DNA from: a virus | Taxonomy: Duplodnaviria > Caudoviricetes | Direction: 5' to 3' (one strand) | IMG/VR virus record: IMGVR_UViG_3300029818_000001 | Coordinates: 1 to 64,000 of that record | Length of the DNA: 64,000 nt | Part shown: positions 1-64,000 of the stretch, piece by piece | Position numbering within the stretch: position 1 is the first letter of the stretch | How the letters are laid out: every line of letters begins with the position of its first letter | Translations under genes and position numbers: made by a program | Notes under the pieces: generated by a model | What the model was told of the DNA's origin: nothing | Databases searched by the model: none | What the model saw: the letters and a program-made list of their open reading frames with translations, nothing else

Positions 1-127
1 TTATAACATAACAGAGATGTTATAACATAACAGAGATGTTATAACATAACAGAGATGTTATAACATAACAGAGATGTTATAACATAACAGAGATGTTATA
101 ACATAACAGAGATGTTATAACATAACA
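1..127. repeat. Perfect tandem repeat of TTATAACATAACAGAGATG (19 bp, 6 full copies + 13 nt), cut by window edge
   Basis: Read directly; junctions create the 12-bp palindrome ATGTTATAACAT; no spacers. Confidence 0.97.
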
Positions 128-637
128 CTCTCACGTCTAGCATAAAATCAACTCAATGTCAAATTTATTTCAGCGTTAAAAATTAAATTTGACAAACAGA
201 AAAACATCAATTTTTAAGCATTAAGAAAATTTGACGTTAAGTATTTTTTATGTTAGTTGATTCTTTAACGTAATTTTTTATTGACATTGTTTTTATTTTG
301 TGTCTCTTTTAAAATAACAGCGATTAATTACGTTTTTTAATTTAACGCCGTTTTTTAAAGCGTAAAATCGAAAATTAAGCGCGTTTTAAGCGACGATAAT
401 AAAAAAGCTATAGCAATACATTGCTTAAGTCGTTATCGTCGAAAATCGGCTTTCACGGCGCTTTTAACGGCATTGCTTGCCGGTATTGTTACCGGTTTTT
501 TACTATACTCACACGCGCGCTCTTATATACGCGCGGCAATAATCGGCACATTCGGCAAACATTGCCGATAAAATCAAAAAATAAATCGTTTAAAATCAAC
601 AAGTTAAGACTTTTTAACGTCAATTACGAAGATAAAC

Positions 638-665
638 TTGCGTTAAAAAGAAAAATCCGTATAAT
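638..665 (+). promoter_or_regulatory. Putative sigma70 promoter for the orphan gene at 821
   Basis: TTGCGT-16 bp-TATAAT upstream of first ORF. Confidence 0.5.
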
Positions 666-820
666 ACAAATCACCGCAGCGGAATGCGGTTTCAGAAGCC
701 GGACTGCTTCGCCGCTCTTTAACAATTTGTGCTTAAATCGGTTTCCGTATTCACTCGGATTAAAGTAACAATCGTAATAGCGAAAAAAATCAATAACTTA
801 TAACTTAACGGAAAAATATC

Positions 821-1405
821 ATGAATATATTTGACAAAATCGAAGCAGTTCAAGAGTTTAGAAAAACGCTTGATTATCAAGCGGTTGAGAATGAATCGGG
901 TGTCGGCATTGCCGCGGATCGATGTGATAAAAACCGCGTCAGCCGGTTGAAACGGCTAAAGCGGTTCGATTCTCTGCCGTTCGATCAACTCAGCTTTTTA
1001 GCTGAAAATGTCGACATTGATCAATTCGAGCGTGCTATATACGCTCAAGACAAAGTTAGACAATTCTTAAAATTCAGAGCGGGCGACCGCTCAGTCTACG
1101 GCGGCAATCGAGTAACCGGGTGTAACACGCAAAAGAAAAACAACGCTTTCTTAATGATAATTGACTACATTAGAAAGCAAGACGAACAAAGTATCGTTTT
1201 GTCAAGCACTTTTCATAAAAATTTATTAATGAGATACGGGCAACCGGCCGCTTCGGTCGGTGCTCAGTCGGGGAGCAACAACACGACACTAGAATGCTTT
1301 AAGTGCGCCGTGCCGCTTGATTCAGCGCGAACCGCTTACCGAATAGACGTTGAGCGCGTTAAAGCGCTCTTCGGTGAAACGTTCACCGATGTAAAAATAG
1401 TTTAA
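821..1405 (+). CDS. Hypothetical protein (194 aa, no Trp)
   Basis: Long ORF with ATG in AT-rich context downstream of promoter-like site; no recognisable motif. Confidence 0.75.
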   Translation: MNIFDKIEAVQEFRKTLDYQAVENESGVGIAADRCDKNRVSRLKRLKRFDSLPFDQLSFLAENVDIDQFERAIYAQDKVRQFLKFRAGDRSVYGGNRVTGCNTQKKNNAFLMIIDYIRKQDEQSIVLSSTFHKNLLMRYGQPAASVGAQSGSNNTTLECFKCAVPLDSARTAYRIDVERVKALFGETFTDVKIV

Positions 1406-1414
1406 CAATAATAA

Positions 1415-1432
1415 TAAGTTAGCCGTGACTTA
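1415..1432. promoter_or_regulatory. Operator-like palindrome copy TAAGTTA-GCCG-TGACTTA (inside 11-bp hairpin 1418-1445)
   Basis: One mismatch to TAAGTCA-N4-TGACTTA consensus. Confidence 0.6.
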
Positions 1433-1464
1433 GTTCACGGCTAACACTATCGGAGCATAAAATC

Positions 1465-1632
1465 ATGAAAAAAGAAGAGTTGAGACTTTACAAATCGTTA
1501 ACGAACGCAAAGCGCGCTAATAGCGCTTATCGTCGGCACGGTCGGCGCGTGTCCGAACCGTTTCGACATTACGTTATAGACAAACGCTTAAAAGAGTCGA
1601 ACCGCATACGATACGCGGTTATCGTCAAATAA
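1465..1632 (+). CDS. Small basic hypothetical protein (55 aa, MKKEELRLYKSL...), not in ORF track
   Basis: GGAG Shine-Dalgarno, ATG at 1465, TAA at 1630-1632, hairpins follow. Confidence 0.6.
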   Translation: MKKEELRLYKSLTNAKRANSAYRRHGRRVSEPFRHYVIDKRLKESNRIRYAVIVK

Positions 1633-1733
1633 CGCCGCTTAAAGCGGCGATAACAACAAAGCCGATAAATCTATCGGCTTTTCACTTAATAAGCCGTTAA
1701 CAGTGCTTAACGGCTTAATTTGCGGATCATATT

Positions 1734-1997
1734 ATGAACAGAGAAACTTTCAAGCGCGCATTTCGCGCGGTCCGATTGCTAATACAATCGGACAATGAAA
1801 TTGTCTGTATGACATACAGACATTATTTAGAGTTATCAGAGCAGAGCAACTCTGATGCTCTTTGTTGTTATCAAGATCGGCAATCGGTCTATGTAGCGCC
1901 GCTTCAATCGCGGTTGAATCGTTTCAAAGTGTTTAAAAAAATGAAAGCAACCGGCTTTCATGCCGGTGAGCGCTTTAGACCGGCTAACTTTATCTAA
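1734..1997 (+). CDS. Hypothetical protein (87 aa, no Trp)
   Basis: ATG ORF co-oriented with the two preceding genes. Confidence 0.55.
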   Translation: MNRETFKRAFRAVRLLIQSDNEIVCMTYRHYLELSEQSNSDALCCYQDRQSVYVAPLQSRLNRFKVFKKMKATGFHAGERFRPANFI

Positions 1998-2129
1998 AGC
2001 GACTAATGAGAATGATTCTCAACTAGACGGAATTAGTTGAGAATCATTGTCGTTTGAGAGTCATTCTCAATAGCGATAGTCTTAGAAATTTCGACTAAGT
2101 GCTCCCTCCCCACCCACCTTCAATCCACC

Positions 2130-2193
2130 TTCCAAAACACACTCTCCTCGCAGATATACCATTCCAAAACACACTCTCCTCGCAGATATACCA
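2130..2193. repeat. 32-bp perfect tandem duplication TTCCAAAACACACTCTCCTCGCAGATATACCA x2
   Basis: Read directly (2130-2161, 2162-2193). Confidence 0.95.
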
Positions 2194-2287
2194 TATTCGA
2201 TTTTCCATATATCCTTTCGACTTGATCTTCTCGCTCCTCTTAGATATACTTTCGCTAACATAAATTTCATGATTTATGTTCCGTTTC

Positions 2288-2315
2288 AAGCCTCTCTCGC
2301 GAGAGGCTTTTTTTT
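2288..2315 (+). terminator. Rho-independent terminator
   Basis: AAGCCTCTC-TCGC-GAGAGGCTT plus T-tract, between convergent blocks. Confidence 0.8.
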
Positions 2316-2326
2316 GACTTAAAAAA

Positions 2327-2737
2327 TTACAGACTATTGGAGATCGATATGGCAGTATAAATAACCATAAAGAATAAAAGAGCGGTTGACCCCAATGCCG
2401 CCGCTAGAGCGCGATTGGAAATCTCTCTTTGCTTTGCCAGCTTCGACTCGGTATCAGCCACGTATTCTCTCAAATGCTCAACTCTCTCTTCGACACTATT
2501 GGTGTGACTTTTAAGTGACGCCAGAGTTTTATCCAGACCCTTAATCCTCTCGTCCTTTCCAGCAATTATGTTTTCACCGTTCTTGACGATACCCTTATAC
2601 ATTTTTGTCCGATTTTTCTCTATTCTTAACGCCTTCTCCAGATGATAAATCTTGTCTTGCATGAATTGCTCGTCATGCGTTTTGTAAATATCCGCAGTCA
2701 GATATTCAAAAAAGTTATCTTTGATTTTGTTAAACAT
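2327..2737 (-). CDS. Coiled-coil protein with C-terminal transmembrane anchor
   Basis: 136 aa; charged helical body, hydrophobic tail ALAAALGSTALLFFMVIYTAI. Confidence 0.75.
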   Translation of the reverse strand: MFNKIKDNFFEYLTADIYKTHDEQFMQDKIYHLEKALRIEKNRTKMYKGIVKNGENIIAGKDERIKGLDKTLASLKSHTNSVEERVEHLREYVADTESKLAKQREISNRALAAALGSTALLFFMVIYTAISISNSL

Positions 2738-2794
2738 TTTTCACCTTTTAATTAAAAATTTGAGTCAAAGTAGCTCCGATGCTCTCTGTTGTTA

Positions 2795-3175
2795 TCAAGA
2801 TAGGCGGCCTCCCTCCGCAACCATAGAGACGATCGTCATCACGGTTGCTGCGACAATGAAGACCATTAAATAAATCGCCACACTTAATGCGGCTATCGTT
2901 CTATTGGCCTTTTTAAGCCTGACCTTGAGACTCGTTGTTAGCTCACACTCTTCTTGCAGTCTCCCCCGCACCTTTGTCATTTTCTCCCGCACCCCGACAA
3001 GCTCCTCCAGCTCTCTTTTGGCATTCTCCAGTCTCTCGCTTAGACGAGCCCTTTCAGCACTCACATCCCGAACCACATCTTGACTTCTCATCAGTCTTTG
3101 ACTTGCGTCAATGCGGAAAGCCTCGTGAGTGGATACACTCATCAAGCCAGCTTTTTTTATCAGTTTTTTCAGCAT
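2795..3175 (-). CDS. Coiled-coil protein with C-terminal transmembrane anchor (start reassigned to MLKKLIKK)
   Basis: AGGAG SD upstream of 3175; tail IAALSVAIYLMVFIVAATVMTIVSMV. Confidence 0.75.
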   Translation of the reverse strand: MLKKLIKKAGLMSVSTHEAFRIDASQRLMRSQDVVRDVSAERARLSERLENAKRELEELVGVREKMTKVRGRLQEECELTTSLKVRLKKANRTIAALSVAIYLMVFIVAATVMTIVSMVAEGGRLS

Positions 3176-3186
3176 GTTTTTATCTC

Positions 3187-3417
3187 CTAGTTTTGTAAGA
3201 TCGTCGACAAGACGATTGTTATTGCCGCGACTGCTGTGGCGCTCGCGACCCCCGCCGCAAAGCCCTTTGCGATTAAGAACTTGTGAGAGCTGCGTATCCC
3301 CGCCAACTGTATGCGTAGTCTGGCGTTGGTTGCTCTTAGAATGTCGTTTTCGCATTTCAAGTTATCAATCTTTTCTCTTGCAGATTGATTGGCTCTCTTT
3401 CTGTCGTTTCGTGTCAT
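3187..3417 (-). CDS. Small coiled-coil protein with C-terminal transmembrane anchor
   Basis: 76 aa; start overlaps DHFR stop; tail GFAAGVASATAVAAITIVLSTIL. Confidence 0.7.
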   Translation of the reverse strand: MTRNDRKRANQSAREKIDNLKCENDILRATNARLRIQLAGIRSSHKFLIAKGFAAGVASATAVAAITIVLSTILQN

Positions 3418-3911
3418 TGTTTAGCTCTTATGTAGATATTGAAGTCAAATGAAAAGGGTGTATTCGCGCTCGGCTCATGTGGCTCATGCATTGCGCACAC
3501 CCAATCCAAGTCGTGAATCGAAGGGAAGTAGGCGTCGCCGGCAAACGGCGCATTAATGTTGGTGATGTAGAGCTTTCGCGCGTAAGGTAGAAATTCGCGA
3601 TAAATCTGTTCGCCACCAATGACGATGATCTCTGAGGGGTAATACTCGGCAAAGTCGAGAATGTCTCTTGAGTTGCTATAGCAGGTGGCGCCATAAGGTG
3701 ACCGATAGTCTTTGTCACGACTAAGCACGAAATTGACGCGATGAGATAGCAACTTGCCAATCGACTCATGCGTCTTGCGGCCCATCACCACGATGTTGTT
3801 TTTGGTGATCTCAACAAAGTGCTTCATATCCTCGGGACAATGCCAGGGTAGATGATCTCCGTTGCCGATTACGCCATTGGCGGCAACCGCCGCAATCATG
3901 GAAATGTTCAT
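3414..3911 (-). CDS. folA: Dihydrofolate reductase
   Basis: IAAVAANGVIG..LPW..PEDMKHF, VVMGRKTHESIG, VIGGEQIY, GDAYFP motifs. Confidence 0.96.
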   Translation of the reverse strand: MNISMIAAVAANGVIGNGDHLPWHCPEDMKHFVEITKNNIVVMGRKTHESIGKLLSHRVNFVLSRDKDYRSPYGATCYSNSRDILDFAEYYPSEIIVIGGEQIYREFLPYARKLYITNINAPFAGDAYFPSIHDLDWVCAMHEPHEPSANTPFSFDFNIYIRAKQ

Positions 3912-4171
3912 CAGCGTCTATCCTTTAGTGCATCGACAGCGATATCGCGAAGATATCGTGCGTCAGCAGCGAGCTTCATCGCCACTTGACCATTTAGCTC
4001 GCAACCCTCGTTTGCGGCCTCTTGATGTAGATTTTTAACAGGATTGGCGATGCGATCGAGCGCGTGACGCAATCTATCAATCTCCTCAAGTAGCTCGTTG
4101 GCAACCTGATCTCCCGGGGGAGGTAATAAGCAAAGACAGGCTCGCATTTTGTTCAACTTTTCAATGGTCAT
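3911..4171 (-). CDS. Hypothetical protein
   Basis: 86-aa ORF coupled to folA start. Confidence 0.7.
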   Translation of the reverse strand: MTIEKLNKMRACLCLLPPPGDQVANELLEEIDRLRHALDRIANPVKNLHQEAANEGCELNGQVAMKLAADARYLRDIAVDALKDRR

Positions 4172-4188
4172 AATTCACTCGTGACTTA
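4171..4188. promoter_or_regulatory. Operator-like palindrome copy TAATTCA-CTCG-TGACTTA
   Basis: Fills the intergenic gap between endolysin and next gene. Confidence 0.7.
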
Positions 4189-4189
4189 T

Positions 4190-4819
4190 TTATACGAATC
4201 TGGAAAAATGCTCGGTTTTGGCGATACGATCATCCAAGCCGTGCGGCTTAATGCTTGTGCTCCAAGTGCCAACATTGATCGCCTTCGACAACTTAATGAT
4301 GTTCTTGCGATCGGGCTTGGCGGCAACCCACAGATTATGCACGTCGAAATAATGCTTTGCGGAGGCGAAATAATGCTCTGGTCGCAAGATGATCTCTGGG
4401 TCGGTGTTGTCGGGCAAGCCTGCGAAGCGCAAATAGCGCACAATGTTGGTTCTGCCGGTCAACTGAATAGCCCCAACGCCGCGATAACGCCAGCCGTCGC
4501 CGGAGGCTTCGTCGCCATTACCCATGCGTCTTGCATAGACTCGATTGGCAATCATTTCGGGTCTACCTGCGTAGTCTTTAAACTCCTGACCCACGAAGTG
4601 ACGCTTGAATACGCGGCGTAGCGATTCCTCGCGATAGTTAAGATTTTCGCGACCCATCGAAAAGCTGCCTGTCTCGTGTGCGCATTGCCCTAGAAACGAC
4701 GCAATTCTATCTCTCTCGACATTCAGTGTATCAACCATGTGCCCTATGGTATTTCTGCCGATGATGCCGTCGTCATCGAGTCCATAACGTCTCTGATAAT
4801 CCTTTACAAATTTTGTCAC
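4190..4819 (-). CDS. Endolysin, glycoside hydrolase family 19, with short N-terminal peptidoglycan-binding-like segment
   Basis: FLGQCAHETGSF, ENLNY, YRGVGAIQLTGR motifs; DGIIGRNT; AGGAG SD. Confidence 0.9.
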   Translation of the reverse strand: MTKFVKDYQRRYGLDDDGIIGRNTIGHMVDTLNVERDRIASFLGQCAHETGSFSMGRENLNYREESLRRVFKRHFVGQEFKDYAGRPEMIANRVYARRMGNGDEASGDGWRYRGVGAIQLTGRTNIVRYLRFAGLPDNTDPEIILRPEHYFASAKHYFDVHNLWVAAKPDRKNIIKLSKAINVGTWSTSIKPHGLDDRIAKTEHFSRFV

Positions 4820-4820
4820 G

Positions 4821-5129
4821 TTATTCTCCTTTTTTGGCTGCCTTCGCAGCTTCCTGTTTTAAAATCTCTTCTATCTTGACCTTGGCTTCGTCACTAATTG
4901 AGGCGGTTTTTATCCGAATCTCTTGCCTTGCCCGATATTTTCTTTTGTCGTCAAGCGTGTTGTCGACCGCCTTCTTAAATACGCCATCCTCCATTTCGAT
5001 ACAAGCTATTAAAAACATCGACACGGATAGCTTGCGCCGACCACCCAGTCTGTGTAATTTTTTCTTAAGTTCTTCGCCAGCCTCGTGAGGTAGAATTGCG
5101 GATATTCTTACGTCTTTTTTCGTCGTCAT
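4821..5129 (-). CDS. Hypothetical basic protein, possibly ribbon-helix-helix DNA-binding
   Basis: 102 aa; N-terminal beta-like VRISAIL followed by helices. Confidence 0.6.
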   Translation of the reverse strand: MTTKKDVRISAILPHEAGEELKKKLHRLGGRRKLSVSMFLIACIEMEDGVFKKAVDNTLDDKRKYRARQEIRIKTASISDEAKVKIEEILKQEAAKAAKKGE

Positions 5130-5174
5130 GATTGTTTGAATTAATTTTAAAATGAAGTTAAAATTATAAACGCT

Positions 5175-6710
5175 TTATTCAAATAGCGCAAAATTAAATT
5201 CATCATCTTCAGCGAGAATATTCTCGCCAAAACCCTCGGTGTTTTGCACAATCCAGCGTCTTTGTGTCGCGTGATCGCGGGTATGGCAATTATGACTGTC
5301 GGTGAAGTCCACGATAAAGGCGACATTGGGTCCCTGTTTCTTTTTGCGTAGGCCGCGACCAATACGCTGCCGTAGCGCAACCTCGGCTTTGCCGCCGCCC
5401 GCTAAGATAATCCCGCCAACGGATGGCACATCCACGCCGACATCGAGAATGTTGGTGCCGATCAGCACATCGATGTCGCCTTCGCCGAGTTTCTTCAAAG
5501 CTCTCTGACGCTCGACTTGCGAGCTTTCGCCTCGAATGAAGATCGCCTTCATGCCGTCAGCATTGAGCAAGTCTCTCAAAGTGTGACCGTGCTTGGTATG
5601 CTGCACCAAAATCATGACCGTTAAGCCGTGAAAGACCATCTTGCGCGACTCCTCTACGATAGCCAGATTGCGGTGTTCGTTTTCGGTAATGCCAATCTTG
5701 TAAGCTCTCTGCCAAGAGGTTGATTTACATAACTTGTCAGGCTTCGCCGTGTCGAGATACTTGAAGTAGGGCTTAGCGAGAATGCCCAGCTCAATCAACT
5801 GCTTTTCAGATACCTTAATGCCGACGCCGCCGACGCAAGCCATCAACCGCATGTTGTCTTCTTCGTTGTCCTTCATGAAAGGCGTGGCGGTTAGCGCCAA
5901 TCGGTAATGGGCATTAACGCAATGCTTTAAAATGTTAAAATAGCTATCGCTGGAGGCTTCGTGAGCTTCTTCCAGCACCACAAATTCGAATTTGCCAAGC
6001 AGCTCTTTAGTCTTCTCTTGAATAATCAGTTGCTTTTTTTGCTGCGCCTTGCTTGAGAAGGGGTCGGGGTCTTTGAGCCGCGCCGCCAACGTCTGCACCA
6101 TCGCCACAGTCGCAAACCTCTTTGGATACCATTCGCCATCGCCAATGACACCCACTTGTGCGCCGATCAAGTCGGTCTCGCCTTGTTGAGCGCGGTATTC
6201 GAAAGAGGCTTGTAGATGATCGCGCATTTGATACATCAATGCTCCGCGCGTGGTGATGAATAGAGTAGGGCGCTTAATGCGGGCAACCGCCATGCAGCAG
6301 ACGCGACTTTTACCTCCGCCCGTTGCCAGTTGAGCGACCATGCTGCCTTTCGTAAGAAGCCGCTCGACCGTCTCAGGCTGATACTCGTATTCCGGTTGAT
6401 AGTCGAAAGAGTCGATTGGTGCGCGCTCAATACCGAGTGGCTCAGGCAAAGGCTTGTGAATGAGCTGAACTCGATGACCTTTCTTCTTCAATACCGAGTC
6501 GACCCGATTGACAAAGCCGGCCGGAAAGGTGCCTTGACGATGCTTGAAAAAGCTGGAGCGACCATCCCAACGCCCGCTCTTAAATAGCAACGAATGCTCC
6601 GCACCGGCGACCTCGTATGACAGCAATCTCGATACGATGGATTTTATTTCGGGCGATGCGTCTATCAGCTTGGCATTTACCGCATTCTTCGCTATTTTTA
6701 CTAGCGCCAT
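5175..6710 (-). CDS. Superfamily 2 helicase (ResIII/UvsW-like)
   Basis: LATGGGKS Walker A, LEEAH, ALTATP, QRIGRGLR motif VI. Confidence 0.92.
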   Translation of the reverse strand: MALVKIAKNAVNAKLIDASPEIKSIVSRLLSYEVAGAEHSLLFKSGRWDGRSSFFKHRQGTFPAGFVNRVDSVLKKKGHRVQLIHKPLPEPLGIERAPIDSFDYQPEYEYQPETVERLLTKGSMVAQLATGGGKSRVCCMAVARIKRPTLFITTRGALMYQMRDHLQASFEYRAQQGETDLIGAQVGVIGDGEWYPKRFATVAMVQTLAARLKDPDPFSSKAQQKKQLIIQEKTKELLGKFEFVVLEEAHEASSDSYFNILKHCVNAHYRLALTATPFMKDNEEDNMRLMACVGGVGIKVSEKQLIELGILAKPYFKYLDTAKPDKLCKSTSWQRAYKIGITENEHRNLAIVEESRKMVFHGLTVMILVQHTKHGHTLRDLLNADGMKAIFIRGESSQVERQRALKKLGEGDIDVLIGTNILDVGVDVPSVGGIILAGGGKAEVALRQRIGRGLRKKKQGPNVAFIVDFTDSHNCHTRDHATQRRWIVQNTEGFGENILAEDDEFNFALFE

Positions 6711-6758
6711 AAATTTATTCCTAGAAAGACTTGATTTTTAAAATATTTTTATATAGGC

Positions 6759-6776
6759 TAAGTCACCAATGACCTA
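6759..6776. promoter_or_regulatory. Operator-like palindrome copy TAAGTCA-CCAA-TGACCTA
   Basis: In divergent intergenic region helicase/ParB. Confidence 0.75.
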
Positions 6777-6799
6777 TATTAACTCAAATTAATACGGAT

Positions 6800-7441
6800 A
6801 TGAATTTGAATTTACTACATCTTAATCCAAATACGCTCAAACCCAACGCCTGGAATCCGAATGTCGTCGATCGCGAGAATCAAGAGAAGCTTGATGCCTC
6901 ACTTGAGCGACTTGGCACCTTTAAGCCCATTCTGGTGCGCGAGCTAGACGACGGCACACTAGAAATCTTGGGCGGCAAGCATCGTCGAGACTCCGCAATT
7001 CGCCGCGAGGTCTCCAAAGTCCCGGTTATCAATCTAGGTAAGATTGACGACACCAGAGCCAAAGAGATTAGCCTGGTCGACAACGAACGTTACGGCGAGG
7101 ATGACGCCATCACTCTGCAAAAAATGCTCAACGGTCTCGAAACAGCTAATGAGCTACCCAACTTCTTGCCGCTTACCTCGGACGATCTCGATTTAATTCT
7201 AGCCGATCACAGTATAAACATTGATGACTTCGATATCGATATCGATGATGACTTGCCTATCGAAAAGCCTACGCCGTCTTCGCCAACGCATCGCATCATG
7301 CGCTTCAAGGTCCAAATAGATGATGCCGAAAGGTTGAGCGACCTTATTGAGAAGACCATTAAGATTAATGGCTTAAATAGCTCGGACGCTTTAACCAACG
7401 CAGGTGACGCTTTGGTGCACATTTGTAAGGAATTTTGGTAA
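6800..7441 (+). CDS. ParB/Srx-like nuclease-domain protein 1
   Basis: LKPNAWNPN, KPILVR, EILGGKHRRDSA, DNERYGEDD. Confidence 0.85.
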   Translation: MNLNLLHLNPNTLKPNAWNPNVVDRENQEKLDASLERLGTFKPILVRELDDGTLEILGGKHRRDSAIRREVSKVPVINLGKIDDTRAKEISLVDNERYGEDDAITLQKMLNGLETANELPNFLPLTSDDLDLILADHSINIDDFDIDIDDDLPIEKPTPSSPTHRIMRFKVQIDDAERLSDLIEKTIKINGLNSSDALTNAGDALVHICKEFW

Positions 7442-7606
7442 GTGAATAACTTTAAGTTTGAAGGCTGCATTGATTGCGCTCATGTGGGGCACGGCGTTAG
7501 AACCAGAGAATGTTCAGGTTGTCATTGCGGTGAGAATTTCGAGCCACGGCTTGATGAATTGAAATTAAATGGAAGTTATGAAGAAGATGACGCAGAAGAT
7601 TACTGA
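7442..7606 (+). CDS. Small Cys-rich peptide (54 aa; CIDC...CSGCHC, acidic tail), not in ORF track
   Basis: GTG directly after ParB1 stop, open to TGA 7604-7606; possible metal-binding. Confidence 0.55.
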   Translation: MNNFKFEGCIDCAHVGHGVRTRECSGCHCGENFEPRLDELKLNGSYEEDDAEDY

Positions 7607-8297
7607 GCAGGAGCGTAAGGCGCTCTTACATGGCGACGAGTCGATTCGCGAAGAGTTAATACCGATCGACGTGCCGGCTCCTTACGAACTCAATTCTAAG
7701 GTTCACTCCGAAGCGCAAATTAAACAACTGATGGCGAGCATTTCGACAGAGGGGCTAAATTACCCCATTCTTCTCGATAGAAATATGGTCATCATCGGCG
7801 GTCATGGTCGACTAGAAGCCTGCAAGCGTCTTGGTATGAAGTTCATTCGGGCGAAGATTCGAACCGATTTGGACGATCAGGCTGCGAAACGTCTGCGTAT
7901 CGCCGACAACCAAACCACTTCGACAGAATACGATACTGAAATGTTGAAGTTGGAGCTGGAACAGATTGATCTGGACGGTGTTTTCGCCGAGTCGCTAGGC
8001 TTCGATGAAAGGTCGCTCAAAAAGATGATCTCGGATTTCACAGAGATTGATTCGAGTGCGTTAAGCCAAGATCTGGATGGCGATATCGACGAACAGATTA
8101 AGCAGAGTGAGCGCGACATCAGAGAAATCGATGAAAGAGATGTGCCGGTGGTGACCGCGCTTGGATTTAAAAGCGTTCCCGTTTCAGCCAGCAAGAAGAT
8201 TAGCCGATTCGTGGCTGGACTTCAGGATGAATACGATCTGCCTGCCGCCGACGCCTTTATTCGCTTTATCGAAGACCTTGAGGCGCAAACGCTGTGA
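7587..8297 (+). CDS. ParB/Srx-like nuclease-domain protein 2 (start could be 7569)
   Basis: PYELNSKVH, YPILLD, IIGGHGRLEACKRLG, RIADN. Confidence 0.85.
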   Translation: MTQKITEQERKALLHGDESIREELIPIDVPAPYELNSKVHSEAQIKQLMASISTEGLNYPILLDRNMVIIGGHGRLEACKRLGMKFIRAKIRTDLDDQAAKRLRIADNQTTSTEYDTEMLKLELEQIDLDGVFAESLGFDERSLKKMISDFTEIDSSALSQDLDGDIDEQIKQSERDIREIDERDVPVVTALGFKSVPVSASKKISRFVAGLQDEYDLPAADAFIRFIEDLEAQTL

Positions 8298-8950
8298 GAT
8301 ATGTCATTTCCAAATCCTTTCAATCCAAGGTCGAACGCACTCCGCGAGTGTTAGAGGTGGCCGAATCCTTCGGATTGGGTCTGCAAGATAAGGTCTTCAC
8401 AGTCTACGACAATCTTGAATTGGACATCGAACAGGGCGATGTCGTGTATATCACCGGTCAGTCCGGCTCTGGTAAATCGCTGCTGTTGCGCGAGTTGGCG
8501 GAGAGAATGTCGCTTTGTTCGAAAGGCGAGCCGAGTTCTGTCGCCGACGTGGATCGCGTCATAGTCTGCGACAAGCCTTTGATCGATCAGGTGGGCGAGA
8601 CGATGACGGATGCCATTCGCATTCTATCGATGGCCGGCATTAATGACGCCTATTTGTTGATTCGCAAGCCTGGCGAATTATCGGATGGGCAAAGATATCG
8701 TCTGGGGCTAGCAAAACTAATCGAGTCGGGCGCAAAGGTGTGGGTTGCCGATGAGTTTGGCGCCAAGCTGGATCGAGTGACTGCGAAGGTGGTGGCCCTC
8801 AATATGCAAAAAATCGCCCGCAAGATGGGCGTTACGCTGATTGTCGCCACCACACATACGGACCTGGAGAAAGAATTGGGACCCGACTTGAAGATTGAGA
8901 AGCGCTACATGGACCGTGTAGAAATTACCACCGACAGAGAAGTTATCTAA
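8294..8950 (+). CDS. Stand-alone ABC-family ATPase
   Basis: GQSGSGKS, LSDGQRYR signature, ADEFGAKLD Walker B, ATTH; no TM segments. Confidence 0.9.
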   Translation: MRYVISKSFQSKVERTPRVLEVAESFGLGLQDKVFTVYDNLELDIEQGDVVYITGQSGSGKSLLLRELAERMSLCSKGEPSSVADVDRVIVCDKPLIDQVGETMTDAIRILSMAGINDAYLLIRKPGELSDGQRYRLGLAKLIESGAKVWVADEFGAKLDRVTAKVVALNMQKIARKMGVTLIVATTHTDLEKELGPDLKIEKRYMDRVEITTDREVI

Positions 8951-9192
8951 TGAAAAAGAGAGTTCTTGCACTGCTTGCCATCTTCGTCACAACCGGCTGC
9001 GTGGCTGATTTGATAGCCAGTCCGATTATTTATCGCGCAGACGAGCTTTGCAATGGTCAAGCACTGACTAAGAACGAATACCGCGATTGCATGAATCAGG
9101 GCTACCAGCGTTTTAAAAGTTTCGAGCCTGCCGAGCGACCACAAAACGATTGGGTCGATTGGTTGGATCTCTTTTGGCGTATGCAAGGCTAG
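8950..9192 (+). CDS. Putative lipoprotein
   Basis: MKKRVLALLAIFVTTG-C signal peptide II-like. Confidence 0.6.
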   Translation: MKKRVLALLAIFVTTGCVADLIASPIIYRADELCNGQALTKNEYRDCMNQGYQRFKSFEPAERPQNDWVDWLDLFWRMQG

Positions 9193-9201
9193 TTGGTCAT
9201 C

Positions 9202-9351
9202 ATGATGTCGGAACTGCTGCTATTGGCGAAAGCGATCGGATGGGTGCTGGTTATCGGCTTTGCCGCATTTATTGTCGCATGGCCGATTTTGGACTTGTTT
9301 ATTCCTGATCTGCCATTCTCAGATGACGAAGACGAGTGGCCGAATGAATAA
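9202..9351 (+). CDS. Small single-pass membrane protein (49 aa), not in ORF track
   Basis: MMSELLLLAKAIGWVLVIGFAAFIVAWPIL...; stop overlaps next ATG. Confidence 0.5.
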   Translation: MMSELLLLAKAIGWVLVIGFAAFIVAWPILDLFIPDLPFSDDEDEWPNE

Positions 9352-10273
9352 TCGCATTTTAACGGGCGAAAACGCATCAACCCCGGCAAGTTATCATGAT
9401 GCTAAAAATAACGCCGTGACGACCCGTTTTTGTGACAATTTCGGCATCTTTGAGCCGCTAAGTGAAATGATTGTTGAGCGCGGCGATCGCGACGACTGGG
9501 AATTGCTGCATAAGCTGCATTACAAGGCGGATAGTTTGCCTGTTGGGTCGAAAATCTACCGATGCAGATTAGGCGAGCAAACGGTCGCAGTTTGCACATT
9601 AGGTCTGCCGCGACTGACCTTAAAGTCGCGTCGTCATCTGTTTCCCAATCTGAAGACGGGTGGCGACAGTAAGCTAGTCAATACGCATCGAGCCAAATGG
9701 TTGAATGCCAATATGACCGTCAACGGCCGCGTGGTGGTGGGCACCATGTTTCGAGGCGCCGGCATCGCCTACCGTCTGCAAAATCTCGCCTTCCGAATGC
9801 ACGGCAAGCGCTATGTCGAATTTCAGTCCTCGATGTCAAAATACAACAAGTTTGCAGAGAGAGCCGGCATTAAGATGACCAAGCCTTTGCGCGGCAATGT
9901 TTACGAGGATGGTTTGCTGTTTTTCCGCCGACACTTCGACGAATACCCTGCCGACCACGAAGCTATCGTCAGTGAGTTGGCGAAAATGCCGACCTCACTA
10001 CGCAAGCGGGTGGATGAGGCGGTGCGCTTGTTCTATCGCATCAACTCTTCCATCGAAAATGCCGGCGTGGGCGGCAACATCAAGGCTGAAAAGAAGATTG
10101 CCGCCATGCCGATCGAGGATGTTATTAAAAACCTTCAGCAGCTTGTGTTTGCCAGCCCTCTTTATGGCGTCTATGAAAATCCCGATGTCGGTAGAGAGCT
10201 GCCTAATCGCATTCCGCTATTGGCCTTCGATAATCAGAAAACGCACGAACCTTTGAATTTGGAGCTGCTGTAA
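9344..10273 (+). CDS. GNAT-like acetyltransferase-fold protein
   Basis: RVVVGTMFRGAGIA resembles the acetyl-CoA-binding motif A; start reassigned to MNNRIL. Confidence 0.6.
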   Translation: MNNRILTGENASTPASYHDAKNNAVTTRFCDNFGIFEPLSEMIVERGDRDDWELLHKLHYKADSLPVGSKIYRCRLGEQTVAVCTLGLPRLTLKSRRHLFPNLKTGGDSKLVNTHRAKWLNANMTVNGRVVVGTMFRGAGIAYRLQNLAFRMHGKRYVEFQSSMSKYNKFAERAGIKMTKPLRGNVYEDGLLFFRRHFDEYPADHEAIVSELAKMPTSLRKRVDEAVRLFYRINSSIENAGVGGNIKAEKKIAAMPIEDVIKNLQQLVFASPLYGVYENPDVGRELPNRIPLLAFDNQKTHEPLNLELL

Positions 10274-10599
10274 TGGCAACGCCTGAGAAATACATCGCAC
10301 CCTGCTCGACCTTGATTTCGGAAAAGCAATTGGAGATTCTATCGATTGTGGCTCGCGGCAATCCCGACGGGAGCTATGTCGACACCTTTCAAGTTCTGGA
10401 GCGAGCCAGTTACACCGACTCGTTGGAGGCTATCCGCTTCATTTTACGCTACATGATTGCGCAGGGCCGCATCGAGAGAGCCGACTATGCTGAGCGATCG
10501 AGAGAGTGGGGCCGTGGCGGAAGAGGGGTGCATTCGCGCAAAACTCCGGTCTTTAAGATAACCGATAATGGATTGTTCTTACTTAAGTCCGGCGATTAG
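10273..10599 (+). CDS. Hypothetical protein, winged-helix-like
   Basis: 108 aa; helices followed by VFKITDNG wing-like segment. Confidence 0.6.
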   Translation: MATPEKYIAPCSTLISEKQLEILSIVARGNPDGSYVDTFQVLERASYTDSLEAIRFILRYMIAQGRIERADYAERSREWGRGGRGVHSRKTPVFKITDNGLFLLKSGD

Positions 10600-10609
10600 G
10601 AGAAATTCG

Positions 10610-10720
10610 AATTCCGCCACTCAAAATGCCGCTCTCTTATATTTATAGTTATTAGTTATTTATTATCTTTAAATAGTATTTATATATAGAGAAGCCGAAT
10701 TTGAGTGGCGGAATTGAAAA
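10610..10720. repeat. 16-bp perfect inverted repeat AATTCCGCCACTCAAA flanking an AT-rich core (copy 1)
   Basis: Arms 10610-10625 and 10700-10715. Confidence 0.9.
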
Positions 10721-10769
10721 ACGCCACTTTATAAACAATGGAAATGAAAAATATTCGCGGATTCAAAAA

Positions 10770-10787
10770 TAAGTCACTGATGACTTG
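10770..10787. promoter_or_regulatory. Operator-like palindrome copy TAAGTCA-CTGA-TGACTTG
   Basis: Upstream of terminase operon. Confidence 0.75.
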
Positions 10788-10912
10788 CAGCAAACAAGTT
10801 GCGGTGTTATATTATCGCCTGTCTGGTTTTATATTTAATCCTCTTAAGGGCGCTACTTTTCCCTTCGTATCGTCAGCCTTGACAATCAAGCGCCCGTCTT
10901 TTGAGAGGTTGT

Positions 10913-11683
10913 ATGTCTGATCAGCCCAACTCAACCACCAAAAACGCCTTCAAGGGCTTTAAAGGCTCTGCTGATCGCTCCGAGCAAAAGAAAGTCGAGG
11001 CTCGCGAAAAAGCGCATCAGCGCATCAAAAGGCGTGGCAATCCCGACGGTTTTAAAGCCGTCACGGAAGAGCAGATTAAGGCTCGCGCCGAATCTAAGAA
11101 AAAACCGAATCTTAAGCCGTCTCAGATCGCCGAAATGGAAGCGATGTGGGAATCCGGCGAGGTCACGCTAAAAGAGCTGGCAGAGCGCTTTAATCGCAGT
11201 CAGGATAATATCTCCAGACACATGACGCTGAACGGCGTCGTCAAGGGTGCCAAAGCCGAAGAATACTCTCGAATGATTAAGGAGAAAATCGCTCAGGAGT
11301 TGATGGGTGATGTCGGCGAACACGCTAAAAGAATTCGGCAAGCCAAAGATTACGCGTTAGGCCAAATTGATCTCATCAAGAAGTTGGCGGCTAACGAAAT
11401 CATCGGTGCCAAAAAGAAAAACCTCAATCTGAGCTCAACTCTGCCAGCTTTGCGAGCGCTTGACCAATATATGAAGGTGGTGTCGGGCTGTCGAAATGAA
11501 GAATACATTTTATTGGGCATCAAGGAGTTCGAAGAGAAGGTTGAGCAAGAAGATATCCCAGAGTTGATTGTCACGGAGTTGACAGGTGAAGAGATCGAGC
11601 GCATGAGACAGGAGCAGCGCGAGTTCGATCAGATGGTTGACGAAGCGGATACGGATGTCAACGAGATAGTGGATGAGTCATAA
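10913..11683 (+). CDS. Putative terminase small subunit (HTH)
   Basis: Position before terL; WESGEVTLKELAERF HTH-like segment; GAGAGG SD. Confidence 0.65.
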   Translation: MSDQPNSTTKNAFKGFKGSADRSEQKKVEAREKAHQRIKRRGNPDGFKAVTEEQIKARAESKKKPNLKPSQIAEMEAMWESGEVTLKELAERFNRSQDNISRHMTLNGVVKGAKAEEYSRMIKEKIAQELMGDVGEHAKRIRQAKDYALGQIDLIKKLAANEIIGAKKKNLNLSSTLPALRALDQYMKVVSGCRNEEYILLGIKEFEEKVEQEDIPELIVTELTGEEIERMRQEQREFDQMVDEADTDVNEIVDES

Positions 11684-14189
11684 CAGGATAAGACTGCACC
11701 CCGGTCAGATGACCGTTTGGCAATCCCCCGCGCGGTTTCGCGTGGTGGTGGCAGGGCGCAGATGGGGCAAATGCTGCAAGGCCGGAACGCTCATAGCTAT
11801 GAGCGATGGCAGCTATAAGCGCATTGAAGACGTGGCCTCTGGCGATCAGGTGTTAACCATAAGCGAGAAGACGTATAGTCTTGAGTCGAAGGCCGTCAAG
11901 CATGTTCACGACAATGGCGTTAAGGATATCGTTCGCATCGTAACGAGGTCTGGCAAGAGACTCGAAGTAACGCCGAACCACCCCATTCTAGTCAACAATG
12001 TATGGACAGAGGCTAAGGACGTCAAGCTCGGTGATCTAGCGGCAATACCTAGAGCCACAGTGTTTGGCGTTGATGAAGTGCGCTCTTGCGAGATTGACTT
12101 CTTGGCTATTTGGCTTGCGGAAGGCGACAGTAGCGGATATACGAATCAAACGCCGGAAATCATTGATGTAATGACGAAGGCGTGTGGCGAGATGGGTGTT
12201 GAATTTGTAGATTCGGCAACTGGCGATCGAAAAGCCGGTCTGTATTGGCGCTGGAGAGGCGTTAAGCCTAGAAGTAACGCATGTATAGACTTGTTGAAAA
12301 AACATGGTCTACGTCATAAAAATTCCAAGACAAAGTTCATTCCAGATTGCATATTTAGACTGCCAAAGAGTCAACTTGCGCGTTTTCTAAATTTGTTCAT
12401 TGCTTGCGATGGGTCTATAAATCGCCGGAGTAAAAATACATGGGCCGTTGAGATCGCTTTGGCAAATGAGAAAATGACTGAGCAGATTGCTGACTTATTT
12501 TTGAAGTTTGGCATTAGAGGTCAAATTTCAAAGAAGGTTCATAAGGCGAAAAGTTCGGTCAGTGGCGACAACTTCATCTCTTGGCGATTTATTGTGTCAG
12601 ATAGTAAGTCACTAATTACTTTTTGCGATCAAATAGGCGCATTGAGTAAAGAAAGTAAAGTCGCTAGAGCGAAATTGGCCGCGTCTGCATCAAGAGGTAG
12701 CTGTAATTCTTATTTGCCTATATCTCACGATGATTTTATCGAGCATCTAAGCTATAAGCCCGTGTTTAAAGGTAAGTATGGCGGCTACAACTGCGTTGTT
12801 TCGCGCGATTTACCAGAGGCTTTGAGAGAGAGATTGAATGGCTGGCGCAAGCAGACACCAAGTAGAGTTTCCGAGTATCGCTATTCATTCATCAGAGAGT
12901 TTGGCGATGGCTATTTTGATCCAATTGCAGATGGGGATTTTGCGTGGGATGAGATATCAGAGATCGAGTGTGTCGATAAGGATCAAACCTATGATTTGAC
13001 GGTTGATGGCAATCATAACTTTATCGCAAATGGTCTGGTTACGCATAATACCGCACTGTCGAAAGCCTTAATCATCCGCTACGCCAAAATGCCGCGCCGC
13101 AAGGTCTGGTATGTTGCTCCAACCTACCGCATGGCGAAGCAGATCATGTGGCAAGATTTGCAGGACACGATACCTCCGAGATGGGTTCGTAAAATGAATG
13201 ATACCTCGATGACCATTTGGCTCATCAATGGATCAGTCATTGAGCTTAAAGGCGCAGATAATCCCGATACTTTGCGCGGCGTAGGTTTGGATTTCGTGGT
13301 GTTGGACGAATATCAGGATATGTCCGAAGACACCTGGCATCGCGTCTTGCGTCCAACGATGGCAGATACGCGCGGTCATGCGCTTTTCATAGGTTCGCCA
13401 AAAAGTTATAACTTACTGCATGATGCTTATATTCTAGGTCAAGACCCGATTCGTGTCGCAAAGCGACAATGGCAGTCGTGGCAGTTTCCCACCATTACCA
13501 GTCCATTTATTCCCGTCGAAGAGATTGAGCAAGCTCGGCGCGATATGGATTCGAAATCGTTTGCTCAAGAGTTTTTGGCTTCGTTCGAAACAATGGCTGG
13601 TCGAGTTTATTACGCCTTCGATCGTCACACCCACGTCAAAAAGTGCGAATTCAACCCCAATTTGCCAATTTGGATAGGTCAGGATTTTAATATCGACCCA
13701 ATGTCTTCGATCATTATGCAGCCGCAGTTGGATGGTAGCATTTGGGTGGTGGATGAGATTGTCTTATTTGGCTCAAATACCGAAGAGAGCGTCGACGAGA
13801 TCGAGCGAAGGTATTATCGCTATCGTAACAATGTCACCATATACCCGGACCCTGCCGGAACTCAGAGACAACACGCCAGAGGCGAAACCGATCTGGATAT
13901 CTTCAGAGAGCGTGGCTTTCGACGCATTAAGCATCGCGCGCAACACCCTCGGGTGGCTGATCGCGTCAACTGCTTTAATAAGATGCTGAGATCGACAGAC
14001 GGCACGATAAGACTGTATGTGGACCCAAGTTGCAAAGGCTTAATTGAGTCGCTGGAGCAGACGATTTATAAAAAAGGCTCCAGGGATATTGACAAATCCA
14101 TTAGCGTCGATCATGCAACAGACGCCGCTGGCTACTGCCTAGAAGTGGAGTTTTCGCGCAAAGTCAAGATTTTGGGCGTCAGTATTTAA
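11673..14189 (+). CDS. terL: Terminase large subunit containing an intein
   Basis: AGRRWGK|T Walker A, LRGVGLDFVVLDEY Walker B, GQDFNIDPM nuclease, DHATDA. Confidence 0.95.
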   Translation: MSHNRIRLHPGQMTVWQSPARFRVVVAGRRWGKCCKAGTLIAMSDGSYKRIEDVASGDQVLTISEKTYSLESKAVKHVHDNGVKDIVRIVTRSGKRLEVTPNHPILVNNVWTEAKDVKLGDLAAIPRATVFGVDEVRSCEIDFLAIWLAEGDSSGYTNQTPEIIDVMTKACGEMGVEFVDSATGDRKAGLYWRWRGVKPRSNACIDLLKKHGLRHKNSKTKFIPDCIFRLPKSQLARFLNLFIACDGSINRRSKNTWAVEIALANEKMTEQIADLFLKFGIRGQISKKVHKAKSSVSGDNFISWRFIVSDSKSLITFCDQIGALSKESKVARAKLAASASRGSCNSYLPISHDDFIEHLSYKPVFKGKYGGYNCVVSRDLPEALRERLNGWRKQTPSRVSEYRYSFIREFGDGYFDPIADGDFAWDEISEIECVDKDQTYDLTVDGNHNFIANGLVTHNTALSKALIIRYAKMPRRKVWYVAPTYRMAKQIMWQDLQDTIPPRWVRKMNDTSMTIWLINGSVIELKGADNPDTLRGVGLDFVVLDEYQDMSEDTWHRVLRPTMADTRGHALFIGSPKSYNLLHDAYILGQDPIRVAKRQWQSWQFPTITSPFIPVEEIEQARRDMDSKSFAQEFLASFETMAGRVYYAFDRHTHVKKCEFNPNLPIWIGQDFNIDPMSSIIMQPQLDGSIWVVDEIVLFGSNTEESVDEIERRYYRYRNNVTIYPDPAGTQRQHARGETDLDIFRERGFRRIKHRAQHPRVADRVNCFNKMLRSTDGTIRLYVDPSCKGLIESLEQTIYKKGSRDIDKSISVDHATDAAGYCLEVEFSRKVKILGVSI
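11772..13049 (+). mobile_element. Intein (426 aa) with LAGLIDADG homing endonuclease
   Basis: Starts CCKAGT, TPNH block B, WLAEGD and FIACDGS motifs, ends VTHN followed by Thr +1. Confidence 0.93.
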
Positions 14190-14194
14190 AAAAA

Positions 14195-14212
14195 TAAGTC
14201 ACCAGTGAATAA
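14195..14212. promoter_or_regulatory. Operator-like copy TAAGTCA-CCAG-TGAATAA (weaker second copy 14227-14244)
   Basis: Between terL and portal. Confidence 0.65.
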
Positions 14213-14269
14213 ATTACTTGCGCCAGTAAGTAAGTAATGACATACTATTGATAAATTTTTCAATGGCTT

Positions 14270-15808
14270 GTGATGGATCAAGAAAAACTTAGAAAATTGA
14301 TCGAAAAGAGACATCCTGAGTATGTCGATCTTTTGCCGCACTGGCGCTTCTTAGAGTCCTGCTACAAGGGCGGCAGAGCGTGGTTTAAAGATAACATTTT
14401 TCGATACATCAAGGAAGGCGAAACCGAATACGGCGATCGCATAGATAGAGCTTATCGATTTAATCACTCGCGTGAAGTGGTGGATTTGGTCGACAAGTAT
14501 CTATTTAAGGCGCCCATTATTCGCAACACCGGCGACGCTTCGGATGAGGTTATTCTGTTTTGGGATAAAGCAACCAAATCGGGCTTAACTATCGATCAAT
14601 TCATGAAGCAGTTGTCCAGAAAGACCTCCATCTTCGGCTCGGCTTGGGTTATTGTCGACAACACCTTCGTCGTCAAAGAAGAAGGGGTGATTAGCGTTGC
14701 AGACATTAAGGACTCAGGCGGTCAAATCTTTTCTTACTTGGTTACTCCTGATCGCGCATTAGATTTCGCCTACGATGAAGATGGCGAGCTGTTGTGGCTT
14801 TTGGTTTATGAGGAAGTCAGAGACTCGCAAGACCCGTTCGAATCCAGCGGCGAGATGATAGATCGCTATCGTCTGTGGACTAAGATGGGTTGGTATCTGT
14901 TTTCCACAAGTAAAAGCCAAACCATTGGCGGCGACATCGTTGTGAATATCGAAGATTCGGGCGAGCATGGCTTAGGCATCGTCCCAGGCTTTCGCGTAGA
15001 TAACTACATCACTGATGAGTTGTGGGCTGCGCCATCGCTAATCGGCGACATTGCCTATCTCGACAGAGCTGTTGCCAACTACCTCTCCAATCTTGACGTT
15101 ATTATTCAAGATCAAACCTTCTCTCAACTGATAATGCCAGCGCAAGGCTTAATGCCAGGTGATGACGACTATAAAAAGTTGATCGAGATGGGAACCAAGC
15201 GCATCTTTCTGTATGACGGGGAGCGAGGTGGCGAGCCGAAATATATCGGCCCAGACCCGAAACAAGCCAATGTGATTGTTGGGGTTATCTCCAAAATCAT
15301 TAACGAGATTTATCATACGGTCGGCATGGCCGGCGAGCGCACCAAACAAGACAATGCGGTGGGTATCGATAACAGTTCTGGCGTCGCTAAAGCCTTTGAC
15401 TTCGAGCGCGTGAATTCCTTATTGACCTCCAAGGCCGCCTCTTTAGAGAACGCAGAGCGCAAATTAGTTAAGCTGGTCAATCTATGGGCCGGCAATAAGA
15501 GTTTCGATGACACGCTGGTTCAATACGCCAGATCGTTCGACGTTCGTAGCTTATTTGACGAGTTTGATATTGCCGCCAGACTGTCGCTGATGGAAGCGCC
15601 AGACTCGGTGCGTCGTGAACAAATGGACATTATGATTGATAAGCTTTTCCCGATGTTGGGTAGCGATGTCAAGAATAAGATGCGAGCTGAGCTGAAATCT
15701 TGGCCGCCTAAGATGGAAGATATTTCTGTCGGACCTTCTCTTCTGCGCGGGGCGAAAGCCGCAAACAACGAGAGTGAGAAGGCTGAAGATGTTAAGGGAG
15801 CCGCCTAG
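14270..15808 (+). CDS. Portal protein
   Basis: 512 aa directly after terL; HPEY..W..L..CYKGG N-terminus typical of portals. Confidence 0.85.
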   Translation: MMDQEKLRKLIEKRHPEYVDLLPHWRFLESCYKGGRAWFKDNIFRYIKEGETEYGDRIDRAYRFNHSREVVDLVDKYLFKAPIIRNTGDASDEVILFWDKATKSGLTIDQFMKQLSRKTSIFGSAWVIVDNTFVVKEEGVISVADIKDSGGQIFSYLVTPDRALDFAYDEDGELLWLLVYEEVRDSQDPFESSGEMIDRYRLWTKMGWYLFSTSKSQTIGGDIVVNIEDSGEHGLGIVPGFRVDNYITDELWAAPSLIGDIAYLDRAVANYLSNLDVIIQDQTFSQLIMPAQGLMPGDDDYKKLIEMGTKRIFLYDGERGGEPKYIGPDPKQANVIVGVISKIINEIYHTVGMAGERTKQDNAVGIDNSSGVAKAFDFERVNSLLTSKAASLENAERKLVKLVNLWAGNKSFDDTLVQYARSFDVRSLFDEFDIAARLSLMEAPDSVRREQMDIMIDKLFPMLGSDVKNKMRAELKSWPPKMEDISVGPSLLRGAKAANNESEKAEDVKGAA

Positions 15809-15875
15809 CGGCATTGTAACAATAGAGCCGAGTGACAGGTTCGAGTGTTTGACCGAGTGACAGGTCAGGTGAAAA

Positions 15876-16754
15876 ATGAAAAAACTAAAACTGTTTGAAA
15901 GATTGATGCTTTTGTTGATGGGCGTCCAGTTGATGAGTGTCGTGCCTGAAGGACCAGGCGGTCAGGGGGAAGCTGACAAGCCAAGCGGCGGCGAGCAACA
16001 GGGAGACGACAGCAAGGATGCAAATGGTGACGACAATAAGGATATTGACGTTCCCAATAAAGACAAGGAAAAAGGCGAGTCAAAGCTCTCCGATGGCGAA
16101 GCAAAGCTTTTGCAAGAGCTGATGGAGAAGAAAAATTCGCTGAAATCAACTGCGGCAGAGTTGGCTCAAGTGAAGGAGCAACTGAAGCAGTTTGAAGGCG
16201 TAAATCTGGATGAAGTCAAAGCTTTATTGAAAGAGCGTCAGGAAAGCGAAACGAAGCAACTCGAAGCGAAAGGCGAGTGGGATCGGCTCAAGACTAACTT
16301 GGTTGAGCAGCATACTGCTGAGAAAGCCAAGCTGGAAGAGCAGATCAAAACACTGTCGGAGGCTTTAAATGGCAAGGATGAGTCCATTGTCGAGTTGACC
16401 ATCGGCTCTGCATTCAGAGGCTCTAACTTTATCGCTGAAGAGTTGACGCTGACACCTTCGAAAGCGCAGATCATCTATGGGTCTCACTTTGAATATGAAG
16501 GTGACAAGTTGGTAGGTTATGACAAGCCACGCAACAGTAGCGAGCGCACCATGTTAATCGATGCCAGCGGCGAGCCGCTGAAGTTCGATGCGGCGATTGC
16601 AAAAATTATCGAAATGGATTCTGATAAAGATCGACTGATGAAGGCCAAAGTAAAATCTGGCGCCAATTCAGGAACCGCACCGACTACCGGTCAACCTAGG
16701 CCCACTGAGTCTAAGGGGATTGGTCGTATCGCGGGGGCGCTGAATCAAAACTGA
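15876..16754 (+). CDS. Capsid scaffolding protein
   Basis: Acidic low-complexity N-terminus, long coiled coil, position before capsid gene. Confidence 0.75.
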   Translation: MKKLKLFERLMLLLMGVQLMSVVPEGPGGQGEADKPSGGEQQGDDSKDANGDDNKDIDVPNKDKEKGESKLSDGEAKLLQELMEKKNSLKSTAAELAQVKEQLKQFEGVNLDEVKALLKERQESETKQLEAKGEWDRLKTNLVEQHTAEKAKLEEQIKTLSEALNGKDESIVELTIGSAFRGSNFIAEELTLTPSKAQIIYGSHFEYEGDKLVGYDKPRNSSERTMLIDASGEPLKFDAAIAKIIEMDSDKDRLMKAKVKSGANSGTAPTTGQPRPTESKGIGRIAGALNQN

Positions 16755-16778
16755 CGGCGTGAGTTTGTAAGGGATAAG

Positions 16779-16796
16779 TAAGTCACGGATGACTGT
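16779..16796. promoter_or_regulatory. Operator-like copy TAAGTCA-CGGA-TGACTGT
   Basis: Upstream of major capsid gene. Confidence 0.7.
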
Positions 16797-16847
16797 TTTT
16801 TAGGAATAAAGGAAATTTTTTAAGGATAATCTTAAGGAGATTAGGGA

Positions 16848-17777
16848 ATGGCATTACTCATTGATGAGGCTAAGAAGTTAAGTAACAACCAATTGGAAAT
16901 CGGCGTCGTTGAAGAAATCATCGACAAAGAAGACCTCTTTTCCATTCTGCCGTTTATGTCGATCAACGGCAAGGCGTATGTCTACAACCGCGAAAACGCG
17001 CTGTCTGAAGGCGACTTTCTCGATCCAAGCGAAACCGTGAACGAAGGCGCGGCAACCTTCACTGAAGTTGTTGCCAAATTGCGCATTCTGATCGGCGACG
17101 TGGATGTCGATAAATTCATGCAAGGCACTTTGAGCGATCACAACAACCAAAAAGCGATTCAAATCGCTCAAAAGGCAAAGGGTCTCGCTCGTAAATTCAA
17201 ACGCACTTTGGTTATTGGTAATGCAACCAGTTCGCCAAAAGAGTTTGACGGCTTGGGTGAAATTGCCAAAGCCATCACTGTTGGCGACGCAAGCAGAACA
17301 GTTGCGGCAGCCACCAATGGTGCGGCTTTGAATCTGTCCATGCTGGATCGACTGTTGGATGCCGTGCCAAACGGCGCCGATGCGTTGTTTATGCCTTCTC
17401 CAGTCGTTCGTGCCTTCCGTGCGCTAATGAGAACTACTGGCGGCGGCACCTCTGCGGCTGAAATCATGATGCCAGCCTTCGGCCGTCCTATGTTGACGCA
17501 TAACGGTGTGCCTATTCTGGTGAATGACTTCATTCCGCTGAATGAAACTCAGGGCACCGCGGATGGCGTAACCACTTCCGTTTATGCCTTGCGCTTAAAC
17601 GAATATGACGGCTTACACGGTCTGTATGGTGGCGGCACGGCGGGTATCGTTGTTGAAGACATTGGAACCGTTCAGGATAAGGACAGCACAAGAACGAGAT
17701 TGAAGTGGTATTGCGGTTTAGCCTTGAAATCGACAAAATCGATGGCAAGACTGAAAGGCTTGACGAATATCGTTTAA
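16848..17777 (+). CDS. Major capsid protein (HK97-fold type)
   Basis: 309 aa; KAYVYNRE, PKEFDGL, RTRLKWYCGLAL; strong SD; terminator follows. Confidence 0.88.
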   Translation: MALLIDEAKKLSNNQLEIGVVEEIIDKEDLFSILPFMSINGKAYVYNRENALSEGDFLDPSETVNEGAATFTEVVAKLRILIGDVDVDKFMQGTLSDHNNQKAIQIAQKAKGLARKFKRTLVIGNATSSPKEFDGLGEIAKAITVGDASRTVAAATNGAALNLSMLDRLLDAVPNGADALFMPSPVVRAFRALMRTTGGGTSAAEIMMPAFGRPMLTHNGVPILVNDFIPLNETQGTADGVTTSVYALRLNEYDGLHGLYGGGTAGIVVEDIGTVQDKDSTRTRLKWYCGLALKSTKSMARLKGLTNIV

Positions 17778-17799
17778 AGTCAGCGGTTTATGATTTTAG

Positions 17800-17825
17800 G
17801 AAGGGGCGCAAGCCCCTTCTTTTTT
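17800..17825 (+). terminator. Rho-independent terminator
   Basis: GAAGGGGC-GCAA-GCCCCTTC plus T-tract. Confidence 0.9.
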
Positions 17826-17882
17826 GTCTGCGAATTGTGGGCTAAAAAACTGATTTACAAGGAATTTATTTTTGTGTTAGAG

Positions 17883-17900
17883 TAAGTCACCTATAACTTA
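17883..17900. promoter_or_regulatory. Operator-like copy TAAGTCA-CCTA-TAACTTA
   Basis: 14 bp upstream of next start codon. Confidence 0.7.
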
Positions 17901-17914
17901 TTTATGGAAGAGTA

Positions 17915-18307
17915 ATGCCGCGCTTAATTATTAAACAACCTGGCATGGAGACCTACACCGGCTTTATGTCGGATGTCGAGTTCATTGATGGTATCAGCAT
18001 CGAAGATGTGACTAAGTTGCAAGCGCAGCGCATCGCAGGTGCGATCGCTGTCGAGATGGAGGATGGCGCTGACCCCAGTGCTGCATCTGAATTGCTACGG
18101 TTAAAAGCAGATCAAGCTCAGCCTGAGTTCAAGGAGCCTGAAGCTGTCGCCCCAGTCAAGCCTAATTATGATTTTACCGAAGAGTCTCTTATGGCGATTG
18201 CCGACAAGGATGGCATTATCGGTCTGCGTGAGTTCGCCAAGTCTTATGGCATCAAAAGCAACTCCATTATGGGCTTGATCGACGCTCTGTTGGCGCTCAA
18301 GGCTTAA
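17915..18307 (+). CDS. Hypothetical virion-morphogenesis protein
   Basis: Position after capsid gene; C-terminal small helical domain. Confidence 0.65.
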   Translation: MPRLIIKQPGMETYTGFMSDVEFIDGISIEDVTKLQAQRIAGAIAVEMEDGADPSAASELLRLKADQAQPEFKEPEAVAPVKPNYDFTEESLMAIADKDGIIGLREFAKSYGIKSNSIMGLIDALLALKA

Positions 18308-18311
18308 TTGA

Positions 18312-19067
18312 GTGGATATCTACCGCAATAACCAATCTGTCGCACTGACGGTCGAAATTGACGGGCCTGCTCTGTCGGCTACTTATCGCGTTTTCGACCA
18401 AAATGATCAGGTTATTATCGACACCATAGAGGTTGCCGGATTTATCCAGAATAGCGTTGCTGTCGATATCATCGTCGACGCTGCGTTTAATCAGCTAGCC
18501 GAAGGTGAGGTTAGAGCCATGCGTCGCGTTGAGATTACGCCTTATGACGTAAATGGTGCGCTTAAAACCTCTACAGTCGAATACATTATCGAGGCTTTGC
18601 CGACATCGATCATAGGTGTCAACTCTTATCAGACGCTTAGTCAGGCTAAGTTGACCGCTATGGATATGCCTCATTTGGATATCTGGAACACAGCAGACGA
18701 CAGAATGATTGTGTCGGCCATGACCGAGGCACACTTTCGATTGGGTCAGTTTGCTTATCGAATGGAAGACGATCGCGGTCTTGATATCGTGGTTGAGAAC
18801 ATCCGAAGCTTAACGATTAATGACTTGCTTTTGTTGCCATCAGCCTTTTTGATCGCCTTACGCAAGGCGCAAATATCCGAAGCCGACATTGTGATGGGCG
18901 GTGGCTCAGTTCATCGCAAGCGTGAGGATGGTCTAATGAGTGACACCGTTGGTGAGTCCAAGATTATGTTTAGACCTGGTAAGCCAGTTGTGTTGCCTGT
19001 GGATCGCCGCACCTTGAGCTACCTGAGCGGCTACATTTATCACGGATTGTCGCTAACCAGAACATGA
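18312..19067 (+). CDS. Putative head-tail adaptor
   Basis: NSYQTLSQA, LRKAQ..EAD, SDTVGESK motifs resemble head-tail connectors. Confidence 0.6.
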   Translation: MDIYRNNQSVALTVEIDGPALSATYRVFDQNDQVIIDTIEVAGFIQNSVAVDIIVDAAFNQLAEGEVRAMRRVEITPYDVNGALKTSTVEYIIEALPTSIIGVNSYQTLSQAKLTAMDMPHLDIWNTADDRMIVSAMTEAHFRLGQFAYRMEDDRGLDIVVENIRSLTINDLLLLPSAFLIALRKAQISEADIVMGGGSVHRKREDGLMSDTVGESKIMFRPGKPVVLPVDRRTLSYLSGYIYHGLSLTRT

Positions 19068-19822
19068 TTGATCTGATTGATCGCACCTCGCTTAATGCGG
19101 CCACTCATTATGCCGACTTCATTCGGTCGCTGCGTGGTGAGTTATCGCGCATTATGAGTTTACCCAACCCTGGCTCGCCGTCTGCCCGTCGTCAATTTAC
19201 TGCCGGTGGTCATCACTTGATCGAGAGTCATCTGGAGAGTATTTCGAGACTGCTGGATCAGGGCTTCGGCGAGATATGGGCGGGCGCACTTGGAAATGCT
19301 TTGACCGGCGAGGAAGCGAATGAAGATTTAAGGGGCTTGAGAGATAGTCTAGTCTCCGTTGTCGATGGAGGGCCGAATGATCACCTGCTGGCGGCGATAC
19401 GGTCCTTCATGAGTAGAGATGTCGAATATGGCGCACAACAACTGAAGCGATTGGCTTTCGACATTGTGACCATGATGTCTGATACGTCGCTCAATAATGC
19501 CATTCGCGGGGCGGTGGTGAAAAGCATCGTGGGGCGTCACAACTACACTCACAAAAATAACAAGGAATGGCCGACAATTCGAAAGACCCGTCTGTCAATT
19601 CGGCATCATTTGCTTAAAACGCACAATGAGATAGTCATATTGGTCGGCACCTCTAAGGGAGAGCGTCAGTTTGTTGTTAAGAATGAATCTCAAGAACACC
19701 GCAATCATGGCATGGAGTTTACGATCGATAGAGACGGCGACTTACCCTGGTATCACGATATCGAAGCCACGGTATTTCATCCGAACTCCCGATCGCTAGT
19801 GTCCAGAAAGGTAAGTAAATGA
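19064..19822 (+). CDS. Putative minor head morphogenesis protein
   Basis: C-terminal FHPNSRS resembles the HPNCR motif of minor capsid proteins. Confidence 0.5.
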   Translation: MIDLIDRTSLNAATHYADFIRSLRGELSRIMSLPNPGSPSARRQFTAGGHHLIESHLESISRLLDQGFGEIWAGALGNALTGEEANEDLRGLRDSLVSVVDGGPNDHLLAAIRSFMSRDVEYGAQQLKRLAFDIVTMMSDTSLNNAIRGAVVKSIVGRHNYTHKNNKEWPTIRKTRLSIRHHLLKTHNEIVILVGTSKGERQFVVKNESQEHRNHGMEFTIDRDGDLPWYHDIEATVFHPNSRSLVSRKVSK

Positions 19823-19847
19823 TGACTGATATTTCACGGATGCGATT

Positions 19848-20195
19848 ATGATTTTTCCAAACGTCCCCTGTCGGATTTTTCAGCTATTGGGTGACAAAGA
19901 CGAATACGGCGAGAGTCAATACGCGCGACCAACGCCAGCGCATTGCTCGGTAGTCAAGCTAAGTAATAGCTCTAAATCCACCAGCGTTAGAGCGGATAGC
20001 TCGGCCTCGCGGGGCAGCGCTAAGGAGGTATTGGCTGACGCGCGGCTGCTGTTTAGCGTCAATACGCAGATCAAAATTGGCGATCGTCTGGAGATATACG
20101 GCTTTAAGCTGGAGGTGTCTAGCGTTCGTGCGCATTTTCAGGTCTTTCAGAACAAGATAGATCATTGGCAAGTGGACTTAAACGCATGGGCGTAA
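19848..20195 (+). CDS. Putative head-closure protein
   Basis: 115 aa beta-rich; D.YGE...., IKIGDRL; synteny. Confidence 0.6.
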   Translation: MIFPNVPCRIFQLLGDKDEYGESQYARPTPAHCSVVKLSNSSKSTSVRADSSASRGSAKEVLADARLLFSVNTQIKIGDRLEIYGFKLEVSSVRAHFQVFQNKIDHWQVDLNAWA

Positions 20196-20635
20196 ATATT
20201 ACCGGTCGCGGTCTGGATGTGCTTTTAAAGAATGAATTGAAAAGGTCTAGCGAGGGTGCCCGCGATGCTCTTAAGCGTGGCGCTGAAAAAGTCGCTAATC
20301 GAGCCAAAGAATATGTGCCAGTTGATGAGTATAACCTGGAGAGTGCAATCGAGGTTAAAGACCCAGAGAGAGACTTGCAAAGGAGTGGGCGCTACATTTT
20401 TATAGTTGGCGTTAAAGATGGTAGCCCGGTGCCTTCCAGACCCGGCGTGACCGTGGGCGATTACGCTTATTGGATTCATGACGCCACATACAATCTTGGT
20501 CCGAGATCAGAACAGAAAGCGCAAGAGACGGGTAAAAAGGTTGGGCCTAAATATCTCGAACGCGCTTGGCTTGAGTTAGAGAGTGAGATTGAGAGAGATG
20601 TTATGGATAACGCACATAAAAGGATTGGGAAATGA
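20186..20635 (+). CDS. Tail completion protein (HK97 gp10-like)
   Basis: AKEYVPVDEYNLESAI, GPKYLERA motifs. Confidence 0.65.
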   Translation: MGVNITGRGLDVLLKNELKRSSEGARDALKRGAEKVANRAKEYVPVDEYNLESAIEVKDPERDLQRSGRYIFIVGVKDGSPVPSRPGVTVGDYAYWIHDATYNLGPRSEQKAQETGKKVGPKYLERAWLELESEIERDVMDNAHKRIGK

Positions 20636-21006
20636 ATTTAGAGCCTTTCTATCAATTGGTTAAGACGGCTCTGCCGCAAGAGAGAGGTCTCTATAAGGCT
20701 CACATGCCAAATAATGTTAAGCGAGGCATTCTAATTCTGCATCAATTGAGCGGCGCAACTATCGACCCCAATTTGCCTAATTACCGTAAAACACGCTTTC
20801 AGGCGATCATCAGAGAGACCAGCTTCCAAAGCGGCTATGACTTGGCAAAGCAAGTTTCAGCCGCTTTGGAAGTGGCTAGAGTGACTGTTGGAACAGTCTA
20901 TATTCACTTCGTTAGACCGCTGCATGATCCTGTGGGTTTTCCACGAGCAGACAGTGGGTTCATCGAGTTTTCCGTCAATTTTGAGACGGCTTATGTTGAC
21001 CATTAA
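20632..21006 (+). CDS. Putative tail terminator
   Basis: Synteny before tail tube; RFQAIIR, EFSVNF. Confidence 0.6.
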   Translation: MNLEPFYQLVKTALPQERGLYKAHMPNNVKRGILILHQLSGATIDPNLPNYRKTRFQAIIRETSFQSGYDLAKQVSAALEVARVTVGTVYIHFVRPLHDPVGFPRADSGFIEFSVNFETAYVDH

Positions 21007-21020
21007 GGAGATTTTTTTAC

Positions 21021-21548
21021 ATGGCAAGTAGCACAGAGAATGTAAAGCTTGGCGTTTGCAAGATTACTTACAAAGGCCAGGACTTAGGATACACAAAGGG
21101 TGGCGTAAGTGTCGACGTAACGACCGACACTTATGCTGTTACGGTCGATCAGTTTGGCGAGTCCGTCATTAACGAATACATCACTAAGCGCGACATCAAA
21201 GTGGAGTGTCCACTGGCAGAAACCACGTTGGAAAACTTGGTTAATATTATGCCTGGCGCCTCGCTGGTAACGGATGACGTCGACTCAACCAAAAAGCGCG
21301 TGGATGTTACCAACGGCATCGGCACCAACTTATTGTCCATTGCTGGCGAGCTTCGCTTGCACCCAATTGAGTTGGACGATGCGGATCAGTCGGAAGACTT
21401 GGTAATCCCATTGGCTGCAACAGCCGGTGCGATGAAGTTCAGTTACAAGCATGACGAGGAGCGTGTGTTTAACACCTCTTTCATGGGCTACCCTGACTCT
21501 GCGACCAACATTCTGTATTCGTTGGGCGACACGACCGCAGAGGCTTAA
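21021..21548 (+). CDS. Major tail tube protein
   Basis: NVKLGVCKITY..DLGYTKGGV motif; acidic; hairpin follows. Confidence 0.8.
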   Translation: MASSTENVKLGVCKITYKGQDLGYTKGGVSVDVTTDTYAVTVDQFGESVINEYITKRDIKVECPLAETTLENLVNIMPGASLVTDDVDSTKKRVDVTNGIGTNLLSIAGELRLHPIELDDADQSEDLVIPLAATAGAMKFSYKHDEERVFNTSFMGYPDSATNILYSLGDTTAEA

Positions 21549-21551
21549 TTG

Positions 21552-21569
21552 TAAGTCATTCGTGACTTT
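21552..21569. promoter_or_regulatory. Operator-like copy TAAGTCA-TTCG-TGACTTT
   Basis: Directly after tail tube stop. Confidence 0.75.
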
Positions 21570-21584
21570 GTAAATATCAACGTA

Positions 21585-21613
21585 AAGCCCCTTGAATTAA
21601 AGGGGCTTGTTTT
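21585..21613 (+). terminator. Terminator-like hairpin
   Basis: AAGCCCCTT-GAATTA-AAGGGGCTT, short T run. Confidence 0.55.
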
Positions 21614-21624
21614 GGAGAGTGAAG

Positions 21625-21993
21625 GTGGCAAAGATTTTAAACCTAGATGGTTTGAGCGAAGAAAAAGAAGTAAAGCTAATTATCGATGGGAACTCTCATC
21701 CGCTGAAAAAAATCAGCGTGGCAGACTTCATCAAGCTGGTTAAGCGTCAGGAAGAGATGGAAAAGCGCGAAACTGAGTTTGAAAAGAGAGGCGAGCATTT
21801 GCCTATTTACGAAAAGATCGAGTTTATGGCGGAGTCGGCAGCGGTCAGCTTCCCAACCATCGGCATCGATCGACTCAAAGAATTAACGATTGATGAGTTA
21901 TACACCATCGTCGACTTTGCAAGAGAGGCCTCGATGCCGGACGCCGAAGAGACCGATGATGAAAAAAAGAGTCAGGCCCGAGAGAGCGCATAA
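21625..21993 (+). CDS. Tail assembly chaperone (G-like)
   Basis: Between tube and tape measure; slippery A AAA AAG at 21963-21969. Confidence 0.75.
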   Translation: MAKILNLDGLSEEKEVKLIIDGNSHPLKKISVADFIKLVKRQEEMEKRETEFEKRGEHLPIYEKIEFMAESAAVSFPTIGIDRLKELTIDELYTIVDFAREASMPDAEETDDEKKSQARESA

Positions 21994-22286
21994 TATCTCT
22001 CGACTTTGGTTTTCTATTTTGCCGCGTGTCGGCCTACTATGGGCTATCCGATGACTCTTTATTGAGTATGCCAATCAAGCGGTTTTGGCTATTTAGCGAG
22101 TGCATTGACCGCCTTCAGGCTTCCGATGACTTGCGAGCCATTAGAGTAGTCTCGGCGACAAGCAGCAAAGAGGCGTCTGACTCAACTATACCAAAACTTG
22201 TCGAATCGGTCGGCACGGTTGTTATAAAGGATTATGCTCGCGACCCAAGAGCAACAGAGCGTCTACGGGCGATGATGAAAAGGTAA
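21966..22286 (+). CDS. Tail assembly chaperone extension (T-like), reached by -1 frameshift
   Basis: -1 frame is stop-free from slippery site (KESGPRERIISLDFGFLFCRVSAYYG...) to 22286. Confidence 0.75.
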   Translation, partial: KESGPRERIISLDFGFLFCRVSAYYGLSDDSLLSMPIKRFWLFSECIDRLQASDDLRAIRVVSATSSKEASDSTIPKLVESVGTVVIKDYARDPRATERLRAMMKR

Positions 22287-22306
22287 ATGGAACGCAAGAG
22301 GCAAGG

Positions 22307-25300
22307 ATGAGCTTAGGTAAAATATCGATAGAGTTAGAGCTGAAGGATGGCAAGTTTGAGGCGAGAGCGATAAAAGCTGGCGCCGCCATCCGAGGGATGG
22401 AGACGGATTTCGCTCAACTCGACAGACGGGTCAAGGGCGTTGAGAGAACTATTGGCGGTTTTTTACCTAAGATTCGCGATTTGTCGATTGTAACGGCGGC
22501 AACTCATTCGATCATACATACCATTAATGGGACGATGATCGCTTGGACAAGTAGCGTCATTAATGCGAATGCTGAAATTGAGCGCATGAGCGCGCTCCTT
22601 CAGGGCTTGAGTTCCAGTCTGACCACCGATGGGCACATTAAAGAGGTCGCTGACGATATGGGCTATCTATTCGACATGGCTCAGAAGGCGCCCTTCTCGA
22701 TAAAAGAGTTATCCAATTCTTTTGTGAAGATGAAGTCGGCTGGTCTTGAGGATGTCGATAAGAAGCTGGTGTCGATCACCAACGCCATCGCCCGGTTTGG
22801 CGGCAATGACGAAATTCTTCATAGAGCCACCATTGCGATTCAACAAATGGCGTCAAAAGGCGTCATATCGATGGAAGAGTTGCGTCAGCAGTTGGGCGAG
22901 GCCGTTCCTAACGCCATGAATCTCATGGCTGACGGTCTTGGCATGCCCATGCAAAAAATGGTCGATCTGATTTCTCAGGGTCGAGTTAAAGCGGTCCCCG
23001 CTATCGACGCCATGATGGAGGAAATGGATCGAACCATGAGCGGTGCCGCCGTGCGCATGATGGATACTTGGAACGGCATGATGTCGCAGTTCTCAACCAA
23101 GTGGGCGCTGTTGCAAAAGCAGATCGGTGACGCAGGCTTTTTCGGCGCAGCTAAAGAAGGTATGGGTGAGGTTTTAAACTTCATGGATAGCGATAGCGCG
23201 CTAATAGCCATGAAGGCGGTTGGCGACGCCATGCGCGATGTCATCGAGGCCACCAAGCAAGCTGTTGTCTTTTTTAAGGAATATGGCGATATCATTCTGA
23301 CGGTCGCGAAGGCGCTTGGGACTTTCTATACCACAGCTAAGATCGCCAGCTTTGGCGTAGCTGTGCTTAATCCAAAAAATATTAAAGCTGCCGCTGACGC
23401 CTTTAAAGGGTGGGGCGCCGCGATCTTGGAAGCAAGTGCGGCATCTCGAACGGTGATTACGCCCACCAAGCACATGATGGGGATCGTTTTAGAGACTGCG
23501 ACCTCAGTTCAGAAGGTTACACTAGGCACTCGCGCTTGGGGCGCAGCATTGGCTGCATTGGGTGGGCACGTTGGTGTTGCTATTGCCGGATTGACAGCTC
23601 TTTATTACGGCTACGAGGCGCTTAAGCCGAAGATTAATGAGTCGCTAGAGGCTGTCAAGAAATACGGTCGAGAGTTGGACGATATGGGCAAAATAAAGCC
23701 CAAGTTGTTCGATAAGAAAAGTATTGATGAGGCTGCTAGTGGGTTGAGATTTCTGAGAGAGGAATCTGAGAGAACCAAGGCTAAGCTCAAGCAGATGGAG
23801 GCTGATAATATTCGGCTCCATCCAATCGCAAGAGGTCCAAATTTCGATAAAGATTTGGGGGAAGCGCGTCAGAGAATGGCCGATATAACCGAGGAGATTA
23901 AAAACGCTCAGGTCAATATCGAAGACAGTATGAGCGCTCTGATCGACAGGGGAGTAAGGCGTCGCATCTCTATTATGGAGAATGAGCGAGATGAGTCGAT
24001 CGATATTTTCGGTCAGACCTACAAGCAGAAGGTTGATTTCGCTCGCAAAGAGCGCGAAGCGATTATTTCGGCAGGTGGCGATATAGAAAAGGCTGAAGCC
24101 GAATTTAACGAAACCAAGAGGAAGGCGGCTGAGGAGCTATATGTTTCGCGCACCGATGCTCTGAAAAAATATGTGTCTCAGTATGAGGCGCAAATGACTC
24201 AATTGGTTAATAAGAGCCAAGATATCGCGGTTTTAAGTGATGTCGATGTCAAGATAAAAATCAACGAAGAGTCTCTGGCGAATTTACAGCAGGATTATCT
24301 TAATTTGAAGGTTGCTATTGAAAACGCAACCACTCCAGACAGAAAGAGAGAGCTGGAGAATCAATTAAAAGATATTACCAAAGAGATAAAGGGCGCCTCA
24401 TCAGCTCTCGATAATTTAAAAAGACTACGCGATGGAATTCTAGGGAATCCAATAAGCGAAGATGACATTATAGCGTATAACTCAATCATGAGATCGATAT
24501 CCGACGTTAATGGTAAGTTGACGGACATGGATGGCATTCTTGACAAATTGAGAAGCGGCGAGCCTATAAATGTCGATGCCATAATCGATACTAACGTCGG
24601 CAAGCAAGCTACGGAGGCTATGGCTCAAGCTCGAAACGCCTATATAAAGGAAAGCAAGGCTCTTCTCAACAAGAAGAGAGAGGTTGCTGTGCTCATGAAA
24701 GAGCCTGATGGCTCCGCCTCTGGAAAGCATGCCGCAAGCCTAGAGGCGCAATTTAAAATTCAAGAGGATGCGCAGAAGAAGCATAATGAGCTAACTCTTG
24801 AACAGCTACAAAAGGTTGACCTTGCGATAGCGGATAGTGTCGATAGCTGGGACGGCATGGGGAAAAAGCTTACAGAGATTTACGCGCTTAATCGCAGAAT
24901 AGCCGAGGAAGAGTTTAGAGCGAGAAAGGCTCTAAACCCTAGAGAGGCTAAGGAAATTGATAATTCGGACGCGATAAGAGAGAGTGAGCGCCTTCAATCG
25001 AAGCTGAACAGTTTAAGAGATGAGGCGGAAAGAGTCTCTGCCACGCCAAGTGTCGAAAACACAGATGCGCTGATGGCCATTAGAGAGAAGGTCAAGGAAA
25101 CAGAAAAAGAACTTCAAATAAATGACCAGCTTATCGCCAAGATAGATGAGGCAAATGACGCCTATCGAAGAAGCGCCAATGTAAAAGCTGATGTGGCTGA
25201 TAAGAAAAAGGCTGAAGCGGCAGCTGAAAGAGACCGCATTGGGAGAGAAAAGCTTTCCGAGCAAGAGATGAGACAGGCCGAGCGCCGCGAAAAATGGCTG

Positions 25301-26851
25301 GCCGATCAAAAAATTAGCATACTCGATGAAACAAAGCGTCTGACTCGTGAGAATCTTGAAGATGGCACGGAGGCATATCGCCAGGCCACTGACGATCGCA
25401 TCGAGCATTTCAGAAGACAGGCTATAGCGCAAGCGGAGCTTACCGGGCTTGGCAGGAAGGGCAAGGAGAAGGAGTTTGAGAGCTTCGTTGATCGCGCTAC
25501 TGCCGAGCTTAAGGAGAAAGAAGCGAATCGCCGAATAGAGGAAGATAAGGCGCGACATAGCGAGATAATCAGAGGCTTGGATGACGAGATTTACAGCTCA
25601 CGTCTGGAGCTAATAGAGGACTCTTTCGATCGGGAAAGACAACTATTGGATCGACGCTTTGACCTGATGCGGAGAGATGCGGAGAGAGAGGTTGAGCTTG
25701 GCGAAAACAAAATCGAGAGACTGAATAAGATCGAAGAGTTGCGCCGGCTCGAAGTTCAAAAGCTGGCGCAGTCGCATCGCACCGAGTTTGGCAAAATGAT
25801 GAGTGAAACTCAGCGATTCGAAGACCTGATGTCTGACGTAGGTATGTCGTTTGTTGACGGGTGGACGGACGGCTTTGCGAGATTGGCCTTCGCCAGTGAG
25901 GCGAGCTTTAAGGATATGGCGACTGCCATCATCAAGCAAATCGGCATTTTAATCATCAAGTATTACGCTCTCGCCGTTGCCAAAATGATTGCCGGTGCGC
26001 TTGGCGCAGGTGCGGGAGCAGCAGCGGGCGGCGGCACAGTTAATGGGATTGTGCCACAGGCGTCTTCGAATATCGGCAGCGGCTTTGCGAGCAATATGTT
26101 TCCCAATGCAGATGGCGGCGTAATGCCAATCAGAAAGTTCGCCAAGGGCGGCGTGATGAATGAGAAGACCGCCAAATTGCTCTCTAAGGCGCCCGTCATG
26201 AGCAAGACTGATATGTTAGCTGGCGGCGTCAAAAACACACCACAGGTGGCCTTGTTTGCCGAGACGGATGTGCCAGAGGCTTTCATTCCGATGCCGAATG
26301 GCGCGATTCCTCTGTCGGTATCGCGCGGCAAAGATGGCAGCATTACCGGCTCGATTCCTTTGCCGAGCGGTCAGATTTTACCTACCAAGATTGTCGAGGA
26401 CAAAAGCGTTAAGGCTTTTGCAAAGGGCGGGGCCGTAGGGAGAGTTAGAGCGTCGAGCGTCGGTGGATTCGCCAGTGCGTCAACTATTGACTCTGGAGCC
26501 ATCGTCAGTCAATTGATTCGCGTCGAAGAGGCCATTAATCGACTTGGCAATGTAGCGATGTCCTCAATCCCAAGCTCAATCGTTGGGAGTGATATGACGC
26601 AAACTCAAAACATTAATGGTTCCATCAATCCGTCAGGAATGTCTCAGTTGGCGGGGTCCGTCTCGAACATCGCACCAGAGATAAACATTTCCGTGAATGT
26701 CGCCAGCGACGGCAGACGCGAAGAGGGCGACTCAGGTGGCAACGATCAAGCCGGCGCATGGACTAAGATGGCAAAGCAAATCGAAGGCGTAGTTGTCGGC
26801 GAGATCGTTAAGCAAAAGCGCCCTGGTGGATTGCTTTACCAAGGGCGCTAA
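22307..26851 (+). CDS. Tape measure protein (1514 aa)
   Basis: QMASKG..SMEELRQQLGEA tape-measure N-terminal motif; helical; C-terminal FAKGG motifs. Confidence 0.92.
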   Translation: MSLGKISIELELKDGKFEARAIKAGAAIRGMETDFAQLDRRVKGVERTIGGFLPKIRDLSIVTAATHSIIHTINGTMIAWTSSVINANAEIERMSALLQGLSSSLTTDGHIKEVADDMGYLFDMAQKAPFSIKELSNSFVKMKSAGLEDVDKKLVSITNAIARFGGNDEILHRATIAIQQMASKGVISMEELRQQLGEAVPNAMNLMADGLGMPMQKMVDLISQGRVKAVPAIDAMMEEMDRTMSGAAVRMMDTWNGMMSQFSTKWALLQKQIGDAGFFGAAKEGMGEVLNFMDSDSALIAMKAVGDAMRDVIEATKQAVVFFKEYGDIILTVAKALGTFYTTAKIASFGVAVLNPKNIKAAADAFKGWGAAILEASAASRTVITPTKHMMGIVLETATSVQKVTLGTRAWGAALAALGGHVGVAIAGLTALYYGYEALKPKINESLEAVKKYGRELDDMGKIKPKLFDKKSIDEAASGLRFLREESERTKAKLKQMEADNIRLHPIARGPNFDKDLGEARQRMADITEEIKNAQVNIEDSMSALIDRGVRRRISIMENERDESIDIFGQTYKQKVDFARKEREAIISAGGDIEKAEAEFNETKRKAAEELYVSRTDALKKYVSQYEAQMTQLVNKSQDIAVLSDVDVKIKINEESLANLQQDYLNLKVAIENATTPDRKRELENQLKDITKEIKGASSALDNLKRLRDGILGNPISEDDIIAYNSIMRSISDVNGKLTDMDGILDKLRSGEPINVDAIIDTNVGKQATEAMAQARNAYIKESKALLNKKREVAVLMKEPDGSASGKHAASLEAQFKIQEDAQKKHNELTLEQLQKVDLAIADSVDSWDGMGKKLTEIYALNRRIAEEEFRARKALNPREAKEIDNSDAIRESERLQSKLNSLRDEAERVSATPSVENTDALMAIREKVKETEKELQINDQLIAKIDEANDAYRRSANVKADVADKKKAEAAAERDRIGREKLSEQEMRQAERREKWLADQKISILDETKRLTRENLEDGTEAYRQATDDRIEHFRRQAIAQAELTGLGRKGKEKEFESFVDRATAELKEKEANRRIEEDKARHSEIIRGLDDEIYSSRLELIEDSFDRERQLLDRRFDLMRRDAEREVELGENKIERLNKIEELRRLEVQKLAQSHRTEFGKMMSETQRFEDLMSDVGMSFVDGWTDGFARLAFASEASFKDMATAIIKQIGILIIKYYALAVAKMIAGALGAGAGAAAGGGTVNGIVPQASSNIGSGFASNMFPNADGGVMPIRKFAKGGVMNEKTAKLLSKAPVMSKTDMLAGGVKNTPQVALFAETDVPEAFIPMPNGAIPLSVSRGKDGSITGSIPLPSGQILPTKIVEDKSVKAFAKGGAVGRVRASSVGGFASASTIDSGAIVSQLIRVEEAINRLGNVAMSSIPSSIVGSDMTQTQNINGSINPSGMSQLAGSVSNIAPEINISVNVASDGRREEGDSGGNDQAGAWTKMAKQIEGVVVGEIVKQKRPGGLLYQGR

Positions 26852-26867
26852 TTCCTCTACAATAAGA

Positions 26868-26885
26868 TAAGTCACAGGTGATATA
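26868..26885. promoter_or_regulatory. Operator-like copy TAAGTCA-CAGG-TGATATA
   Basis: Just upstream of minor tail gene. Confidence 0.6.
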
Positions 26886-26892
26886 CTAAGAT

Positions 26893-27225
26893 ATGGCTAA
26901 ACAAGTTTTTACATGGCTCCCGGATATTGATTGGGACCTGGATCATGAGCCAAGAGTTAGCTCAGTCGAGTTTGGCGAATACGAGCAACGTATTCGTCAT
27001 GGCATTAACAGCGATCCGCTCAAGTTCGACTTGACCTTTACCAGAAGCAAGTCGGAGATCGACGCGATTAATCAATTTCTCAAGACTCATGGCGGCGCCG
27101 ACAGCTTTCAGTGGACCACGCCACAGTCTTACGTTGGGCTATTCGTGGCGAGAAAGTGGCGAATTAGACCGCATGAAGAGTCTTTGCGCAGACTATCGGT
27201 GGTATTTGAGGAGGTGTATAGCTAG
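26893..27225 (+). CDS. Minor tail protein (lambda M-like)
   Basis: FTW.P, FG.YEQR...GIN, FL..HGG..SF.W. Confidence 0.85.
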   Translation: MAKQVFTWLPDIDWDLDHEPRVSSVEFGEYEQRIRHGINSDPLKFDLTFTRSKSEIDAINQFLKTHGGADSFQWTTPQSYVGLFVARKWRIRPHEESLRRLSVVFEEVYS

Positions 27226-27935
27226 TGTCAACCTCTGAGATTATTAAGGATATTCAGTCGCTATCGATGGACGCCGTTGTCGAGCTGTTTACACTCGACT
27301 TTACCAACATTCAGGCGGGCGGAATATTGAGATTTCACGCTGGAACGAACGAGTTGAGACAAAACGTCATTTGGCAGGGTAATGAATATTACGCAATGCC
27401 AATCGAGGCGGAAGGCTTTGAGAAACTAACTCAGGGAACTCTGCCTAGGCCAAAGATTCGTGTCGCCAATACGGATGGCGCACTTAGCGCTCAAGTTGCT
27501 GCGGCAGACGATCTTGTTGGCTGCAAGGTTATAAGAAAGCGCACCTTGGTTAAATATCTGGATGCCGTCAACTTCACTGGCGGTGTGAATCCATTAGCAA
27601 ACCCCAATCAGCACTTTCCTGATGACGTTTGGTATGTCGAGCAAAAGCTTTCTGAGAATCGGCTGTCTATCGAGTGGGAGCTTAGCTCTGTGCTTGATTT
27701 ACAAGGTGTGATGTTGCCAAGAAGACAAATCATTATGAATTCGTGCTCATGGGAATACAAGGGTGAAAATTGCGGATACTCAGGCTCAGATTATTTCAAT
27801 GCTCAAGACCTTCCTACGAACATGAGTAATGACGTGTGCGGGAAGAGATTGAACTCCTGCAAGATTCGGTCAAGCGGCTTTTCTGGCGGCGTCTTGCCGT
27901 TCGGAGGCTTCCCTGGAGCTAAGAGATATGATTAA
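27225..27935 (+). CDS. Minor tail protein (lambda L-like)
   Basis: WQGNEYYAMPIEAEGF, C.WEYKG..CGY, CGKRLNSC, PFGGFPG. Confidence 0.92.
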   Translation: MSTSEIIKDIQSLSMDAVVELFTLDFTNIQAGGILRFHAGTNELRQNVIWQGNEYYAMPIEAEGFEKLTQGTLPRPKIRVANTDGALSAQVAAADDLVGCKVIRKRTLVKYLDAVNFTGGVNPLANPNQHFPDDVWYVEQKLSENRLSIEWELSSVLDLQGVMLPRRQIIMNSCSWEYKGENCGYSGSDYFNAQDLPTNMSNDVCGKRLNSCKIRSSGFSGGVLPFGGFPGAKRYD

Positions 27936-28680
27936 CAGATTAAATAAGCGGATTGTGTCGCTTGTTCGTGCGGAAGCCAAAAGACGCTATCCAGAAGAGG
28001 CATGTGGGCTAGTTATAAGATCGAATAGAGGCTTCGTGGGCGTCTCTTGCAAGAATGTAGCTGACGAGCCTTGTGGCAATTTTGTTATTTCCTCCGCAGA
28101 GTTTACCAGTATCGCTGACAGAGGCGAGATAGTCGCTGTCTGGCACACTCATATCGACCGCCCCCCAACACCATCCGTTATCGACATTTTTGGCTGCAAT
28201 GCCACCGACGTTAATTGGTTCATTGTCGCGATTCAAAAAACCGATGATGATTTCGAGATAAGCGAGCCTTATCTGCTAAAGCCTAATCAAGATACGGGCT
28301 ACATTGGCAGACCTTACGCCTACGGCTTCTATGACTGCTTCACAATAGCTGAAAGCTATTATCGCAAGGAGTTTGGCATTGTCTTTTCTCATAAGCCCTC
28401 TGGCTACCCAGAGATCGAGGATTGGTATAAGAAAGGCATGAATCTTTTGGAGGATAACTTCGAGAAGAATGGCTTTGTTCGTCTGATCGACACCAAGCCG
28501 ATCGAGGGCGATATCTTATTGATTCAAATGGGTAGCGACGTGCCAAACCATATTGCCATCTATGTCGGAGATAACCGCATTTTACACCACTGTGCGGGCA
28601 AATTGTCTAGCGTTGACTTCTACGGTGGGTATTGGAAGAAACATACGACGCATCACCTGCGTCACGAAAATAGGATTTGA
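27928..28680 (+). CDS. Tail tip assembly protein K (JAB/MPN + NlpC/P60)
   Basis: YPEEACG, HTHID...PS..D, G.YDCF, NHIAIY. Confidence 0.92.
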   Translation: MINRLNKRIVSLVRAEAKRRYPEEACGLVIRSNRGFVGVSCKNVADEPCGNFVISSAEFTSIADRGEIVAVWHTHIDRPPTPSVIDIFGCNATDVNWFIVAIQKTDDDFEISEPYLLKPNQDTGYIGRPYAYGFYDCFTIAESYYRKEFGIVFSHKPSGYPEIEDWYKKGMNLLEDNFEKNGFVRLIDTKPIEGDILLIQMGSDVPNHIAIYVGDNRILHHCAGKLSSVDFYGGYWKKHTTHHLRHENRI

Positions 28681-28683
28681 TGA

Positions 28684-29298
28684 ATGCTGACTAAGATAAT
28701 TCTAGATGGACCGATGGGTAAGAGATTTGGCCGCGAGTGGAATCTTGCCGTAAATTCGCCAGCAGATGCGTTGAGAATGATAGATGCCAATAAGTCAGGC
28801 GTCTTTGTGTGGATTCGCGACAATTTGGACAAATACGAGGGTTATCAGATCATTTGTAAACATGAGGATGGCTCCGAAGAGTATCTAAATAACGACACGT
28901 TCGAGTTGGAGAGAAAGCTGAAGGAGATTCGCTTTGTTCCGACCGTAGTGGGGGCCGGTGGCAACAATAAAGGCATGGGCGCTTTGCAGATAGTTTTAGG
29001 CATTGTCATCATTATCGCGGCCATTTGGACCGGCGGCATGGCTGCCGCCGCCATTCCTGGCGTATTGGCGGGTGTCAGCATGATTGCCAGCGGTATCGTT
29101 ACCATGCTAACCACGATGCCCAAGCCGGGCGATATGTCGGATACGGAGCGTAGAGATGGAACGTCTTACTATTTCGACGGGCCGACCAATACATCTATGG
29201 AAGGTGTGCCGGTGCCCTTAATAATAGGCCGGTGTCTAGTTGGATCTCACCCAATTTATGTCAATTTAACAGTGGATGATAAGGTAAAAGGATCATGA
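28684..29298 (+). CDS. Tail assembly protein I
   Basis: L.GPMGKRFGR, hydrophobic segment, SYYFDGPTN...GVPVPLIIG. Confidence 0.9.
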   Translation: MLTKIILDGPMGKRFGREWNLAVNSPADALRMIDANKSGVFVWIRDNLDKYEGYQIICKHEDGSEEYLNNDTFELERKLKEIRFVPTVVGAGGNNKGMGALQIVLGIVIIIAAIWTGGMAAAAIPGVLAGVSMIASGIVTMLTTMPKPGDMSDTERRDGTSYYFDGPTNTSMEGVPVPLIIGRCLVGSHPIYVNLTVDDKVKGS

Positions 29299-32200
29299 GT
29301 GTAAGTCAGGTTATCGGGTCGGGCGGCGGCTGCTTTAGAAAAGGCACTCAGATTCAGCTAGAGCACGGTAAGACTGTCGCTATCGATAGTCTAAAAGAAG
29401 GCGATGAAGTCCTGGCGTTTGACGAGGCTGGAGACATTCATGTCGCAAAAGTTATCAAGCTACATATCCACGAAGAGCCGCAGCCTATTCTCAGAGTCAA
29501 ATTTTGGCGGGGTGAGATATTCGTTACGCCAAATCATTGGGTTTTAAATCAATTCTGCTCTTTCGTGGAAATGAGCACATTGTCTATCGATGACGCGCTC
29601 GTTGACAGCATGGGGCATTTGAGACCCATCATAGAGATGGAGCATGTGGGTTTTGAAGAAGTCTACAACTTAACGGTTGAGCCGCATCACACCTTTATTG
29701 CAGATGGTGTTCGAGTTCACAACGGCGGTCATAGAGAGCGATATCCCGAAGTTAAGGGCGCTGGCGGAGGCTCCAAAAGCACAGGTGGTCGCGTCGCTGT
29801 CGAAGCAAGAGACACATTACGCTCTCACGCGCAGGTCTCTCTGATCGATCTGCTCGGAGAGGGCGAGATTGGCGGTCTAGTAGACGGAGCAAAGTCAATA
29901 TTCTTGGACGATACGCCTCTGATGAGCGCATCGGGCGGATACAATTTCACCAACGTGGAGTGGGATTTTAGGCCGGGAACGCCAAATCAATCAATCATTC
30001 CAAACTTTTCAGACGTTGGAACTCCGGTTGTTGCGAGTCATGCGCTGACGACATCGGCGCCCTATACATTTACCGTTAGCAATCCGAATGTAGATAGAGT
30101 TCGAATCGTTATGAATGTTTTGTCGCTAATGCGGCAAGACCCAGCGACAGGCGATATAAATGGAGCGCAGGTTAAATATCAATTCGCCATGTCTGTCGAT
30201 GGCGGGCCAATGTCAGTCATCGGTGACGATATAACCATTAAAGGTAAGACTCGATCGAAGTATCAGCGCGCTCATCTTATTGATCTGCCCAAGCCTGGCT
30301 CGACATGGACGATACAGGTCAGAAGACTGACAGCCGACTCGTCATCTTCGGCGCTCTCTAACGCCACTCAAGTAGATAGCTATGTAGAGATTACCGATGT
30401 AAAGCTGAATTATCCAAACTCAGCTTTGGTTTCGATGGCATTCGACCCCGAGTCATTCTCAAGAGTCCCAAGACGGTCGTATCTCGTCGATGGCGCTTAT
30501 ATTCAGGTTCCATCCAACTATGATCCTGTCACCAGAACTTACGCTGGAATTTGGAATGGCACTTTCAAGGTTGCGATATCTAACAATCCGGCGTGGTGGC
30601 TTTATGAGTTGTTGGTCAATAAGCGAGTGGGGCTTGGCGACTACATCAGCTCAAATCAGGTCAACAAGGCAAAGCTTTATCTTGTCGGCAAGTATTGCGA
30701 CGAGCTTGTGGATAATGGCTACGGCAGTCTTGAGCCGCGCTTCACCATCAATACGTCCATTCAAACCCGCGCAGAAGCCTATAAGCTGATTTCCGACATT
30801 GCGTCGGTGTTCAGAGGGATGGCATTTTGGGGTGGGGAGATGGTTGACTTCACCAACGATGCGCCAAGCCCTGGCGTTGGTATGGTGTTCTCTCAAGCCA
30901 ACGTCGTTGACGGTCTATTTAATTATGTCGGGTCGTCAAGAAAAGACAGACATAGCGTTGTCTTGGTCACATGGAACGATCCAGCCTCTAACTATAAGCA
31001 AAGAGTCGCCTATGTAGAAGATGCGGAGCTGATTCAAAAGATTGGCTATAAAAAGCTGGAGACTATCGCGTTCGGTTGCACAAGCGAGGCACAAGCTATC
31101 CGCGCGGGAAGATGGATTCTTTATACCGAGCGATACGAGACCAATTTGATTACCTTCAAGGTCGGCATGGATGCCGCCTTAGTAATGCCTGGTGAAGTCA
31201 TCAGAATTCACGAGCCGACAAGAGCCGGGAAGCGCATGAGTGGTCGCATTAAAAGCGCAACCACAACATCAGTAACGCTCGATGCTCCTGTTACTCTCGA
31301 TACCTCAAATGCCACCATCAGCGTTAGATTACCCGATGGAACATTCGTAGATAGACAAGTCAATCAGGGAATAGGGAGTCATTCGGTATTAACTTGGACC
31401 AGCGCCTTATCTGTGGTTCCCAGTAAGATGGCTATGTTTGTGGTGTCGGAGACGAATCTCGTGCCGATGCTGGCCCGAGTTATCAACGTTAAGCCAGGCG
31501 AGGGCGATCAAAAACACACTTACGAAATTGCATGCGTAGAACATAATCCTACCAAATACAATGCGGTCGAGAGCAACCTTCTTATCGAGCAGCCCCAAAC
31601 CTCGATCGTGGACCCATTTAATGAAAACCCGACCAATATATCGATAGACGAGTCGACCTATTTTATCGCACCAGGCGTTATTGGCTCTAAGCTTCACATT
31701 TCATGGGAAGGTAAGGCTAAGTATTTTGAAGTCAGTTACCGCATCACTGTTGACGATGAGACTTCGAACTGGCACATAGAGACAATCACGGTCCCCTCTT
31801 ACGAGATTCTAGGTCTGCGAGCCGGTTCGGTTGTGGACATCAGAGTTATTGCCGTTAGCAGCAAGGATGTCAGATCACTACCGCTTGACGCAACCTACTC
31901 GATACTGGGTAAGACAGCCGCGCCTTCGCCGCCAACTAATCTGACCGCACAGCCGCAAGGCTCAAGGTCTGTTTTGTTACGATGGACGAATCCCGCCGAC
32001 ATAGATTTCGATCATGTCGAAATCTATATGAGTGTGCCAGCAGAGCCGGAGAATCCAGAAGATCCATTGAGTGTTCAGGCGGCGATAGATGCAGCCGACA
32101 ATGGTCTATTGGCAGAGCGCATCGCTAGAACCTCTGGAGATACTTTTCTAGTTACCGGATTGCCGCCTCAAGCCGTAACTCGCTTTTTTTGGGCGAAGGC

Positions 32201-35200
32201 GGTTGACACATCGGGTAATAAGTCGCAATTTAACGCAATTCCAGGCACGTCGGCAAGCACCGAAGCAGAAGCCGACTACATGGTTGCTCTTCTTGAGAAT
32301 AAAATCGGCTCATCAACATTAAGTCAAGAGTTGGCCGAGAGAATCGACGGCGCAGGCGATTTGGGAATCGTGGTCCAAGCGCAGCAAGAAGTTATCGATG
32401 GCGTTCTTGGTAAATACACAGTCAAGATAGATCACAATGGCTACGTTTCCGGCTACGGTCTGATGAGTGAGGAGAATGACGGCGCCATCATTTCTGAGTT
32501 CGCCGTCAGAGCGGATAGATTCTCAATAGGTAGCCCTTCTGGGTCAACTTCAGAACTTGCAACGCCATTTATGGTGTTAAGCACACCTACGGTAATTGAC
32601 GGAACTACGTTTGATCCTGGCGTTTATATGAATAGCGCCATGATTACCAAACTCACAGCTTCGCAAATAGATACAAGAGGTCTGACGGTTAGAGGCGACG
32701 ATGGCAGAATTATTCTAAGCACCGACGTTCCGCTCGATTACGAGACCGACGTAACCAATAAGCCGGAAATGATTAGCTTTCACGACACCTTTCAGTTTGG
32801 TCTGTCAAGCTCGTGGTTCGAAAGCCCAGACTCGATTAAAAATGGCGTATTCGGTGTAGAGGATAGCATCGGAGCGCTGTCTGGTGGGCGCGTTCTGAGA
32901 GTCGGCAACAACTCTGGCAACAACATGGTTTGGTTCGTGAATAGTCAAAAGTTCGCCTTTGACCATGGCGCACTTTATCAAATAAAGTGCCGAGTAAGGC
33001 GGCTCGCCGGAACGGGAAGTGTGTATGTTGGCTTGGTTGGCGTGGGCGCCGACGGCGTTACGCTCGTCAACAAAAATGGCGCAAACGGCTTGGCCGATCA
33101 GCACTTTGTCGTAGCGTCTGGCGCCAATCCTGGCAATTCATGGGTTGAATATGTCGGCTACGTCAAAGGTGTCGCTCTTCAAGGAACCAGCGTGGCTGCG
33201 CCGTCGATAGAGTCACCAGGCGTTTTACATCAAAACGTGAGATTCGTTAGACCTGTGCTGATCGCGAATTATAGTAATCAGTCAGGCATTACAGAGTTTG
33301 ACGTATTCTCGATGACGCAAATTACGGCAGACCTTAGCACTGGCGCATCGGTTAGATACATTTACAGCGAGTTCGCGACTCCACCTGCGCTACCACCTAG
33401 CGATCAGACAACTGGTTGGGATATTACGTCTAGCGAGTTCGCGATATGGGCGTCGCTTCAGATAAACACCACATCTCCGTCGGGCGTCATCACGGAATAT
33501 GGACCCTGGGGGCAGCCCGTTAGAATCAAAGGAAACACGGGGCCAAGTGGTGCATCGGGTCAGGCGGTCGATATTATTTTCAGACGGTCAGCTGGTCAGC
33601 CGGCTACGCCAAACTCAAGTCTAAATCTACCAAATCTTTGGCATACCGATGTTAATAGCGTTCCAAATGGGCCAAACCCTTTGTGGTCGTGCGTTGGCAA
33701 AAGGTCTGACCCAGGGGCGAATTGGATTTGGGAGACTCCGGTTAAGATTAGCGGCGAGACGGTTGTCGAACTTCTGACATTTAGAAGATTCGCTTCTCAG
33801 CCCACTACGCCGACAGGGGGAACCTATAACGCAGCAACCAACGTATTCACGCCGCCTACCAATTGGTCTTCGTCGATTCCATCTGGCACCGACCCTGTGT
33901 GGGTTTCGGTTGGTCTGGTGACAATTGGCGGCTCTGAGACGATAGGCACTCCTACTTGGTCTACAGCAGCCAAAGCGTTTCAAGATGGTCAAAGCGGGTT
34001 AAATGGAAGTAGAACGGCGATACTGGATATGTATCGATGGTCTGCTTCGCCTCCGACTTCATTTCCTTCTGGAAGTTCTACATACACCTGGGCAACCGCG
34101 CAATTTACAGCTCCGTCATCACCTAACGGCTGGTCTCTGACGCCGCCCAGTCCAGTTAGCGGTCATAATCTATACATTTGCCGCCAACTGTATTCTGATA
34201 ATAATACAAGCAGCCAAACGACTATTGCTTGGACTGCCAATACAGCTCAAGCAATTGGCAAAGCGGGGTCGGATGGACAGCCTGGGCAGGATGCACAGTA
34301 TGTTACGGTAAGCTCCGAGCAAGCCTTTAAGTATACAGGTGGCTCATCGACGCCAGTAAATACAACTATCATTATGACCGCAACACTCTTCGGGGGCTTG
34401 AGTGGTTATCAATGGCAATATTGGAATGGGTCTTCATGGGCGAATTTTACCAGCAATACAGGTAGCACATATTCACTCACTCACAACAATGCTGCGTGGG
34501 GGACAAGTCAAGCGCTTAGAGTCCGATGTTTATCTGGTGGTAAGTTTGACGAAACAACGATTGTCAAATTATATGATGGGGAGTCTGGGGCACAAGGCTC
34601 AAATGCAAGAGTTGGCTTCTTAACCAACGAAAGTCACTCTGTTGCGACAAATAGCTTAGGCGGTGGGTATGCGTTGGGCTCGGCTGGTGGCTTTTTCAAA
34701 GTGTTTGACGGGACGAGCGATGTAAGTGGCTCGTCAGCATATACCGTATCTGGCGGCAGTGTCTCTGGCGGCAATCACGTCAGAACGTTAAATGGTTTGA
34801 CGATGACTATTAATCGAACCACGGGTCAGTATTCTCTATCTGGCTCGTCATGGTCATCGGACTCTCTTTCATTTGACTTAGTTGCTATATATGGCGGCAC
34901 CTCTATCGCCAAAACCTATACCATAGTCAAGGCAAAAGCTGGAGCAACCGGCGTCAGCATATCAGGCGTTGTGAATAACTATCTGGCTTCATCAAGTAGC
35001 TCTGGCGTGACCACAGCGACGCCAGGCTGGACCACAACTGTTCAAACCATAACCGCTGTCAATAAGTTTTTGTGGAATTACGAAACCATAACTTACAGTA
35101 ACGGCGCAACGACCGTGACAACGCCAACCATTATAGGCGTTCATGGTAGTGAAGGTAGAGGCATAACCAGCGTTTTGGAAGAGTATGCTGTCGGCAGCTC

Positions 35201-37061
35201 AAGTAGCACAGCGCCAACATCTTGGTCTACCACCTTACAGACTACAACCACAACAAATCGCTTCCTTTGGAACCGCGAAACCATAACCTACACTGACAGC
35301 ACGACAAGTAGCGCTCAAAGAGTTATAGGGACTCATGGAGCTACGGGCACAAACGGCACAAACGGCGCAAACGGCACAAGAACGGCCTTCTTAGAGCTTT
35401 ACAAGTGGGCGGCGACTAAGCCGGCAAGCTCATTTCCTTCTGGAAGCTCCACTTACACCTGGGCAACCGGTGCATTCACATTACCTTCTTCTCATAATGG
35501 TTGGACGCTTCTGCCGGGCGACGCTGTTCCTGGGCAAACACTCTGGGCAGTTGGGCAAGTGTATTCTGACAGCAATACGACAGCTCAAAGTAACGTTACA
35601 TGGTCGATAACTTCTTCAAAGGTTCACGCTGTGGGGGCCGCGGGAACCAATGGCACAAATGGTCAGGGTCAAGTTAAGTCCTTTGCGTTTAGGCGTCAGA
35701 CATCGGCTCCAAGCACACCTACGGGCGGAACATTTAGTTCGCCTAATCCGACAACATCCGGCTGGTCCGACGGCATTCCATCGGGGTCAAACCCTATTTG
35801 GGTAACTACGCGAATATTTACATCGGATGGGTTGTCGCCAGCGCAAGGCGCTTGGTCCACGCCTGTATTGTTTGCGCTGAATGGCGAAAGCGCTAACGGC
35901 GGCTCGGTAAGATATAAATTCAGCAGTAACGCCACTGCACCGGCGACAGGCACCGGCAGCAGCACATATCCGGGATCGAACTGGACGATAAATGCATCGT
36001 CCAGCACTATATGGATGACGCAGCAAGTTAACGCAGTTAATCCCTCTGGCACGATCGTATCCCATGGAAATTGGTCTACGCCGGTCAAGATTAAGGGGGA
36101 AGATGGGCCGTCAGTGACGATTAACCCATCAAGAGCGGCGACATTTACCTCGACAGATGGCGTGTTGAACTCAGGGCAGACCTCGATCGTTTTTACAGCA
36201 GCAGTTTTTAATATAGCAAGTCCTTCATACGCTTGGTCGATTACGCGACAAGGCGGCTCAGGAACAACCCCAACAGCCTCAAGCAGCTCAAGCTACACAG
36301 TGACGGCGGCAAATATGGGAACCTCCAAGTCGGTAATTGTTACCTGCACGGTTAACGGCACCTACGTTGCCAAAACGACCATAGCAACGCTAGATAGCTC
36401 CACAGCGGAGCCTAATGCGACAGCGGGTGCGACATTTACACCAGGTCAGCCAGGGACTATAGTGGGAACCATACCGAATCAGGCAGCATTTGATCTATAT
36501 TTAGGCTCGGTAAAGATTAAAAGGTCGCACATAGATAATTTGACTGTGGATACTGCCGATATTGTGGACGGCGCAGTTAAGAATGCGAAGATAGATAATG
36601 CCGCCATCAACACGCTAAAAATCGCAGGCAATGCCGTCAGTTCGACGTTCTTCGTCTCTACTGACGACGCCTTTAATCTGAATAGCAAATGGACAACCAT
36701 AGCCTCAATAACGGTTGCGGTATCCGGCCTTGGCACGGGCGAAACAGCAAATGTTGATCTGCTGGGTATGGCTAAAACCCCATCGGCAATTCACACTCAG
36801 CTCGTCGGCAACGCAAATCAGGTTCTTCGCAGTGCGGCAAGGTTTCAAATGCGGATTCTCAGAGGCAGCACACTTGTCGCTCAAACCAGCTCTGACATAT
36901 TGCGATCCACAGAAAACTCAGTAGGTGGCTCAGACAATGTTGCAAATGGCACATACACCTATCATCTTCAGATGATAAGACACTGGACTCATCCAGAGAA
37001 TTTTTATGGAGTCTATCGGGCGCGCGACGCTCACTTTACATTAAGGTTGACAAAGCGATGA
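29295..37061 (+). CDS. Central tail fibre / host-specificity protein J (2588 aa) with N-terminal Hint domain, FN3 domains and repeated modules
   Basis: DLLGEGEIGGL, NPAWWLY, EPRFTIN, GC.SEAQA.R.G.W, DUF1983-like KYTVKID..GYVSG. Confidence 0.93.
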   Translation: MSVSQVIGSGGGCFRKGTQIQLEHGKTVAIDSLKEGDEVLAFDEAGDIHVAKVIKLHIHEEPQPILRVKFWRGEIFVTPNHWVLNQFCSFVEMSTLSIDDALVDSMGHLRPIIEMEHVGFEEVYNLTVEPHHTFIADGVRVHNGGHRERYPEVKGAGGGSKSTGGRVAVEARDTLRSHAQVSLIDLLGEGEIGGLVDGAKSIFLDDTPLMSASGGYNFTNVEWDFRPGTPNQSIIPNFSDVGTPVVASHALTTSAPYTFTVSNPNVDRVRIVMNVLSLMRQDPATGDINGAQVKYQFAMSVDGGPMSVIGDDITIKGKTRSKYQRAHLIDLPKPGSTWTIQVRRLTADSSSSALSNATQVDSYVEITDVKLNYPNSALVSMAFDPESFSRVPRRSYLVDGAYIQVPSNYDPVTRTYAGIWNGTFKVAISNNPAWWLYELLVNKRVGLGDYISSNQVNKAKLYLVGKYCDELVDNGYGSLEPRFTINTSIQTRAEAYKLISDIASVFRGMAFWGGEMVDFTNDAPSPGVGMVFSQANVVDGLFNYVGSSRKDRHSVVLVTWNDPASNYKQRVAYVEDAELIQKIGYKKLETIAFGCTSEAQAIRAGRWILYTERYETNLITFKVGMDAALVMPGEVIRIHEPTRAGKRMSGRIKSATTTSVTLDAPVTLDTSNATISVRLPDGTFVDRQVNQGIGSHSVLTWTSALSVVPSKMAMFVVSETNLVPMLARVINVKPGEGDQKHTYEIACVEHNPTKYNAVESNLLIEQPQTSIVDPFNENPTNISIDESTYFIAPGVIGSKLHISWEGKAKYFEVSYRITVDDETSNWHIETITVPSYEILGLRAGSVVDIRVIAVSSKDVRSLPLDATYSILGKTAAPSPPTNLTAQPQGSRSVLLRWTNPADIDFDHVEIYMSVPAEPENPEDPLSVQAAIDAADNGLLAERIARTSGDTFLVTGLPPQAVTRFFWAKAVDTSGNKSQFNAIPGTSASTEAEADYMVALLENKIGSSTLSQELAERIDGAGDLGIVVQAQQEVIDGVLGKYTVKIDHNGYVSGYGLMSEENDGAIISEFAVRADRFSIGSPSGSTSELATPFMVLSTPTVIDGTTFDPGVYMNSAMITKLTASQIDTRGLTVRGDDGRIILSTDVPLDYETDVTNKPEMISFHDTFQFGLSSSWFESPDSIKNGVFGVEDSIGALSGGRVLRVGNNSGNNMVWFVNSQKFAFDHGALYQIKCRVRRLAGTGSVYVGLVGVGADGVTLVNKNGANGLADQHFVVASGANPGNSWVEYVGYVKGVALQGTSVAAPSIESPGVLHQNVRFVRPVLIANYSNQSGITEFDVFSMTQITADLSTGASVRYIYSEFATPPALPPSDQTTGWDITSSEFAIWASLQINTTSPSGVITEYGPWGQPVRIKGNTGPSGASGQAVDIIFRRSAGQPATPNSSLNLPNLWHTDVNSVPNGPNPLWSCVGKRSDPGANWIWETPVKISGETVVELLTFRRFASQPTTPTGGTYNAATNVFTPPTNWSSSIPSGTDPVWVSVGLVTIGGSETIGTPTWSTAAKAFQDGQSGLNGSRTAILDMYRWSASPPTSFPSGSSTYTWATAQFTAPSSPNGWSLTPPSPVSGHNLYICRQLYSDNNTSSQTTIAWTANTAQAIGKAGSDGQPGQDAQYVTVSSEQAFKYTGGSSTPVNTTIIMTATLFGGLSGYQWQYWNGSSWANFTSNTGSTYSLTHNNAAWGTSQALRVRCLSGGKFDETTIVKLYDGESGAQGSNARVGFLTNESHSVATNSLGGGYALGSAGGFFKVFDGTSDVSGSSAYTVSGGSVSGGNHVRTLNGLTMTINRTTGQYSLSGSSWSSDSLSFDLVAIYGGTSIAKTYTIVKAKAGATGVSISGVVNNYLASSSSSGVTTATPGWTTTVQTITAVNKFLWNYETITYSNGATTVTTPTIIGVHGSEGRGITSVLEEYAVGSSSSTAPTSWSTTLQTTTTTNRFLWNRETITYTDSTTSSAQRVIGTHGATGTNGTNGANGTRTAFLELYKWAATKPASSFPSGSSTYTWATGAFTLPSSHNGWTLLPGDAVPGQTLWAVGQVYSDSNTTAQSNVTWSITSSKVHAVGAAGTNGTNGQGQVKSFAFRRQTSAPSTPTGGTFSSPNPTTSGWSDGIPSGSNPIWVTTRIFTSDGLSPAQGAWSTPVLFALNGESANGGSVRYKFSSNATAPATGTGSSTYPGSNWTINASSSTIWMTQQVNAVNPSGTIVSHGNWSTPVKIKGEDGPSVTINPSRAATFTSTDGVLNSGQTSIVFTAAVFNIASPSYAWSITRQGGSGTTPTASSSSSYTVTAANMGTSKSVIVTCTVNGTYVAKTTIATLDSSTAEPNATAGATFTPGQPGTIVGTIPNQAAFDLYLGSVKIKRSHIDNLTVDTADIVDGAVKNAKIDNAAINTLKIAGNAVSSTFFVSTDDAFNLNSKWTTIASITVAVSGLGTGETANVDLLGMAKTPSAIHTQLVGNANQVLRSAARFQMRILRGSTLVAQTSSDILRSTENSVGGSDNVANGTYTYHLQMIRHWTHPENFYGVYRARDAHFTLRLTKR
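29331..29723 (+). other. Hint (mini-intein-like) domain, 131 aa, with Gly at +1
   Basis: CFRKGT start, VTPNHWV block B, VYNLTV...HTFIADGVRVHN end, followed by GG. Confidence 0.9.
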
Positions 37062-37687
37062 ATATTAGAGCGGGAGTTTACAATCCTCAAACTGGTCAAA
37101 TCATAAGGGTTGTCGGCTGCCCTGAGCAGCATTTAAATCTTCAAATTGACCACGAAACCGAGGCGGCATTAATACTTACTGATGACATTGGCATGAAAAC
37201 ACACTATGTCAACGTTGATGCGTCGCCACACACTTTTGTCGCCATACCAGAAAGCCCCTCTGAGTTTCACGATTGGGACCCCATTGATAAGGCGTGGGTT
37301 TTGTCTGTTGAGCGTATGAGATTTGATCTGCTAGATCAGATAAGCTACCTCTTCATAATAAAGAAGCATTTGCCAATATTGCACGATAGCAAAACGATGG
37401 ATGCCGATCAAACGGCTATGGACAATATAGCCGGAAAGCTTAAAGAGATCGAAATCTTGGGTCTGAATTACCCGACAGATATGCTTTTATGGCGTGACGC
37501 GAATAATGACAATCACAGTTGGCCCGACGTTGAGAGCTACAAAACCTTTCTGGAGGGTCTGGTAGTGGCGATATCACAAAGAACTACGCGACTTTACTTA
37601 GATTCCTGGCAAAAAAAGGCCGAGATAGATGCATTAGATAGCCTCAACATAGCGTCTTACGATGTTGAGCAAGGGTGGTCCGCTTAG
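37058..37687 (+). CDS. Putative tail fibre-associated/assembly protein
   Basis: Directly after J; WRDANN and YDVEQGW ends seen in fibre-associated proteins. Confidence 0.55.
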   Translation: MNIRAGVYNPQTGQIIRVVGCPEQHLNLQIDHETEAALILTDDIGMKTHYVNVDASPHTFVAIPESPSEFHDWDPIDKAWVLSVERMRFDLLDQISYLFIIKKHLPILHDSKTMDADQTAMDNIAGKLKEIEILGLNYPTDMLLWRDANNDNHSWPDVESYKTFLEGLVVAISQRTTRLYLDSWQKKAEIDALDSLNIASYDVEQGWSA

Positions 37688-37696
37688 TATAATAAG

Positions 37697-37714
37697 TAAG
37701 TAACCATTGACTTA
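37697..37714. promoter_or_regulatory. Operator-like copy TAAGTAA-CCAT-TGACTTA
   Basis: Upstream of holin-like gene. Confidence 0.7.
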
Positions 37715-37740
37715 TTAATTAAATCACAGGTAAACTATGT

Positions 37741-38106
37741 ATGACAACCAATCATCAAAACAAGGAAGAAGAGATGCCGGGTGAACACCAAAACCACGTT
37801 GCTGTCAATACATGGCTGTGGTCAGACCGATTAATGTGGTCTGTAATTCTTATGTTCTTACTAGGCTCTGTAGCGAGAACTTTTGTTAGTAATGAGCCTT
37901 TTGATGTCAAGAAGTTTGTTGGCGAGATTATTTTTTCAGCAATTGGCGCTGTCATGATGTATTCAATGGGGCTAATGCAGGGAATGAGCGAGGCGCAAAT
38001 TGTTTGTTTCGGAGCGATGGCAAGTCTCGGCGGCATCAGAAGCTTCGAATGGTTTATTAAGATTGCCAAGAATGTCAAGGCGGCATCTTCGATCGGAGAT
38101 AAGTAA
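37741..38106 (+). CDS. Putative holin
   Basis: 121 aa, 2-3 hydrophobic segments, basic C-terminus. Confidence 0.55.
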   Translation: MTTNHQNKEEEMPGEHQNHVAVNTWLWSDRLMWSVILMFLLGSVARTFVSNEPFDVKKFVGEIIFSAIGAVMMYSMGLMQGMSEAQIVCFGAMASLGGIRSFEWFIKIAKNVKAASSIGDK

Positions 38107-38465
38107 TGACGGGCAAATTGGATCTGCCTGCAATCAAAAGAGGCTCCACATGGCGCTATTGGCTTCAGTGGTTAAGTCACGATGAAGAGCCTATTTTGTT
38201 GACCGGCTGTGACATAAACATGCAGATTCGCAGCAGCGTGGATAGCCCAGTCATACTTGTTGATCTGTCTCTAACCAATGAAAGGATTACCAAAGTTGAC
38301 GACACTGGCGAGATTTTTCTTCACATACCTCACACCATCACCTCATTCATAAATCGAAACATAGATTTTGGAGTTTATGATTTGGAGATAACACACCCAA
38401 GTGGCGAGGTTACAACCTTAATAGAGGGTAGTGTCGAATTCTCCAAGGAGGTGACGCGCAAATGA
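38106..38465 (+). CDS. Hypothetical structural protein (Ig/BppU-like)
   Basis: IKRGSTW, GVYDLEI...G.VTTLIEG.V pattern. Confidence 0.6.
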   Translation: MTGKLDLPAIKRGSTWRYWLQWLSHDEEPILLTGCDINMQIRSSVDSPVILVDLSLTNERITKVDDTGEIFLHIPHTITSFINRNIDFGVYDLEITHPSGEVTTLIEGSVEFSKEVTRK

Positions 38466-38680
38466 ATACCATAGTTTTATATCCGGTCAATAATGGCCCA
38501 GCCATTATAAAGACGGGAAAGCAGGGGCCGCCAGGCATCGGAGGCTCCGAGGTGACGCCAGAATTCATCGGTGCTTTATCGGTAACGGCGAGACTGGCTG
38601 AGTTCGACACAGATGAGAAGCGGGCGGCTGCTCGTGACAATATAGGACTTACCGTCATCGATGGCGGAGAATTTTTTTAA
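38462..38680 (+). CDS. Hypothetical protein
   Basis: 72 aa, GKQGPPG, ARDNIGL..IDGGEF. Confidence 0.6.
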   Translation: MNTIVLYPVNNGPAIIKTGKQGPPGIGGSEVTPEFIGALSVTARLAEFDTDEKRAAARDNIGLTVIDGGEFF

Positions 38681-38698
38681 ATCAAGGAGAGATAAGTA

Positions 38699-39154
38699 AT
38701 GCCAACTATTAAAATCAAACGCGGCTTAAAGGCTAATTTACCCACTTCGGGAATGTCAGAGGGCGAGCCGCTTGTTACTACTGATCGCGGAACGCTACAT
38801 ATTGCCACTGGCGCAGCAACTAAGCTACCGGTTGTTCCTGCTGTTGACGATCTGACCACACTAGCGTCCATTGACGGAGCAGCAGACCTGCTTTTGCTTC
38901 ATGACGCAAGCGAGGCATCAGGTCAGAAAGAGAAGAAGATTACCTTCAACAACTTCAAGGCGGCGTTGAATATTCCCGAAGGCACAGCCGACGAGAAAGT
39001 CGCTGTGGTATCAGGCGGCACGAGTGGCTTCATCTGGGGAACGGATGGGACCGATGGCGTCTTGCGCATGAATAACTCGATGAGTTGGACTAAGGACCCT
39101 GCTAACGGTTTTGTGACGCTTGCTGTCGCCATGGTTGATGGAGGTGTTTTCTAA
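38699..39154 (+). CDS. Fibre protein with Mtd-N/hyaluronidase-N-like domain
   Basis: IKIKRGLKANLP...GEPLVTTDRG.L.I; ends VDGGVF. Confidence 0.65.
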   Translation: MPTIKIKRGLKANLPTSGMSEGEPLVTTDRGTLHIATGAATKLPVVPAVDDLTTLASIDGAADLLLLHDASEASGQKEKKITFNNFKAALNIPEGTADEKVAVVSGGTSGFIWGTDGTDGVLRMNNSMSWTKDPANGFVTLAVAMVDGGVF

Positions 39155-39156
39155 TT

Positions 39157-40686
39157 ATGGCCGGTATCAGACTAAAGCGCGGCACGAAGGCACAGATTGA
39201 TGCAGCCAAGGCCGCATCGGGACTTGCTGAAAGTGAGCCTTATCTGATTACTGACGAAGGTCGCATTGCTATCGGCACCGGAGCGGCAGACTATAAGCCT
39301 GTCGCCATGGGGGATGTTGATATTGTTGTCTCCAACGCAGCCCCAGCTCAGCCGTATGACGGTCTTGTTTGGATAGACACCGAGTCAAACCCCGTTGGCG
39401 ATTCGGCCTATCAAGTGGCTGTTAATAACGGGTTTGTTGGGACTGAGCAGGATTGGCTCGCGTCATTGCAGGGTGACGCTGGGCCTCAAGGAGATACCGG
39501 TGCCGATGGGTCTCAAGGACCTCAAGGGATACAGGGTGAAGCTGGACCTCAAGGAGATACAGGGCTGCAAGGTCCTCAAGGGATACAGGGTGAAGCTGGA
39601 CCTCAAGGAGATACAGGGCTGCAAGGGCCTCAAGGGATACAGGGTGAACCCGGCATTTCAGCCTATCAGGTTGCGGTTAATGGTGGCTTTGTTGGAACTG
39701 AGCAGGAGTGGCTGGACTCTTTAGTTGGACCTCCCGGCGAAGCGATGCTTTACGACCCAGCGACAGCAGCCAGCACCTTCTTGTGGCTTGTGGATATTGA
39801 GCGCACCGAACAGCAAATTATCGATTGGCTTCCCACCACAGCGGTCGGTGGTCTATCCTCTTTGCGTAATGACTCAGTGCTGTTGGCTGATTTGGCAGGT
39901 AGCTCTATTGGCATGAAGAATGTCGCCAAGGATGCCGATTTGGTAAATAGCTTGGTTTGTGATAATTCAGTAGCTTGTGCCGTGTTTGTAAACTCATCCA
40001 TCGCTAGAGCTGAGTTATTCGAATCTTCCGTCGCTAGAGCTGAGTTATTCGAATCTTCCGTCGCTATGGCAGAGATTATTGGCTCGACTGCTGCTAGAAA
40101 TGACATATATGGTATCTCTGCGGCTAGAGCTGACTTGTTTATATCTACTGTAGGTATGATTGAGTTTGCGTCATCAAGTCTCGCGATGGCCGAATTGGCA
40201 GCGTCCTCTACAATTCGAGCTGAATTGTTCGCATCTTCTTTGGCGATGGCGAAGGTCGCGGAAAGCTCTCATTTGCTCGTCTTCTTTGACAGCGCAACCT
40301 CACGCTTAGAGATGTTTGGCTCTGCTATCGTCGAGAAGGCATTTAGAGACTCCACAAATGCGATGACGCTGATCGATAGTATTGCTACCAATGTGTCGGC
40401 ACTCACTACCAACCAAAACTATGCAAGTTTGACTAGCTCCAAGGTCTTCGCGACATCTGTAAACACGGGCACAACCGCGATATCGGGTGAGAGAGGGGCA
40501 CGATACTTTAATCACTTACAGGATGGTGTGACAAATTCGACGATGGTGGTGTCTAACAATCCATCTCCAGGAAACCCTTGGGCATTGTGCGCTGGAAGAA
40601 TGTTTGAAGGCTTACAAGTGATGGCTAGATCAGGTAGCACCACTTCAACGGCAACTCGCACAGCTCGCGTCGTGGTAATGGAGTAA
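39157..40686 (+). CDS. Fibre protein with Mtd-N-like head, collagen G-X-Y repeats and decapeptide repeats
   Basis: IRLKRGT..EPYLITD; SAYQVAV..GF.GTE..WL.SL.G flanking GPQG repeats; ARAELFESSV repeats. Confidence 0.75.
   Translation: MAGIRLKRGTKAQIDAAKAASGLAESEPYLITDEGRIAIGTGAADYKPVAMGDVDIVVSNAAPAQPYDGLVWIDTESNPVGDSAYQVAVNNGFVGTEQDWLASLQGDAGPQGDTGADGSQGPQGIQGEAGPQGDTGLQGPQGIQGEAGPQGDTGLQGPQGIQGEPGISAYQVAVNGGFVGTEQEWLDSLVGPPGEAMLYDPATAASTFLWLVDIERTEQQIIDWLPTTAVGGLSSLRNDSVLLADLAGSSIGMKNVAKDADLVNSLVCDNSVACAVFVNSSIARAELFESSVARAELFESSVAMAEIIGSTAARNDIYGISAARADLFISTVGMIEFASSSLAMAELAASSTIRAELFASSLAMAKVAESSHLLVFFDSATSRLEMFGSAIVEKAFRDSTNAMTLIDSIATNVSALTTNQNYASLTSSKVFATSVNTGTTAISGERGARYFNHLQDGVTNSTMVVSNNPSPGNPWALCAGRMFEGLQVMARSGSTTSTATRTARVVVME
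39520..39648 (+). repeat. 54-bp tandem repeat x2.4 (collagen-like coding)
   Basis: Units start 39520, 39574, 39628. Confidence 0.9.
40001..40066 (+). repeat. 30-bp tandem repeat x2.2
   Basis: TCGCTAGAGCTGAGTTATTCGAATCTTCCG. Confidence 0.9.
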
Positions 40687-41133
40687 ATGATGGAAACTTA
40701 CGCACTGATACAAAGTTACGAAATCATTGGCTGGATTGATAATCCTCCCGGTAGGCCTATTCCCAAGTTTCCCGCCGATATCTTGGTATTGCCCGCCGAT
40801 ATCGCCAAAGAAGATCGAGAGGCAGCGCAGTATATCGACGGCATTGTCACGATTGACCCCTATTACACGCCGGAAGAGCCAGTCATTGTCGACCCCATTA
40901 CGCAGGTGCCTAATAAGGTCTCTATGCGGCAGGCGAGACTGGCATTGCACAACGCTGGCTTGCTATCCGCCGCAGACGCTTTTGTTCAGTCGTTGGGCGG
41001 GGCCGCTCAAATCGAATGGGAATATGCGCAGGAAATCAGGCGCGATCATGCATTGGTTGCGGCACTCCAAGCGGAGCTGCAATTGACTGATGAACAAATC
41101 GATCAGTTGTTTATTGCGGCCAATGCGCTGTGA
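40687..41133 (+). CDS. Hypothetical fibre-associated protein
   Basis: VSMRQARLAL...IEWEYA..I.R..L motif typical of phage tail-associated proteins. Confidence 0.65.
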   Translation: MMETYALIQSYEIIGWIDNPPGRPIPKFPADILVLPADIAKEDREAAQYIDGIVTIDPYYTPEEPVIVDPITQVPNKVSMRQARLALHNAGLLSAADAFVQSLGGAAQIEWEYAQEIRRDHALVAALQAELQLTDEQIDQLFIAANAL

Positions 41134-41432
41134 ATACTCAGTCAACAATAACCCTTGAGCCAGTATGTGGCTATCTTGTGCGGGTGTATCCCGATCAAGT
41201 AGAGACCGACACTCACGCCAAATATAAGGCAGTCATGACGATCGATGTTGATGGCGATACGGCTGTGGCAAAGGGTTATTGCGGCAGTAATTGGAACACC
41301 AGAAATCGCCGCGATCTATTTAATGAACTAAAAAATCGTGGAATCAAAACTTTAAATTACGAGCGGTATGACTCTGGGCGCTTGATTAAATCGAGCGTGA
41401 TAAAACTTAGCAGGAATAAGAATGACACCTGA
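41130..41432 (+). CDS. Hypothetical protein
   Basis: 100-aa ORF overlapping both neighbours. Confidence 0.55.
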   Translation: MNTQSTITLEPVCGYLVRVYPDQVETDTHAKYKAVMTIDVDGDTAVAKGYCGSNWNTRNRRDLFNELKNRGIKTLNYERYDSGRLIKSSVIKLSRNKNDT

Positions 41433-41898
41433 ACAATTATTAGACGAAATAACGAACGGCCCGCTGGCTTTGGAGCTGGCTGATGCACTAGCCTCTGGCG
41501 ATGACGTGGCTATTTGCGCGGCATTGAATAGTAAAGATATACCCAGCCAAGGCTGGATTTCGGTCGCCGATTTCGAAACTTGGTGCGCATCAAACGACGC
41601 GGAGTATAAGCGCATCGAGGCTTTATCGAGAGACGAGACCAGCCCGTTTTACTCTGCCGCAAATTCTCTGTTGAGGCGATTGTCGGTCCAAAATACCGAG
41701 AATGCGATCAATACCGGCGCACCGCCGATAGCTTCTTTGTTGGATGCGTGGCCGTATGTTGATGCGAACTCTAAAGAGTCTCTACTGGCGCTGGGGCGCA
41801 CATTGATTAGCAGGGCGGAGCAACTGGGCGAACATATCTCACTTAAAAACGTAATCGACGCTCTGTATAACGAAGATGGCGCACGGAGGGTATTGTAA
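41422..41898 (+). CDS. Hypothetical protein
   Basis: 158-aa coupled ORF. Confidence 0.65.
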   Translation: MTPEQLLDEITNGPLALELADALASGDDVAICAALNSKDIPSQGWISVADFETWCASNDAEYKRIEALSRDETSPFYSAANSLLRRLSVQNTENAINTGAPPIASLLDAWPYVDANSKESLLALGRTLISRAEQLGEHISLKNVIDALYNEDGARRVL

Positions 41899-42326
41899 TG
41901 CCATTAACTACAGTCGAAACACAAATTACATGGTCGGCGGCCAGCTCTATCACACTGAGCAATGCCACACAAACCGACTCGGACACATTTACGCTTCATG
42001 ACTCGTGTATCTCAGCGAGTGTTCAAATACGAGTGACCAATCAGGGATCGCCACAGTCGGGAGATGCGCTGTCAGCTAGGCTTAAATGGAGCTGTGGGGA
42101 TATTCTTGAAAATACAGGGGACGATTTCGACACTGATCAACATGCTGAATTCCTAGGCAGATTGGATACGTTTGCTACGAATAATCCGGGTGAAAGCCCC
42201 GCGATGCGCACATATCACTTATCATTAGGTGGAGCCAGGAAATTCAAGTTATCTATTTTAGGCGCACAAGCTGCTTCACGGAACCTAGTCGTTCATGCGC
42301 GTGTTATTGAACAGAGAGCTAACTAA
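41898..42326 (+). CDS. Hypothetical beta-rich protein
   Basis: 142-aa coupled ORF. Confidence 0.65.
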   Translation: MPLTTVETQITWSAASSITLSNATQTDSDTFTLHDSCISASVQIRVTNQGSPQSGDALSARLKWSCGDILENTGDDFDTDQHAEFLGRLDTFATNNPGESPAMRTYHLSLGGARKFKLSILGAQAASRNLVVHARVIEQRAN

Positions 42327-42328
42327 TA

Positions 42329-43180
42329 ATGGTATTTATACCGCGTTGGGAGAGGCATAAGCAGCGATTGTCGAGGGACTACACGGTCAATTGGGGGCAT
42401 CAATTGACCGAACACATACATAGCATTCTCCTTCCTCACTCTGATTTGAGGCTATATAACCGCGAGCGCGAAGTTAACCGCTCATCATTCTCAGGTGTGA
42501 GTGTGTTTGATGAGTCAATCTATTTAAATAACAGTATTCTTGCATATGATGGTCTCACCATTCCATCGACAAACAATCTAGCGCTATTAGCAGTAATAGA
42601 TACAAAAGACTTATCAGGTGGCGGGCAGATTGCGGCACGAGATAATTTCGCATTAAGTCGTCGTAATTATCAATTTCGAATAGGTTCCTTTAATGGGGAT
42701 AGTGTTAGCATCTCTACAATACACTGGCCTGGAGTTGTCAGTAATCTTCTAGGCTCCTGTGGACGAGAGAGTGGTGTGGTTGCCATCTCCAACAAAATAG
42801 GGGCAGTAAGCGAGGGCGCTGTCAATGGGGTTTTGAATTACGGAGTGGCTCCGTCTTCTTTTTCAAATAATAATCCACAGCTTTGTATCGGAGTTAGAAG
42901 AGAGAGTTCGAACTGGGTCGAGCGACCCCTTGGTTTGATTCTGAATATGTTTGTAGAGTTTTCGTCTGCGCTGACTACCGATGAAGTGTTGGCGTTGTCA
43001 GAGGCTCCCTACCAAATACTAAAACCCCGCGTCATCTACTTCGACATGGGTGCAACCGCAGCATTCAAATCCGCCCCTATCAAATATCACAATAGCGCTA
43101 ATCTAATCACGCCTGTCGCCAAGGTGTGGGATGGCGCAGCGTCGAGCTGGAAAAACAGCACGATTAAGGTAAAGGGGTAG
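42329..43180 (+). CDS. Putative LamG/concanavalin A-like lectin-fold protein
   Basis: Beta-rich; PQLCIG...ALTTDEVLALSEAPYQIL C-terminal pattern of LamG-like phage proteins. Confidence 0.5.
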   Translation: MVFIPRWERHKQRLSRDYTVNWGHQLTEHIHSILLPHSDLRLYNREREVNRSSFSGVSVFDESIYLNNSILAYDGLTIPSTNNLALLAVIDTKDLSGGGQIAARDNFALSRRNYQFRIGSFNGDSVSISTIHWPGVVSNLLGSCGRESGVVAISNKIGAVSEGAVNGVLNYGVAPSSFSNNNPQLCIGVRRESSNWVERPLGLILNMFVEFSSALTTDEVLALSEAPYQILKPRVIYFDMGATAAFKSAPIKYHNSANLITPVAKVWDGAASSWKNSTIKVKG

Positions 43181-43222
43181 GGAGATTGAGTCGCTTCCTG
43201 TATCTAAACACTTAACTGTTAA

Positions 43223-43966
43223 ATGGAATTCAATCAAATGGAATTCAACGTGAAAATCAAGCGAGAAAAGAGACAAAATAGAAAGCGCAAATTAAGCGCC
43301 CCTGAGCCGTTTTTCGAAGAAATAGTGCTCTCGGTAGATAAGAAGCATTTGGAGCCGATACGCGCTATCAATGAAGCTCAGGGGCACTATTTAAGCTCAA
43401 TTCGACAGAATGTTATCACATTCGGGGTCGGTCCCGCTGGGACGGGGAAGAGTTATTGCGCGGGAGGCTATGCGGCAGATAAGTTGAGAGATAAGGAGGT
43501 TGATAAGCTGATCATCACTCGCCCCTGCGTGGAAGCAGGCGAGTCGTTAGGCTTTCTTCCCGGCGAGTTGGAGGATAAGTTCGCACCCTATATCGACCCC
43601 TTCCGCGAAATTCTCAATGAGCGATTGGGCAAAAGCTTTGTTGACTATCTAATCAAGCACAAGCGCATCGATGCTAAACCTCTAGCCTACATGCGAGGCA
43701 ATACCTTTAAGAATTGCATCGTTATTTTAGACGAAGCGCAAAACACCACGCCGACGCAAATGAAGTTGTTTTTAACGCGAATAGGCGAGAACTGTAAGGT
43801 AATCATCGACGGCGACATTCAGCAAAAGGATATCCGGCAACAAAGTGGTTTAGCCGATGCTATCGATCGTCTAAGTCAGATTAAAAACGTGGGTGTCGTT
43901 AATTTTGACGCCGACGATATTGTTCGCTCCAGAATCGTCAAGGATATTATTAAAGCCTACGGATAA
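43223..43966 (+). CDS. phoH: PhoH-family ATPase
   Basis: GPAGTGKS, ITRP.VEAGE.LGFLPG, YMRGNTF, DEAQN, GDIQQ.D. Confidence 0.96.
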   Translation: MEFNQMEFNVKIKREKRQNRKRKLSAPEPFFEEIVLSVDKKHLEPIRAINEAQGHYLSSIRQNVITFGVGPAGTGKSYCAGGYAADKLRDKEVDKLIITRPCVEAGESLGFLPGELEDKFAPYIDPFREILNERLGKSFVDYLIKHKRIDAKPLAYMRGNTFKNCIVILDEAQNTTPTQMKLFLTRIGENCKVIIDGDIQQKDIRQQSGLADAIDRLSQIKNVGVVNFDADDIVRSRIVKDIIKAYG

Positions 43967-43973
43967 TAGGCAC

Positions 43974-44077
43974 TTTTCAATTCCGCCACTCAAATTGCGT
44001 CTCTCTAATATAAATAACTTATATAATATCTTTTCTTAATAACTATTATATTTAGAGAGCGTGAAAATGAGTGGCGG
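43974..44077. repeat. CCGCCACTCA inverted repeat flanking AT-rich core (copy 2)
   Basis: Arms 43983-43992 and 44068-44077; nested CTCTCTAA/TTAGAGAG; 43974-43996 is the exact reverse complement of 10698-10720. Confidence 0.9.
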
Positions 44078-44726
44078 TTTTGAATTCTTCACAGTCGGTA
44101 AATTTTATGGCTCAGAACTTGCGGATTTCGACTGCGAGTTGCTGATGATGGAAAGATTCGCGGGTAACGAGCGGGCCTTTAAAAAGGAGTTTAAGACAGA
44201 GCTGCGGCTTATGCAGACCAAGTGGTTCGATTACCGGCTTTTACATCCTGTGGTTGCCACCTATCTCTACGCTGCGGAGTTCACCCGTATCTATCAGCGT
44301 TACTACGCCAAGACTCGCGATTATGAAAAGGCTGAGTTCGTCAAGGGGTTTTCTGGTGGAGATGCTTGGCGAGCCAAGAACTCCGGTGGATTCATTAAAG
44401 GCCGGCGTCAGGCGGATGCGCTCGGCATACCTTATTGGTTCTACATCGATCACGCTTTCGAGTTCTTGTATCGCAAGTGTTGGAAACACATACCCTGGCA
44501 TATTCATCTTTACACTAAAGAGATCGTGGAGTTTGTGCAGACGGAGTGGCTGACTTATTCGAGAGAATGCTTGGTGTTGGCTGAACTCGACTTCTTCAAG
44601 GGCGATCAAAACAAAGGTAGAGAGGAATGGCGAGCGCATCGACAATGGCTAATCAATAGAATTATGAGATCGCCGGTCCCTAAGTTGGCAGCAGATAGTT
44701 TGCGCGAAAGAGGCTATGTAATTTAG
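44067..44726 (+). CDS. Hypothetical protein preceding replication genes
   Basis: ATG lies inside right arm of the inverted repeat; no motif recognised. Confidence 0.75.
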   Translation: MSGGFEFFTVGKFYGSELADFDCELLMMERFAGNERAFKKEFKTELRLMQTKWFDYRLLHPVVATYLYAAEFTRIYQRYYAKTRDYEKAEFVKGFSGGDAWRAKNSGGFIKGRRQADALGIPYWFYIDHAFEFLYRKCWKHIPWHIHLYTKEIVEFVQTEWLTYSRECLVLAELDFFKGDQNKGREEWRAHRQWLINRIMRSPVPKLAADSLRERGYVI

Positions 44727-44736
44727 CCTGAGAAAC

Positions 44737-44754
44737 TAAGTCATGGATGACTAT
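44737..44754. promoter_or_regulatory. Operator-like copy TAAGTCA-TGGA-TGACTAT
   Basis: Upstream of Hfq-like gene. Confidence 0.75.
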
Positions 44755-44825
44755 ACTTTTTCACGGTCGAGCGTTATTATAGCGACTCGGTTTTAAACGT
44801 TCGATTTACAAGCAAGAGGATAAAG

Positions 44826-45125
44826 ATGCATAGCAATCAACAGGATAGAAAGACTTTAACATTGAAGAGAGAGTCAAGGTTTCAATACCCAGCCAAGAAA
44901 AAACCCGGTTCGCTAAGATTATCGAAGCATGAGTCTGACCTCAAAAGAATACAAGAGAGCGGTAAGGAAATTAATCTCTTCTTAATGTCTGGAGTTCTTA
45001 TGACAGGTAGGGTTATCGCCGTAGATAAATACACCATCAAGATAGATGCCAAGCTCGTCAATGGAAAAGTAAAATCACATACCTTCTTTAAACACAGCAT
45101 CGAGTCTTTCTCTGAGGTTGAATAA
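44826..45125 (+). CDS. hfq: Hfq-like Sm-fold protein
   Basis: INLFLMSGVLMTGRVIAVDKYTIKI...FFKHSIESF aligns by eye to Hfq [25 protein letters not shown]...YKHAIST. Confidence 0.75.
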   Translation: MHSNQQDRKTLTLKRESRFQYPAKKKPGSLRLSKHESDLKRIQESGKEINLFLMSGVLMTGRVIAVDKYTIKIDAKLVNGKVKSHTFFKHSIESFSEVE

Positions 45126-46531
45126 TGAGTGCGGCGGTTGAGGATAAATTAGTCGAAACTGTCGCTCATTCGTTCGCTGGCGAGCCTGAGTCGCCCTCGT
45201 CTGAAATGGATGAACAGTCCGTTACAGAGCCGTATGCGTTCGACGCAGCCTTTCAAGATAAGATTGCCGCGCTTGCCATCAGCGACTTCGCATTTATGAG
45301 GCGCACTCAGGGTCTAGTGTCGCCGGATTATTTCGAAAACGCCGCCACCGCTATGCTGGTGAATATTGCGCTAGAGCATTGGCAAAAATACAAAGAGACA
45401 CCCAGTCGCACCGCATTCACTCAGTTGGTCAAAGATGCCATTCTCAATAATCGCATTCGCAGTGATCTAAAGGATGAGTTTAAGACTAAGTATGTGGCGT
45501 TGGTAAAAACCAAGCTGACCGATCGCGAGTTCGTCATTGATAAGGTGGCTGAGTTCGCGCGTCACCAGGCGATTTATCGAGCCATGTTGCAGTCTGCTGA
45601 TTTGATGGCAAAAGGTAAGCTCGATCAAATCGCCGATCTGGTGGTTAAGGCGTCAAGAGTTGGCGCTGATGATGCGGTAACGCTTTACGACTACTTCGAG
45701 GAGATTGAAAACAGAACGCAAGAGCGCAAGGACAAGGTCTCAGGTCTCAAGCCACCACAAGGTATCACCACCGGCTTTAAAAAGTTGGATGAGCTGTTGC
45801 TGCATAACGGATGGGGCAGAAGTGAGTTGTCGTTGATACTTGGCGGCGCTAAGTCTGGAAAGTCAACTGGTCTGCTCTTCTTCGCTAAAAATGCAGCTCT
45901 GGCAGGGCACACCACTTTATATGTGACACTTGAAATGTCGGCCAAGATTGCCGCGATGCGTAACGACGCCAGTATCTCCGAAACGGAAGTTAAGGAGCTG
46001 GAGAAGAACATTCTCAGCGTTCACGATAAGGTTAAGCTGTCGGCGATGAAGTCGGCTAAGTATTACATGGCGGAGTATCCATCGGGTTCACTGACACCTT
46101 CGTCATTACGTCGATTAATTGACCAGTATGAGATTCAGGGTATTCGATTCGATTTGGTGGTGGTGGACTATCTCGACATTATGGCGCCGGATTACCGCAC
46201 TGACAGCGCCATCGAGAACTCGAAGAATATCTTTGTTGGCGTTCGCGCAATCGCTCAAGAAAAAGGCATGGCTCTATTGTCAGCTACGCAGACCAATCGT
46301 GAGGGCTTTAAGAGTGTGACGGCAAAGGCTGAACACGTTTCGGACGACTTTAATAAAATCCGAATTGCCGATCTGACCATTTCGATCAATGCGACTGATG
46401 ATGAGAGGGCTAGAGGCGAGGCGAGACTATACTTTGCGGCTAGTCGAAATCAAGAGGGCGGCATTACGCTACATGTCAAGCAAGACTTGTCGCGGATGAT
46501 CTTTATCAAGTCAATCATGGGGATAATTTGA
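45125..46531 (+). CDS. dnaB: DnaB-like replicative helicase
   Basis: GGAKSGKS, YVTLEMS, VVVDYLD, SATQTNR. Confidence 0.92.
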   Translation: MSAAVEDKLVETVAHSFAGEPESPSSEMDEQSVTEPYAFDAAFQDKIAALAISDFAFMRRTQGLVSPDYFENAATAMLVNIALEHWQKYKETPSRTAFTQLVKDAILNNRIRSDLKDEFKTKYVALVKTKLTDREFVIDKVAEFARHQAIYRAMLQSADLMAKGKLDQIADLVVKASRVGADDAVTLYDYFEEIENRTQERKDKVSGLKPPQGITTGFKKLDELLLHNGWGRSELSLILGGAKSGKSTGLLFFAKNAALAGHTTLYVTLEMSAKIAAMRNDASISETEVKELEKNILSVHDKVKLSAMKSAKYYMAEYPSGSLTPSSLRRLIDQYEIQGIRFDLVVVDYLDIMAPDYRTDSAIENSKNIFVGVRAIAQEKGMALLSATQTNREGFKSVTAKAEHVSDDFNKIRIADLTISINATDDERARGEARLYFAASRNQEGGITLHVKQDLSRMIFIKSIMGII

Positions 46532-47583
46532 TGAGTGACGCTCTTCAGGAGATGCTTTTGGCGCTCGACATGGAGGAGTGGCTGAGCTACGAAGGCGTTG
46601 AGTTTAGACGCACACGAGGCTCCCGAGGCGATCAGCTACATATCAAACAATGCCCAAGCTGCGGCAAGAGTGACTGGAAGGTGTATCTCAACGCTGAAAC
46701 TGGCTTGGGCAACTGTTTTCACGCAGATTGCCCAAAAGGGACCTTTAATAAGTATTCCTTCATTCGCGAAACCTTATTGAATCAGTCGGACAAGCCAAAT
46801 ATCAAAGAACACATTAAAAACTTCGTGCGCGAAATGGGGTGGCGTCCTCGCCGCAAGGTCTCCGCTCATGTGGAGATGTCGGCAGAGGATTTAGAGATAC
46901 CGAATTACTTACCAATTCCGATTGAAGGTAAGAATCTCAAGTATCTAATCGATCGACGAGTTGATATTGAAATGGCAAAGTATTTCAATTTGGGCTATAT
47001 CAAGTCAGGATACTTCGGTCAGCGAATCTTTATACCTATTCACGATCTGGATGGGTCGCTGGTTTCATTTCAAGCCAGGGATATCACCGGCAAGGCTGAG
47101 AGAAGGTATCTGTTCCCCAAAGGCTTTGCGTCAACCGCTAGAATCCTCTATAACGGACAGAATGCGTGGCGTAAGAAGCGCATGGTGATCGTCGAAGGGG
47201 TGTTCGATGTCATCGGCACCAAGATTGCCTTCGATGAGACCGATGAGTTCAAAGAAGTAGCGATCGTCGGCTCCTTCGGCTTGTCGCTGTCGGGAGGTGT
47301 GGTCAATAATGACGACGATCAAGTTAGGCGACTAATTGAATTGAAAAAGGCCGGTCTTGAAGAGATTACGCTGATGTGGGATGGCGAAGCTAGAGCGATG
47401 AAGAAGGCGATCGCTCAAGCTGACGTTCTAACCAGCTTAGGCTTTGTCGTCAAAATTAGTAAGCTGCCTGAGAATAGAGACCCAGGTGATTTAGCCCCTT
47501 CCGTCATTCGTCAGTGCTTTAGACAGGCGACCACATTCAATCAAGTTAATTCGCTTAAGCTAAAGTTGGCATTTTGCAAATAA
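46528..47583 (+). CDS. DNA primase (Zn ribbon + TOPRIM)
   Basis: CPSC...CFHADC, RIFIPI, VEGVFD, MWDGE. Confidence 0.88.
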   Translation: MMSDALQEMLLALDMEEWLSYEGVEFRRTRGSRGDQLHIKQCPSCGKSDWKVYLNAETGLGNCFHADCPKGTFNKYSFIRETLLNQSDKPNIKEHIKNFVREMGWRPRRKVSAHVEMSAEDLEIPNYLPIPIEGKNLKYLIDRRVDIEMAKYFNLGYIKSGYFGQRIFIPIHDLDGSLVSFQARDITGKAERRYLFPKGFASTARILYNGQNAWRKKRMVIVEGVFDVIGTKIAFDETDEFKEVAIVGSFGLSLSGGVVNNDDDQVRRLIELKKAGLEEITLMWDGEARAMKKAIAQADVLTSLGFVVKISKLPENRDPGDLAPSVIRQCFRQATTFNQVNSLKLKLAFCK

Positions 47584-47598
47584 GTCATTGGTGACTTG
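47581..47598. promoter_or_regulatory. Operator-like copy TAAGTCA-TTGG-TGACTTG
   Basis: Overlaps primase stop codon. Confidence 0.75.
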
Positions 47599-47634
47599 TA
47601 AGCCCTAACAGCGGGGCTTACAATAGCTCTATAA

Positions 47635-48192
47635 GTGAACGGCGAAGAGGATGTTGTGAGCGCTTCAAATCAAGACACGATACGGGCAGCGTTCGAAATA
47701 TTGAATGTCGCTCTCAAGAGTTCGGACGTAATGAGGAACAAGGGCGGGTATAGGCAATGTGAGGTGATGATTTTAACCTATCAAGTTCCAGAGCCGGCCA
47801 CCAATAAAAGATTTCCAGTGCCGCTTGTGAGTGAGTTTAAAGCGGTTGGGGTGACTCAGATTACTGAGAGAGACAATACAAGGCATCTTAAGATTGTGAG
47901 GCCAACCGGCATATCGGAAGCTCATAGTTATCTGAATAAGATTGTGAGTGACAGAAAGGCTAGAGGTTACTGGCACGATGGCTTGTATGCTTGCTGGACA
48001 GGCGAAAGAGCTTTCTCATACGTTCAACACAGAATCGATCTAACTTCAACCAAAAGTCACACTTTGATGAATTTCATAGATGGCATGGTTAGGCATGCGG
48101 GGCTTGTTGAGTCGTCGCGGCTCGCCTCAACGCCAGACGCGAGCGTTATCGAGACAAAGATGAAATTAAATCCACTTTACGGGAGTTGGTAA
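47635..48192 (+). CDS. Hypothetical protein
   Basis: 185-aa ORF; K.ARGY segment weakly WGR-like. Confidence 0.6.
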   Translation: MNGEEDVVSASNQDTIRAAFEILNVALKSSDVMRNKGGYRQCEVMILTYQVPEPATNKRFPVPLVSEFKAVGVTQITERDNTRHLKIVRPTGISEAHSYLNKIVSDRKARGYWHDGLYACWTGERAFSYVQHRIDLTSTKSHTLMNFIDGMVRHAGLVESSRLASTPDASVIETKMKLNPLYGSW

Positions 48193-48830
48193 TGAATGAG
48201 CAAGAAGAGAAGCACCCACTGGAGTTTTCCCTCAAAGGAAACAACACGATCTATGTCGGCTGCGAGTTTCGAGCCTTTCGTCAAAACTATGCGATTTGTT
48301 TGAATGTTATCAAGGCATACGAAGAAGGTCGCCGCAAGCTTGAGGAAGAGTGTTGTAGCGAGATCAAGCGAGGCGTTTGTCCCGCGCTCGCCATGAGAAA
48401 AGAAGAAGTCGAGGCAGGCTATGCGTTGCATTATAAACCTAGAGCACCTGCACCTGAGGTTAAGAAAGAGGAGAAGGTGATTTTTCAATCCTCGAATTAC
48501 ACTCAAAAAGATCCAAACTATCAGCGCGGGTGGAATCACGCCGGGTCAGTCATTAATGGCGCAAAGAATAAATCCATCAAGAGTGTGCCAATTGCACCTT
48601 TGGCACAAAACAAGAGATTTACGGCGGATGTGGAGGCTAGAGTTAAAAGCGACAATCTTTCCTTTTCTGATGCCATATCATCAGCAATCAAGAGTGAGAT
48701 TGGCGATACGAAAAATCAGCAAAAACAAAAAGAGTTGGTAGAGAAAGAAATTAAAGAGACTCCAATTAAGCAGGAGTCGTTATTGGAAAAAGCAAGACGT
48801 TTAAGAGAGCAAAAGGAGATGAGTAGATGA
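48192..48830 (+). CDS. Hypothetical protein (Cys-containing N-terminus)
   Basis: TAATG coupling; C...Y..C...C..CPA pattern. Confidence 0.7.
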   Translation: MNEQEEKHPLEFSLKGNNTIYVGCEFRAFRQNYAICLNVIKAYEEGRRKLEEECCSEIKRGVCPALAMRKEEVEAGYALHYKPRAPAPEVKKEEKVIFQSSNYTQKDPNYQRGWNHAGSVINGAKNKSIKSVPIAPLAQNKRFTADVEARVKSDNLSFSDAISSAIKSEIGDTKNQQKQKELVEKEIKETPIKQESLLEKARRLREQKEMSR

Positions 48831-49015
48831 TGGAGTTGGCAGTAGGGTTGATTGCGCTCTATATAATAAGGAATGGAGGCTTTTGTCATTCCGTGCATTT
48901 TATAGGCGCAGCATGTATTGCGATCGTCGCGGGAATGGTGTGGTATATAGCCATACCGGTAATTGTAACCGCTATGCTGTTTGAGACGATGGCTAAGAAC
49001 ACTTTAAAGCGCTAG
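48827..49015 (+). CDS. Small membrane protein
   Basis: 62 aa, mostly hydrophobic. Confidence 0.5.
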   Translation: MMELAVGLIALYIIRNGGFCHSVHFIGAACIAIVAGMVWYIAIPVIVTAMLFETMAKNTLKR

Positions 49016-49059
49016 CTCATTTGCGCAGAGTTATGGTATTTTCCACACAGGAGGATGCC

Positions 49060-49497
49060 ATGATTCGAAAACGCAGCACTATTTTAAAAACCACCAGAGA
49101 CGACTTTTTGACCGATGTTGAGTTGGCTAAGTCATTAAGTCGTTTTTCACCTATGGCGCAAAAGGCCATTCTATTTTCGCTATTAACACATACGTCTCCA
49201 GAAGAAACGACCTTGCTGACGTGGGAAGAGGCGAAAAGGCTTCGATTAGATAAACCCTCGATTCAATTATTGAGAACGTTGCCAGTCCATATCAATTCGC
49301 TGTTGGTATTTTGGAAGCAAACCAGCGAGGGCGAAGTTTATCCGATTTACAATCTCAATAGCCTTTGTCGCCATATCGCTAACGGAAAAGATTGGTCGAC
49401 CTATCAAGAAGCGTTCGATCGAATGATTTATGTTGCCGATTCATCAGTCGCCTTTAATACAATTTTGATTAAGCACCTAATGACTTTTCGTCTATAA
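49060..49497 (+). CDS. Hypothetical protein resembling a degenerate tyrosine-recombinase catalytic domain
   Basis: AGGAGG SD; ILFSLLTHTSPEETTLLTW resembles box I without the catalytic Arg. Confidence 0.55.
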   Translation: MIRKRSTILKTTRDDFLTDVELAKSLSRFSPMAQKAILFSLLTHTSPEETTLLTWEEAKRLRLDKPSIQLLRTLPVHINSLLVFWKQTSEGEVYPIYNLNSLCRHIANGKDWSTYQEAFDRMIYVADSSVAFNTILIKHLMTFRL

Positions 49498-49499
49498 TT

Positions 49500-49833
49500 G
49501 CGGCACGTTTTTGGCACACTGGTGGCACAGTGCCAAGCGAAATAAGAGGATTTTTGAGTAATTTTTAGAGTGTGCCAGAAGTTGCGATTTTAGCTTTAAC
49601 TGTTTGATTTTTTTAATGCTTTTTATGGTGCCGAGGAGAGGACTTGAACCTCCACGCCCTTGCGAGCACTAGCACCTGAAGCTAGCGTGTCTACCAATTT
49701 CACCACCTCGGCAAAGGTGTGCTGTATCAGCGAAGTGAGCTAATAAAATCAACAACTTGGGTTAGATCGTCTTGACTGATATAGCCGGAGGCTAGTGACA
49801 GTCAAAAGTAGCTCTGGCACACTCTCGGCACAG
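49500..49833. other. attP-like region: TGGCACA(C/G) arm-type repeats, two IHF sites and a tRNA core
   Basis: Arms 49512, 49523, 49570(rc), 49815, 49826; WATCAANNNNTTR at 49597-49609(rc) and 49747-49759. Confidence 0.75.
49626..49712 (-). tRNA. tRNA-Leu (anticodon CAG), full length with CCA
   Basis: GCCGAGG...TGGTAGAC D-loop, CTAGC-TTCAGGT-GCTAG, long variable arm, GGTTCAAGTCC, CCTCGGCACCA. Confidence 0.97.
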
Positions 49834-49844
49834 TGAGAAAAATT

Positions 49845-50801
49845 ATGGCGACAATTAGAAAGCGGTCGGGCAAGTGGCACGTTCAAGTTAGAAAGTTGGG
49901 TCAGTCAATAACCAGAAGTTTTACTAGCAAGAACGATGCCGAAAGATGGGCTAGACAGACAGAAAGCGAAATTGAGCAAGATCGCTTTGTGCCAAAAAGA
50001 AAATCGGTCAACTTGTCATTTTTACTTGACAAGTGGCGAGACGAAGTGTTGATAAATCTAAAAAGCCACTCTGTCGATAAATATAAGGTGGAGCTTATTA
50101 AGCGCAGTCTTGGCGAATACTCGCTGAATGAGATCACCAGTGAGCGTCTTGCTGCATATCGGGACGAGCGCGCGAAAGAGGTTTCAGCACAAACCGTCAA
50201 GCATGAGTTGGGAATTATCCGGCGAGCTATGAACTGCGGCGTTGAATGGGGCTTCAACAATAGCGTCCCCTATGTTAAATCACCCTCGCTGAAGGGTCAG
50301 GGTCGCAAGCGCAGATTAAACGATAATGAATCTGCCAAGCTTGAGGCGACTGTGGATGAATACATGCACAACATCATCATCTTTCTGGAGGAGACCGCCA
50401 TGCGTCGCGGGGAGTTGGCAAAAATTAAACTGTCCGATGTCAGTATCGATGAGCGGTCTATTCATTTGGGCGACACCAAGAATGGCGATGACCGAGTGGT
50501 CCCGGTAAGTAAAAGAGGTATGACAGCTTTGCGTTATCTGATGGACAACGCAAAGGGAGAGAAATTGTTAAATTACTCGAAAGGCTGGTTGTCGAGAAAA
50601 TTCACACGATATAGAAAGAGCGCAGGCATAGAAGATTTTCGACTGCATGACTTTCGACATGAAGGCGCTTCGCTGCTATTCGAAAAGGGCTTGAACGTGA
50701 TGGAGGTTGGGGCAATTACAGGTCACAAAGATTTGGCATCACTTAGTCGATACACTCATATCAACACCAGACACTTATTGAAAAAGCTGGACGAGAAGTG
50801 A
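49845..50801 (+). CDS. int: Tyrosine integrase
   Basis: MATIRKR.GKW arm-binding N-terminus; AMRRGE, TKNG, HDFRH, GH, RYTH catalytic set. Confidence 0.95.
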   Translation: MATIRKRSGKWHVQVRKLGQSITRSFTSKNDAERWARQTESEIEQDRFVPKRKSVNLSFLLDKWRDEVLINLKSHSVDKYKVELIKRSLGEYSLNEITSERLAAYRDERAKEVSAQTVKHELGIIRRAMNCGVEWGFNNSVPYVKSPSLKGQGRKRRLNDNESAKLEATVDEYMHNIIIFLEETAMRRGELAKIKLSDVSIDERSIHLGDTKNGDDRVVPVSKRGMTALRYLMDNAKGEKLLNYSKGWLSRKFTRYRKSAGIEDFRLHDFRHEGASLLFEKGLNVMEVGAITGHKDLASLSRYTHINTRHLLKKLDEK

Positions 50802-50816
50802 TGCCAAATTATACCC

Positions 50817-51212
50817 TTATTGAGACGCAACACTTTTGATTGCGTCAATTATACCTTTCTTTCTGGCGAGAATTTCAACAGGCGAGTAGGTGTTGCGCAT
50901 CGCCTTAATAATCTCGCGCTCATCCTCACTAATCGGCTCGCCCAATATTTGTTTAATGGCTTCGTATTTTTCAGGTTCGTAAGCGGTCATTACAATATCA
51001 AGCATGACCGCAGGATCGGCACCGATAATCTTTGCCAGTTTTGGAATAACATAGACTGGTAACTTAGAGCGACCTTGTTTAAACATGGTGATAACATTTG
51101 GGTTGTCGTAACCGAGCATTTCCGCTATTTGATTCTGTCTATATTTACAGGCGTCAATCTTGTCGCGAATAAAGTTTGCAACGGTCTGGTTTTCGATGGA
51201 TATTTTCGACAT
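50817..51212 (-). CDS. XRE-type HTH transcriptional regulator (candidate repressor)
   Basis: QNQIAEMLGYDNPNVITMFKQG...LP......LAKIIG. Confidence 0.85.
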   Translation of the reverse strand: MSKISIENQTVANFIRDKIDACKYRQNQIAEMLGYDNPNVITMFKQGRSKLPVYVIPKLAKIIGADPAVMLDIVMTAYEPEKYEAIKQILGEPISEDEREIIKAMRNTYSPVEILARKKGIIDAIKSVASQ

Positions 51213-51585
51213 ACTTTCCTCTTTTTATTTTAAATGATGCAATTATTTGTTGCCATCATCGCCGCTCTGTGATAATTCGTCTAGTATTATTTATGCGGTG
51301 ACTTATTATAATTGCGGCCTTGTGTCAATGCAAAACTTATTTATGTTTTGCCAATGAGAATTGGGTCACATTTTAATTTGTAAGTAAATGCTTACAGCCA
51401 AACTATTATAATGGCGAGAATAACTGTAGTCTAATTATTAAATAAATGGTGACTTTTATTTGTTTGCTGAATAAATATTAAGGCTGTAAAATTGTTGAAG
51501 CGGCACAAGAGAGCCAATTACAGATGCCCGCATAGCATCTGTCGTTGGCGTTTTACATTTGATTATGAAGTGGTTGGAATATAGC

Positions 51586-51774
51586 ATGACGAATAAAAAT
51601 TACAATAGCGCAGTATCTAAAGCGTTAGATGAATTGGCATCAGAACTGCCGGAGGATGGTGTGGACGTTTTAGATTTCAACGACCATGTGGTTAATATAT
51701 GGAAAGATTGTAAAGGAAATATTAAGCTATCGATACACGCCGGTGGCAGCAGAGTGACAATTTTAACGATGTAA
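51586..51774 (+). CDS. Small hypothetical protein
   Basis: 62 aa from MTNKNY; weak SD. Confidence 0.45.
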   Translation: MTNKNYNSAVSKALDELASELPEDGVDVLDFNDHVVNIWKDCKGNIKLSIHAGGSRVTILTM

Positions 51775-51898
51775 CGCGGAGTAGGTGACTTGTCGAATTT
51801 TAGAGCTTACCTGATCAAAACCTACTTATTCGATGTAGAATGACAACTGAGTAAAGCAATTCGATAAGTCGCAGCCGGCTTTAAGTTATGCCGGTAAG

Positions 51899-51916
51899 TA
51901 AGTCACCTATGAATAA
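51899..51916. promoter_or_regulatory. Operator-like copy TAAGTCA-CCTA-TGAATAA
   Basis: Just upstream of cobT-like SD. Confidence 0.65.
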
Positions 51917-51924
51917 GAGGATTT

Positions 51925-53838
51925 ATGAAAAAAGACGTTGAGGTATTAAGAGAGAGTATCCGCGCAATCACGCAGATATTGGCGCAAGACAACATACAGG
52001 TTACGCAAACAGGTGTGGACGCATATACGGTGGCTGACGAAACAGGCAGACCGGAGCTGATTAATCTACCTTATTTGCCGGATGACGCCTCGGATGAATT
52101 GATTAGTGCGGTTCAAGGTTATCTCGATCACGAAGTAGGTCACGCTTTGTTTTCTGATTTCAGCGTGGCGTCTAAAGCTAAGAGATCTGGCAGCGTTGTC
52201 GCTCAGTTTCACAATATCGTCGAAGACACCTTCGTCGAGCGCAAGATGATTGGCAAATTTAGAGGCTGTAGTTACAACTTGGGTAGCGTCGGTGCCTTTT
52301 ATCTTTCGCGCTTTGTCGATAAGAAGATCGAGGAGGGTGATGAGAAGACGCTCGCGTCAGTATTAGTGGTTCCAGCAATACGGGCGTTCTCAGGTCAGCA
52401 GATATTTATTGATTACATGGCTGATAAGTGGCACATCATCGCCGATTTCCGTAAGATAGTTGAGCCAATGAGTGCGGAAATTGCAAGCTTAAGTTCGTCA
52501 CAGGAATGTCTCGACATGGCGATTAAAATTGTCGAAGCGACGAATAAGAAGAAAGAGGAGAAGAAAGAGGAGAAGAAAGAGGAGAAGAAAGAGGAGAAGA
52601 AAGAGGAGAAGAAAAAGGAGAAGAAAAAGGAGAAGAAAGGGGAGTCTTCGGAAGAAAGCGAGGAAGGAGAAGAAGAGAAAGACAAAGACGAAAGTGAAGA
52701 AAGTGAAGAAAGTGAAGAAAGTGAAGAAAGTGAAGAAAGTGAAGAAAGTGAAGAAAGTGAAGAAAGTGAAGGAGAGGGAGACGAAAGTGAAGGAGACGGA
52801 GAAGGGGAAGGAGAAGAAGGAGGCGAAAGTGAAGGAGAGTCGGACTTGAGGCTTATCTTCACAAATATGGAGCATAGTGATATCACGGAGGGCGTCAATG
52901 AAGCGCTCTCGACAGAAGTGGTGAATACAGCGAAAGGCTCGCAATATGTTAAGTTCACAGATGAGTATGACGAGGTGAAGCCGCTCGATAAAGCGTATTG
53001 GTCAAGCGAAAAGCAGGCTCAAGAATTTGAAGATACTGTGTCACACATAACGGCACCTATTCAAAAAGATATCGAACGAGCCATTTGTGCGCGTTCGATA
53101 TCTACCTGGTCCAATGGGCATCGCAAAGGTAGACTGCATGGCTCGTCGCTGTCTCGACTGACGATTGGTGACGATCGTATCTTTAGAAAGAAGGTCGTTA
53201 ATAACAGTAAAGATGTGGTGGCCAGCTTGGTAATCGACTGTAGCGGATCAATGACTGGCAATAGAATGAAGTTGGCCTGTCAAGCCGCGATGACACTTTC
53301 AATGGTATTGGACCGCCTAAAGATCAGTCATGAAGTTTGTGGCTTCACAACGAAAAGCATGCCGCATGAAGTGATTGTAAAAATGGAAAAGGATCGTAAA
53401 GATCGCGACATTTATTATGCGCGACAAGAGGCGATCGCAATGCCAATATTTAAAGCGTTCGGCGAGCGCTTGACGATGGCTACAAAGCAGAAAATCACAG
53501 GAGCAGGCGTTGGTAATATAGATATGTGCAATAACTGCGATGGTGAGTCAGTTGAAATGGCCGCAAGACGCTTAATGTCTCAGAAAGAGGCTCGCAAGAT
53601 TATGATCGTGCTATCGGATGGGGCGCCAGCCTGTTGGGGCGGCGGCGACTTTAGAAGACATTTAAAGGATACAGTTAGCGGCTTGGAAAGGGTCATGGAT
53701 GTCGTAGGCATTGGTATTCAATCGCGAGAGGTGGAGAGATACTACTCTAAAAACATCTATGTTGATGATGTTAGCGATTTGCCACTCGTGGTGGCAAAGC
53801 AGTTAAAAGCAATGCTTTTGGCTGGCGCTAACAAATAG
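51925..53838 (+). CDS. cobT: CobT-like VWA-domain protein
   Basis: GYLDHEVGH, NIVED..VER, DCSGSM MIDAS, IVLSDGAP. Confidence 0.85.
   Translation: MKKDVEVLRESIRAITQILAQDNIQVTQTGVDAYTVADETGRPELINLPYLPDDASDELISAVQGYLDHEVGHALFSDFSVASKAKRSGSVVAQFHNIVEDTFVERKMIGKFRGCSYNLGSVGAFYLSRFVDKKIEEGDEKTLASVLVVPAIRAFSGQQIFIDYMADKWHIIADFRKIVEPMSAEIASLSSSQECLDMAIKIVEATNKKKEEKKEEKKEEKKEEKKEEKKKEKKKEKKGESSEESEEGEEEKDKDESEESEESEESEESEESEESEESEESEGEGDESEGDGEGEGEEGGESEGESDLRLIFTNMEHSDITEGVNEALSTEVVNTAKGSQYVKFTDEYDEVKPLDKAYWSSEKQAQEFEDTVSHITAPIQKDIERAICARSISTWSNGHRKGRLHGSSLSRLTIGDDRIFRKKVVNNSKDVVASLVIDCSGSMTGNRMKLACQAAMTLSMVLDRLKISHEVCGFTTKSMPHEVIVKMEKDRKDRDIYYARQEAIAMPIFKAFGERLTMATKQKITGAGVGNIDMCNNCDGESVEMAARRLMSQKEARKIMIVLSDGAPACWGGGDFRRHLKDTVSGLERVMDVVGIGIQSREVERYYSKNIYVDDVSDLPLVVAKQLKAMLLAGANK
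52549..52770 (+). repeat. Purine-rich microsatellite linker: AAGAAAGAGGAG x5 (+2 variants) and GAAAGTGAA x9
   Basis: Read directly; encodes (KKEE)n and (ESE)n. Confidence 0.93.
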
Positions 53839-53864
53839 CAAAGCTATCGAAACGCCCTAAGAAA

Positions 53865-53882
53865 TAAGTCATGGATGACTTT
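53865..53882. promoter_or_regulatory. Operator-like copy TAAGTCA-TGGA-TGACTTT
   Basis: Between cobT-like and cobS-like genes. Confidence 0.75.
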
Positions 53883-53954
53883 TAATACCTGCTTTGCTGC
53901 TTTATTATAAGCACTTATGTTAATCGGCAATTTTTCAACAAAAAGAGGATATCT

Positions 53955-55100
53955 ATGAGCATGATCACCTGTCAAATATGCGGTTCTCAAGTCCACTCAG
54001 TTCAGCTTCATCTGCGTGATGACCACGCAGAATGGACTGTCGAGGAATATCAAAAAGAATTTCCAGATTCGCCACTGTTAAGCGAGGCGGCCAAAGAGCG
54101 TCTGGAAAAGCGCAAAGCGGAAACCACGCTTCGCCACATGAATTCGACCAACGTCGTGCCGATTGACAAAGAGGGCGGCGAAGAAATGGTCGCGATGGGT
54201 TCTCTGTTCGGACTAGGTAAGACGAAAGCGGCACTGAGCGCTACGGGCAATCCCATTATGATCAAGCGTTACGGGAGAGCCAAAAACTCAGCCGATTTAA
54301 TACCGGATTCAGATGACAATTTCGTCTATGATATCGAGGTGTTGAAAAACGTGCTGTTAGGTTTCGATCTGAATATACCGACGTATTTATGGGGACATGC
54401 GGGGACGGGAAAATCCAGTTTTGTCGAGCAAGTGTGCGCTAAAACCAACAGACCGCTGATTCGCATCCAGCATACCGTGAATACCGAAGAGAGCCACATC
54501 GTTGGGCAATGGACGGCGAGAGACGGCTCGACTCACTTTGAATTAGGGCCGTTGGCGATTGCGATGAAAGAAGGCTACGTTTATATGGCGGATGAATACG
54601 ATTTCGCCCTACCTTCGGTGCTGTCCGTCTATCAATCGGTCTTAGAAGGTAAGTCACTGATGATTAAGGAAGCGGATACTACCAACAGAGTAATTAAGCC
54701 ACACCCGAACTTTCGCTTTGTAGCAACTGGAAACACAAATGGAAGCGGTGACGAAACAGGTCTGTATCAAGGAACGAATATGCAGAACGCAGCAAACTAC
54801 GATCGCTTTGGCGTTGTTTGTAAGGTCAACTACATGCCTCAGAAGATGGAAGTTCGAATTCTGGTGGGTCAGTCCGGTATCGATGGCGACGACGCTGATC
54901 GTTTAGTCAAGTTGGCTAAGGAGATTCGCGATGCCTATGACGCCGGCAAAATCTCTTCGACGATATCGCCGAGAGCTTTGGTTAATGCGGCAAAGGTCGG
55001 CGTTCGTAGAGGCTCGCTATTAACTGGCTTTCAGCTTGCTTTTGGCAACAAGCTAAGTCAGATCGATCAAGAGGTTTGCACTGGGTTAGCTCAGCGCTAA
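53955..55100 (+). CDS. cobS: CobS/MoxR-like AAA+ ATPase with N-terminal Zn finger
   Basis: CQIC...HLRDDH; GHAGTGKS; ADEYD; FRFVATGN; ISPRAL. Confidence 0.88.
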   Translation: MSMITCQICGSQVHSVQLHLRDDHAEWTVEEYQKEFPDSPLLSEAAKERLEKRKAETTLRHMNSTNVVPIDKEGGEEMVAMGSLFGLGKTKAALSATGNPIMIKRYGRAKNSADLIPDSDDNFVYDIEVLKNVLLGFDLNIPTYLWGHAGTGKSSFVEQVCAKTNRPLIRIQHTVNTEESHIVGQWTARDGSTHFELGPLAIAMKEGYVYMADEYDFALPSVLSVYQSVLEGKSLMIKEADTTNRVIKPHPNFRFVATGNTNGSGDETGLYQGTNMQNAANYDRFGVVCKVNYMPQKMEVRILVGQSGIDGDDADRLVKLAKEIRDAYDAGKISSTISPRALVNAAKVGVRRGSLLTGFQLAFGNKLSQIDQEVCTGLAQR

Positions 55101-55630
55101 TGTATAGCCCGCCTCGCTGTTTTGGTCTTGCCTCGATGCACGGGGCAGACCCTAAGATTTGCGGCGATTGCGCCTTCGAGCCGGAATGTCGCGTCGCCGC
55201 CACGAAAATGATGAATGCTCTGCAAAAGCGCATTACTTTGGGTAATGTCAGAGTAATGCGCTCTGCGGTCGCCCCAGTTGCGGATGAGGTTAAGCCAATT
55301 GATGCGCCAATATCCACAGGTTTAAGCAAGATGGCTCTGGCTTTGCTTAGCAAGATTGTCGCTGCCAATGTTAATTTGAGCGAATTGGCGACGCATCGCG
55401 TTAATCCATTTCCGCCGACCTTTAAGCGGGCGCATCTGCGCGGTATCGCCAATCTTCTATTAAGCGAACGGTGGGTGTCAGAGAGCGAAATTGTAGCTTT
55501 GCTAATTGAGACTCACGCCATGAGTGAGAAGAGCGCGAGCGTAGAGTGTCGCCTAATTAAAGAGATTTTGGCGCTTTTGGATATTGTCGAGCTTTCTAGC
55601 AAAAGCATGAAATTAAAGGAAAAACAATGA
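55100..55630 (+). CDS. Hypothetical protein (Cys-rich N-terminus)
   Basis: TAATG coupling; CFG...ICGDC...C. Confidence 0.7.
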   Translation: MYSPPRCFGLASMHGADPKICGDCAFEPECRVAATKMMNALQKRITLGNVRVMRSAVAPVADEVKPIDAPISTGLSKMALALLSKIVAANVNLSELATHRVNPFPPTFKRAHLRGIANLLLSERWVSESEIVALLIETHAMSEKSASVECRLIKEILALLDIVELSSKSMKLKEKQ

Positions 55631-58600
55631 AGTCAATTTTATCAGTAAGAACACACTTTAGTATTAAGGAAAGTATTGTCGATCCAGCCACCATCGGTCA
55701 AGTCGCAAAAGAGTTGGGTTACGACGCTCTGGCTATTGTCGATACGATGTCCATCAATGGCTTGGTTGATGTCACTAAGTCGTGCAAAAAGGCCGGTGTT
55801 AAGCCAATTATCGGCTGTCGATTAGCGATCTATGATGACCCATCTTTCAAACAGACGAAGAGCGATGCCAAGAAAAGCGAAAAGCCTAATGTGTGTTGGT
55901 ATGCAACGGTCTACGTTAAGAATGAAGACGGCATGAAGGCGCTGATTAAAACGCTGTCGCGAGCCAACGAAGAAGACTACTTTTATTACACGGCAAGACT
56001 CGGCCTAGAGGAGCTGATTGAATTACTTGTAACGGGCAATTTATTCTTTACATCGGGCGATTTTAACGGGCTTTTCGCGCATGACGACTATACCGCTATA
56101 GCCGATAGAATTTTCGGCGAAATAGACCCGCTGAATGCGTTTATTGAGCTAGTTCCTATCGACACTCCGCTCTATGAAAAATCGAACAAAAGAGCGCTTG
56201 ATTGTGCAGTTAAATACCCTGATGTGGGCGTGATCGCCGCCAAGCCGGTCTTCTATGTCGACAGTAAAGACGCGGATTCTCTGGATATCATTAATGGCGT
56301 GATTTCAAATACACCCATCGACAATATCTTCTTCAAAAAGCCCTACATTCGGAATCTATCGCTGATTGACGCCAATTCGCTGATTGACGACTGCGCCGAG
56401 AGATTTGGCGCAAGTCTAGTGGCGGATATATCGGCCAACATAGATCGCATCGCCTCCGAGTGCATCTATGAGTGGAGTGAAATGCCAATGTCGATGCCGG
56501 CGATGGCGGAAAATGAAATGTCGGAGCTGATCGCGCTGGTTAAGAAGGGTTGGTCTGAGCGCTTGATGAGACCTGTCTTGGGTCATCAGCCGACCGACTT
56601 AACGCTCTACAAGGAGCGTCTGCAATACGAGCTATCTGTGTTGAAGAAAATGGGCTTTGAGCGGTATTTTCTCGTGGTGTCCGATCTCATCCGATGGTCG
56701 AAAGAGAACAATATAAAGGTCGGGCCTGGTCGCGGGTCCGCTGCCGGCAGCTTGGTTTCTTATCTGCTCTACATCACGGACTTGGACCCTATTCGCTTTG
56801 GTCTAATCTTTGAGCGATTCATTAACCCAGAGCGTATCGACTTGCCGGATATTGATATAGACTTCGCCTCATCGCAACGTGCGGAGGTAATTAACTACAT
56901 CAAAAACAAGTATGGCGAAGAAAATGTGGCTGGCATTAGCAACTATGTGACATTAGGCTCAGCGTCGAGTCTTCGCGATATTGGTCGAATTCACAATCTA
57001 TCGCCACTGGAGATGACCTGCACAAAGCTCATGCCTAAAGAGCATGGCGAGATGATCGATCTTGAAATAGCGGCAACGATGGTGCCTGAAATTGAAAAGT
57101 TCAAACATAAGCACGGTCACATTTGGAATCATGCACTCAAGTTGGCGGGGCGCTTGCGTAATTACGGCAAACATGCGGCAGGCGTGGTAATTGCTGGCGA
57201 ACCGGTGAACAACCGCGCGGTTATTGAGAGACGGGCCGGTGAGATGGTGGTGAATTGGGACCGCAATTCCGTTGAAAAATGGGGATTGATTAAGATCGAT
57301 ATCTTGGGCCTTGCGACGCTGGATATTCTTGACATTGTAATGGAGTCGGTGAAGCGTCTTGGCGTTTCGGTCGATCTATTAAGTATCCCATTGGATGATG
57401 AGTCGACGTTGGATTTGTTTACACAAGGTCGGTCAGTTGGAGTTTTTCAGTTCGAGTCGTCAGGCATGAGACATCTTCTGAAAGAGTTGGGTAAATACGA
57501 GCGTCTGACCTTCGAAGATGTAGCGGCGGCGACCGCTCTGTTTAGACCTGGCCCCATTGATGCAGGTCTGATGGACGACTATATTCAGATTAAGCAGGGC
57601 GCAGATCCTTATTATGACCATCCATCAATGGAAAGCGCTCTGAAGAATACCGGTGGGGTTATTATTTATCAGGAGCAGGTTATGCAGTTGGCTCGTGATG
57701 TGGCAGGGTTTACGATGCCAGAAGCGGACAAGCTGAGAAAAATCATGGGCAAGAAGCAAAAGGATGAAATGGCGGAAATGCGGGATAAGTGGGTTAAAGG
57801 CTGCGTGTCTACCTCTGAAATGCCAGAGCGCGAGGCTAATAATCTCTTTGATAAAATTGAAAAGTTCGCAGGCTATGGCTTTAACATGAGCCATGCTGCC
57901 GCCTATTCGGTTATCTCGTATTGGGCGATGTGGTTTAAGGCGCATTATCCGCTTGATTTCTTCGCCGCCTCCATGTCGGTATTGAATGACGACAAGATGC
58001 CAGCTCTGGTTAAGGATGCTAACGCCAGCGGCATTGATATCTTGCCGCCTGACATCAATATATCCACAGACAAGTTCGAGATTGTCGAAAGTGAAGGCGA
58101 AAGAGCGCGAATTGTCACACCATTAAATCGCATCAAAGGGTTGTCGGATATTAGCGCCAGAGCGATCGTCAAGGCGAGAGAGAGCAATGGCGGACGATTT
58201 GCTCATGTGAGTGAGTTGGAAAGTCTGGTGGATCGCCGCAAGTGTAATTCGAGAACGATGACCAATCTCGATAAGGTCGGCGCCTTCGCCTCGATCATTT
58301 CAGGTTCATTGCCGGCCAATCATCCCGATCGTCTGAAGGATCAGTTGGAATTGCTGCCTGGTCTTTGCTCGAATACCGTCTATGTGGATCGGGTGATGCC
58401 GCGCGACTCTCACACAATTAACTGCATTCGCAATATCTACATGGAAGCGAGAGCTTGCGATGGGTGCTCCTTAACCGAGGGTGCTCATCCGTCACCGGCA
58501 TTCGGCAAGAAGCCTAGAATTATGATTATTACCGATTGTCCGAACAACTCTGAGGATCAAAACAACAAGTTGATGACGGGTGACGGCGCGAAGTTTGTTA

Positions 58601-58956
58601 AGTGGGCCTTGCAAGAAAATGGTCTAAAGCTTAACGATTGCTACTTCACGACGTTGGTTAAGTCGCAAAAAATTGGTAAGGCTCTATCGAATGAGCAAAT
58701 TAACGCCTGCTCAAAATATTTAGATAGAGAGATCGAGGTATTAAAACCCTCGACCATCGTGTTGCTTGGAAATTCAGTCATACGTTACTTATTGCCGAGC
58801 GAGAAGAAGCCTAAGGATGCATTTGGCAAGATTATCTACTCGAAAGAGTTGGATGCGAACATAGTGGTGGGCATGAATCCGGCATTGATTTGGTTCGACC
58901 CCGACAAGCAAAACGATCTGGATGAATTGTTTGCAAAAGTGGCGGATTTACTATGA
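55627..58956 (+). CDS. dnaE: DNA polymerase III alpha-like protein fused to C-terminal UDG family-4-like domain
   Basis: PHP domain, GPGRGSAAGS, PDIDIDF, GYGFNMSHA; C-term CDGCSL...YFTTLVK...C..YL.REI..LKP..IVLLG. Confidence 0.93.
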   Translation: MKSILSVRTHFSIKESIVDPATIGQVAKELGYDALAIVDTMSINGLVDVTKSCKKAGVKPIIGCRLAIYDDPSFKQTKSDAKKSEKPNVCWYATVYVKNEDGMKALIKTLSRANEEDYFYYTARLGLEELIELLVTGNLFFTSGDFNGLFAHDDYTAIADRIFGEIDPLNAFIELVPIDTPLYEKSNKRALDCAVKYPDVGVIAAKPVFYVDSKDADSLDIINGVISNTPIDNIFFKKPYIRNLSLIDANSLIDDCAERFGASLVADISANIDRIASECIYEWSEMPMSMPAMAENEMSELIALVKKGWSERLMRPVLGHQPTDLTLYKERLQYELSVLKKMGFERYFLVVSDLIRWSKENNIKVGPGRGSAAGSLVSYLLYITDLDPIRFGLIFERFINPERIDLPDIDIDFASSQRAEVINYIKNKYGEENVAGISNYVTLGSASSLRDIGRIHNLSPLEMTCTKLMPKEHGEMIDLEIAATMVPEIEKFKHKHGHIWNHALKLAGRLRNYGKHAAGVVIAGEPVNNRAVIERRAGEMVVNWDRNSVEKWGLIKIDILGLATLDILDIVMESVKRLGVSVDLLSIPLDDESTLDLFTQGRSVGVFQFESSGMRHLLKELGKYERLTFEDVAAATALFRPGPIDAGLMDDYIQIKQGADPYYDHPSMESALKNTGGVIIYQEQVMQLARDVAGFTMPEADKLRKIMGKKQKDEMAEMRDKWVKGCVSTSEMPEREANNLFDKIEKFAGYGFNMSHAAAYSVISYWAMWFKAHYPLDFFAASMSVLNDDKMPALVKDANASGIDILPPDINISTDKFEIVESEGERARIVTPLNRIKGLSDISARAIVKARESNGGRFAHVSELESLVDRRKCNSRTMTNLDKVGAFASIISGSLPANHPDRLKDQLELLPGLCSNTVYVDRVMPRDSHTINCIRNIYMEARACDGCSLTEGAHPSPAFGKKPRIMIITDCPNNSEDQNNKLMTGDGAKFVKWALQENGLKLNDCYFTTLVKSQKIGKALSNEQINACSKYLDREIEVLKPSTIVLLGNSVIRYLLPSEKKPKDAFGKIIYSKELDANIVVGMNPALIWFDPDKQNDLDELFAKVADLL

Positions 58957-59222
58957 CCATCTATGACCATAAGAGAGCGTGGTTTGAAGAAAATACTCGA
59001 ATAATATGGGGTAATAGTGAACTTGAGAGGCCGCTATTAGATGGTGGTGCATTGAATGATAATTCATTAAGAATAAAGCGCGAGTTAGAGCGAATATCGA
59101 GAGAGGGGCAGCTTGTCACTCAGGTATCTCAACCTAATTCCGCAAAGAGCGTTGAGATTAAGGTGTCGAAATGGGCGACGCCGGAATTTAAAATTAAACC
59201 GAAAAACTGGGGGAACTGGTGA
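58953..59222 (+). CDS. Hypothetical protein
   Basis: 89-aa coupled ORF. Confidence 0.55.
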   Translation: MTIYDHKRAWFEENTRIIWGNSELERPLLDGGALNDNSLRIKRELERISREGQLVTQVSQPNSAKSVEIKVSKWATPEFKIKPKNWGNW

Positions 59223-59464
59223 TGGCTAAAAAAGTAACATTGGATATGCTGTTGCATAGAATAATTAAAGTGAGGCGTGAATCAATCGACAATGACGACT
59301 TTGACGACCCTCAGATAGAAATTATCATCAATGGGTTTGCTTTTATGGCGACGGTCGATAATTTTCAAATCGACAAAAGCGGCACGATTGAGATTAATCT
59401 ACCTGAAATAGCCCTCACTAAGCATGATAAAGTAAGTCATCGGGTAACTAATAGAGAGGAGTAA
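59219..59464 (+). CDS. Hypothetical protein
   Basis: 81-aa coupled ORF. Confidence 0.55.
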   Translation: MMAKKVTLDMLLHRIIKVRRESIDNDDFDDPQIEIIINGFAFMATVDNFQIDKSGTIEINLPEIALTKHDKVSHRVTNREE

Positions 59465-59468
59465 GTGA

Positions 59469-61427
59469 GTGATAAATAAATACCAAAGAGAAAGCATTGC
59501 TCTGCTGGAGCAAACGCCGGAGCGGGTAATAAGAAGATTGGACGAAGACATTTTGATTGCGGTGATTAAAGCGTGCAATGTGGAATACAGAGGTGGTAAA
59601 CCGATAGTCTCTGATTTATTTTACGATTCGGTGCTGATTGAGGAGCTACGCAGACGCGACCCTAATCATGAGTTCTTGAAAAGCGTTGAGCCAGAACCGG
59701 AATTAATCGAAGGCAAGACGGTTCAGTTGCCACAACGAATGCTGTCGACCGATAAGGCTTATTCGATCGACGCGATTGAAAAGTGGGTGAATCGAGTCGC
59801 TAAAGAAGCGGCTGAGGTTGGTTTCGGTCGAAACGATCTGATATTTAAGGTGACGCCTAAGCTTGACGGGTTTGCGGCCTATGACGATGGCGAACGACTT
59901 TACACGCGCGGCGACGGCTATAGAGGCACGGATATCACGCGAGCATTTGAGAATGGTCTTGACATTCTTGGTCGTTGCGTTAGCGACACTGATGAGGAGT
60001 TGCGCGGCAAAGGCCCGGGTGAAATCGTCGTATCGAAGGCTTATTTCGACGAGCATCTGTCTGACAAATACGAAAACAGCAGAAATGTAATCGCCAGCGT
60101 GATTAAAGAAGGCGAGCTTGATATTGAAATCAAAACAGCCATTGCGAATAAAGCGATTTTATTTGCGCCTTTCTCGATGCTAAATTGCTGCGTCATTGAC
60201 GCCAATGTCTTGCTTGAGGATTTCGAGCAAATTAGAGAGGAGATGCTTAATTCCATTTTCGATGTCGACGGCATAGTTATCGAATGCATCAATGAGCCAG
60301 TAAAGCAGCACATGAGTCACACCAGTCATCATCATCGTTGGCAAATCGCTTTCAAGGAAAATACCGAATATCACGATATTGAAGTTGAAGGTTTAGCATG
60401 GCAAACATCGAAGACTGGCCGCATTACGCCAGTTGTTCAACTTAAGCCGACCAAAGTTTCGGGCGTAACTATCTCGCGAGCCACGGGCCATCATTATGGT
60501 AATGTGCAAAGTAAAGGTATCGACGCTGGGGCGGTCGTTAAAGTGTGTCGCAGCGGCTTAGTGATTCCCTATATTGAAAGCGTTGTTACGCCGGTGAGCG
60601 CCATAAATGTTCCAGCGTGGTGTCCAAGCTGTAGTGCGCCTACTCATATCGATGGCGACAATCTGCTATGCACCAATACCGTCGATTGCCCTGCTCAAAT
60701 CGAGCGCACCATTGAGTATTTCTTTAAAACCATCGGCAACTGCGACGGCTTCGGCCCAAAAATAATCCAGCAGTTAGTTGGGCAGTATCCCGATATTTCT
60801 ATTATCGACGTTTACACAGGTGGCGGTGACACTCGTGGGATGAATAAGTATTTTGGTAGGGCCGGCATTGGTCAGGGTATTGGTAACAATCTCATCGACG
60901 AGCTTGAGCGAAGCAAAAAAGAGCCAATCGAAGACTGGCGCTTTCTTGCGGCCTTCTCAATCCCGAATGTCGGTAAGGGTGGCTGCGAGCGTCTTCTAAA
61001 ACATCATCGTCTTGAAGATGTGTTCAATCTAACGGTTGACCAGATTGTTGAAATCGATGGTTTTGCCAAAAAAACCGCTACGGCGCTTGTTGAGGCACTA
61101 GATCGCATAAAATCTAGTTTCGACGCGCTGTATTCGCTCGGTTTCAATCTAATTCGAACGCCACTAAATAGCGAAAAAACGGCGATTTCAAGCGCGATAT
61201 CGAATAAAACGATTGTATTCACCGGCTCGATGAAATCGGGCAGCAGAGACGAATTACAGAGTGGGGCGAGGGCGCTCGGGGCTAATGTTGCTTCGTCTGT
61301 CACCAGTAAGACAGATTATTTGGTTTGCGGCGATAAGGTGGGCGCTTCGAAGACTGAAGCGGCTGTGAAAAAAGGCGTCAAAGTGTTGACAGAAGAGGTT
61401 TATTTAAAACTGTTGGGAGATTTATGA
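59469..61427 (+). CDS. ligA: NAD-dependent DNA ligase with BRCT domain
   Basis: PKLDG, DVDGIVI, AFK, WQTSKTGRITPV, VFTGSM...SVTSKTDYLVCG. Confidence 0.95.
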   Translation: MINKYQRESIALLEQTPERVIRRLDEDILIAVIKACNVEYRGGKPIVSDLFYDSVLIEELRRRDPNHEFLKSVEPEPELIEGKTVQLPQRMLSTDKAYSIDAIEKWVNRVAKEAAEVGFGRNDLIFKVTPKLDGFAAYDDGERLYTRGDGYRGTDITRAFENGLDILGRCVSDTDEELRGKGPGEIVVSKAYFDEHLSDKYENSRNVIASVIKEGELDIEIKTAIANKAILFAPFSMLNCCVIDANVLLEDFEQIREEMLNSIFDVDGIVIECINEPVKQHMSHTSHHHRWQIAFKENTEYHDIEVEGLAWQTSKTGRITPVVQLKPTKVSGVTISRATGHHYGNVQSKGIDAGAVVKVCRSGLVIPYIESVVTPVSAINVPAWCPSCSAPTHIDGDNLLCTNTVDCPAQIERTIEYFFKTIGNCDGFGPKIIQQLVGQYPDISIIDVYTGGGDTRGMNKYFGRAGIGQGIGNNLIDELERSKKEPIEDWRFLAAFSIPNVGKGGCERLLKHHRLEDVFNLTVDQIVEIDGFAKKTATALVEALDRIKSSFDALYSLGFNLIRTPLNSEKTAISSAISNKTIVFTGSMKSGSRDELQSGARALGANVASSVTSKTDYLVCGDKVGASKTEAAVKKGVKVLTEEVYLKLLGDL

Positions 61428-61639
61428 GTTTAAAGAGACATGACGAACTAAGGGTAACTCTGACTGATGCAAGTGGTGTTCAGTTGGTGATTTACAAGGT
61501 AGAGGGTTTTCCCGATAGCGACCCTCACTTCTGTATTGGCGAGTTGGATGGTGAGCACTTTTTCTTCTCTCGTGAAGAGGTGAAAGAGCTTTTTAAGGCT
61601 ATTGATGAGGTTGTTGTTAAAGGCACGGTAACGATGTAA
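61424..61639 (+). CDS. Hypothetical protein
   Basis: 71-aa coupled ORF. Confidence 0.55.
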   Translation: MSLKRHDELRVTLTDASGVQLVIYKVEGFPDSDPHFCIGELDGEHFFFSREEVKELFKAIDEVVVKGTVTM

Positions 61640-61660
61640 AGACATCGATAGCCAACAAAA

Positions 61661-61678
61661 TAAGTCATGGATGACTAT
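61661..61678. promoter_or_regulatory. Operator-like copy TAAGTCA-TGGA-TGACTAT
   Basis: Identical to copy at 44737. Confidence 0.75.
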
Positions 61679-61735
61679 ACAACCCTTAAGTGAACGACGA
61701 TAATAGATATTCAAGACTAACAAGAGGAGTATTTT

Positions 61736-62293
61736 ATGTTTACTGAAGAAGAAATGGCTGAGGTTGAGTTTTTGGAGCAAGAAGAAAAGCTCAGAGGCAA
61801 GCCGGCGCCCAAGAAATCCGTCCGAGTATTTATCAATCCAGAGCAATTCAAAGAGGATGTGTCGATCAATCTGTCGGACTTAAATGGGTGCTTTTTAGAG
61901 CAGGCGTCTTTATTTGCGCACTACGGAATGATGGCGGCAAAAGCATCGGAACAGGCTGACAACCTTAAGATGATGCTTGAGATAAAAGAGGCTCAGTTGA
62001 ATACGGAACATCGCGAAAGGCTGTTAATTTTTGGCGGCAAAGTTACCGAGCAGATGGTGACAAATGCAGTATTGACCGATACTCGCTATATCAAGGTTAG
62101 AAAGGCGTATAACGAAGCGAAAGGTGTTTTGGAAATGCTTAAGACCGCGCCCGAGGCTTTTAGGCAGCGTCGGGATATGCTGATTCAGATCGGCACCAAC
62201 GCTCGTGAAGAAATGAAGGGCGATTTGTTCATGAAATCGAAAGAACAGAAGGATGCTGACTTGCGCGAACGCACTCGTAAGGCAGTTGCGTAG
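61736..62293 (+). CDS. Putative recombination mediator (UvsY-like helical protein)
   Basis: Helical; EAFRQRRDML motif; adjacent to SSB. Confidence 0.55.
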   Translation: MFTEEEMAEVEFLEQEEKLRGKPAPKKSVRVFINPEQFKEDVSINLSDLNGCFLEQASLFAHYGMMAAKASEQADNLKMMLEIKEAQLNTEHRERLLIFGGKVTEQMVTNAVLTDTRYIKVRKAYNEAKGVLEMLKTAPEAFRQRRDMLIQIGTNAREEMKGDLFMKSKEQKDADLRERTRKAVA

Positions 62294-62317
62294 GCAGTCT
62301 CTTCCTACGATAGAAAA

Positions 62318-62335
62318 TAAGTCATAAATGACTTA
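62318..62335. promoter_or_regulatory. Perfect operator-like palindrome TAAGTCA-TAAA-TGACTTA
   Basis: Upstream of SSB-like gene. Confidence 0.8.
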
Positions 62336-62410
62336 TAATTAACACGCTGAAAAGAGAAACAAGTTGGTCTCGAAAAGGCTCAATTAAACAAGCAAAAAAG
62401 GAAAAAAATT

Positions 62411-63253
62411 ATGTCTTCATTATTAGAAGCGCGTCGCGCATTGGCCCGTCAACAAAAAGCGGAAATTCAAGAAAAATCCGGTCGTCGCGAAAGAGCGGTT
62501 CGCCCACCTGTCGGCAAATCAAAGTGGCGCATTTTGCCGAGCTGGAGAGGCCTTGAAGAGCCGCTGTTTGCTCACGCCTTTGGGCAGCACTTCATCAAAG
62601 ATAAAAACGGCGATATGGTCGCAGTTCATATGTGTTTGGACAAAACCTACGGTAAGCCGTGTCTCATTTGTGACTCAATTGCCCGAGGCATTCGTAGCGC
62701 TGAGGATGACGACACCATCAATCTGCTGAAGGAGTCACAATCTTCAGGCTCTTACCTTATGAATGCGCTGCGTATCGACGGCGACGAGCCCACCACACCG
62801 GTATTACTGTCTTTATCTCCAACCACTTATGAAAAAGTGCTGGATTTAATCGATCAATACGCAGACGAAGGCGTCGATCTGCTTGACCCTAGCGAGGGTT
62901 ACGACATTGTAATTAGCCGCACCGGCAAGGGTTTGAACACCAAATACGATGTCAATGCGGCGGTCAAGCCATCGAAGATTTCCAAGTCTGTTTTGGAAAA
63001 TCTGAATGACTTGGACCTCTACGTCAAGCAAGAGCATGAAGCTACCGAACAAAAGGCGTTGAGCTTTATCGACAAGGTTGTAACCGGTAGAGCGGCGCTG
63101 CCTTCTTCCAAATCTGATGACGATGAAATGGAAGACATCTTGGAGGCTGACTTTGAGGAGACCTCTGAAGAAGACTTGGATAAGTCGGTCAGCTCCAAAA
63201 AAGTGACAGACGATGAGTTGGATAGCATCTTAGGTGAGTTGAGCGATCTGTAA
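62411..63253 (+). CDS. Single-stranded DNA-binding protein (gp32-like)
   Basis: WRILP, H.C......C.IC Zn site, GYDIVISRTGKGL.TKY, acidic C-terminal tail. Confidence 0.8.
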   Translation: MSSLLEARRALARQQKAEIQEKSGRRERAVRPPVGKSKWRILPSWRGLEEPLFAHAFGQHFIKDKNGDMVAVHMCLDKTYGKPCLICDSIARGIRSAEDDDTINLLKESQSSGSYLMNALRIDGDEPTTPVLLSLSPTTYEKVLDLIDQYADEGVDLLDPSEGYDIVISRTGKGLNTKYDVNAAVKPSKISKSVLENLNDLDLYVKQEHEATEQKALSFIDKVVTGRAALPSSKSDDDEMEDILEADFEETSEEDLDKSVSSKKVTDDELDSILGELSDL

Positions 63254-63272
63254 GCCTTAGTCATTAACAGCG

Positions 63273-63298
63273 AAAGGGCTTAAGTGCCCCTTCTTTTT
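63273..63298 (+). terminator. Terminator-like hairpin
   Basis: AAGGGC-TTAAGT-GCCCCTT followed by T-rich run. Confidence 0.55.
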
Positions 63299-63312
63299 CG
63301 GAGGATATTTTT

Positions 63313-64000
63313 ATGTTAATGATTGTGGATGCCAACAGCGTAGGGCATGCGGCAAATGCAGCGACACGCTTGACCGTTGGTGGCAAGCCCACTCAGGCGA
63401 TCTTTGGCACACTTAATACTGTTCGCGATCTATCCGTTAAGTTTAAGCCGAGTGGGATTATGATGTTGTGGGATGGTCGGGCGCAATGGCGATACGATCT
63501 TTATCCCGAATACAAAGCAAATCGCAACCCCGATCCAAACAAGAAGTTAAAGCCTTACGAGATTAAAAAGCTAAAGCTTCGGGAGGATTATCACGCGCAA
63601 AGAGGTGATATCGCTCGCGGCTTGTCTTTATTGGGGATTACTCAAGTATTTCCAAAAGAAGATGAGGCGGATGATTTGGCGGGCTATCTGACGGGTTCGC
63701 TCACAGGCGAAGTTATGCTGGTGTCGCGCGATCACGATTGGCTTCAGCTTGTAAAGAAAAATGTCTCTTGGTTTAACCCTATCGATAACGAACTTGTGAA
63801 GCATTCAACCTTTGAAGCTTACACCGGCTATAAGCATGTTAGTCAGTTTGTGGCTGAGAAGGCTCTGATGGGCGATACGTCGGACTTTATCAAAGGTGTG
63901 CCTGGCATTGGCGAAACTGCCGCGCCGTTAATTCTCAATCATTATCGAGGCGGCGTTGGTGAGTTAATTCAAGAAGTTAAGGTTGCCGGCGAGGCTTGGG
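63313..64000 (+). CDS. 5'-3' exonuclease / flap endonuclease, truncated by window end; not in ORF track
   Basis: MLMIVDAN, WDG, YPEYKANR, EADDLA, SRDHDWLQL, GDTSDFIKGVPGIG. Confidence 0.92.
   Translation, partial: MLMIVDANSVGHAANAATRLTVGGKPTQAIFGTLNTVRDLSVKFKPSGIMMLWDGRAQWRYDLYPEYKANRNPDPNKKLKPYEIKKLKLREDYHAQRGDIARGLSLLGITQVFPKEDEADDLAGYLTGSLTGEVMLVSRDHDWLQLVKKNVSWFNPIDNELVKHSTFEAYTGYKHVSQFVAEKALMGDTSDFIKGVPGIGETAAPLILNHYRGGVGELIQEVKVAGEAW

Follow-up and report, generated by a model that had tools for sequence, protein, structure and literature searches.

What could keep a word of three bases out of one part of a phage genome? The window analyzed here comprises the first 64,000 nucleotides of a 74,575-bp viral record that is about 68% complete, and its initial 2.1 kb contain neither CCA nor CCT on either strand. 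The phage, from groundwater, is a siphovirus of ~100–110 kb and belongs to the SSU5/Nickievirus/RHEph10 supergroup. This group spans enterobacterial phage-plasmids as well as phages of plant-associated bacteria.

Extent and content of the CCW-free zone

Direct counting in positions 1–2103 gave 0 CCA, 0 CCT, 0 AGG and 0 TGG (together CCW/WGG), whereas base composition predicts about 96 such sites, a first-order Markov model built on the dinucleotides of the zone about 45, and the density seen elsewhere in the window about 115. The ban holds without exception and equally on both strands: all CC dinucleotides are part of CCG (34/34) and runs of G are always preceded by C (CGG 50 times, CGGG 6 times). 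CCG/CGG is 2.4-fold enriched, and CCGG and GCGC are common inside the zone. The GC content is 38.5% compared to 47.5% in the rest. The first CCW appears at position 2105, delimiting a zone of 1–2104 on both strands. In the whole record the longest CCW/WGG gap outside the zone measures 176 bp, and no other 2–4-mer shows a gap comparable to the zone.

The ban extends to the coding sequence. The three ORFs of the zone encode no Trp, 6/6 Pro codons are CCG and 13/13 Gly codons are preceded by C or CG. Ribosome sites have the form CGGA, replacing the usual GGAGG. Back-translation of the three proteins with the genome's codon usage predicted 23.1, 5.8 and 9.2 CCW/WGG sites (2000 trials, minima of 12, 1 and 3), while none is seen. 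The ban thus overrides codon preference and is enforced at silent sites. The exact counts bear out a preliminary description of this DNA, made from the letters alone, which had claimed the complete lack of the four triplets, genes without Trp and with Pro solely as CCG, an abrupt stop at about 2104 and free use of the triplets elsewhere.

The same description had called the zone terminal, which the record does not show. The IMG/VR contig broke inside a tandem repeat of 19 bp, and position 1 of the record falls there. The ENA contig k141_69636 (99,228 bp), derived from the same phage, has the zone in its interior (L006, 9253–11285, 2032 bp), with only two copies of the repeat; to the left of the zone lies phage DNA of the ordinary, CCW-rich kind. 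It had also been considered that a chimeric or low-quality contig end generates the feature, in line with the start of the zone at a contig end within a repeat. The probability of such an artefact is practically negligible, as an ENA assembly made independently and Logan contigs from four runs contain the identical zone joined to both flanks, and the feature is also found in cultured, fully sequenced phages. These Logan contigs showed neither joints nor variants. Searching the zone at the nucleotide level against GenBank phages gave no match.

The zone begins with the tandem array (1–133, plus strand), which consists of at least six copies and a partial copy of the unit TTATAACATAACAGAGATG. 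Unitig depths of 55–61 and 102–120, compared to about 15 for the zone, suggest a copy number of 4–8. An AT-rich leader without a convincing gene follows (134–820, plus strand). It contains a promoter-like TTGCGT-N16-TATAAT (638–665, plus strand) and a doubtful 115-aa ORF with a TTG start proposed by the ENA gene caller (421–768, plus strand); sigma-70 promoter-like sites were not enriched (6 versus 7.1 in shuffles). A gene for a 194-aa protein, belonging to a ~200-aa phage family (PHROGs 4202/9272), occupies 821–1405 on the plus strand and is followed 3' by a perfect hairpin with an 11-bp stem (1418–1445). Two ORFs without detected relatives lie further downstream on the plus strand, one encoding a basic protein of 55 aa with CGGAG upstream (1465–1632), the other 87 aa (1734–1997). 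They are separated by three successive GC-stem hairpins (1633–1722), and large inverted repeats with arms of 20–21 nt (2003–2073) close the hairpin-rich 3' half. Folding of 1400–2103 yielded z = -11.9, reduced to -3.4 to -5.6 against trinucleotide-preserving shuffles; such shuffles also remove some of the excess of hairpins in the 5' half. The adjoining border element (2104–2249, plus strand) comprises a C-rich tract, in which the plus strand alone accounts for the 12 CCW of the first 100 bp, and then direct repeats, namely two perfect 32-bp copies (2130–2193) and a third partial one (2234–2249). Searches of the zone against Rfam returned chance-level matches only, and the three ORFs matched no Pfam family and no functional PHROG. 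Iteron-type replicons combine iterons, an AT-rich region and a Rep initiator; the zone has the 19-bp array and an AT-rich stretch, and the 194-aa protein matched no Rep family.

The ban in related phages

Four related metagenomic phages show a similar ban at the syntenic spot, beyond a helicase/DHFR block, as had been suggested for examination in the preliminary description. L008 and L010 contain CCA/TGG-free stretches of 1686 and 1669 bp with one to two CCT left, L012 is CCW-free over 1305 bp and L011 lacks CCA only over 1106 bp. A contig of a relative was found within a Methylomicrobium MAG. In phages of Pseudomonas and Rhizobium the corresponding zones, here termed islands, are free of all CC and GG: 1137 bp in nickie, 1083 bp in Nican01, 1115 bp in phiK7B1, 851 bp in B1VFA and 1279 bp in V1VFA-S. 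RHEph10 retains five CC/GG sites in 1.15 kb. The island is the single extreme outlier of its genome, with gap ratios of 149 in nickie and 76 in RHEph10; ratios of just 15–23 were obtained for SSU5 and ANB28, both lacking an island, and for the first 50 kb of T5.

Between the three Nickievirus islands 155–217 sites differ, and yet no CC or GG has been gained, while the same substitutions placed randomly create 42.7 on average and at least 27. The ban was retained across 14–20% sequence divergence. Judged from these comparisons, it is conserved and actively maintained. Strong purifying selection keeps the zone free of a 2–3-bp motif, which is CCW in this phage and CCA or all CC/GG in relatives.

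The preliminary description had also offered a mutational process targeting CC, for instance deamination in transiently single-stranded end DNA, acting locally and without selection. The lower GC content of the zone and the strand symmetry of the depletion agree with such a process. We consider it very improbable, since the count is exactly zero with base-sharp borders, CCG/CGG is enriched instead of eroded, ribosome sites are retained in the permitted CGGA form, the breadth of the ban differs among close relatives, and the protein family is conserved with a confidently predicted fold.

This family came up solely in a profile search; in a word-based search of proteins the 194-aa ORF matched nothing but itself. 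Of 43 aligned relatives, 27 matched both PHROGs 4202 and 9272. The window protein matches the family profile, which contains its own sequence, with E = 1.2e-70, and seven other representatives match with E <= 1e-30. Trp, which is missing from the window protein, is absent in 45 of 53 representatives, and 3 of 53 lack Trp, Pro and Gly altogether. A confident AF2 model suggests an N-terminal helical hairpin and a winged-helix-like C-terminal part. A PDB sequence search gave nothing significant and Foldseek no match at E <= 0.001. Fold matches were generic winged helices, with one Rep chain at rank 20; the best VIA-align match was JetB with Z 7.2, below the trustworthy level, and Atlas matches were DUF4194/MksE with TM 0.41–0.43. 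The models thus weakly point to a winged-helix/KITE-like protein.

Position on the chromosome and possible causes of the ban

B1VFA has fixed ends with a 3,605-bp direct terminal repeat, and for V1VFA-S a repeat of 3,939 bp was determined from coverage (PMC12509600). A relative has been classified as 'DTR (long)' (PMC11256456). Across the whole genome of B1VFA (MT770738.1), just two windows of 3,605 bp correspond to about 3,939 bp in V1VFA-S. In one, an end falls within the tape-measure ORF. The other extends from 39,631–39,809 to 43,235–43,413, corresponds to 3,940 bp in V1VFA-S and has both ends in non-coding DNA; this placement is arithmetic with a 1-bp misfit. The B1VFA island (42,409–43,260) is situated at its edge. 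No GenBank relative contains the island in two copies, so the repeat is not directly visible in any record, and since the B1VFA record begins in nucleotide-metabolism genes, its origin does not mark a physical end. Words common to both putative borders are at most 9 bp long and uninformative.

In two groundwater runs the contig containing the island and the 899-bp contig to its left have a depth of 14.6–15.8, compared to 9.8–10.2 for the adjoining 33–37-kb contig. This step fits a repeat covering the island, with unitig depth being one mean per contig; a second strain could also cause it. From the repeat lengths of the relatives, a long direct terminal repeat probably has the zone at its edge. 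The final ~2 kb of the virion chromosome would then be one copy of the zone. The zone genes would face the end in this phage and point away from it in B1VFA.

Conservation of the ban at the same spot despite heavy sequence change suggests that some activity with a specificity of 2–3 bases acts on this end. We favor, at a probability of roughly 0.35, an end-proximal and probably leading module kept invisible to a nuclease reading a short motif. The module would consist of the repeat array, the AT-rich leader, the ~200-aa winged-helix-like protein, the two tiny ORFs and the hairpin cluster. A DNA-cutting activity needing only the 2–3-bp motif would act on exposed zone DNA, and by analogy with T5 first-step-transfer DNA and the T7 leading end, from which the logic is borrowed, the zone would most likely be exposed alone as the leading end on entry. 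The reader may be a host defense or a nuclease of the phage itself. The earlier proposal that first-entering DNA evades a CCW-reading activity thus remains the best reading. The record end, on which it had relied, is an assembly break; its grounds are now the fixed ends and repeats of relatives and the length bookkeeping in B1VFA, which puts the island at an edge. With the reverse entry order, the first DNA to come in would be early genes of the same terminal repeat, which are rich in CCW. We know of no host nuclease with a 2–3-bp site, and selection acting on single PAM sites appears too weak to rid a protein of Gly, Pro and Trp entirely. SSU5 and ANB28 get by without an island.

Tentatively, the reader of CC, CCW or CCA may be a nuclease owned by the phage, whether virion-borne, early or terminase-linked, that is licensed at the chromosome end. 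The end-proximal 1–2 kb would consequently be written in a restricted DNA alphabet, with proteins losing Trp or Trp, Pro and Gly. If true, the banned word co-evolves with the enzyme across a large phage supergroup, which would represent an undescribed principle of genome-end biology.

An unlikely possibility is that the nuclease producing the ends, be it terminase or a partner, recognizes a CC-type motif of very few bases and becomes active only near a full head. The last 1–2 kb before the cut would then be motif-free and end in a motif-dense tract. The putative repeat border adjoining the island and the abrupt end of the ban in a tract of 12 CCW per 100 bp agree with this, as do the likewise very CC/GG-rich flanks in nickie and B1VFA and an island size of 0.7–1.8% of genome length. 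The ban furthermore tracks position and not gene orientation: the family gene is inverted in Rhizobium phages. RHEph10 has a clear family homologue outside its island. A reader on the phage side would also account for the motif differences between lineages. On the other hand, no terminase with 2–3-bp specificity is known to us, and the repeat borders of T5 lack such a zone. Unitigs over 2133–2194, past the first CCWs, keep about island depth per copy, arguing against a cut at the first site. A gene comparison, of low power given the incomplete record of this phage, detected no ORF common to the island-bearing phages yet missing from SSU5 and ANB28.

The neighborhood of the zone points to another candidate. 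The sequence CCWWGG, mostly AAGCCATGGCTT-like, occurs 26 times in the 9.2 kb upstream, 24 of these sites being intergenic, which is about 3.4 times the expectation; in the 74.5-kb record it occurs 23 times versus 63 expected. A phage DNA-binding protein may target such CC..GG palindromes in neighboring early intergenic regions. An island never to be bound, silenced or spread over would be purged even of half-sites, and CCW is the exact half-site of CCWWGG. Among palindromic hexamers, CCATGG shows the strongest enrichment next to the island in L006, L008 and L010, and in RHEph10 it is the one that clusters most. CCGCGG forms clusters by the nickie island, and where this is the clustered site, the ban includes CCG, which this phage tolerates. 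SSU5 and ANB28 show no clustering of any CC..GG palindrome, and the island protein itself is predicted to be winged-helix-like. Still, RHEph10 clusters CCATGG yet bans all CC/GG, L011 and L012 cluster different hexamers, and regulators are not known to require the loss of every 3-bp half-site, coding sequence included. We regard this possibility as unlikely.

Quite improbable is an exemption from the phage's own modification, by which the genome would be modified at CC-type motifs and the zone kept unmodified, possibly to remain readable by host proteins on arrival. A motif varying by lineage is what enzyme specificity would produce. Phage DpdA systems, with their 7-deazaguanine chemistry on G, are similarly sequence-context-specific and lineage-variable, but TGT/DpdA (PF01702) was not found in the seven records searched (G000, RHEph10, ANB28, SSU5, B1VFA, V1VFA-S and Nican01). 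C5 (PF00145) and N6/N4 (PF01555) methyltransferases were likewise absent from G000, RHEph10, ANB28 and SSU5; RHEph10 is a complete genome with an island. These searches covered known families, in a record of this phage that is ~68% complete. Self-modification by a ParB/ABC/GNAT cluster, as formerly proposed, is not supported: the ParB-ParB-ABC cluster also occurs in SSU5 without an island.

Comparison with known systems

Phages are known to avoid motifs of 4–8 bp, as a statistical tendency spread over the genome. Our literature search for motif-free or PAM-free phage zones yielded nothing relevant and no published description. The ban described here is absolute, concerns a 2–3-bp word in one conserved zone of 1–2 kb, and goes so far as to exclude entire amino acids and the usual ribosome-binding site. 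An absolute local ban kept through divergence implies an activity with very short specificity on that part of the chromosome only, and to our knowledge none of such kind is known for this widespread phage group. The reader, once found, could be a new defense, a new host-takeover nuclease or a new mode of making genome ends. Cultured members (nickie, Nican01 and B1VFA) allow direct testing.

As in restriction-site and PAM avoidance, a short motif is gone from both strands, here absolutely and locally. Classical restriction-site avoidance does not apply, since the banned word is a non-palindromic trinucleotide and not a usually palindromic site of 4–8 bp. CC serves as PAM of type I-F, NGG of type II-A and CCW of a type I-B system, and Modell et al. 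are said to have found in 2017 that spacers are captured preferentially from the first-injected end. The islands of nickie, B1VFA and V1VFA-S, with zero CC/GG, are devoid of I-F CC and II-A NGG PAMs. In this phage 34 CCG and 50 CGG remain, so that CC or NGG PAMs are not avoided.

Viral nucleases specific for 2–3 bases exist in Nt.CviPII of chlorella virus (CCD) and endonucleases II and IV of T4, which destroy host DNA. Viruses thus do employ such short-site cutters, and their own DNA needs protection. No nuclease gene of this kind was identified here, and those viruses protect the whole genome by base modification.

In T7 the terminal repeat, early promoters and gene 0.3/ocr enter ahead of restriction targets. 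The logic is shared in that promoters and a first gene sit on the DNA entering first, which lacks cut sites. T7 evades long type I sites by placement and not by purging a trinucleotide, and the 194-aa protein is neither acidic nor Ocr-like, with genes here facing the putative end.

The first-step-transfer DNA of T5 lacks certain restriction sites. The first 50 kb of T5 ban no 2–4-mer (top gap ratio 15.7), in contrast to the absolute 2–3-bp ban described here, which covers 1–2 kb and not the whole repeat and dictates amino-acid content; A1, A2 and dmp have no homologues among the three zone ORFs. Shared with T5 and BF23, whose first-step-transfer DNA lies inside the long terminal repeat and has an injection stop region, are the siphovirus type with a long direct terminal repeat, shown in relatives and presumed here, a transcription unit at the repeat that is small and looks early, and repeats and palindromes clustered at the inner edge of the repeat.

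Absence of CCW and WGG from the zone

The preliminary description reported a 2.1-kb zone without CCW (CCA or CCT) and its complement WGG (AGG or TGG), which was confirmed by direct counting: CCA, CCT, AGG and TGG each occur zero times in window 1–2103, where base composition predicts about 96 sites of this class, a first-order Markov model fitted to the zone's own sequence about 45 and the site density elsewhere in the window about 115. Both strands of the zone are free of the motif; 34/34 CC precede G and every G run has a C before it. The first CCW-class site to the right lies at position 2105. Outside the zone the longest CCW/WGG gap in the whole 74,575-bp record is 176 bp, and a scan of this record found no comparable hole for any other 2–4-mer. 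A purine-only low-complexity stretch (window 52540–52860), containing KKEE/ESEE repeats within a CobT-like protein (51925–53838), causes gaps of 310 bp for AT, TA and CA.

Three ORFs lie in the zone: ORF 1 (821–1405), encoding a 194-aa protein, ORF 2 (1465–1632) and ORF 3 (1734–1997). As had been claimed, Trp is absent from all three and Pro is encoded only by CCG (6/6 codons); the 13 Gly codons are all preceded by C or CG. Back-translation of the three proteins with the genome's own codon usage yielded on average 23.1, 5.8 and 9.2 CCW/WGG sites versus 0 observed, and none of 2000 trials gave a zero-site outcome. The ribosome sites are CGGAG, CGGAA and CGGAT, the sole Shine-Dalgarno-like form permitted by the ban. 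Codons and ribosome sites therefore confirm the observation, and the ban operates at the level of DNA letters rather than of proteins. A 35-nt element occurs twice with 86% identity, at 1842–1876 within the zone and at 2766–2800 outside; the inside copy lacks CCA and the outside copy, judged from the ORF translation, apparently continues into CCA-bearing sequence.

Conservation in related phages

The phage carries genes for portal, capsid, tape measure and an intein-bearing large terminase, for DnaB, DnaG, Pol III alpha subunit, NAD ligase and a gp32-like protein, and for CobT/CobS-like proteins, PhoH, DHFR and an integrase. The Pol III alpha subunits of Rhizobium phage RHEph10, Pseudomonas phage nickie and Stenotrophomonas phages share 42–44% identity with that of the present phage, those of SSU5-like phage-plasmids 35–37%. 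The nearest helicase relative (83%) sits on a contig assigned by binning to a Methylomicrobium MAG. Since Intein_splicing and LAGLIDADG_3 Pfam matches were found on relatives' orthologues of the terminase (window 11673–14189, 838 aa), its gene has an intein with a homing endonuclease; another such intein is present in the helicase of one relative (P0015, 866 aa).

Using the helicase as anchor we found loci of four related metagenomic phages, which share a layout of helicase/DHFR block, an ORF of about 200 aa and up to ~1 kb without called genes. All four carry a motif-free island at exactly this syntenic spot: L008 (1686 bp) and L010 (1669 bp) are free of CCA/TGG with 2 and 1 CCT/AGG remaining, L012 (1305 bp) has no CCW of any kind, and L011 (1106 bp) is free of CCA/TGG only. 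L008 (7437–7727) and L012 (7130–7618) also encode a Tad2-like protein (anti-Thoeris family) between ABC ATPase and terminase region. The ban broadens in cultured relatives to all CC and GG: the island measures 1137 bp in nickie, 1083 bp in Nican01, 1115 bp in phiK7B1, 851 bp in B1VFA and 1279 bp in V1VFA-S, and RHEph10 retains 5 CC/GG sites in 1.15 kb of DNA at 50% GC. The present phage tolerates CCG, in contrast to the total CC/GG ban of nickie. When the complete genomes of nickie and RHEph10 were scanned, only the island stood out as extreme, with gap/mean ratios of 149 and 76; the highest ratios in SSU5, ANB28 and the initial 50 kb of T5 were 15–23. No published description of such zones was found in the literature. 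Considering this recurrence, we give practically no weight to an artefact.

Among the three Nickieviruses (nickie, Nican01, phiK7B1) the island still matches at nucleotide level, whereas its flanks in this region do not. The islands differ at 155–217 of ~1080 aligned sites with a CC/GG count of zero in each; random placement of the 217 nickie–Nican01 substitutions created a mean of 42.7 new CC/GG (minimum 27). The ban is under active maintenance, and a local mutational process as its origin appears very improbable.

The 194-aa protein matched no Pfam family. Searching with a profile of this protein plus four relatives encoded at the syntenic position retrieved 53 cluster representatives, 45 of which lack Trp; three lack Trp, Pro and Gly altogether with the family motifs still present. 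The same motifs were recognized by eye in B1VFA_061, within the CC/GG-free zone of B1VFA. PHROGs 4202 and 9272, which have no assigned function, were both matched by 27/43 aligned family members. In the AlphaFold model, which is confident (pLDDT 89.5), a helical hairpin is combined with a C-terminal part resembling a winged helix. The top structural matches of the model are JetB, a KITE protein (Z 7.2), winged-helix regulators of generic type and DUF4194/MksE (TM 0.41–0.43), all too weakly similar for a function to be assigned. RHEph10 has a clear homologue (E = 1.7e-19) about 2 kb outside its island, not in the annotated frame; the frame annotated for gp103 (record 96255–96944) is wrong, and a different frame on that strand encodes a 230-aa family member. 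Inside the RHEph10 island lies a 204-aa ORF that has a single Gly, no Pro or Trp and weak family resemblance. The ban therefore follows location more than one particular gene.

Position of the zone and the possible physical end

The zone had been described as terminal, which the record does not show. The IMG/VR record, whose left 64 kb make up the window, is 68% complete by CheckV, and position 1 falls within a 19-bp tandem repeat. In a 99,228-bp ENA contig of the same phage the 19-bp repeat is present in two copies and the zone (2032 bp) is internal, with ordinary CCW-rich DNA and ~17 small same-strand genes to its left; the same left flank is joined to the zone in Logan contigs from four groundwater runs. 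The record end is therefore an assembly break. The ENA contig stops at window coordinate ~49,719, just upstream of a tyrosine integrase gene (window 49833–50801); this stop could correspond to attP or to the junction of a prophage.

Long direct terminal repeats have been reported for relatives, with lengths published without coordinates for B1VFA (fixed ends, 3,605 bp) and V1VFA-S (3,939 bp) (PMC12509600); Nican01 is classed as 'DTR (long)' (PMC11256456). Their database records do not start at physical ends. We mapped B1VFA base by base onto V1VFA-S and searched for 3,605-bp windows whose image spans 3,939 ± 12 bp. This left just two window families: one ends within the 1541-aa tape-measure ORF, the other extends from 39,631–39,809 to 43,235–43,413 of B1VFA (image 3,940 bp) with both ends non-coding and the B1VFA island (42,409–43,260) at its helicase-side edge. 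By synteny, the present phage would have its repeat end near window 2104–2194, and from there the repeat would extend leftward across the island and into the early genes. Mean Logan depth per contig, which could have other causes, agrees with a repeat covering the island (14.6–15.2 for the island contig, 15.7–15.8 for the 899-bp contig to its left, 9.8–10.2 for the adjoining 33–37-kb contig). If this placement is right, one island copy would make up the final ~2 kb of the virion chromosome. A rival reading of the island, as a motif-free runway ahead of a packaging cut that head filling would gate, is in our view rather unlikely.

Flanking elements and explanations for the ban

Hairpins abound in the zone, and terminator-like sites are frequent (20 versus 3.0 ± 1.9 in shuffles). 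Folding z is −11.9 for 1400–2103 and −4.05 for 130–820, and 300-nt windows range from −1.4 to −7.6 in the zone versus −1.5 to +0.5 outside; with trinucleotide-preserving shuffles the 3' half gave −3.4 to −5.6, the 5' half only −1.4 to −2.9. At the right border a C-rich tract with 12 CCW per 100 bp precedes a pair of perfect 32-bp direct repeats; the flanks of the nickie and B1VFA islands are likewise CC/GG-dense and contain repeats.

CCWWGG, whose half-site is CCW, is ~3.4-fold enriched upstream of the zone (ENA contig 1–9250), with 26 sites in 9.2 kb, 24 of them intergenic, mostly AAGCCATGGCTT-like and among small early genes; the 74.5-kb record has 23 versus 63 expected (~2.7-fold under-represented). 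CCWWGG probably serves the early gene set as an operator or promoter element. CCATGG is the most clustered palindromic hexamer of RHEph10, adjoining its island, and CCGCGG clusters beside the nickie island; no clustering CC..GG palindrome was found in SSU5 or ANB28. Avoidance of a putative phage protein binding these palindromes would fit such neighbours, but is an unlikely explanation of the ban. SSU5 has 0 CCATGG and only 5 CCWWGG in 103 kb, and ANB28 has 0 CCGCGG in 108 kb, which looks like ordinary genome-wide restriction-site avoidance.

Exemption of the island from the phage's own DNA modification is improbable, and its earlier link to the ParB/ABC cluster is not supported: SSU5 has the cluster without an island, and no known enzyme was found on searching for TGT/DpdA in seven related records and for C5 and N6/N4 methyltransferases in four. 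No gene tracked island presence in a screen of island-bearing phages against SSU5/ANB28, with the present record 68% complete. The nickie zone is compatible with avoidance of a PAM (CC); that of the present phage, which keeps CCG, is not.

The strand symmetry of the ban points to a reader of double-stranded DNA, and the loss of whole amino acids to the ban indicates that each site is severely penalized, as it would be by cutting. Our tentative reading, to which we assign a chance of roughly one in three, is that end-proximal, probably leading, DNA needs to withstand a nuclease that reads a short motif: the island would be exposed near the chromosome end, a nuclease of host or phage would read the motif in the exposed double-stranded DNA, and the motif-free island would escape. 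That the reader is a host enzyme with a site of 2 bp seems unlikely. The nearest known thing is the FST DNA of T5, although T5 shows no ban on any short word in the first 50 kb scanned; the survival logic proposed for the island is the same as for T5 FST DNA and the leading end of T7.

Follow-up and report, generated by a model that had tools for sequence, protein, structure and literature searches.

A conserved A/T-cored inverted-repeat element before the terminase and replication modules of SSU5-, nickie- and RHEph10-type phages, a putative lytic origin

Two short loci lying 33 kb apart in the genome of a tailed phage, one ahead of the terminase genes and one ahead of the replication genes, belong to an element that, on comparative sequence evidence, is a conserved feature of the SSU5, nickie and RHEph10 types, a large group of phages and phage-plasmids with genomes of ~100 kb, and occurs in about three copies per genome. 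In this element a genome-specific repeat (here CCGCCACTCA together with CTCTCT) stands in opposite orientations around the most easily melted DNA of the genome. We tentatively read the two loci as copies of a lineage-wide, protein-flanked DNA-unwinding element, a putative lytic origin or initiator/helicase-loading site on the design of the SaPI origins and of SPP1 oriL-oriR. This is our leading hypothesis, although we rate it at somewhat less than an even chance.

The stretch analysed, here called the window, comprises 64,000 nucleotides of a 74.5-kb record. Inspection of the sequence resolves locus 1 into arms, shoulders and a core, and locus 2 has the same build:

10610..10720, strand not assigned: locus 1, an imperfect palindrome
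10614-10623 and 10702-10711: outer arms of locus 1, CCGCCACTCA and TGAGTGGCGG, spanning 98 bp
10632-10637 and 10688-10694: inner shoulders of locus 1, CTCTCT and AGAGAAG
10638-10687: core of locus 1, 50 bp, of which 46/50 are A+T (92%)
43974..44084, strand not assigned: locus 2, with arms, shoulders and A/T core
43983-43992 and 44068-44077: arms of locus 2, CCGCCACTCA and TGAGTGGCGG as in locus 1, spanning 95 bp
44001-44006 and 44054-44059: shoulders of locus 2, CTCTCT and AGAGAG
44007-44053: core of locus 2, 47 bp, of which 43/47 are A+T (91%)

Arms, shoulders and an A/T core had been noted at both loci in the initial annotation, and re-examination of the sequence confirms them together with two finer points: read on the opposite strand, the 23-mer at 43974-43996 is identical to 10698-10720, and the right arm of locus 2 takes in the start codon (ATG) at 44067, with AGAGAG occupying the place expected for the Shine-Dalgarno sequence of that gene. 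The arm 10-mer is present in exactly 4 copies when both strands of the 74.5-kb record are searched, against 0.117 expected from base composition. The sequence shared by the loci comprises the arms and outer flanks and stops short of the A/T cores, which are not significantly alike in either orientation (p ~0.1). The outer flanks favour an inverted relation of the two loci (alignment score 47 versus 35), and alignment of the whole element favours the inverted orientation with the flanks and, slightly, the direct one without them; the cores give no signal, and we treat the element as near-symmetric.

Nearest-neighbour duplex stability, a thermodynamic proxy for melting, places the two cores at ranks 1 and 2 among the lowest-stability 50-bp windows of the record, with instability z scores of 5.3 and 5.0 and the next window at 3.7. 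They are also the only places in the whole record where 45-bp windows reach at least 88% A+T. No DnaA boxes of note were found near the two loci, and GC skew gave no information on origins because nearly all genes lie on one strand.

The genes and promoter that adjoin the loci are as follows:

10273..10599, + strand: gene for a small winged-helix DNA-binding protein of the phrog_900 family, 108 aa, ending 11 bp before locus 1
10770..10813, + strand: promoter of the TerS-like/TerL operon, separate from locus 1, with an operator palindrome TAAGTCA-N4-TGACTT (10770-10786) that overlaps the -35 box TTGCAG (10785-10790), a 17-bp spacer and the -10 box TATATT (10808-10813)
10913..11683, + strand: gene for a TerS-like DNA-binding protein, phrog_867 by PHROG match
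11673-14189, after the TerS-like gene: intein-containing TerL
44067..44726, + strand: phrog_2500-family gene, 219 aa, all-helical, the conserved first gene after the replication-side element
44826..47583, + strand: block of an Hfq-like gene (44826-45125), a DnaB-like replicative helicase (45125-46531) and a primase (46528-47583)

Upstream of locus 1 runs a conserved operon that encodes two ParB-like proteins, two ABC-type ATPases and, last, the winged-helix protein. A gap of 190 bp separates locus 1 from the TerS-like gene downstream, for which ATG 10913 is the probable start, and TerL lies beyond. Downstream of locus 2, a DNA polymerase gene follows the primase, and the replication module also contains an integrase gene (49833-50801) beside a tRNA gene, the only recombinase found.

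Protein comparisons place this uncultured phage among the relatives of Pseudomonas phage nickie, Rhizobium phage RHEph10 and the SSU5 phage-plasmids. GenBank phages gave no megablast match to 10 kb of this DNA, and relatives were instead found through proteins; the closest are a 93-kb contig of a Methylomicrobium MAG, which encodes a protein of 87% identity, and a 99-kb contig that encodes the same winged-helix protein. Every fully examined relative has the element ahead of the TerS-like gene and again ahead of the phrog_2500–DnaB–primase module, and there is usually another at a third site; each of nine complete relatives carries three copies. With a completeness of about 68%, the present record may lack a third copy. 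The loci first described as twins are thus a real pair but not a private one, being members of a family with some three copies in each genome. The syntenic gaps that hold the elements stay the same even where the flanking proteins are only 27-60% identical, which marks the elements as ancient residents and not insertions. All nine genomes mapped (9/9) agree in the order and strand of their genes from the TerS-like gene through to the helicase. In RHEph10 the replication-side copy sits two genes further upstream, at the start of the operon.

The elements rank 1-3 for low stability in RHEph10, 1-2 in the relatives here labelled G002 and G003, 1-3 in G005, and 1, 3 and 4 in nickie. Likewise, among 41 distinct loci that encode a phrog_2500 homologue, ranging from 38 to 63% G+C, the least stable window lies at most 350 bp upstream of the gene in 35. 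The third copies of G003 and G005 and the helicase-side copy of Cyrano are flipped relative to gene direction; taken with the unlike A/T cores, this suggests that base composition and symmetry are required, and not a directional signal. A start codon falls in or just after the right arm at the 44067 gene, at copy 3 of RHEph10 and in G001-G004, so that in several genomes the element is either transcribed or promoter-bearing, which counts against the origin reading. The exact arm-pair pattern had no match in IMG/VR and 59 in 185,579 prokaryote genomes, none of them with an A/T-rich core (all at most 60% A+T; 34-47% in the three listed); these matches, chiefly a Kribbella repeat family, are unrelated. 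A literature search returned no description of the element.

The arms are common to the copies of one genome and differ from genome to genome, which points to a binding protein encoded by each genome. Many relatives carry two 8-mers per side in opposite orientation, usually as ACTTGGG(G/T) twice per side, and the present genome has a single 10-mer and a single hexamer per side, inverted. A G/C-containing 7-mer repeated to the left of the core, with its reverse complement to the right, was found at 18 of 41 loci versus 0.4% of control positions. The replication-side copies of G002 and G003 lack a right arm, and SSU5-like cores contain a conserved operator-like TAAGT-N-ACTTA.

As candidate arm binder, the winged-helix protein of 10273-10599 is to be preferred to the 44067 protein. 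A PHROG match assigns it to phrog_900, and the AF2 model (pLDDT 81) has three helices followed by a beta-hairpin wing. Foldseek matches (probability 1.0, E about 1e-3) are to PadR/MarR proteins and also to RTP, TubR and AspA, and the SMC partner ScpB is among the winged-helix matches too; profile searches gave weak MarR/PadR/RctB/DnaD_N matches. A homologue lies directly upstream of the TerS-side element in 12 of the 12 genomes checked. In SSU5 and G002-G005 its recognition helix, T(T/N)KxSxQFxxR, is accompanied by repeats of the CT(T)GGG type, and recognition helix and arm repeats correspond in eight of nine genomes, a small set in which G001 is the exception. The winged-helix gene adjoins locus 1, not locus 2.

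The suggestion that the 44067 protein is the common initiator or binder gained little support, as no recognisable DNA-binding fold was found in it. Homologues of phrog_2500 start with MSG(G/N/S/E)…, and the protein has no Pfam match; PDB sequence profiles were negative or weak, as were structure searches by Foldseek against PDB, BFVD and the ESM Atlas. Its best VIA-align Z, 5.7 to the N-domain of the pol-alpha B-subunit, is below the meaningful level for helical bundles. With phrog_2500 lacking a Pfam match and its fold matches weak, no recognisable initiator was found, and the helicase is of the ordinary DnaB type, without a winged-helix origin-reading domain.

Among the proposals of the initial annotation, that of two origins with unwinding elements and one initiator finds partial support: the stability minima, two-sided repeats and conservation at the replication module fit it, and the 44067 protein is a less likely initiator. 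One signal shared by replication and packaging, also proposed there, is a possible reading. In the mechanism we envisage, a phage DNA-binding protein would occupy both arms, with the winged-helix protein as the best candidate and the 44067 protein as a less likely alternative or partner. Arm binding, together with negative supercoiling, would open the A/T core, which may be kept open by intrastrand pairing of the inner shoulders, and the DnaB-type helicase encoded downstream of locus 2 would be loaded next, probably in both directions. The terminase-side copy would act as a second origin or, alternatively, as a tightly bound fork-stalling site of the kind proposed for SPP1 oriR, which would aid the switch to concatemer synthesis near the start of packaging. 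Occupied arms would in addition dampen expression of 44067, whose start codon is part of the right arm.

Two characterized systems illustrate this design. SaPI origins have an AT-rich centre with at least two iterons per side, in opposite directions, read by a winged-helix domain; in SaPIs and PICIs (with Rep or PriRep) the repeats vary by element, and the origin lies beside the helicase gene (PMC9371898). Relatives of the present phage show exactly two 8-mers per side around an AT-rich centre, the present genome has a 10-mer and a hexamer in the same opposed arrangement, and by the stability proxy the centre is easily melted (ranks 1 and 2 here, at or near the top in relatives). Unlike SaPI Rep, however, the DnaB-type helicase here has no winged-helix tail, and the winged-helix protein is the product of a separate 108-aa gene located 33 kb from the helicase. 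The single 10-mer and hexamer per side, the two copies (three in complete relatives) and an origin role that is here only putative are further differences. One 10-mer and one hexamer per side do not amount to an iteron array, an observation that counts against the origin reading.

SPP1, in turn, carries repeats together with AT-rich DNA at two places, the initiator/helicase genes and the late virion region (PMC6316719). One phage protein binds both oriL and oriR, and a role in stalling forks and setting off concatemer synthesis has been proposed for oriR (PMC6316719; PMC3485210). The present genome likewise has two distant sites that combine repeats with AT-rich DNA, one at replication genes and one at late genes, and the SPP1 order gp38-gp39-gp40 (initiator, small protein, DnaB-family helicase) is mirrored by phrog_2500, a small gene and the DnaB-type helicase. 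The SPP1 repeats, however, are described as direct, and oriL lies inside gene 38, whereas the repeats here are inverted around a core and lie between genes; in addition, phrog_2500 showed neither sequence similarity nor a clear fold match to gp38, and a third copy is present in complete relatives. In herpes simplex virus, oriS/oriL are palindromes with a central A/T stretch and inverted sites for the origin-binding protein, present in three copies per genome and located between genes. The initiator of this eukaryotic virus, UL9, is unrelated, and the analogy is one of design only.

Three putative origins per genome, each at the head of a gene module, have the same look that would be expected of a regulatory or boundary element. 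It is conceivable, though unlikely, that the winged-helix protein acts on the arms as a repressor, roadblock or insulator that times three co-directional blocks (virion, replication and small early-type genes), or controls a promoter in the A/T core for the right-arm gene. Its fold is of the PadR/MarR repressor type and the SSU5-like cores conserve their operator-like sequence; every copy heads a gene block on the coding strand, the displaced RHEph10 copy included; start codons in or after the right arm leave no room for another promoter; and locus 2 holds an exact TATAAT (44022-44027). Yet a consensus promoter scan found no sigma70-type -35/-10 pair in either locus, nor do the elements show the 16-18 bp spacing and fixed orientation to the gene of such promoters; rather, both orientations occur, the two cores are unlike each other, and 45-75 bp of extreme A+T at the genome-wide stability minimum exceeds the needs of an operator. 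A distinct and abundant promoter-operator class is, moreover, already present. One member follows locus 1, which we infer from conservation since its consensus-scan score fell below threshold; the TerS-side promoter of relatives is arranged alike (TGACTTGACA-17/18-TACAGT or TAAAGT). The Hfq-like, helicase and primase genes have their own operator-promoter at about 44739. Such operator-linked sigma70-like promoters constitute a motif of their own, so that terS need not depend on locus 1 for a promoter; an activator-dependent promoter within the elements is possible. Readings of the CT-rich shoulder as a lambda/rrn boxA and of TATAAATA in some cores as a T4 late promoter were dropped as unsupported. 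We regard as quite unlikely a non-replicative role in organising DNA, whereby the TerS-side copy would be a cosB-type terminase site, or all copies would be centromere or condensation sites read by the winged-helix protein with the ParB-like proteins and ABC-type ATPases. In lambda cosB, the R3-I1-R2 sites for the winged helix of gpNu1 are inverted around a bend just upstream of the small terminase gene; P1 parS has inverted protein sites flanking a bendable A/T-rich stretch, and N15 has four scattered centromeres. Locus 1 likewise lies just upstream of a TerS-like gene, as its counterpart does in every genome, and is preceded by the conserved operon for the proteins concerned; the Foldseek matches to the centromere binders TubR and AspA and to ScpB agree with such a role, and many relatives are plasmid prophages. 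However, cosB and parS are single-copy and a packaging site is normally unique, whereas there are about three copies per genome in this group, at the replication module and a third place as well, and these are the least stable DNA of the genome, which such sites do not need. The elements are also kept in the lytic relatives nickie and RHEph10, no ParA-type partition ATPase was found among the window proteins scanned (part of the ORFs), and the integrase and tRNA gene in the replication module suggest that this phage may be no plasmid.

A function in RNA is distinctly improbable. The arms of a read-through transcript would form a long stem, to be cut by RNase III, to protect 3' ends or to hide the ribosome site and ATG of 44067 until processing. 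Both strands of both loci do fold at -36.7 to -40.1 kcal/mol (z -5.1 to -8.5 versus shuffles), the 44067 ATG and AGAGAG box pair with the left arm, T runs follow two SSU5 copies and, of the two loci here, locus 2 only, and an Hfq-like gene is nearby. Against this, the 8-9 nt between the 10-mer and CTCTCT have no complementarity within a locus, in G002 and G003 the left arm of the replication-side copy has no partner, and the tandem 8-mer arms of relatives, conserved over 38-63% G+C, have the pattern of protein sites. At Rfam gathering thresholds only tRNA was matched and neither element, and a terminator scan flagged neither locus. Compensatory changes seen by eye in the inner arms of SSU5-type copies were rejected by a formal count: the 16 copies examined show pairing in 93% of cells, a level matched by shuffled partners, and only 2 of 14 pairs change on both sides, leaving covariation unsupported. 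The further suggestion that the loci are recombination sites inverting the 33-kb virion module is, like that of a miniature transposable element (MITE) landed twice, barely credible. The outer flanks do match best when inverted, the exact 23-mer included, and arms around a short non-coding core look MITE-like. Inversion, however, calls for a cognate recombinase and both orientations, and we found one orientation in the nine genomes mapped, no recombinase gene beside either locus and, as the only recombinase, the integrase beside the tRNA gene. Dispersed copies at variable insertion sites, as expected of a MITE, were not seen: the syntenic gaps are constant despite the divergence of flanking proteins, there is no clear target-site duplication, and with the exact arm-pair pattern neither the 185,579 prokaryote genomes nor IMG/VR yielded an A/T-core copy.

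Returning to the origin reading, phage-plasmid relatives carry separate plasmid-type replicons (for example, Rep_3 and iterons in pABTJ2), so a lytic origin would be expected in addition. A broader and more doubtful proposal is that phages and phage-plasmids of the SSU5, nickie and RHEph10 types may undertake lytic replication from three fixed, protein-flanked and possibly cruciform-prone unwinding elements that delimit virion, replication and accessory domains within genomes of ~100 kb. The stand-alone winged-helix reader would be encoded at the terminase-side copy, and that copy would couple fork arrest or concatemer formation to the start of packaging. If true, this would be a multi-origin architecture so far undescribed for tailed phages of this kind.

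A literature search did not find the lytic origins and module-level control mapped for SSU5/pHCM2/pKpn, the Acinetobacter phage-plasmids or their lytic relatives. A short, recognisable element that occurs ~3 times at fixed places in every fully mapped genome, with the gene for a candidate binder adjacent, offers an experimental handle for locating where replication starts or stops in these large replicons, for building minireplicons, and for asking how replication, packaging and gene timing are linked. Annotators of metagenomic contigs from this group can also use it to recognise module boundaries. Lytic relatives of these phage-plasmids are used against plant pathogens.

In this 74.5-kb IMG/VR virus contig (estimated to be 68% complete, with the window as its first 64 kb), duplex stability, calculated over 50-bp windows, is lowest at the cores of two elements of common design (z 5.3 and 5.0; next window 3.7).

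10610-10720: locus 1, the terminase-side element; arm pair CCGCCACTCA / TGAGTGGCGG with a 98-bp span and a 50-bp core
43974-44084: locus 2, the replication-side element; arm pair CCGCCACTCA / TGAGTGGCGG with a 95-bp span and a 47-bp core

At both loci the outer arm is CCGCCACTCA, its complement TGAGTGGCGG stands on the opposite side, each arm is followed 8-9 nt further in by a CTCTCT / AGAGA(G) shoulder, and the core is ~92% A+T. The arm 10-mer occurs four times in the record against 0.117 expected, and no 45-bp windows other than the two cores reach 88% A+T. Re-reading the sequence bears out the initial annotation in its account of the arms, their 95-98-bp spans, the inner shoulders and the A/T cores, as well as in the exact 23-bp inverted match between the loci (10698-10720 is the reverse complement of 43974-43996) and in placing the start of a gene, with its ATG at 44067, inside the right arm of locus 2. 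What the loci have in common is arms, shoulders, base composition and outer flanks. The 8-9 nt that separate arm from shoulder vary among the four half-elements and are without complementarity inside either locus, and the two A/T cores show no significant likeness in either orientation (p ~0.1).

Each element stands at the head of a gene module.

6800-10273: operon for two ParB-like proteins and two ABC-type ATPases, adjoining the winged-helix gene and the terminase-side element on their upstream side
11673-14189: TerL, 838 aa, with an intein bearing a LAGLIDADG homing-endonuclease domain (residues ~41-459)
44826-45125: Hfq/Sm-like protein, 99 aa, a borderline match (26.5 bits, cut-off 27)
49626-50801: tRNA-Leu(CAG), minus strand, and tyrosine integrase (49833-50801), within the replication module

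The operon upstream of locus 1, whose ParB-like and ABC-type ATPase genes are also kept in SSU5, nickie and RHEph10, ends with a 108-aa protein (10273-10599); the locus is followed by a TerS-like gene, which probably starts at ATG 10913, by TerL, and then by portal, capsid and tail genes. The TerL of relatives is 420 aa long and intein-free. A PhoH-like gene precedes locus 2, and the 219-aa phrog_2500-family gene that begins in its right arm is followed by the Hfq-like gene, a DnaB-like helicase, a primase, the integrase beside tRNA-Leu, a DNA polymerase and a ligase. The Hfq/Sm-like gene is translationally coupled to the helicase gene and sits where SPP1 has its helicase loader. The phage may integrate, unlike SSU5-type relatives with their plasmid lifestyle.

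While DNA searches returned no close relatives, protein searches placed the phage with Pseudomonas phage nickie, Rhizobium phage RHEph10 and the SSU5-type phage-plasmids of Salmonella, Klebsiella and Escherichia (~60% identity in TerL, 27-32% in phrog_2500), all with matching gene order. In nickie, imperfect palindromes of 70-75 bp occupy both syntenic gaps, with a third copy at 98.1 kb. The three copies of SSU5 map to 33.45 kb, to 78.3 kb and, spanning the record ends, to the stretch ahead of the TerS-like gene. RHEph10 also has three, one of them degenerate and shifted to the head of the PhoH and phrog_2500 operon; five other SSU5-type genomes carry exactly three significant copies apiece. 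In all five complete IMG/VR relatives (G001-G005), the TerS-like gene and phrog_2500 are each preceded by the element. A third copy is clear in G003, G004 and G005, G001 offers a repeat-flanked AT-rich candidate at ~83.6 kb, and the one third-copy candidate inspected in G002 has no repeats. The same arrangement recurs in three more genomes found via the winged-helix gene. The pair is real, but it is no private twin: with about three elements per genome among relatives, it belongs to a larger family, and the missing third of this record may harbour another copy.

Some records bear on the terminase-side element in other ways. The GenBank records of both SSU5 (NC_018843.1; end of L071, start of L068) and the relative Cyrano (OV696614.1; 108322-108378 plus 1-17) are linearised inside its A/T core, which may stem from a true end of the DNA molecule, from assembly failing at the palindrome or from a start copied from the reference. 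In G001 (71741-71340, L173) and G004 (54148-53756, L190) an extra gene of ~130 aa begins inside its right arm, the same relation that the 44067 gene has to locus 2.

Within a genome, the copies share identical or near-identical arms, while different genomes have unrelated ones: this phage has CCGCCACTCA, SSU5 types have CCTGCTTCCG with an outer TCTGGGAG, and RHEph10 has TCCGGTCC…CTCCCTTC. Many genomes have two tandem 8-mers per side (ACTTGGGT, ACTTGGGG, ACTTATCA, ACTTATGC) at a spacing of ~10 bp, inverted on the opposite side. A G/C-containing 7-mer recurs left of the core, with its reverse complement to the right, in 18 of 41 distinct loci, compared with 0.4% of control positions. Across a G+C range of 38-63%, the stability minimum of the whole 3.5-5.7-kb locus falls within 350 bp upstream of phrog_2500 in 35 of the 41. 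Ranked by instability over whole genomes, the elements take places 1-3 in RHEph10 and G005, 1-2 in G002 and G003, and 1, 3 and 4 in nickie. Orientation relative to the genes is reversed in the third copies of G003 and G005 and in Cyrano's helicase-side copy, and the right arm is entirely absent from the helicase-side copies of G002 and G003.

Two neighbouring proteins are candidates for binding the element. The phrog_2500 protein is confidently modelled as all-helical (pLDDT 87.5); it found no match in Pfam, PDB-sequence, Foldseek, BFVD or Atlas searches, and weak ones with VIA-align (best Z 5.7). The 108-aa protein has a winged-helix fold (AF2 model, pLDDT 81), for which Foldseek returned PadR/MarR structures with DNA (probability 1.0, E ~1e-3), the replication terminator protein RTP and the centromere binders TubR and AspA; profile matches to MarR, PadR, RctB-HTH and DnaD_N are weak. 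The gene for it, a homologue of SSU5_130, stops shortly ahead of the TerS-side element in 12/12 genomes examined, with one ORF between in G001. In SSU5, G002-G005 and the further relative G007, a recognition helix of the form T(T/N)KxSxQFxxR accompanies repeats of the type CT(T)GGG or ACTTAT, while this phage, nickie and RHEph10 have different helices together with different arms; G001 is the exception. This helix-arm correspondence is suggestive only; the winged-helix protein is a candidate arm reader.

A separate motif may account for much of the transcriptional control.

10770-10786, 12605-12620, 16779-16794, 21552-21567, 37697-37712, 44737-44752, 47581-47596, 53865-53880, 61661-61676, 62318-62333: intergenic palindrome TAAGTCA-N4-TGACTT(A)
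10770-10813: operator-promoter unit (TTGCAG, 17 bp, TATATT) between locus 1 and the TerS-like gene

In relatives, the palindrome overlaps a perfect -35 in sigma70-like promoters (TGACTTGACA-17/18 bp-TACAGT or TAAAGT), and here a second operator-promoter unit follows phrog_2500 at ~44739. The palindrome probably serves as operator for a phage regulator controlling most operons. Because such a unit precedes the TerS-like gene, locus 1 need not be the terminase promoter.

We tentatively favour a reading in which the elements are protein-flanked unwinding elements acting as lytic origins or as loading/arrest sites, since their design matches SaPI origins and their pairing matches SPP1 oriL/oriR. 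In SaPI origins, opposite-facing repeats flank an AT-rich centre and are read by a winged-helix domain (PMC9371898); the present family likewise has genome-specific, opposite-orientation repeats around the most meltable DNA, a nearby winged-helix protein as candidate reader and an adjoining helicase-primase block. In SPP1, oriL and oriR are bound by one protein, and the late-region site is proposed to arrest forks and set off concatemer formation (PMC6316719; PMC3485210). As in the present phage, the two SPP1 sites are split between the replication genes and the late region. In essence, the opposed repeats would hold protein on either side of a meltable core, which would open as a lytic origin; alternatively, the element would serve for loading or fork arrest.

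A boundary operator or roadblock between three co-directional gene blocks is a doubtful alternative, and a packaging-recognition or centromere-like site is improbable. A hairpin at the RNA level, gating or processing read-through transcripts, would agree with the folding of both strands at both loci, far better than that of shuffles (z -5.1 to -8.5). However, although 93% of positions pair across 14 inner-arm pairs from 16 SSU5-type copies, shuffled partners pair equally well and only 2/14 pairs have changed on both sides, so that selection on pairing finds no support; with conserved outer repeats that look like protein sites, we consider a hairpin quite improbable. Inversion of the 33-kb virion module, one of the initial proposals, or a MITE deserves next to no credence, being contradicted by conserved synteny across relatives and by the absence of A/T-core copies with the exact arm pair from IMG/VR and from 185,579 prokaryote genomes.

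Literature searches found no published description of the element. Its kind, an iteron/DUE origin-like module, is already known. What appears to be undescribed is the occurrence of three copies fixed at module boundaries, and of a stand-alone winged-helix protein as neighbour, in a phage-plasmid group that is large and of medical relevance.

Two further repeats lie elsewhere in the record.

1-133: tandem array at the contig start, six copies of the 19-bp unit TTATAACATAACAGAGATG
52539-52834: 9- and 12-bp coding repeats GAAAGTGAA / GAAGAAAGAGGA in a 637-aa CobT-like protein

The array, whose unit recurs as a partial copy near 73.4 kb (~73397) of the full record, is iteron- or centromere-like and a possible cause of the assembly break at the contig start. 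The coding repeats specify an acidic Glu/Lys/Ser-rich stretch of the CobT-like protein.
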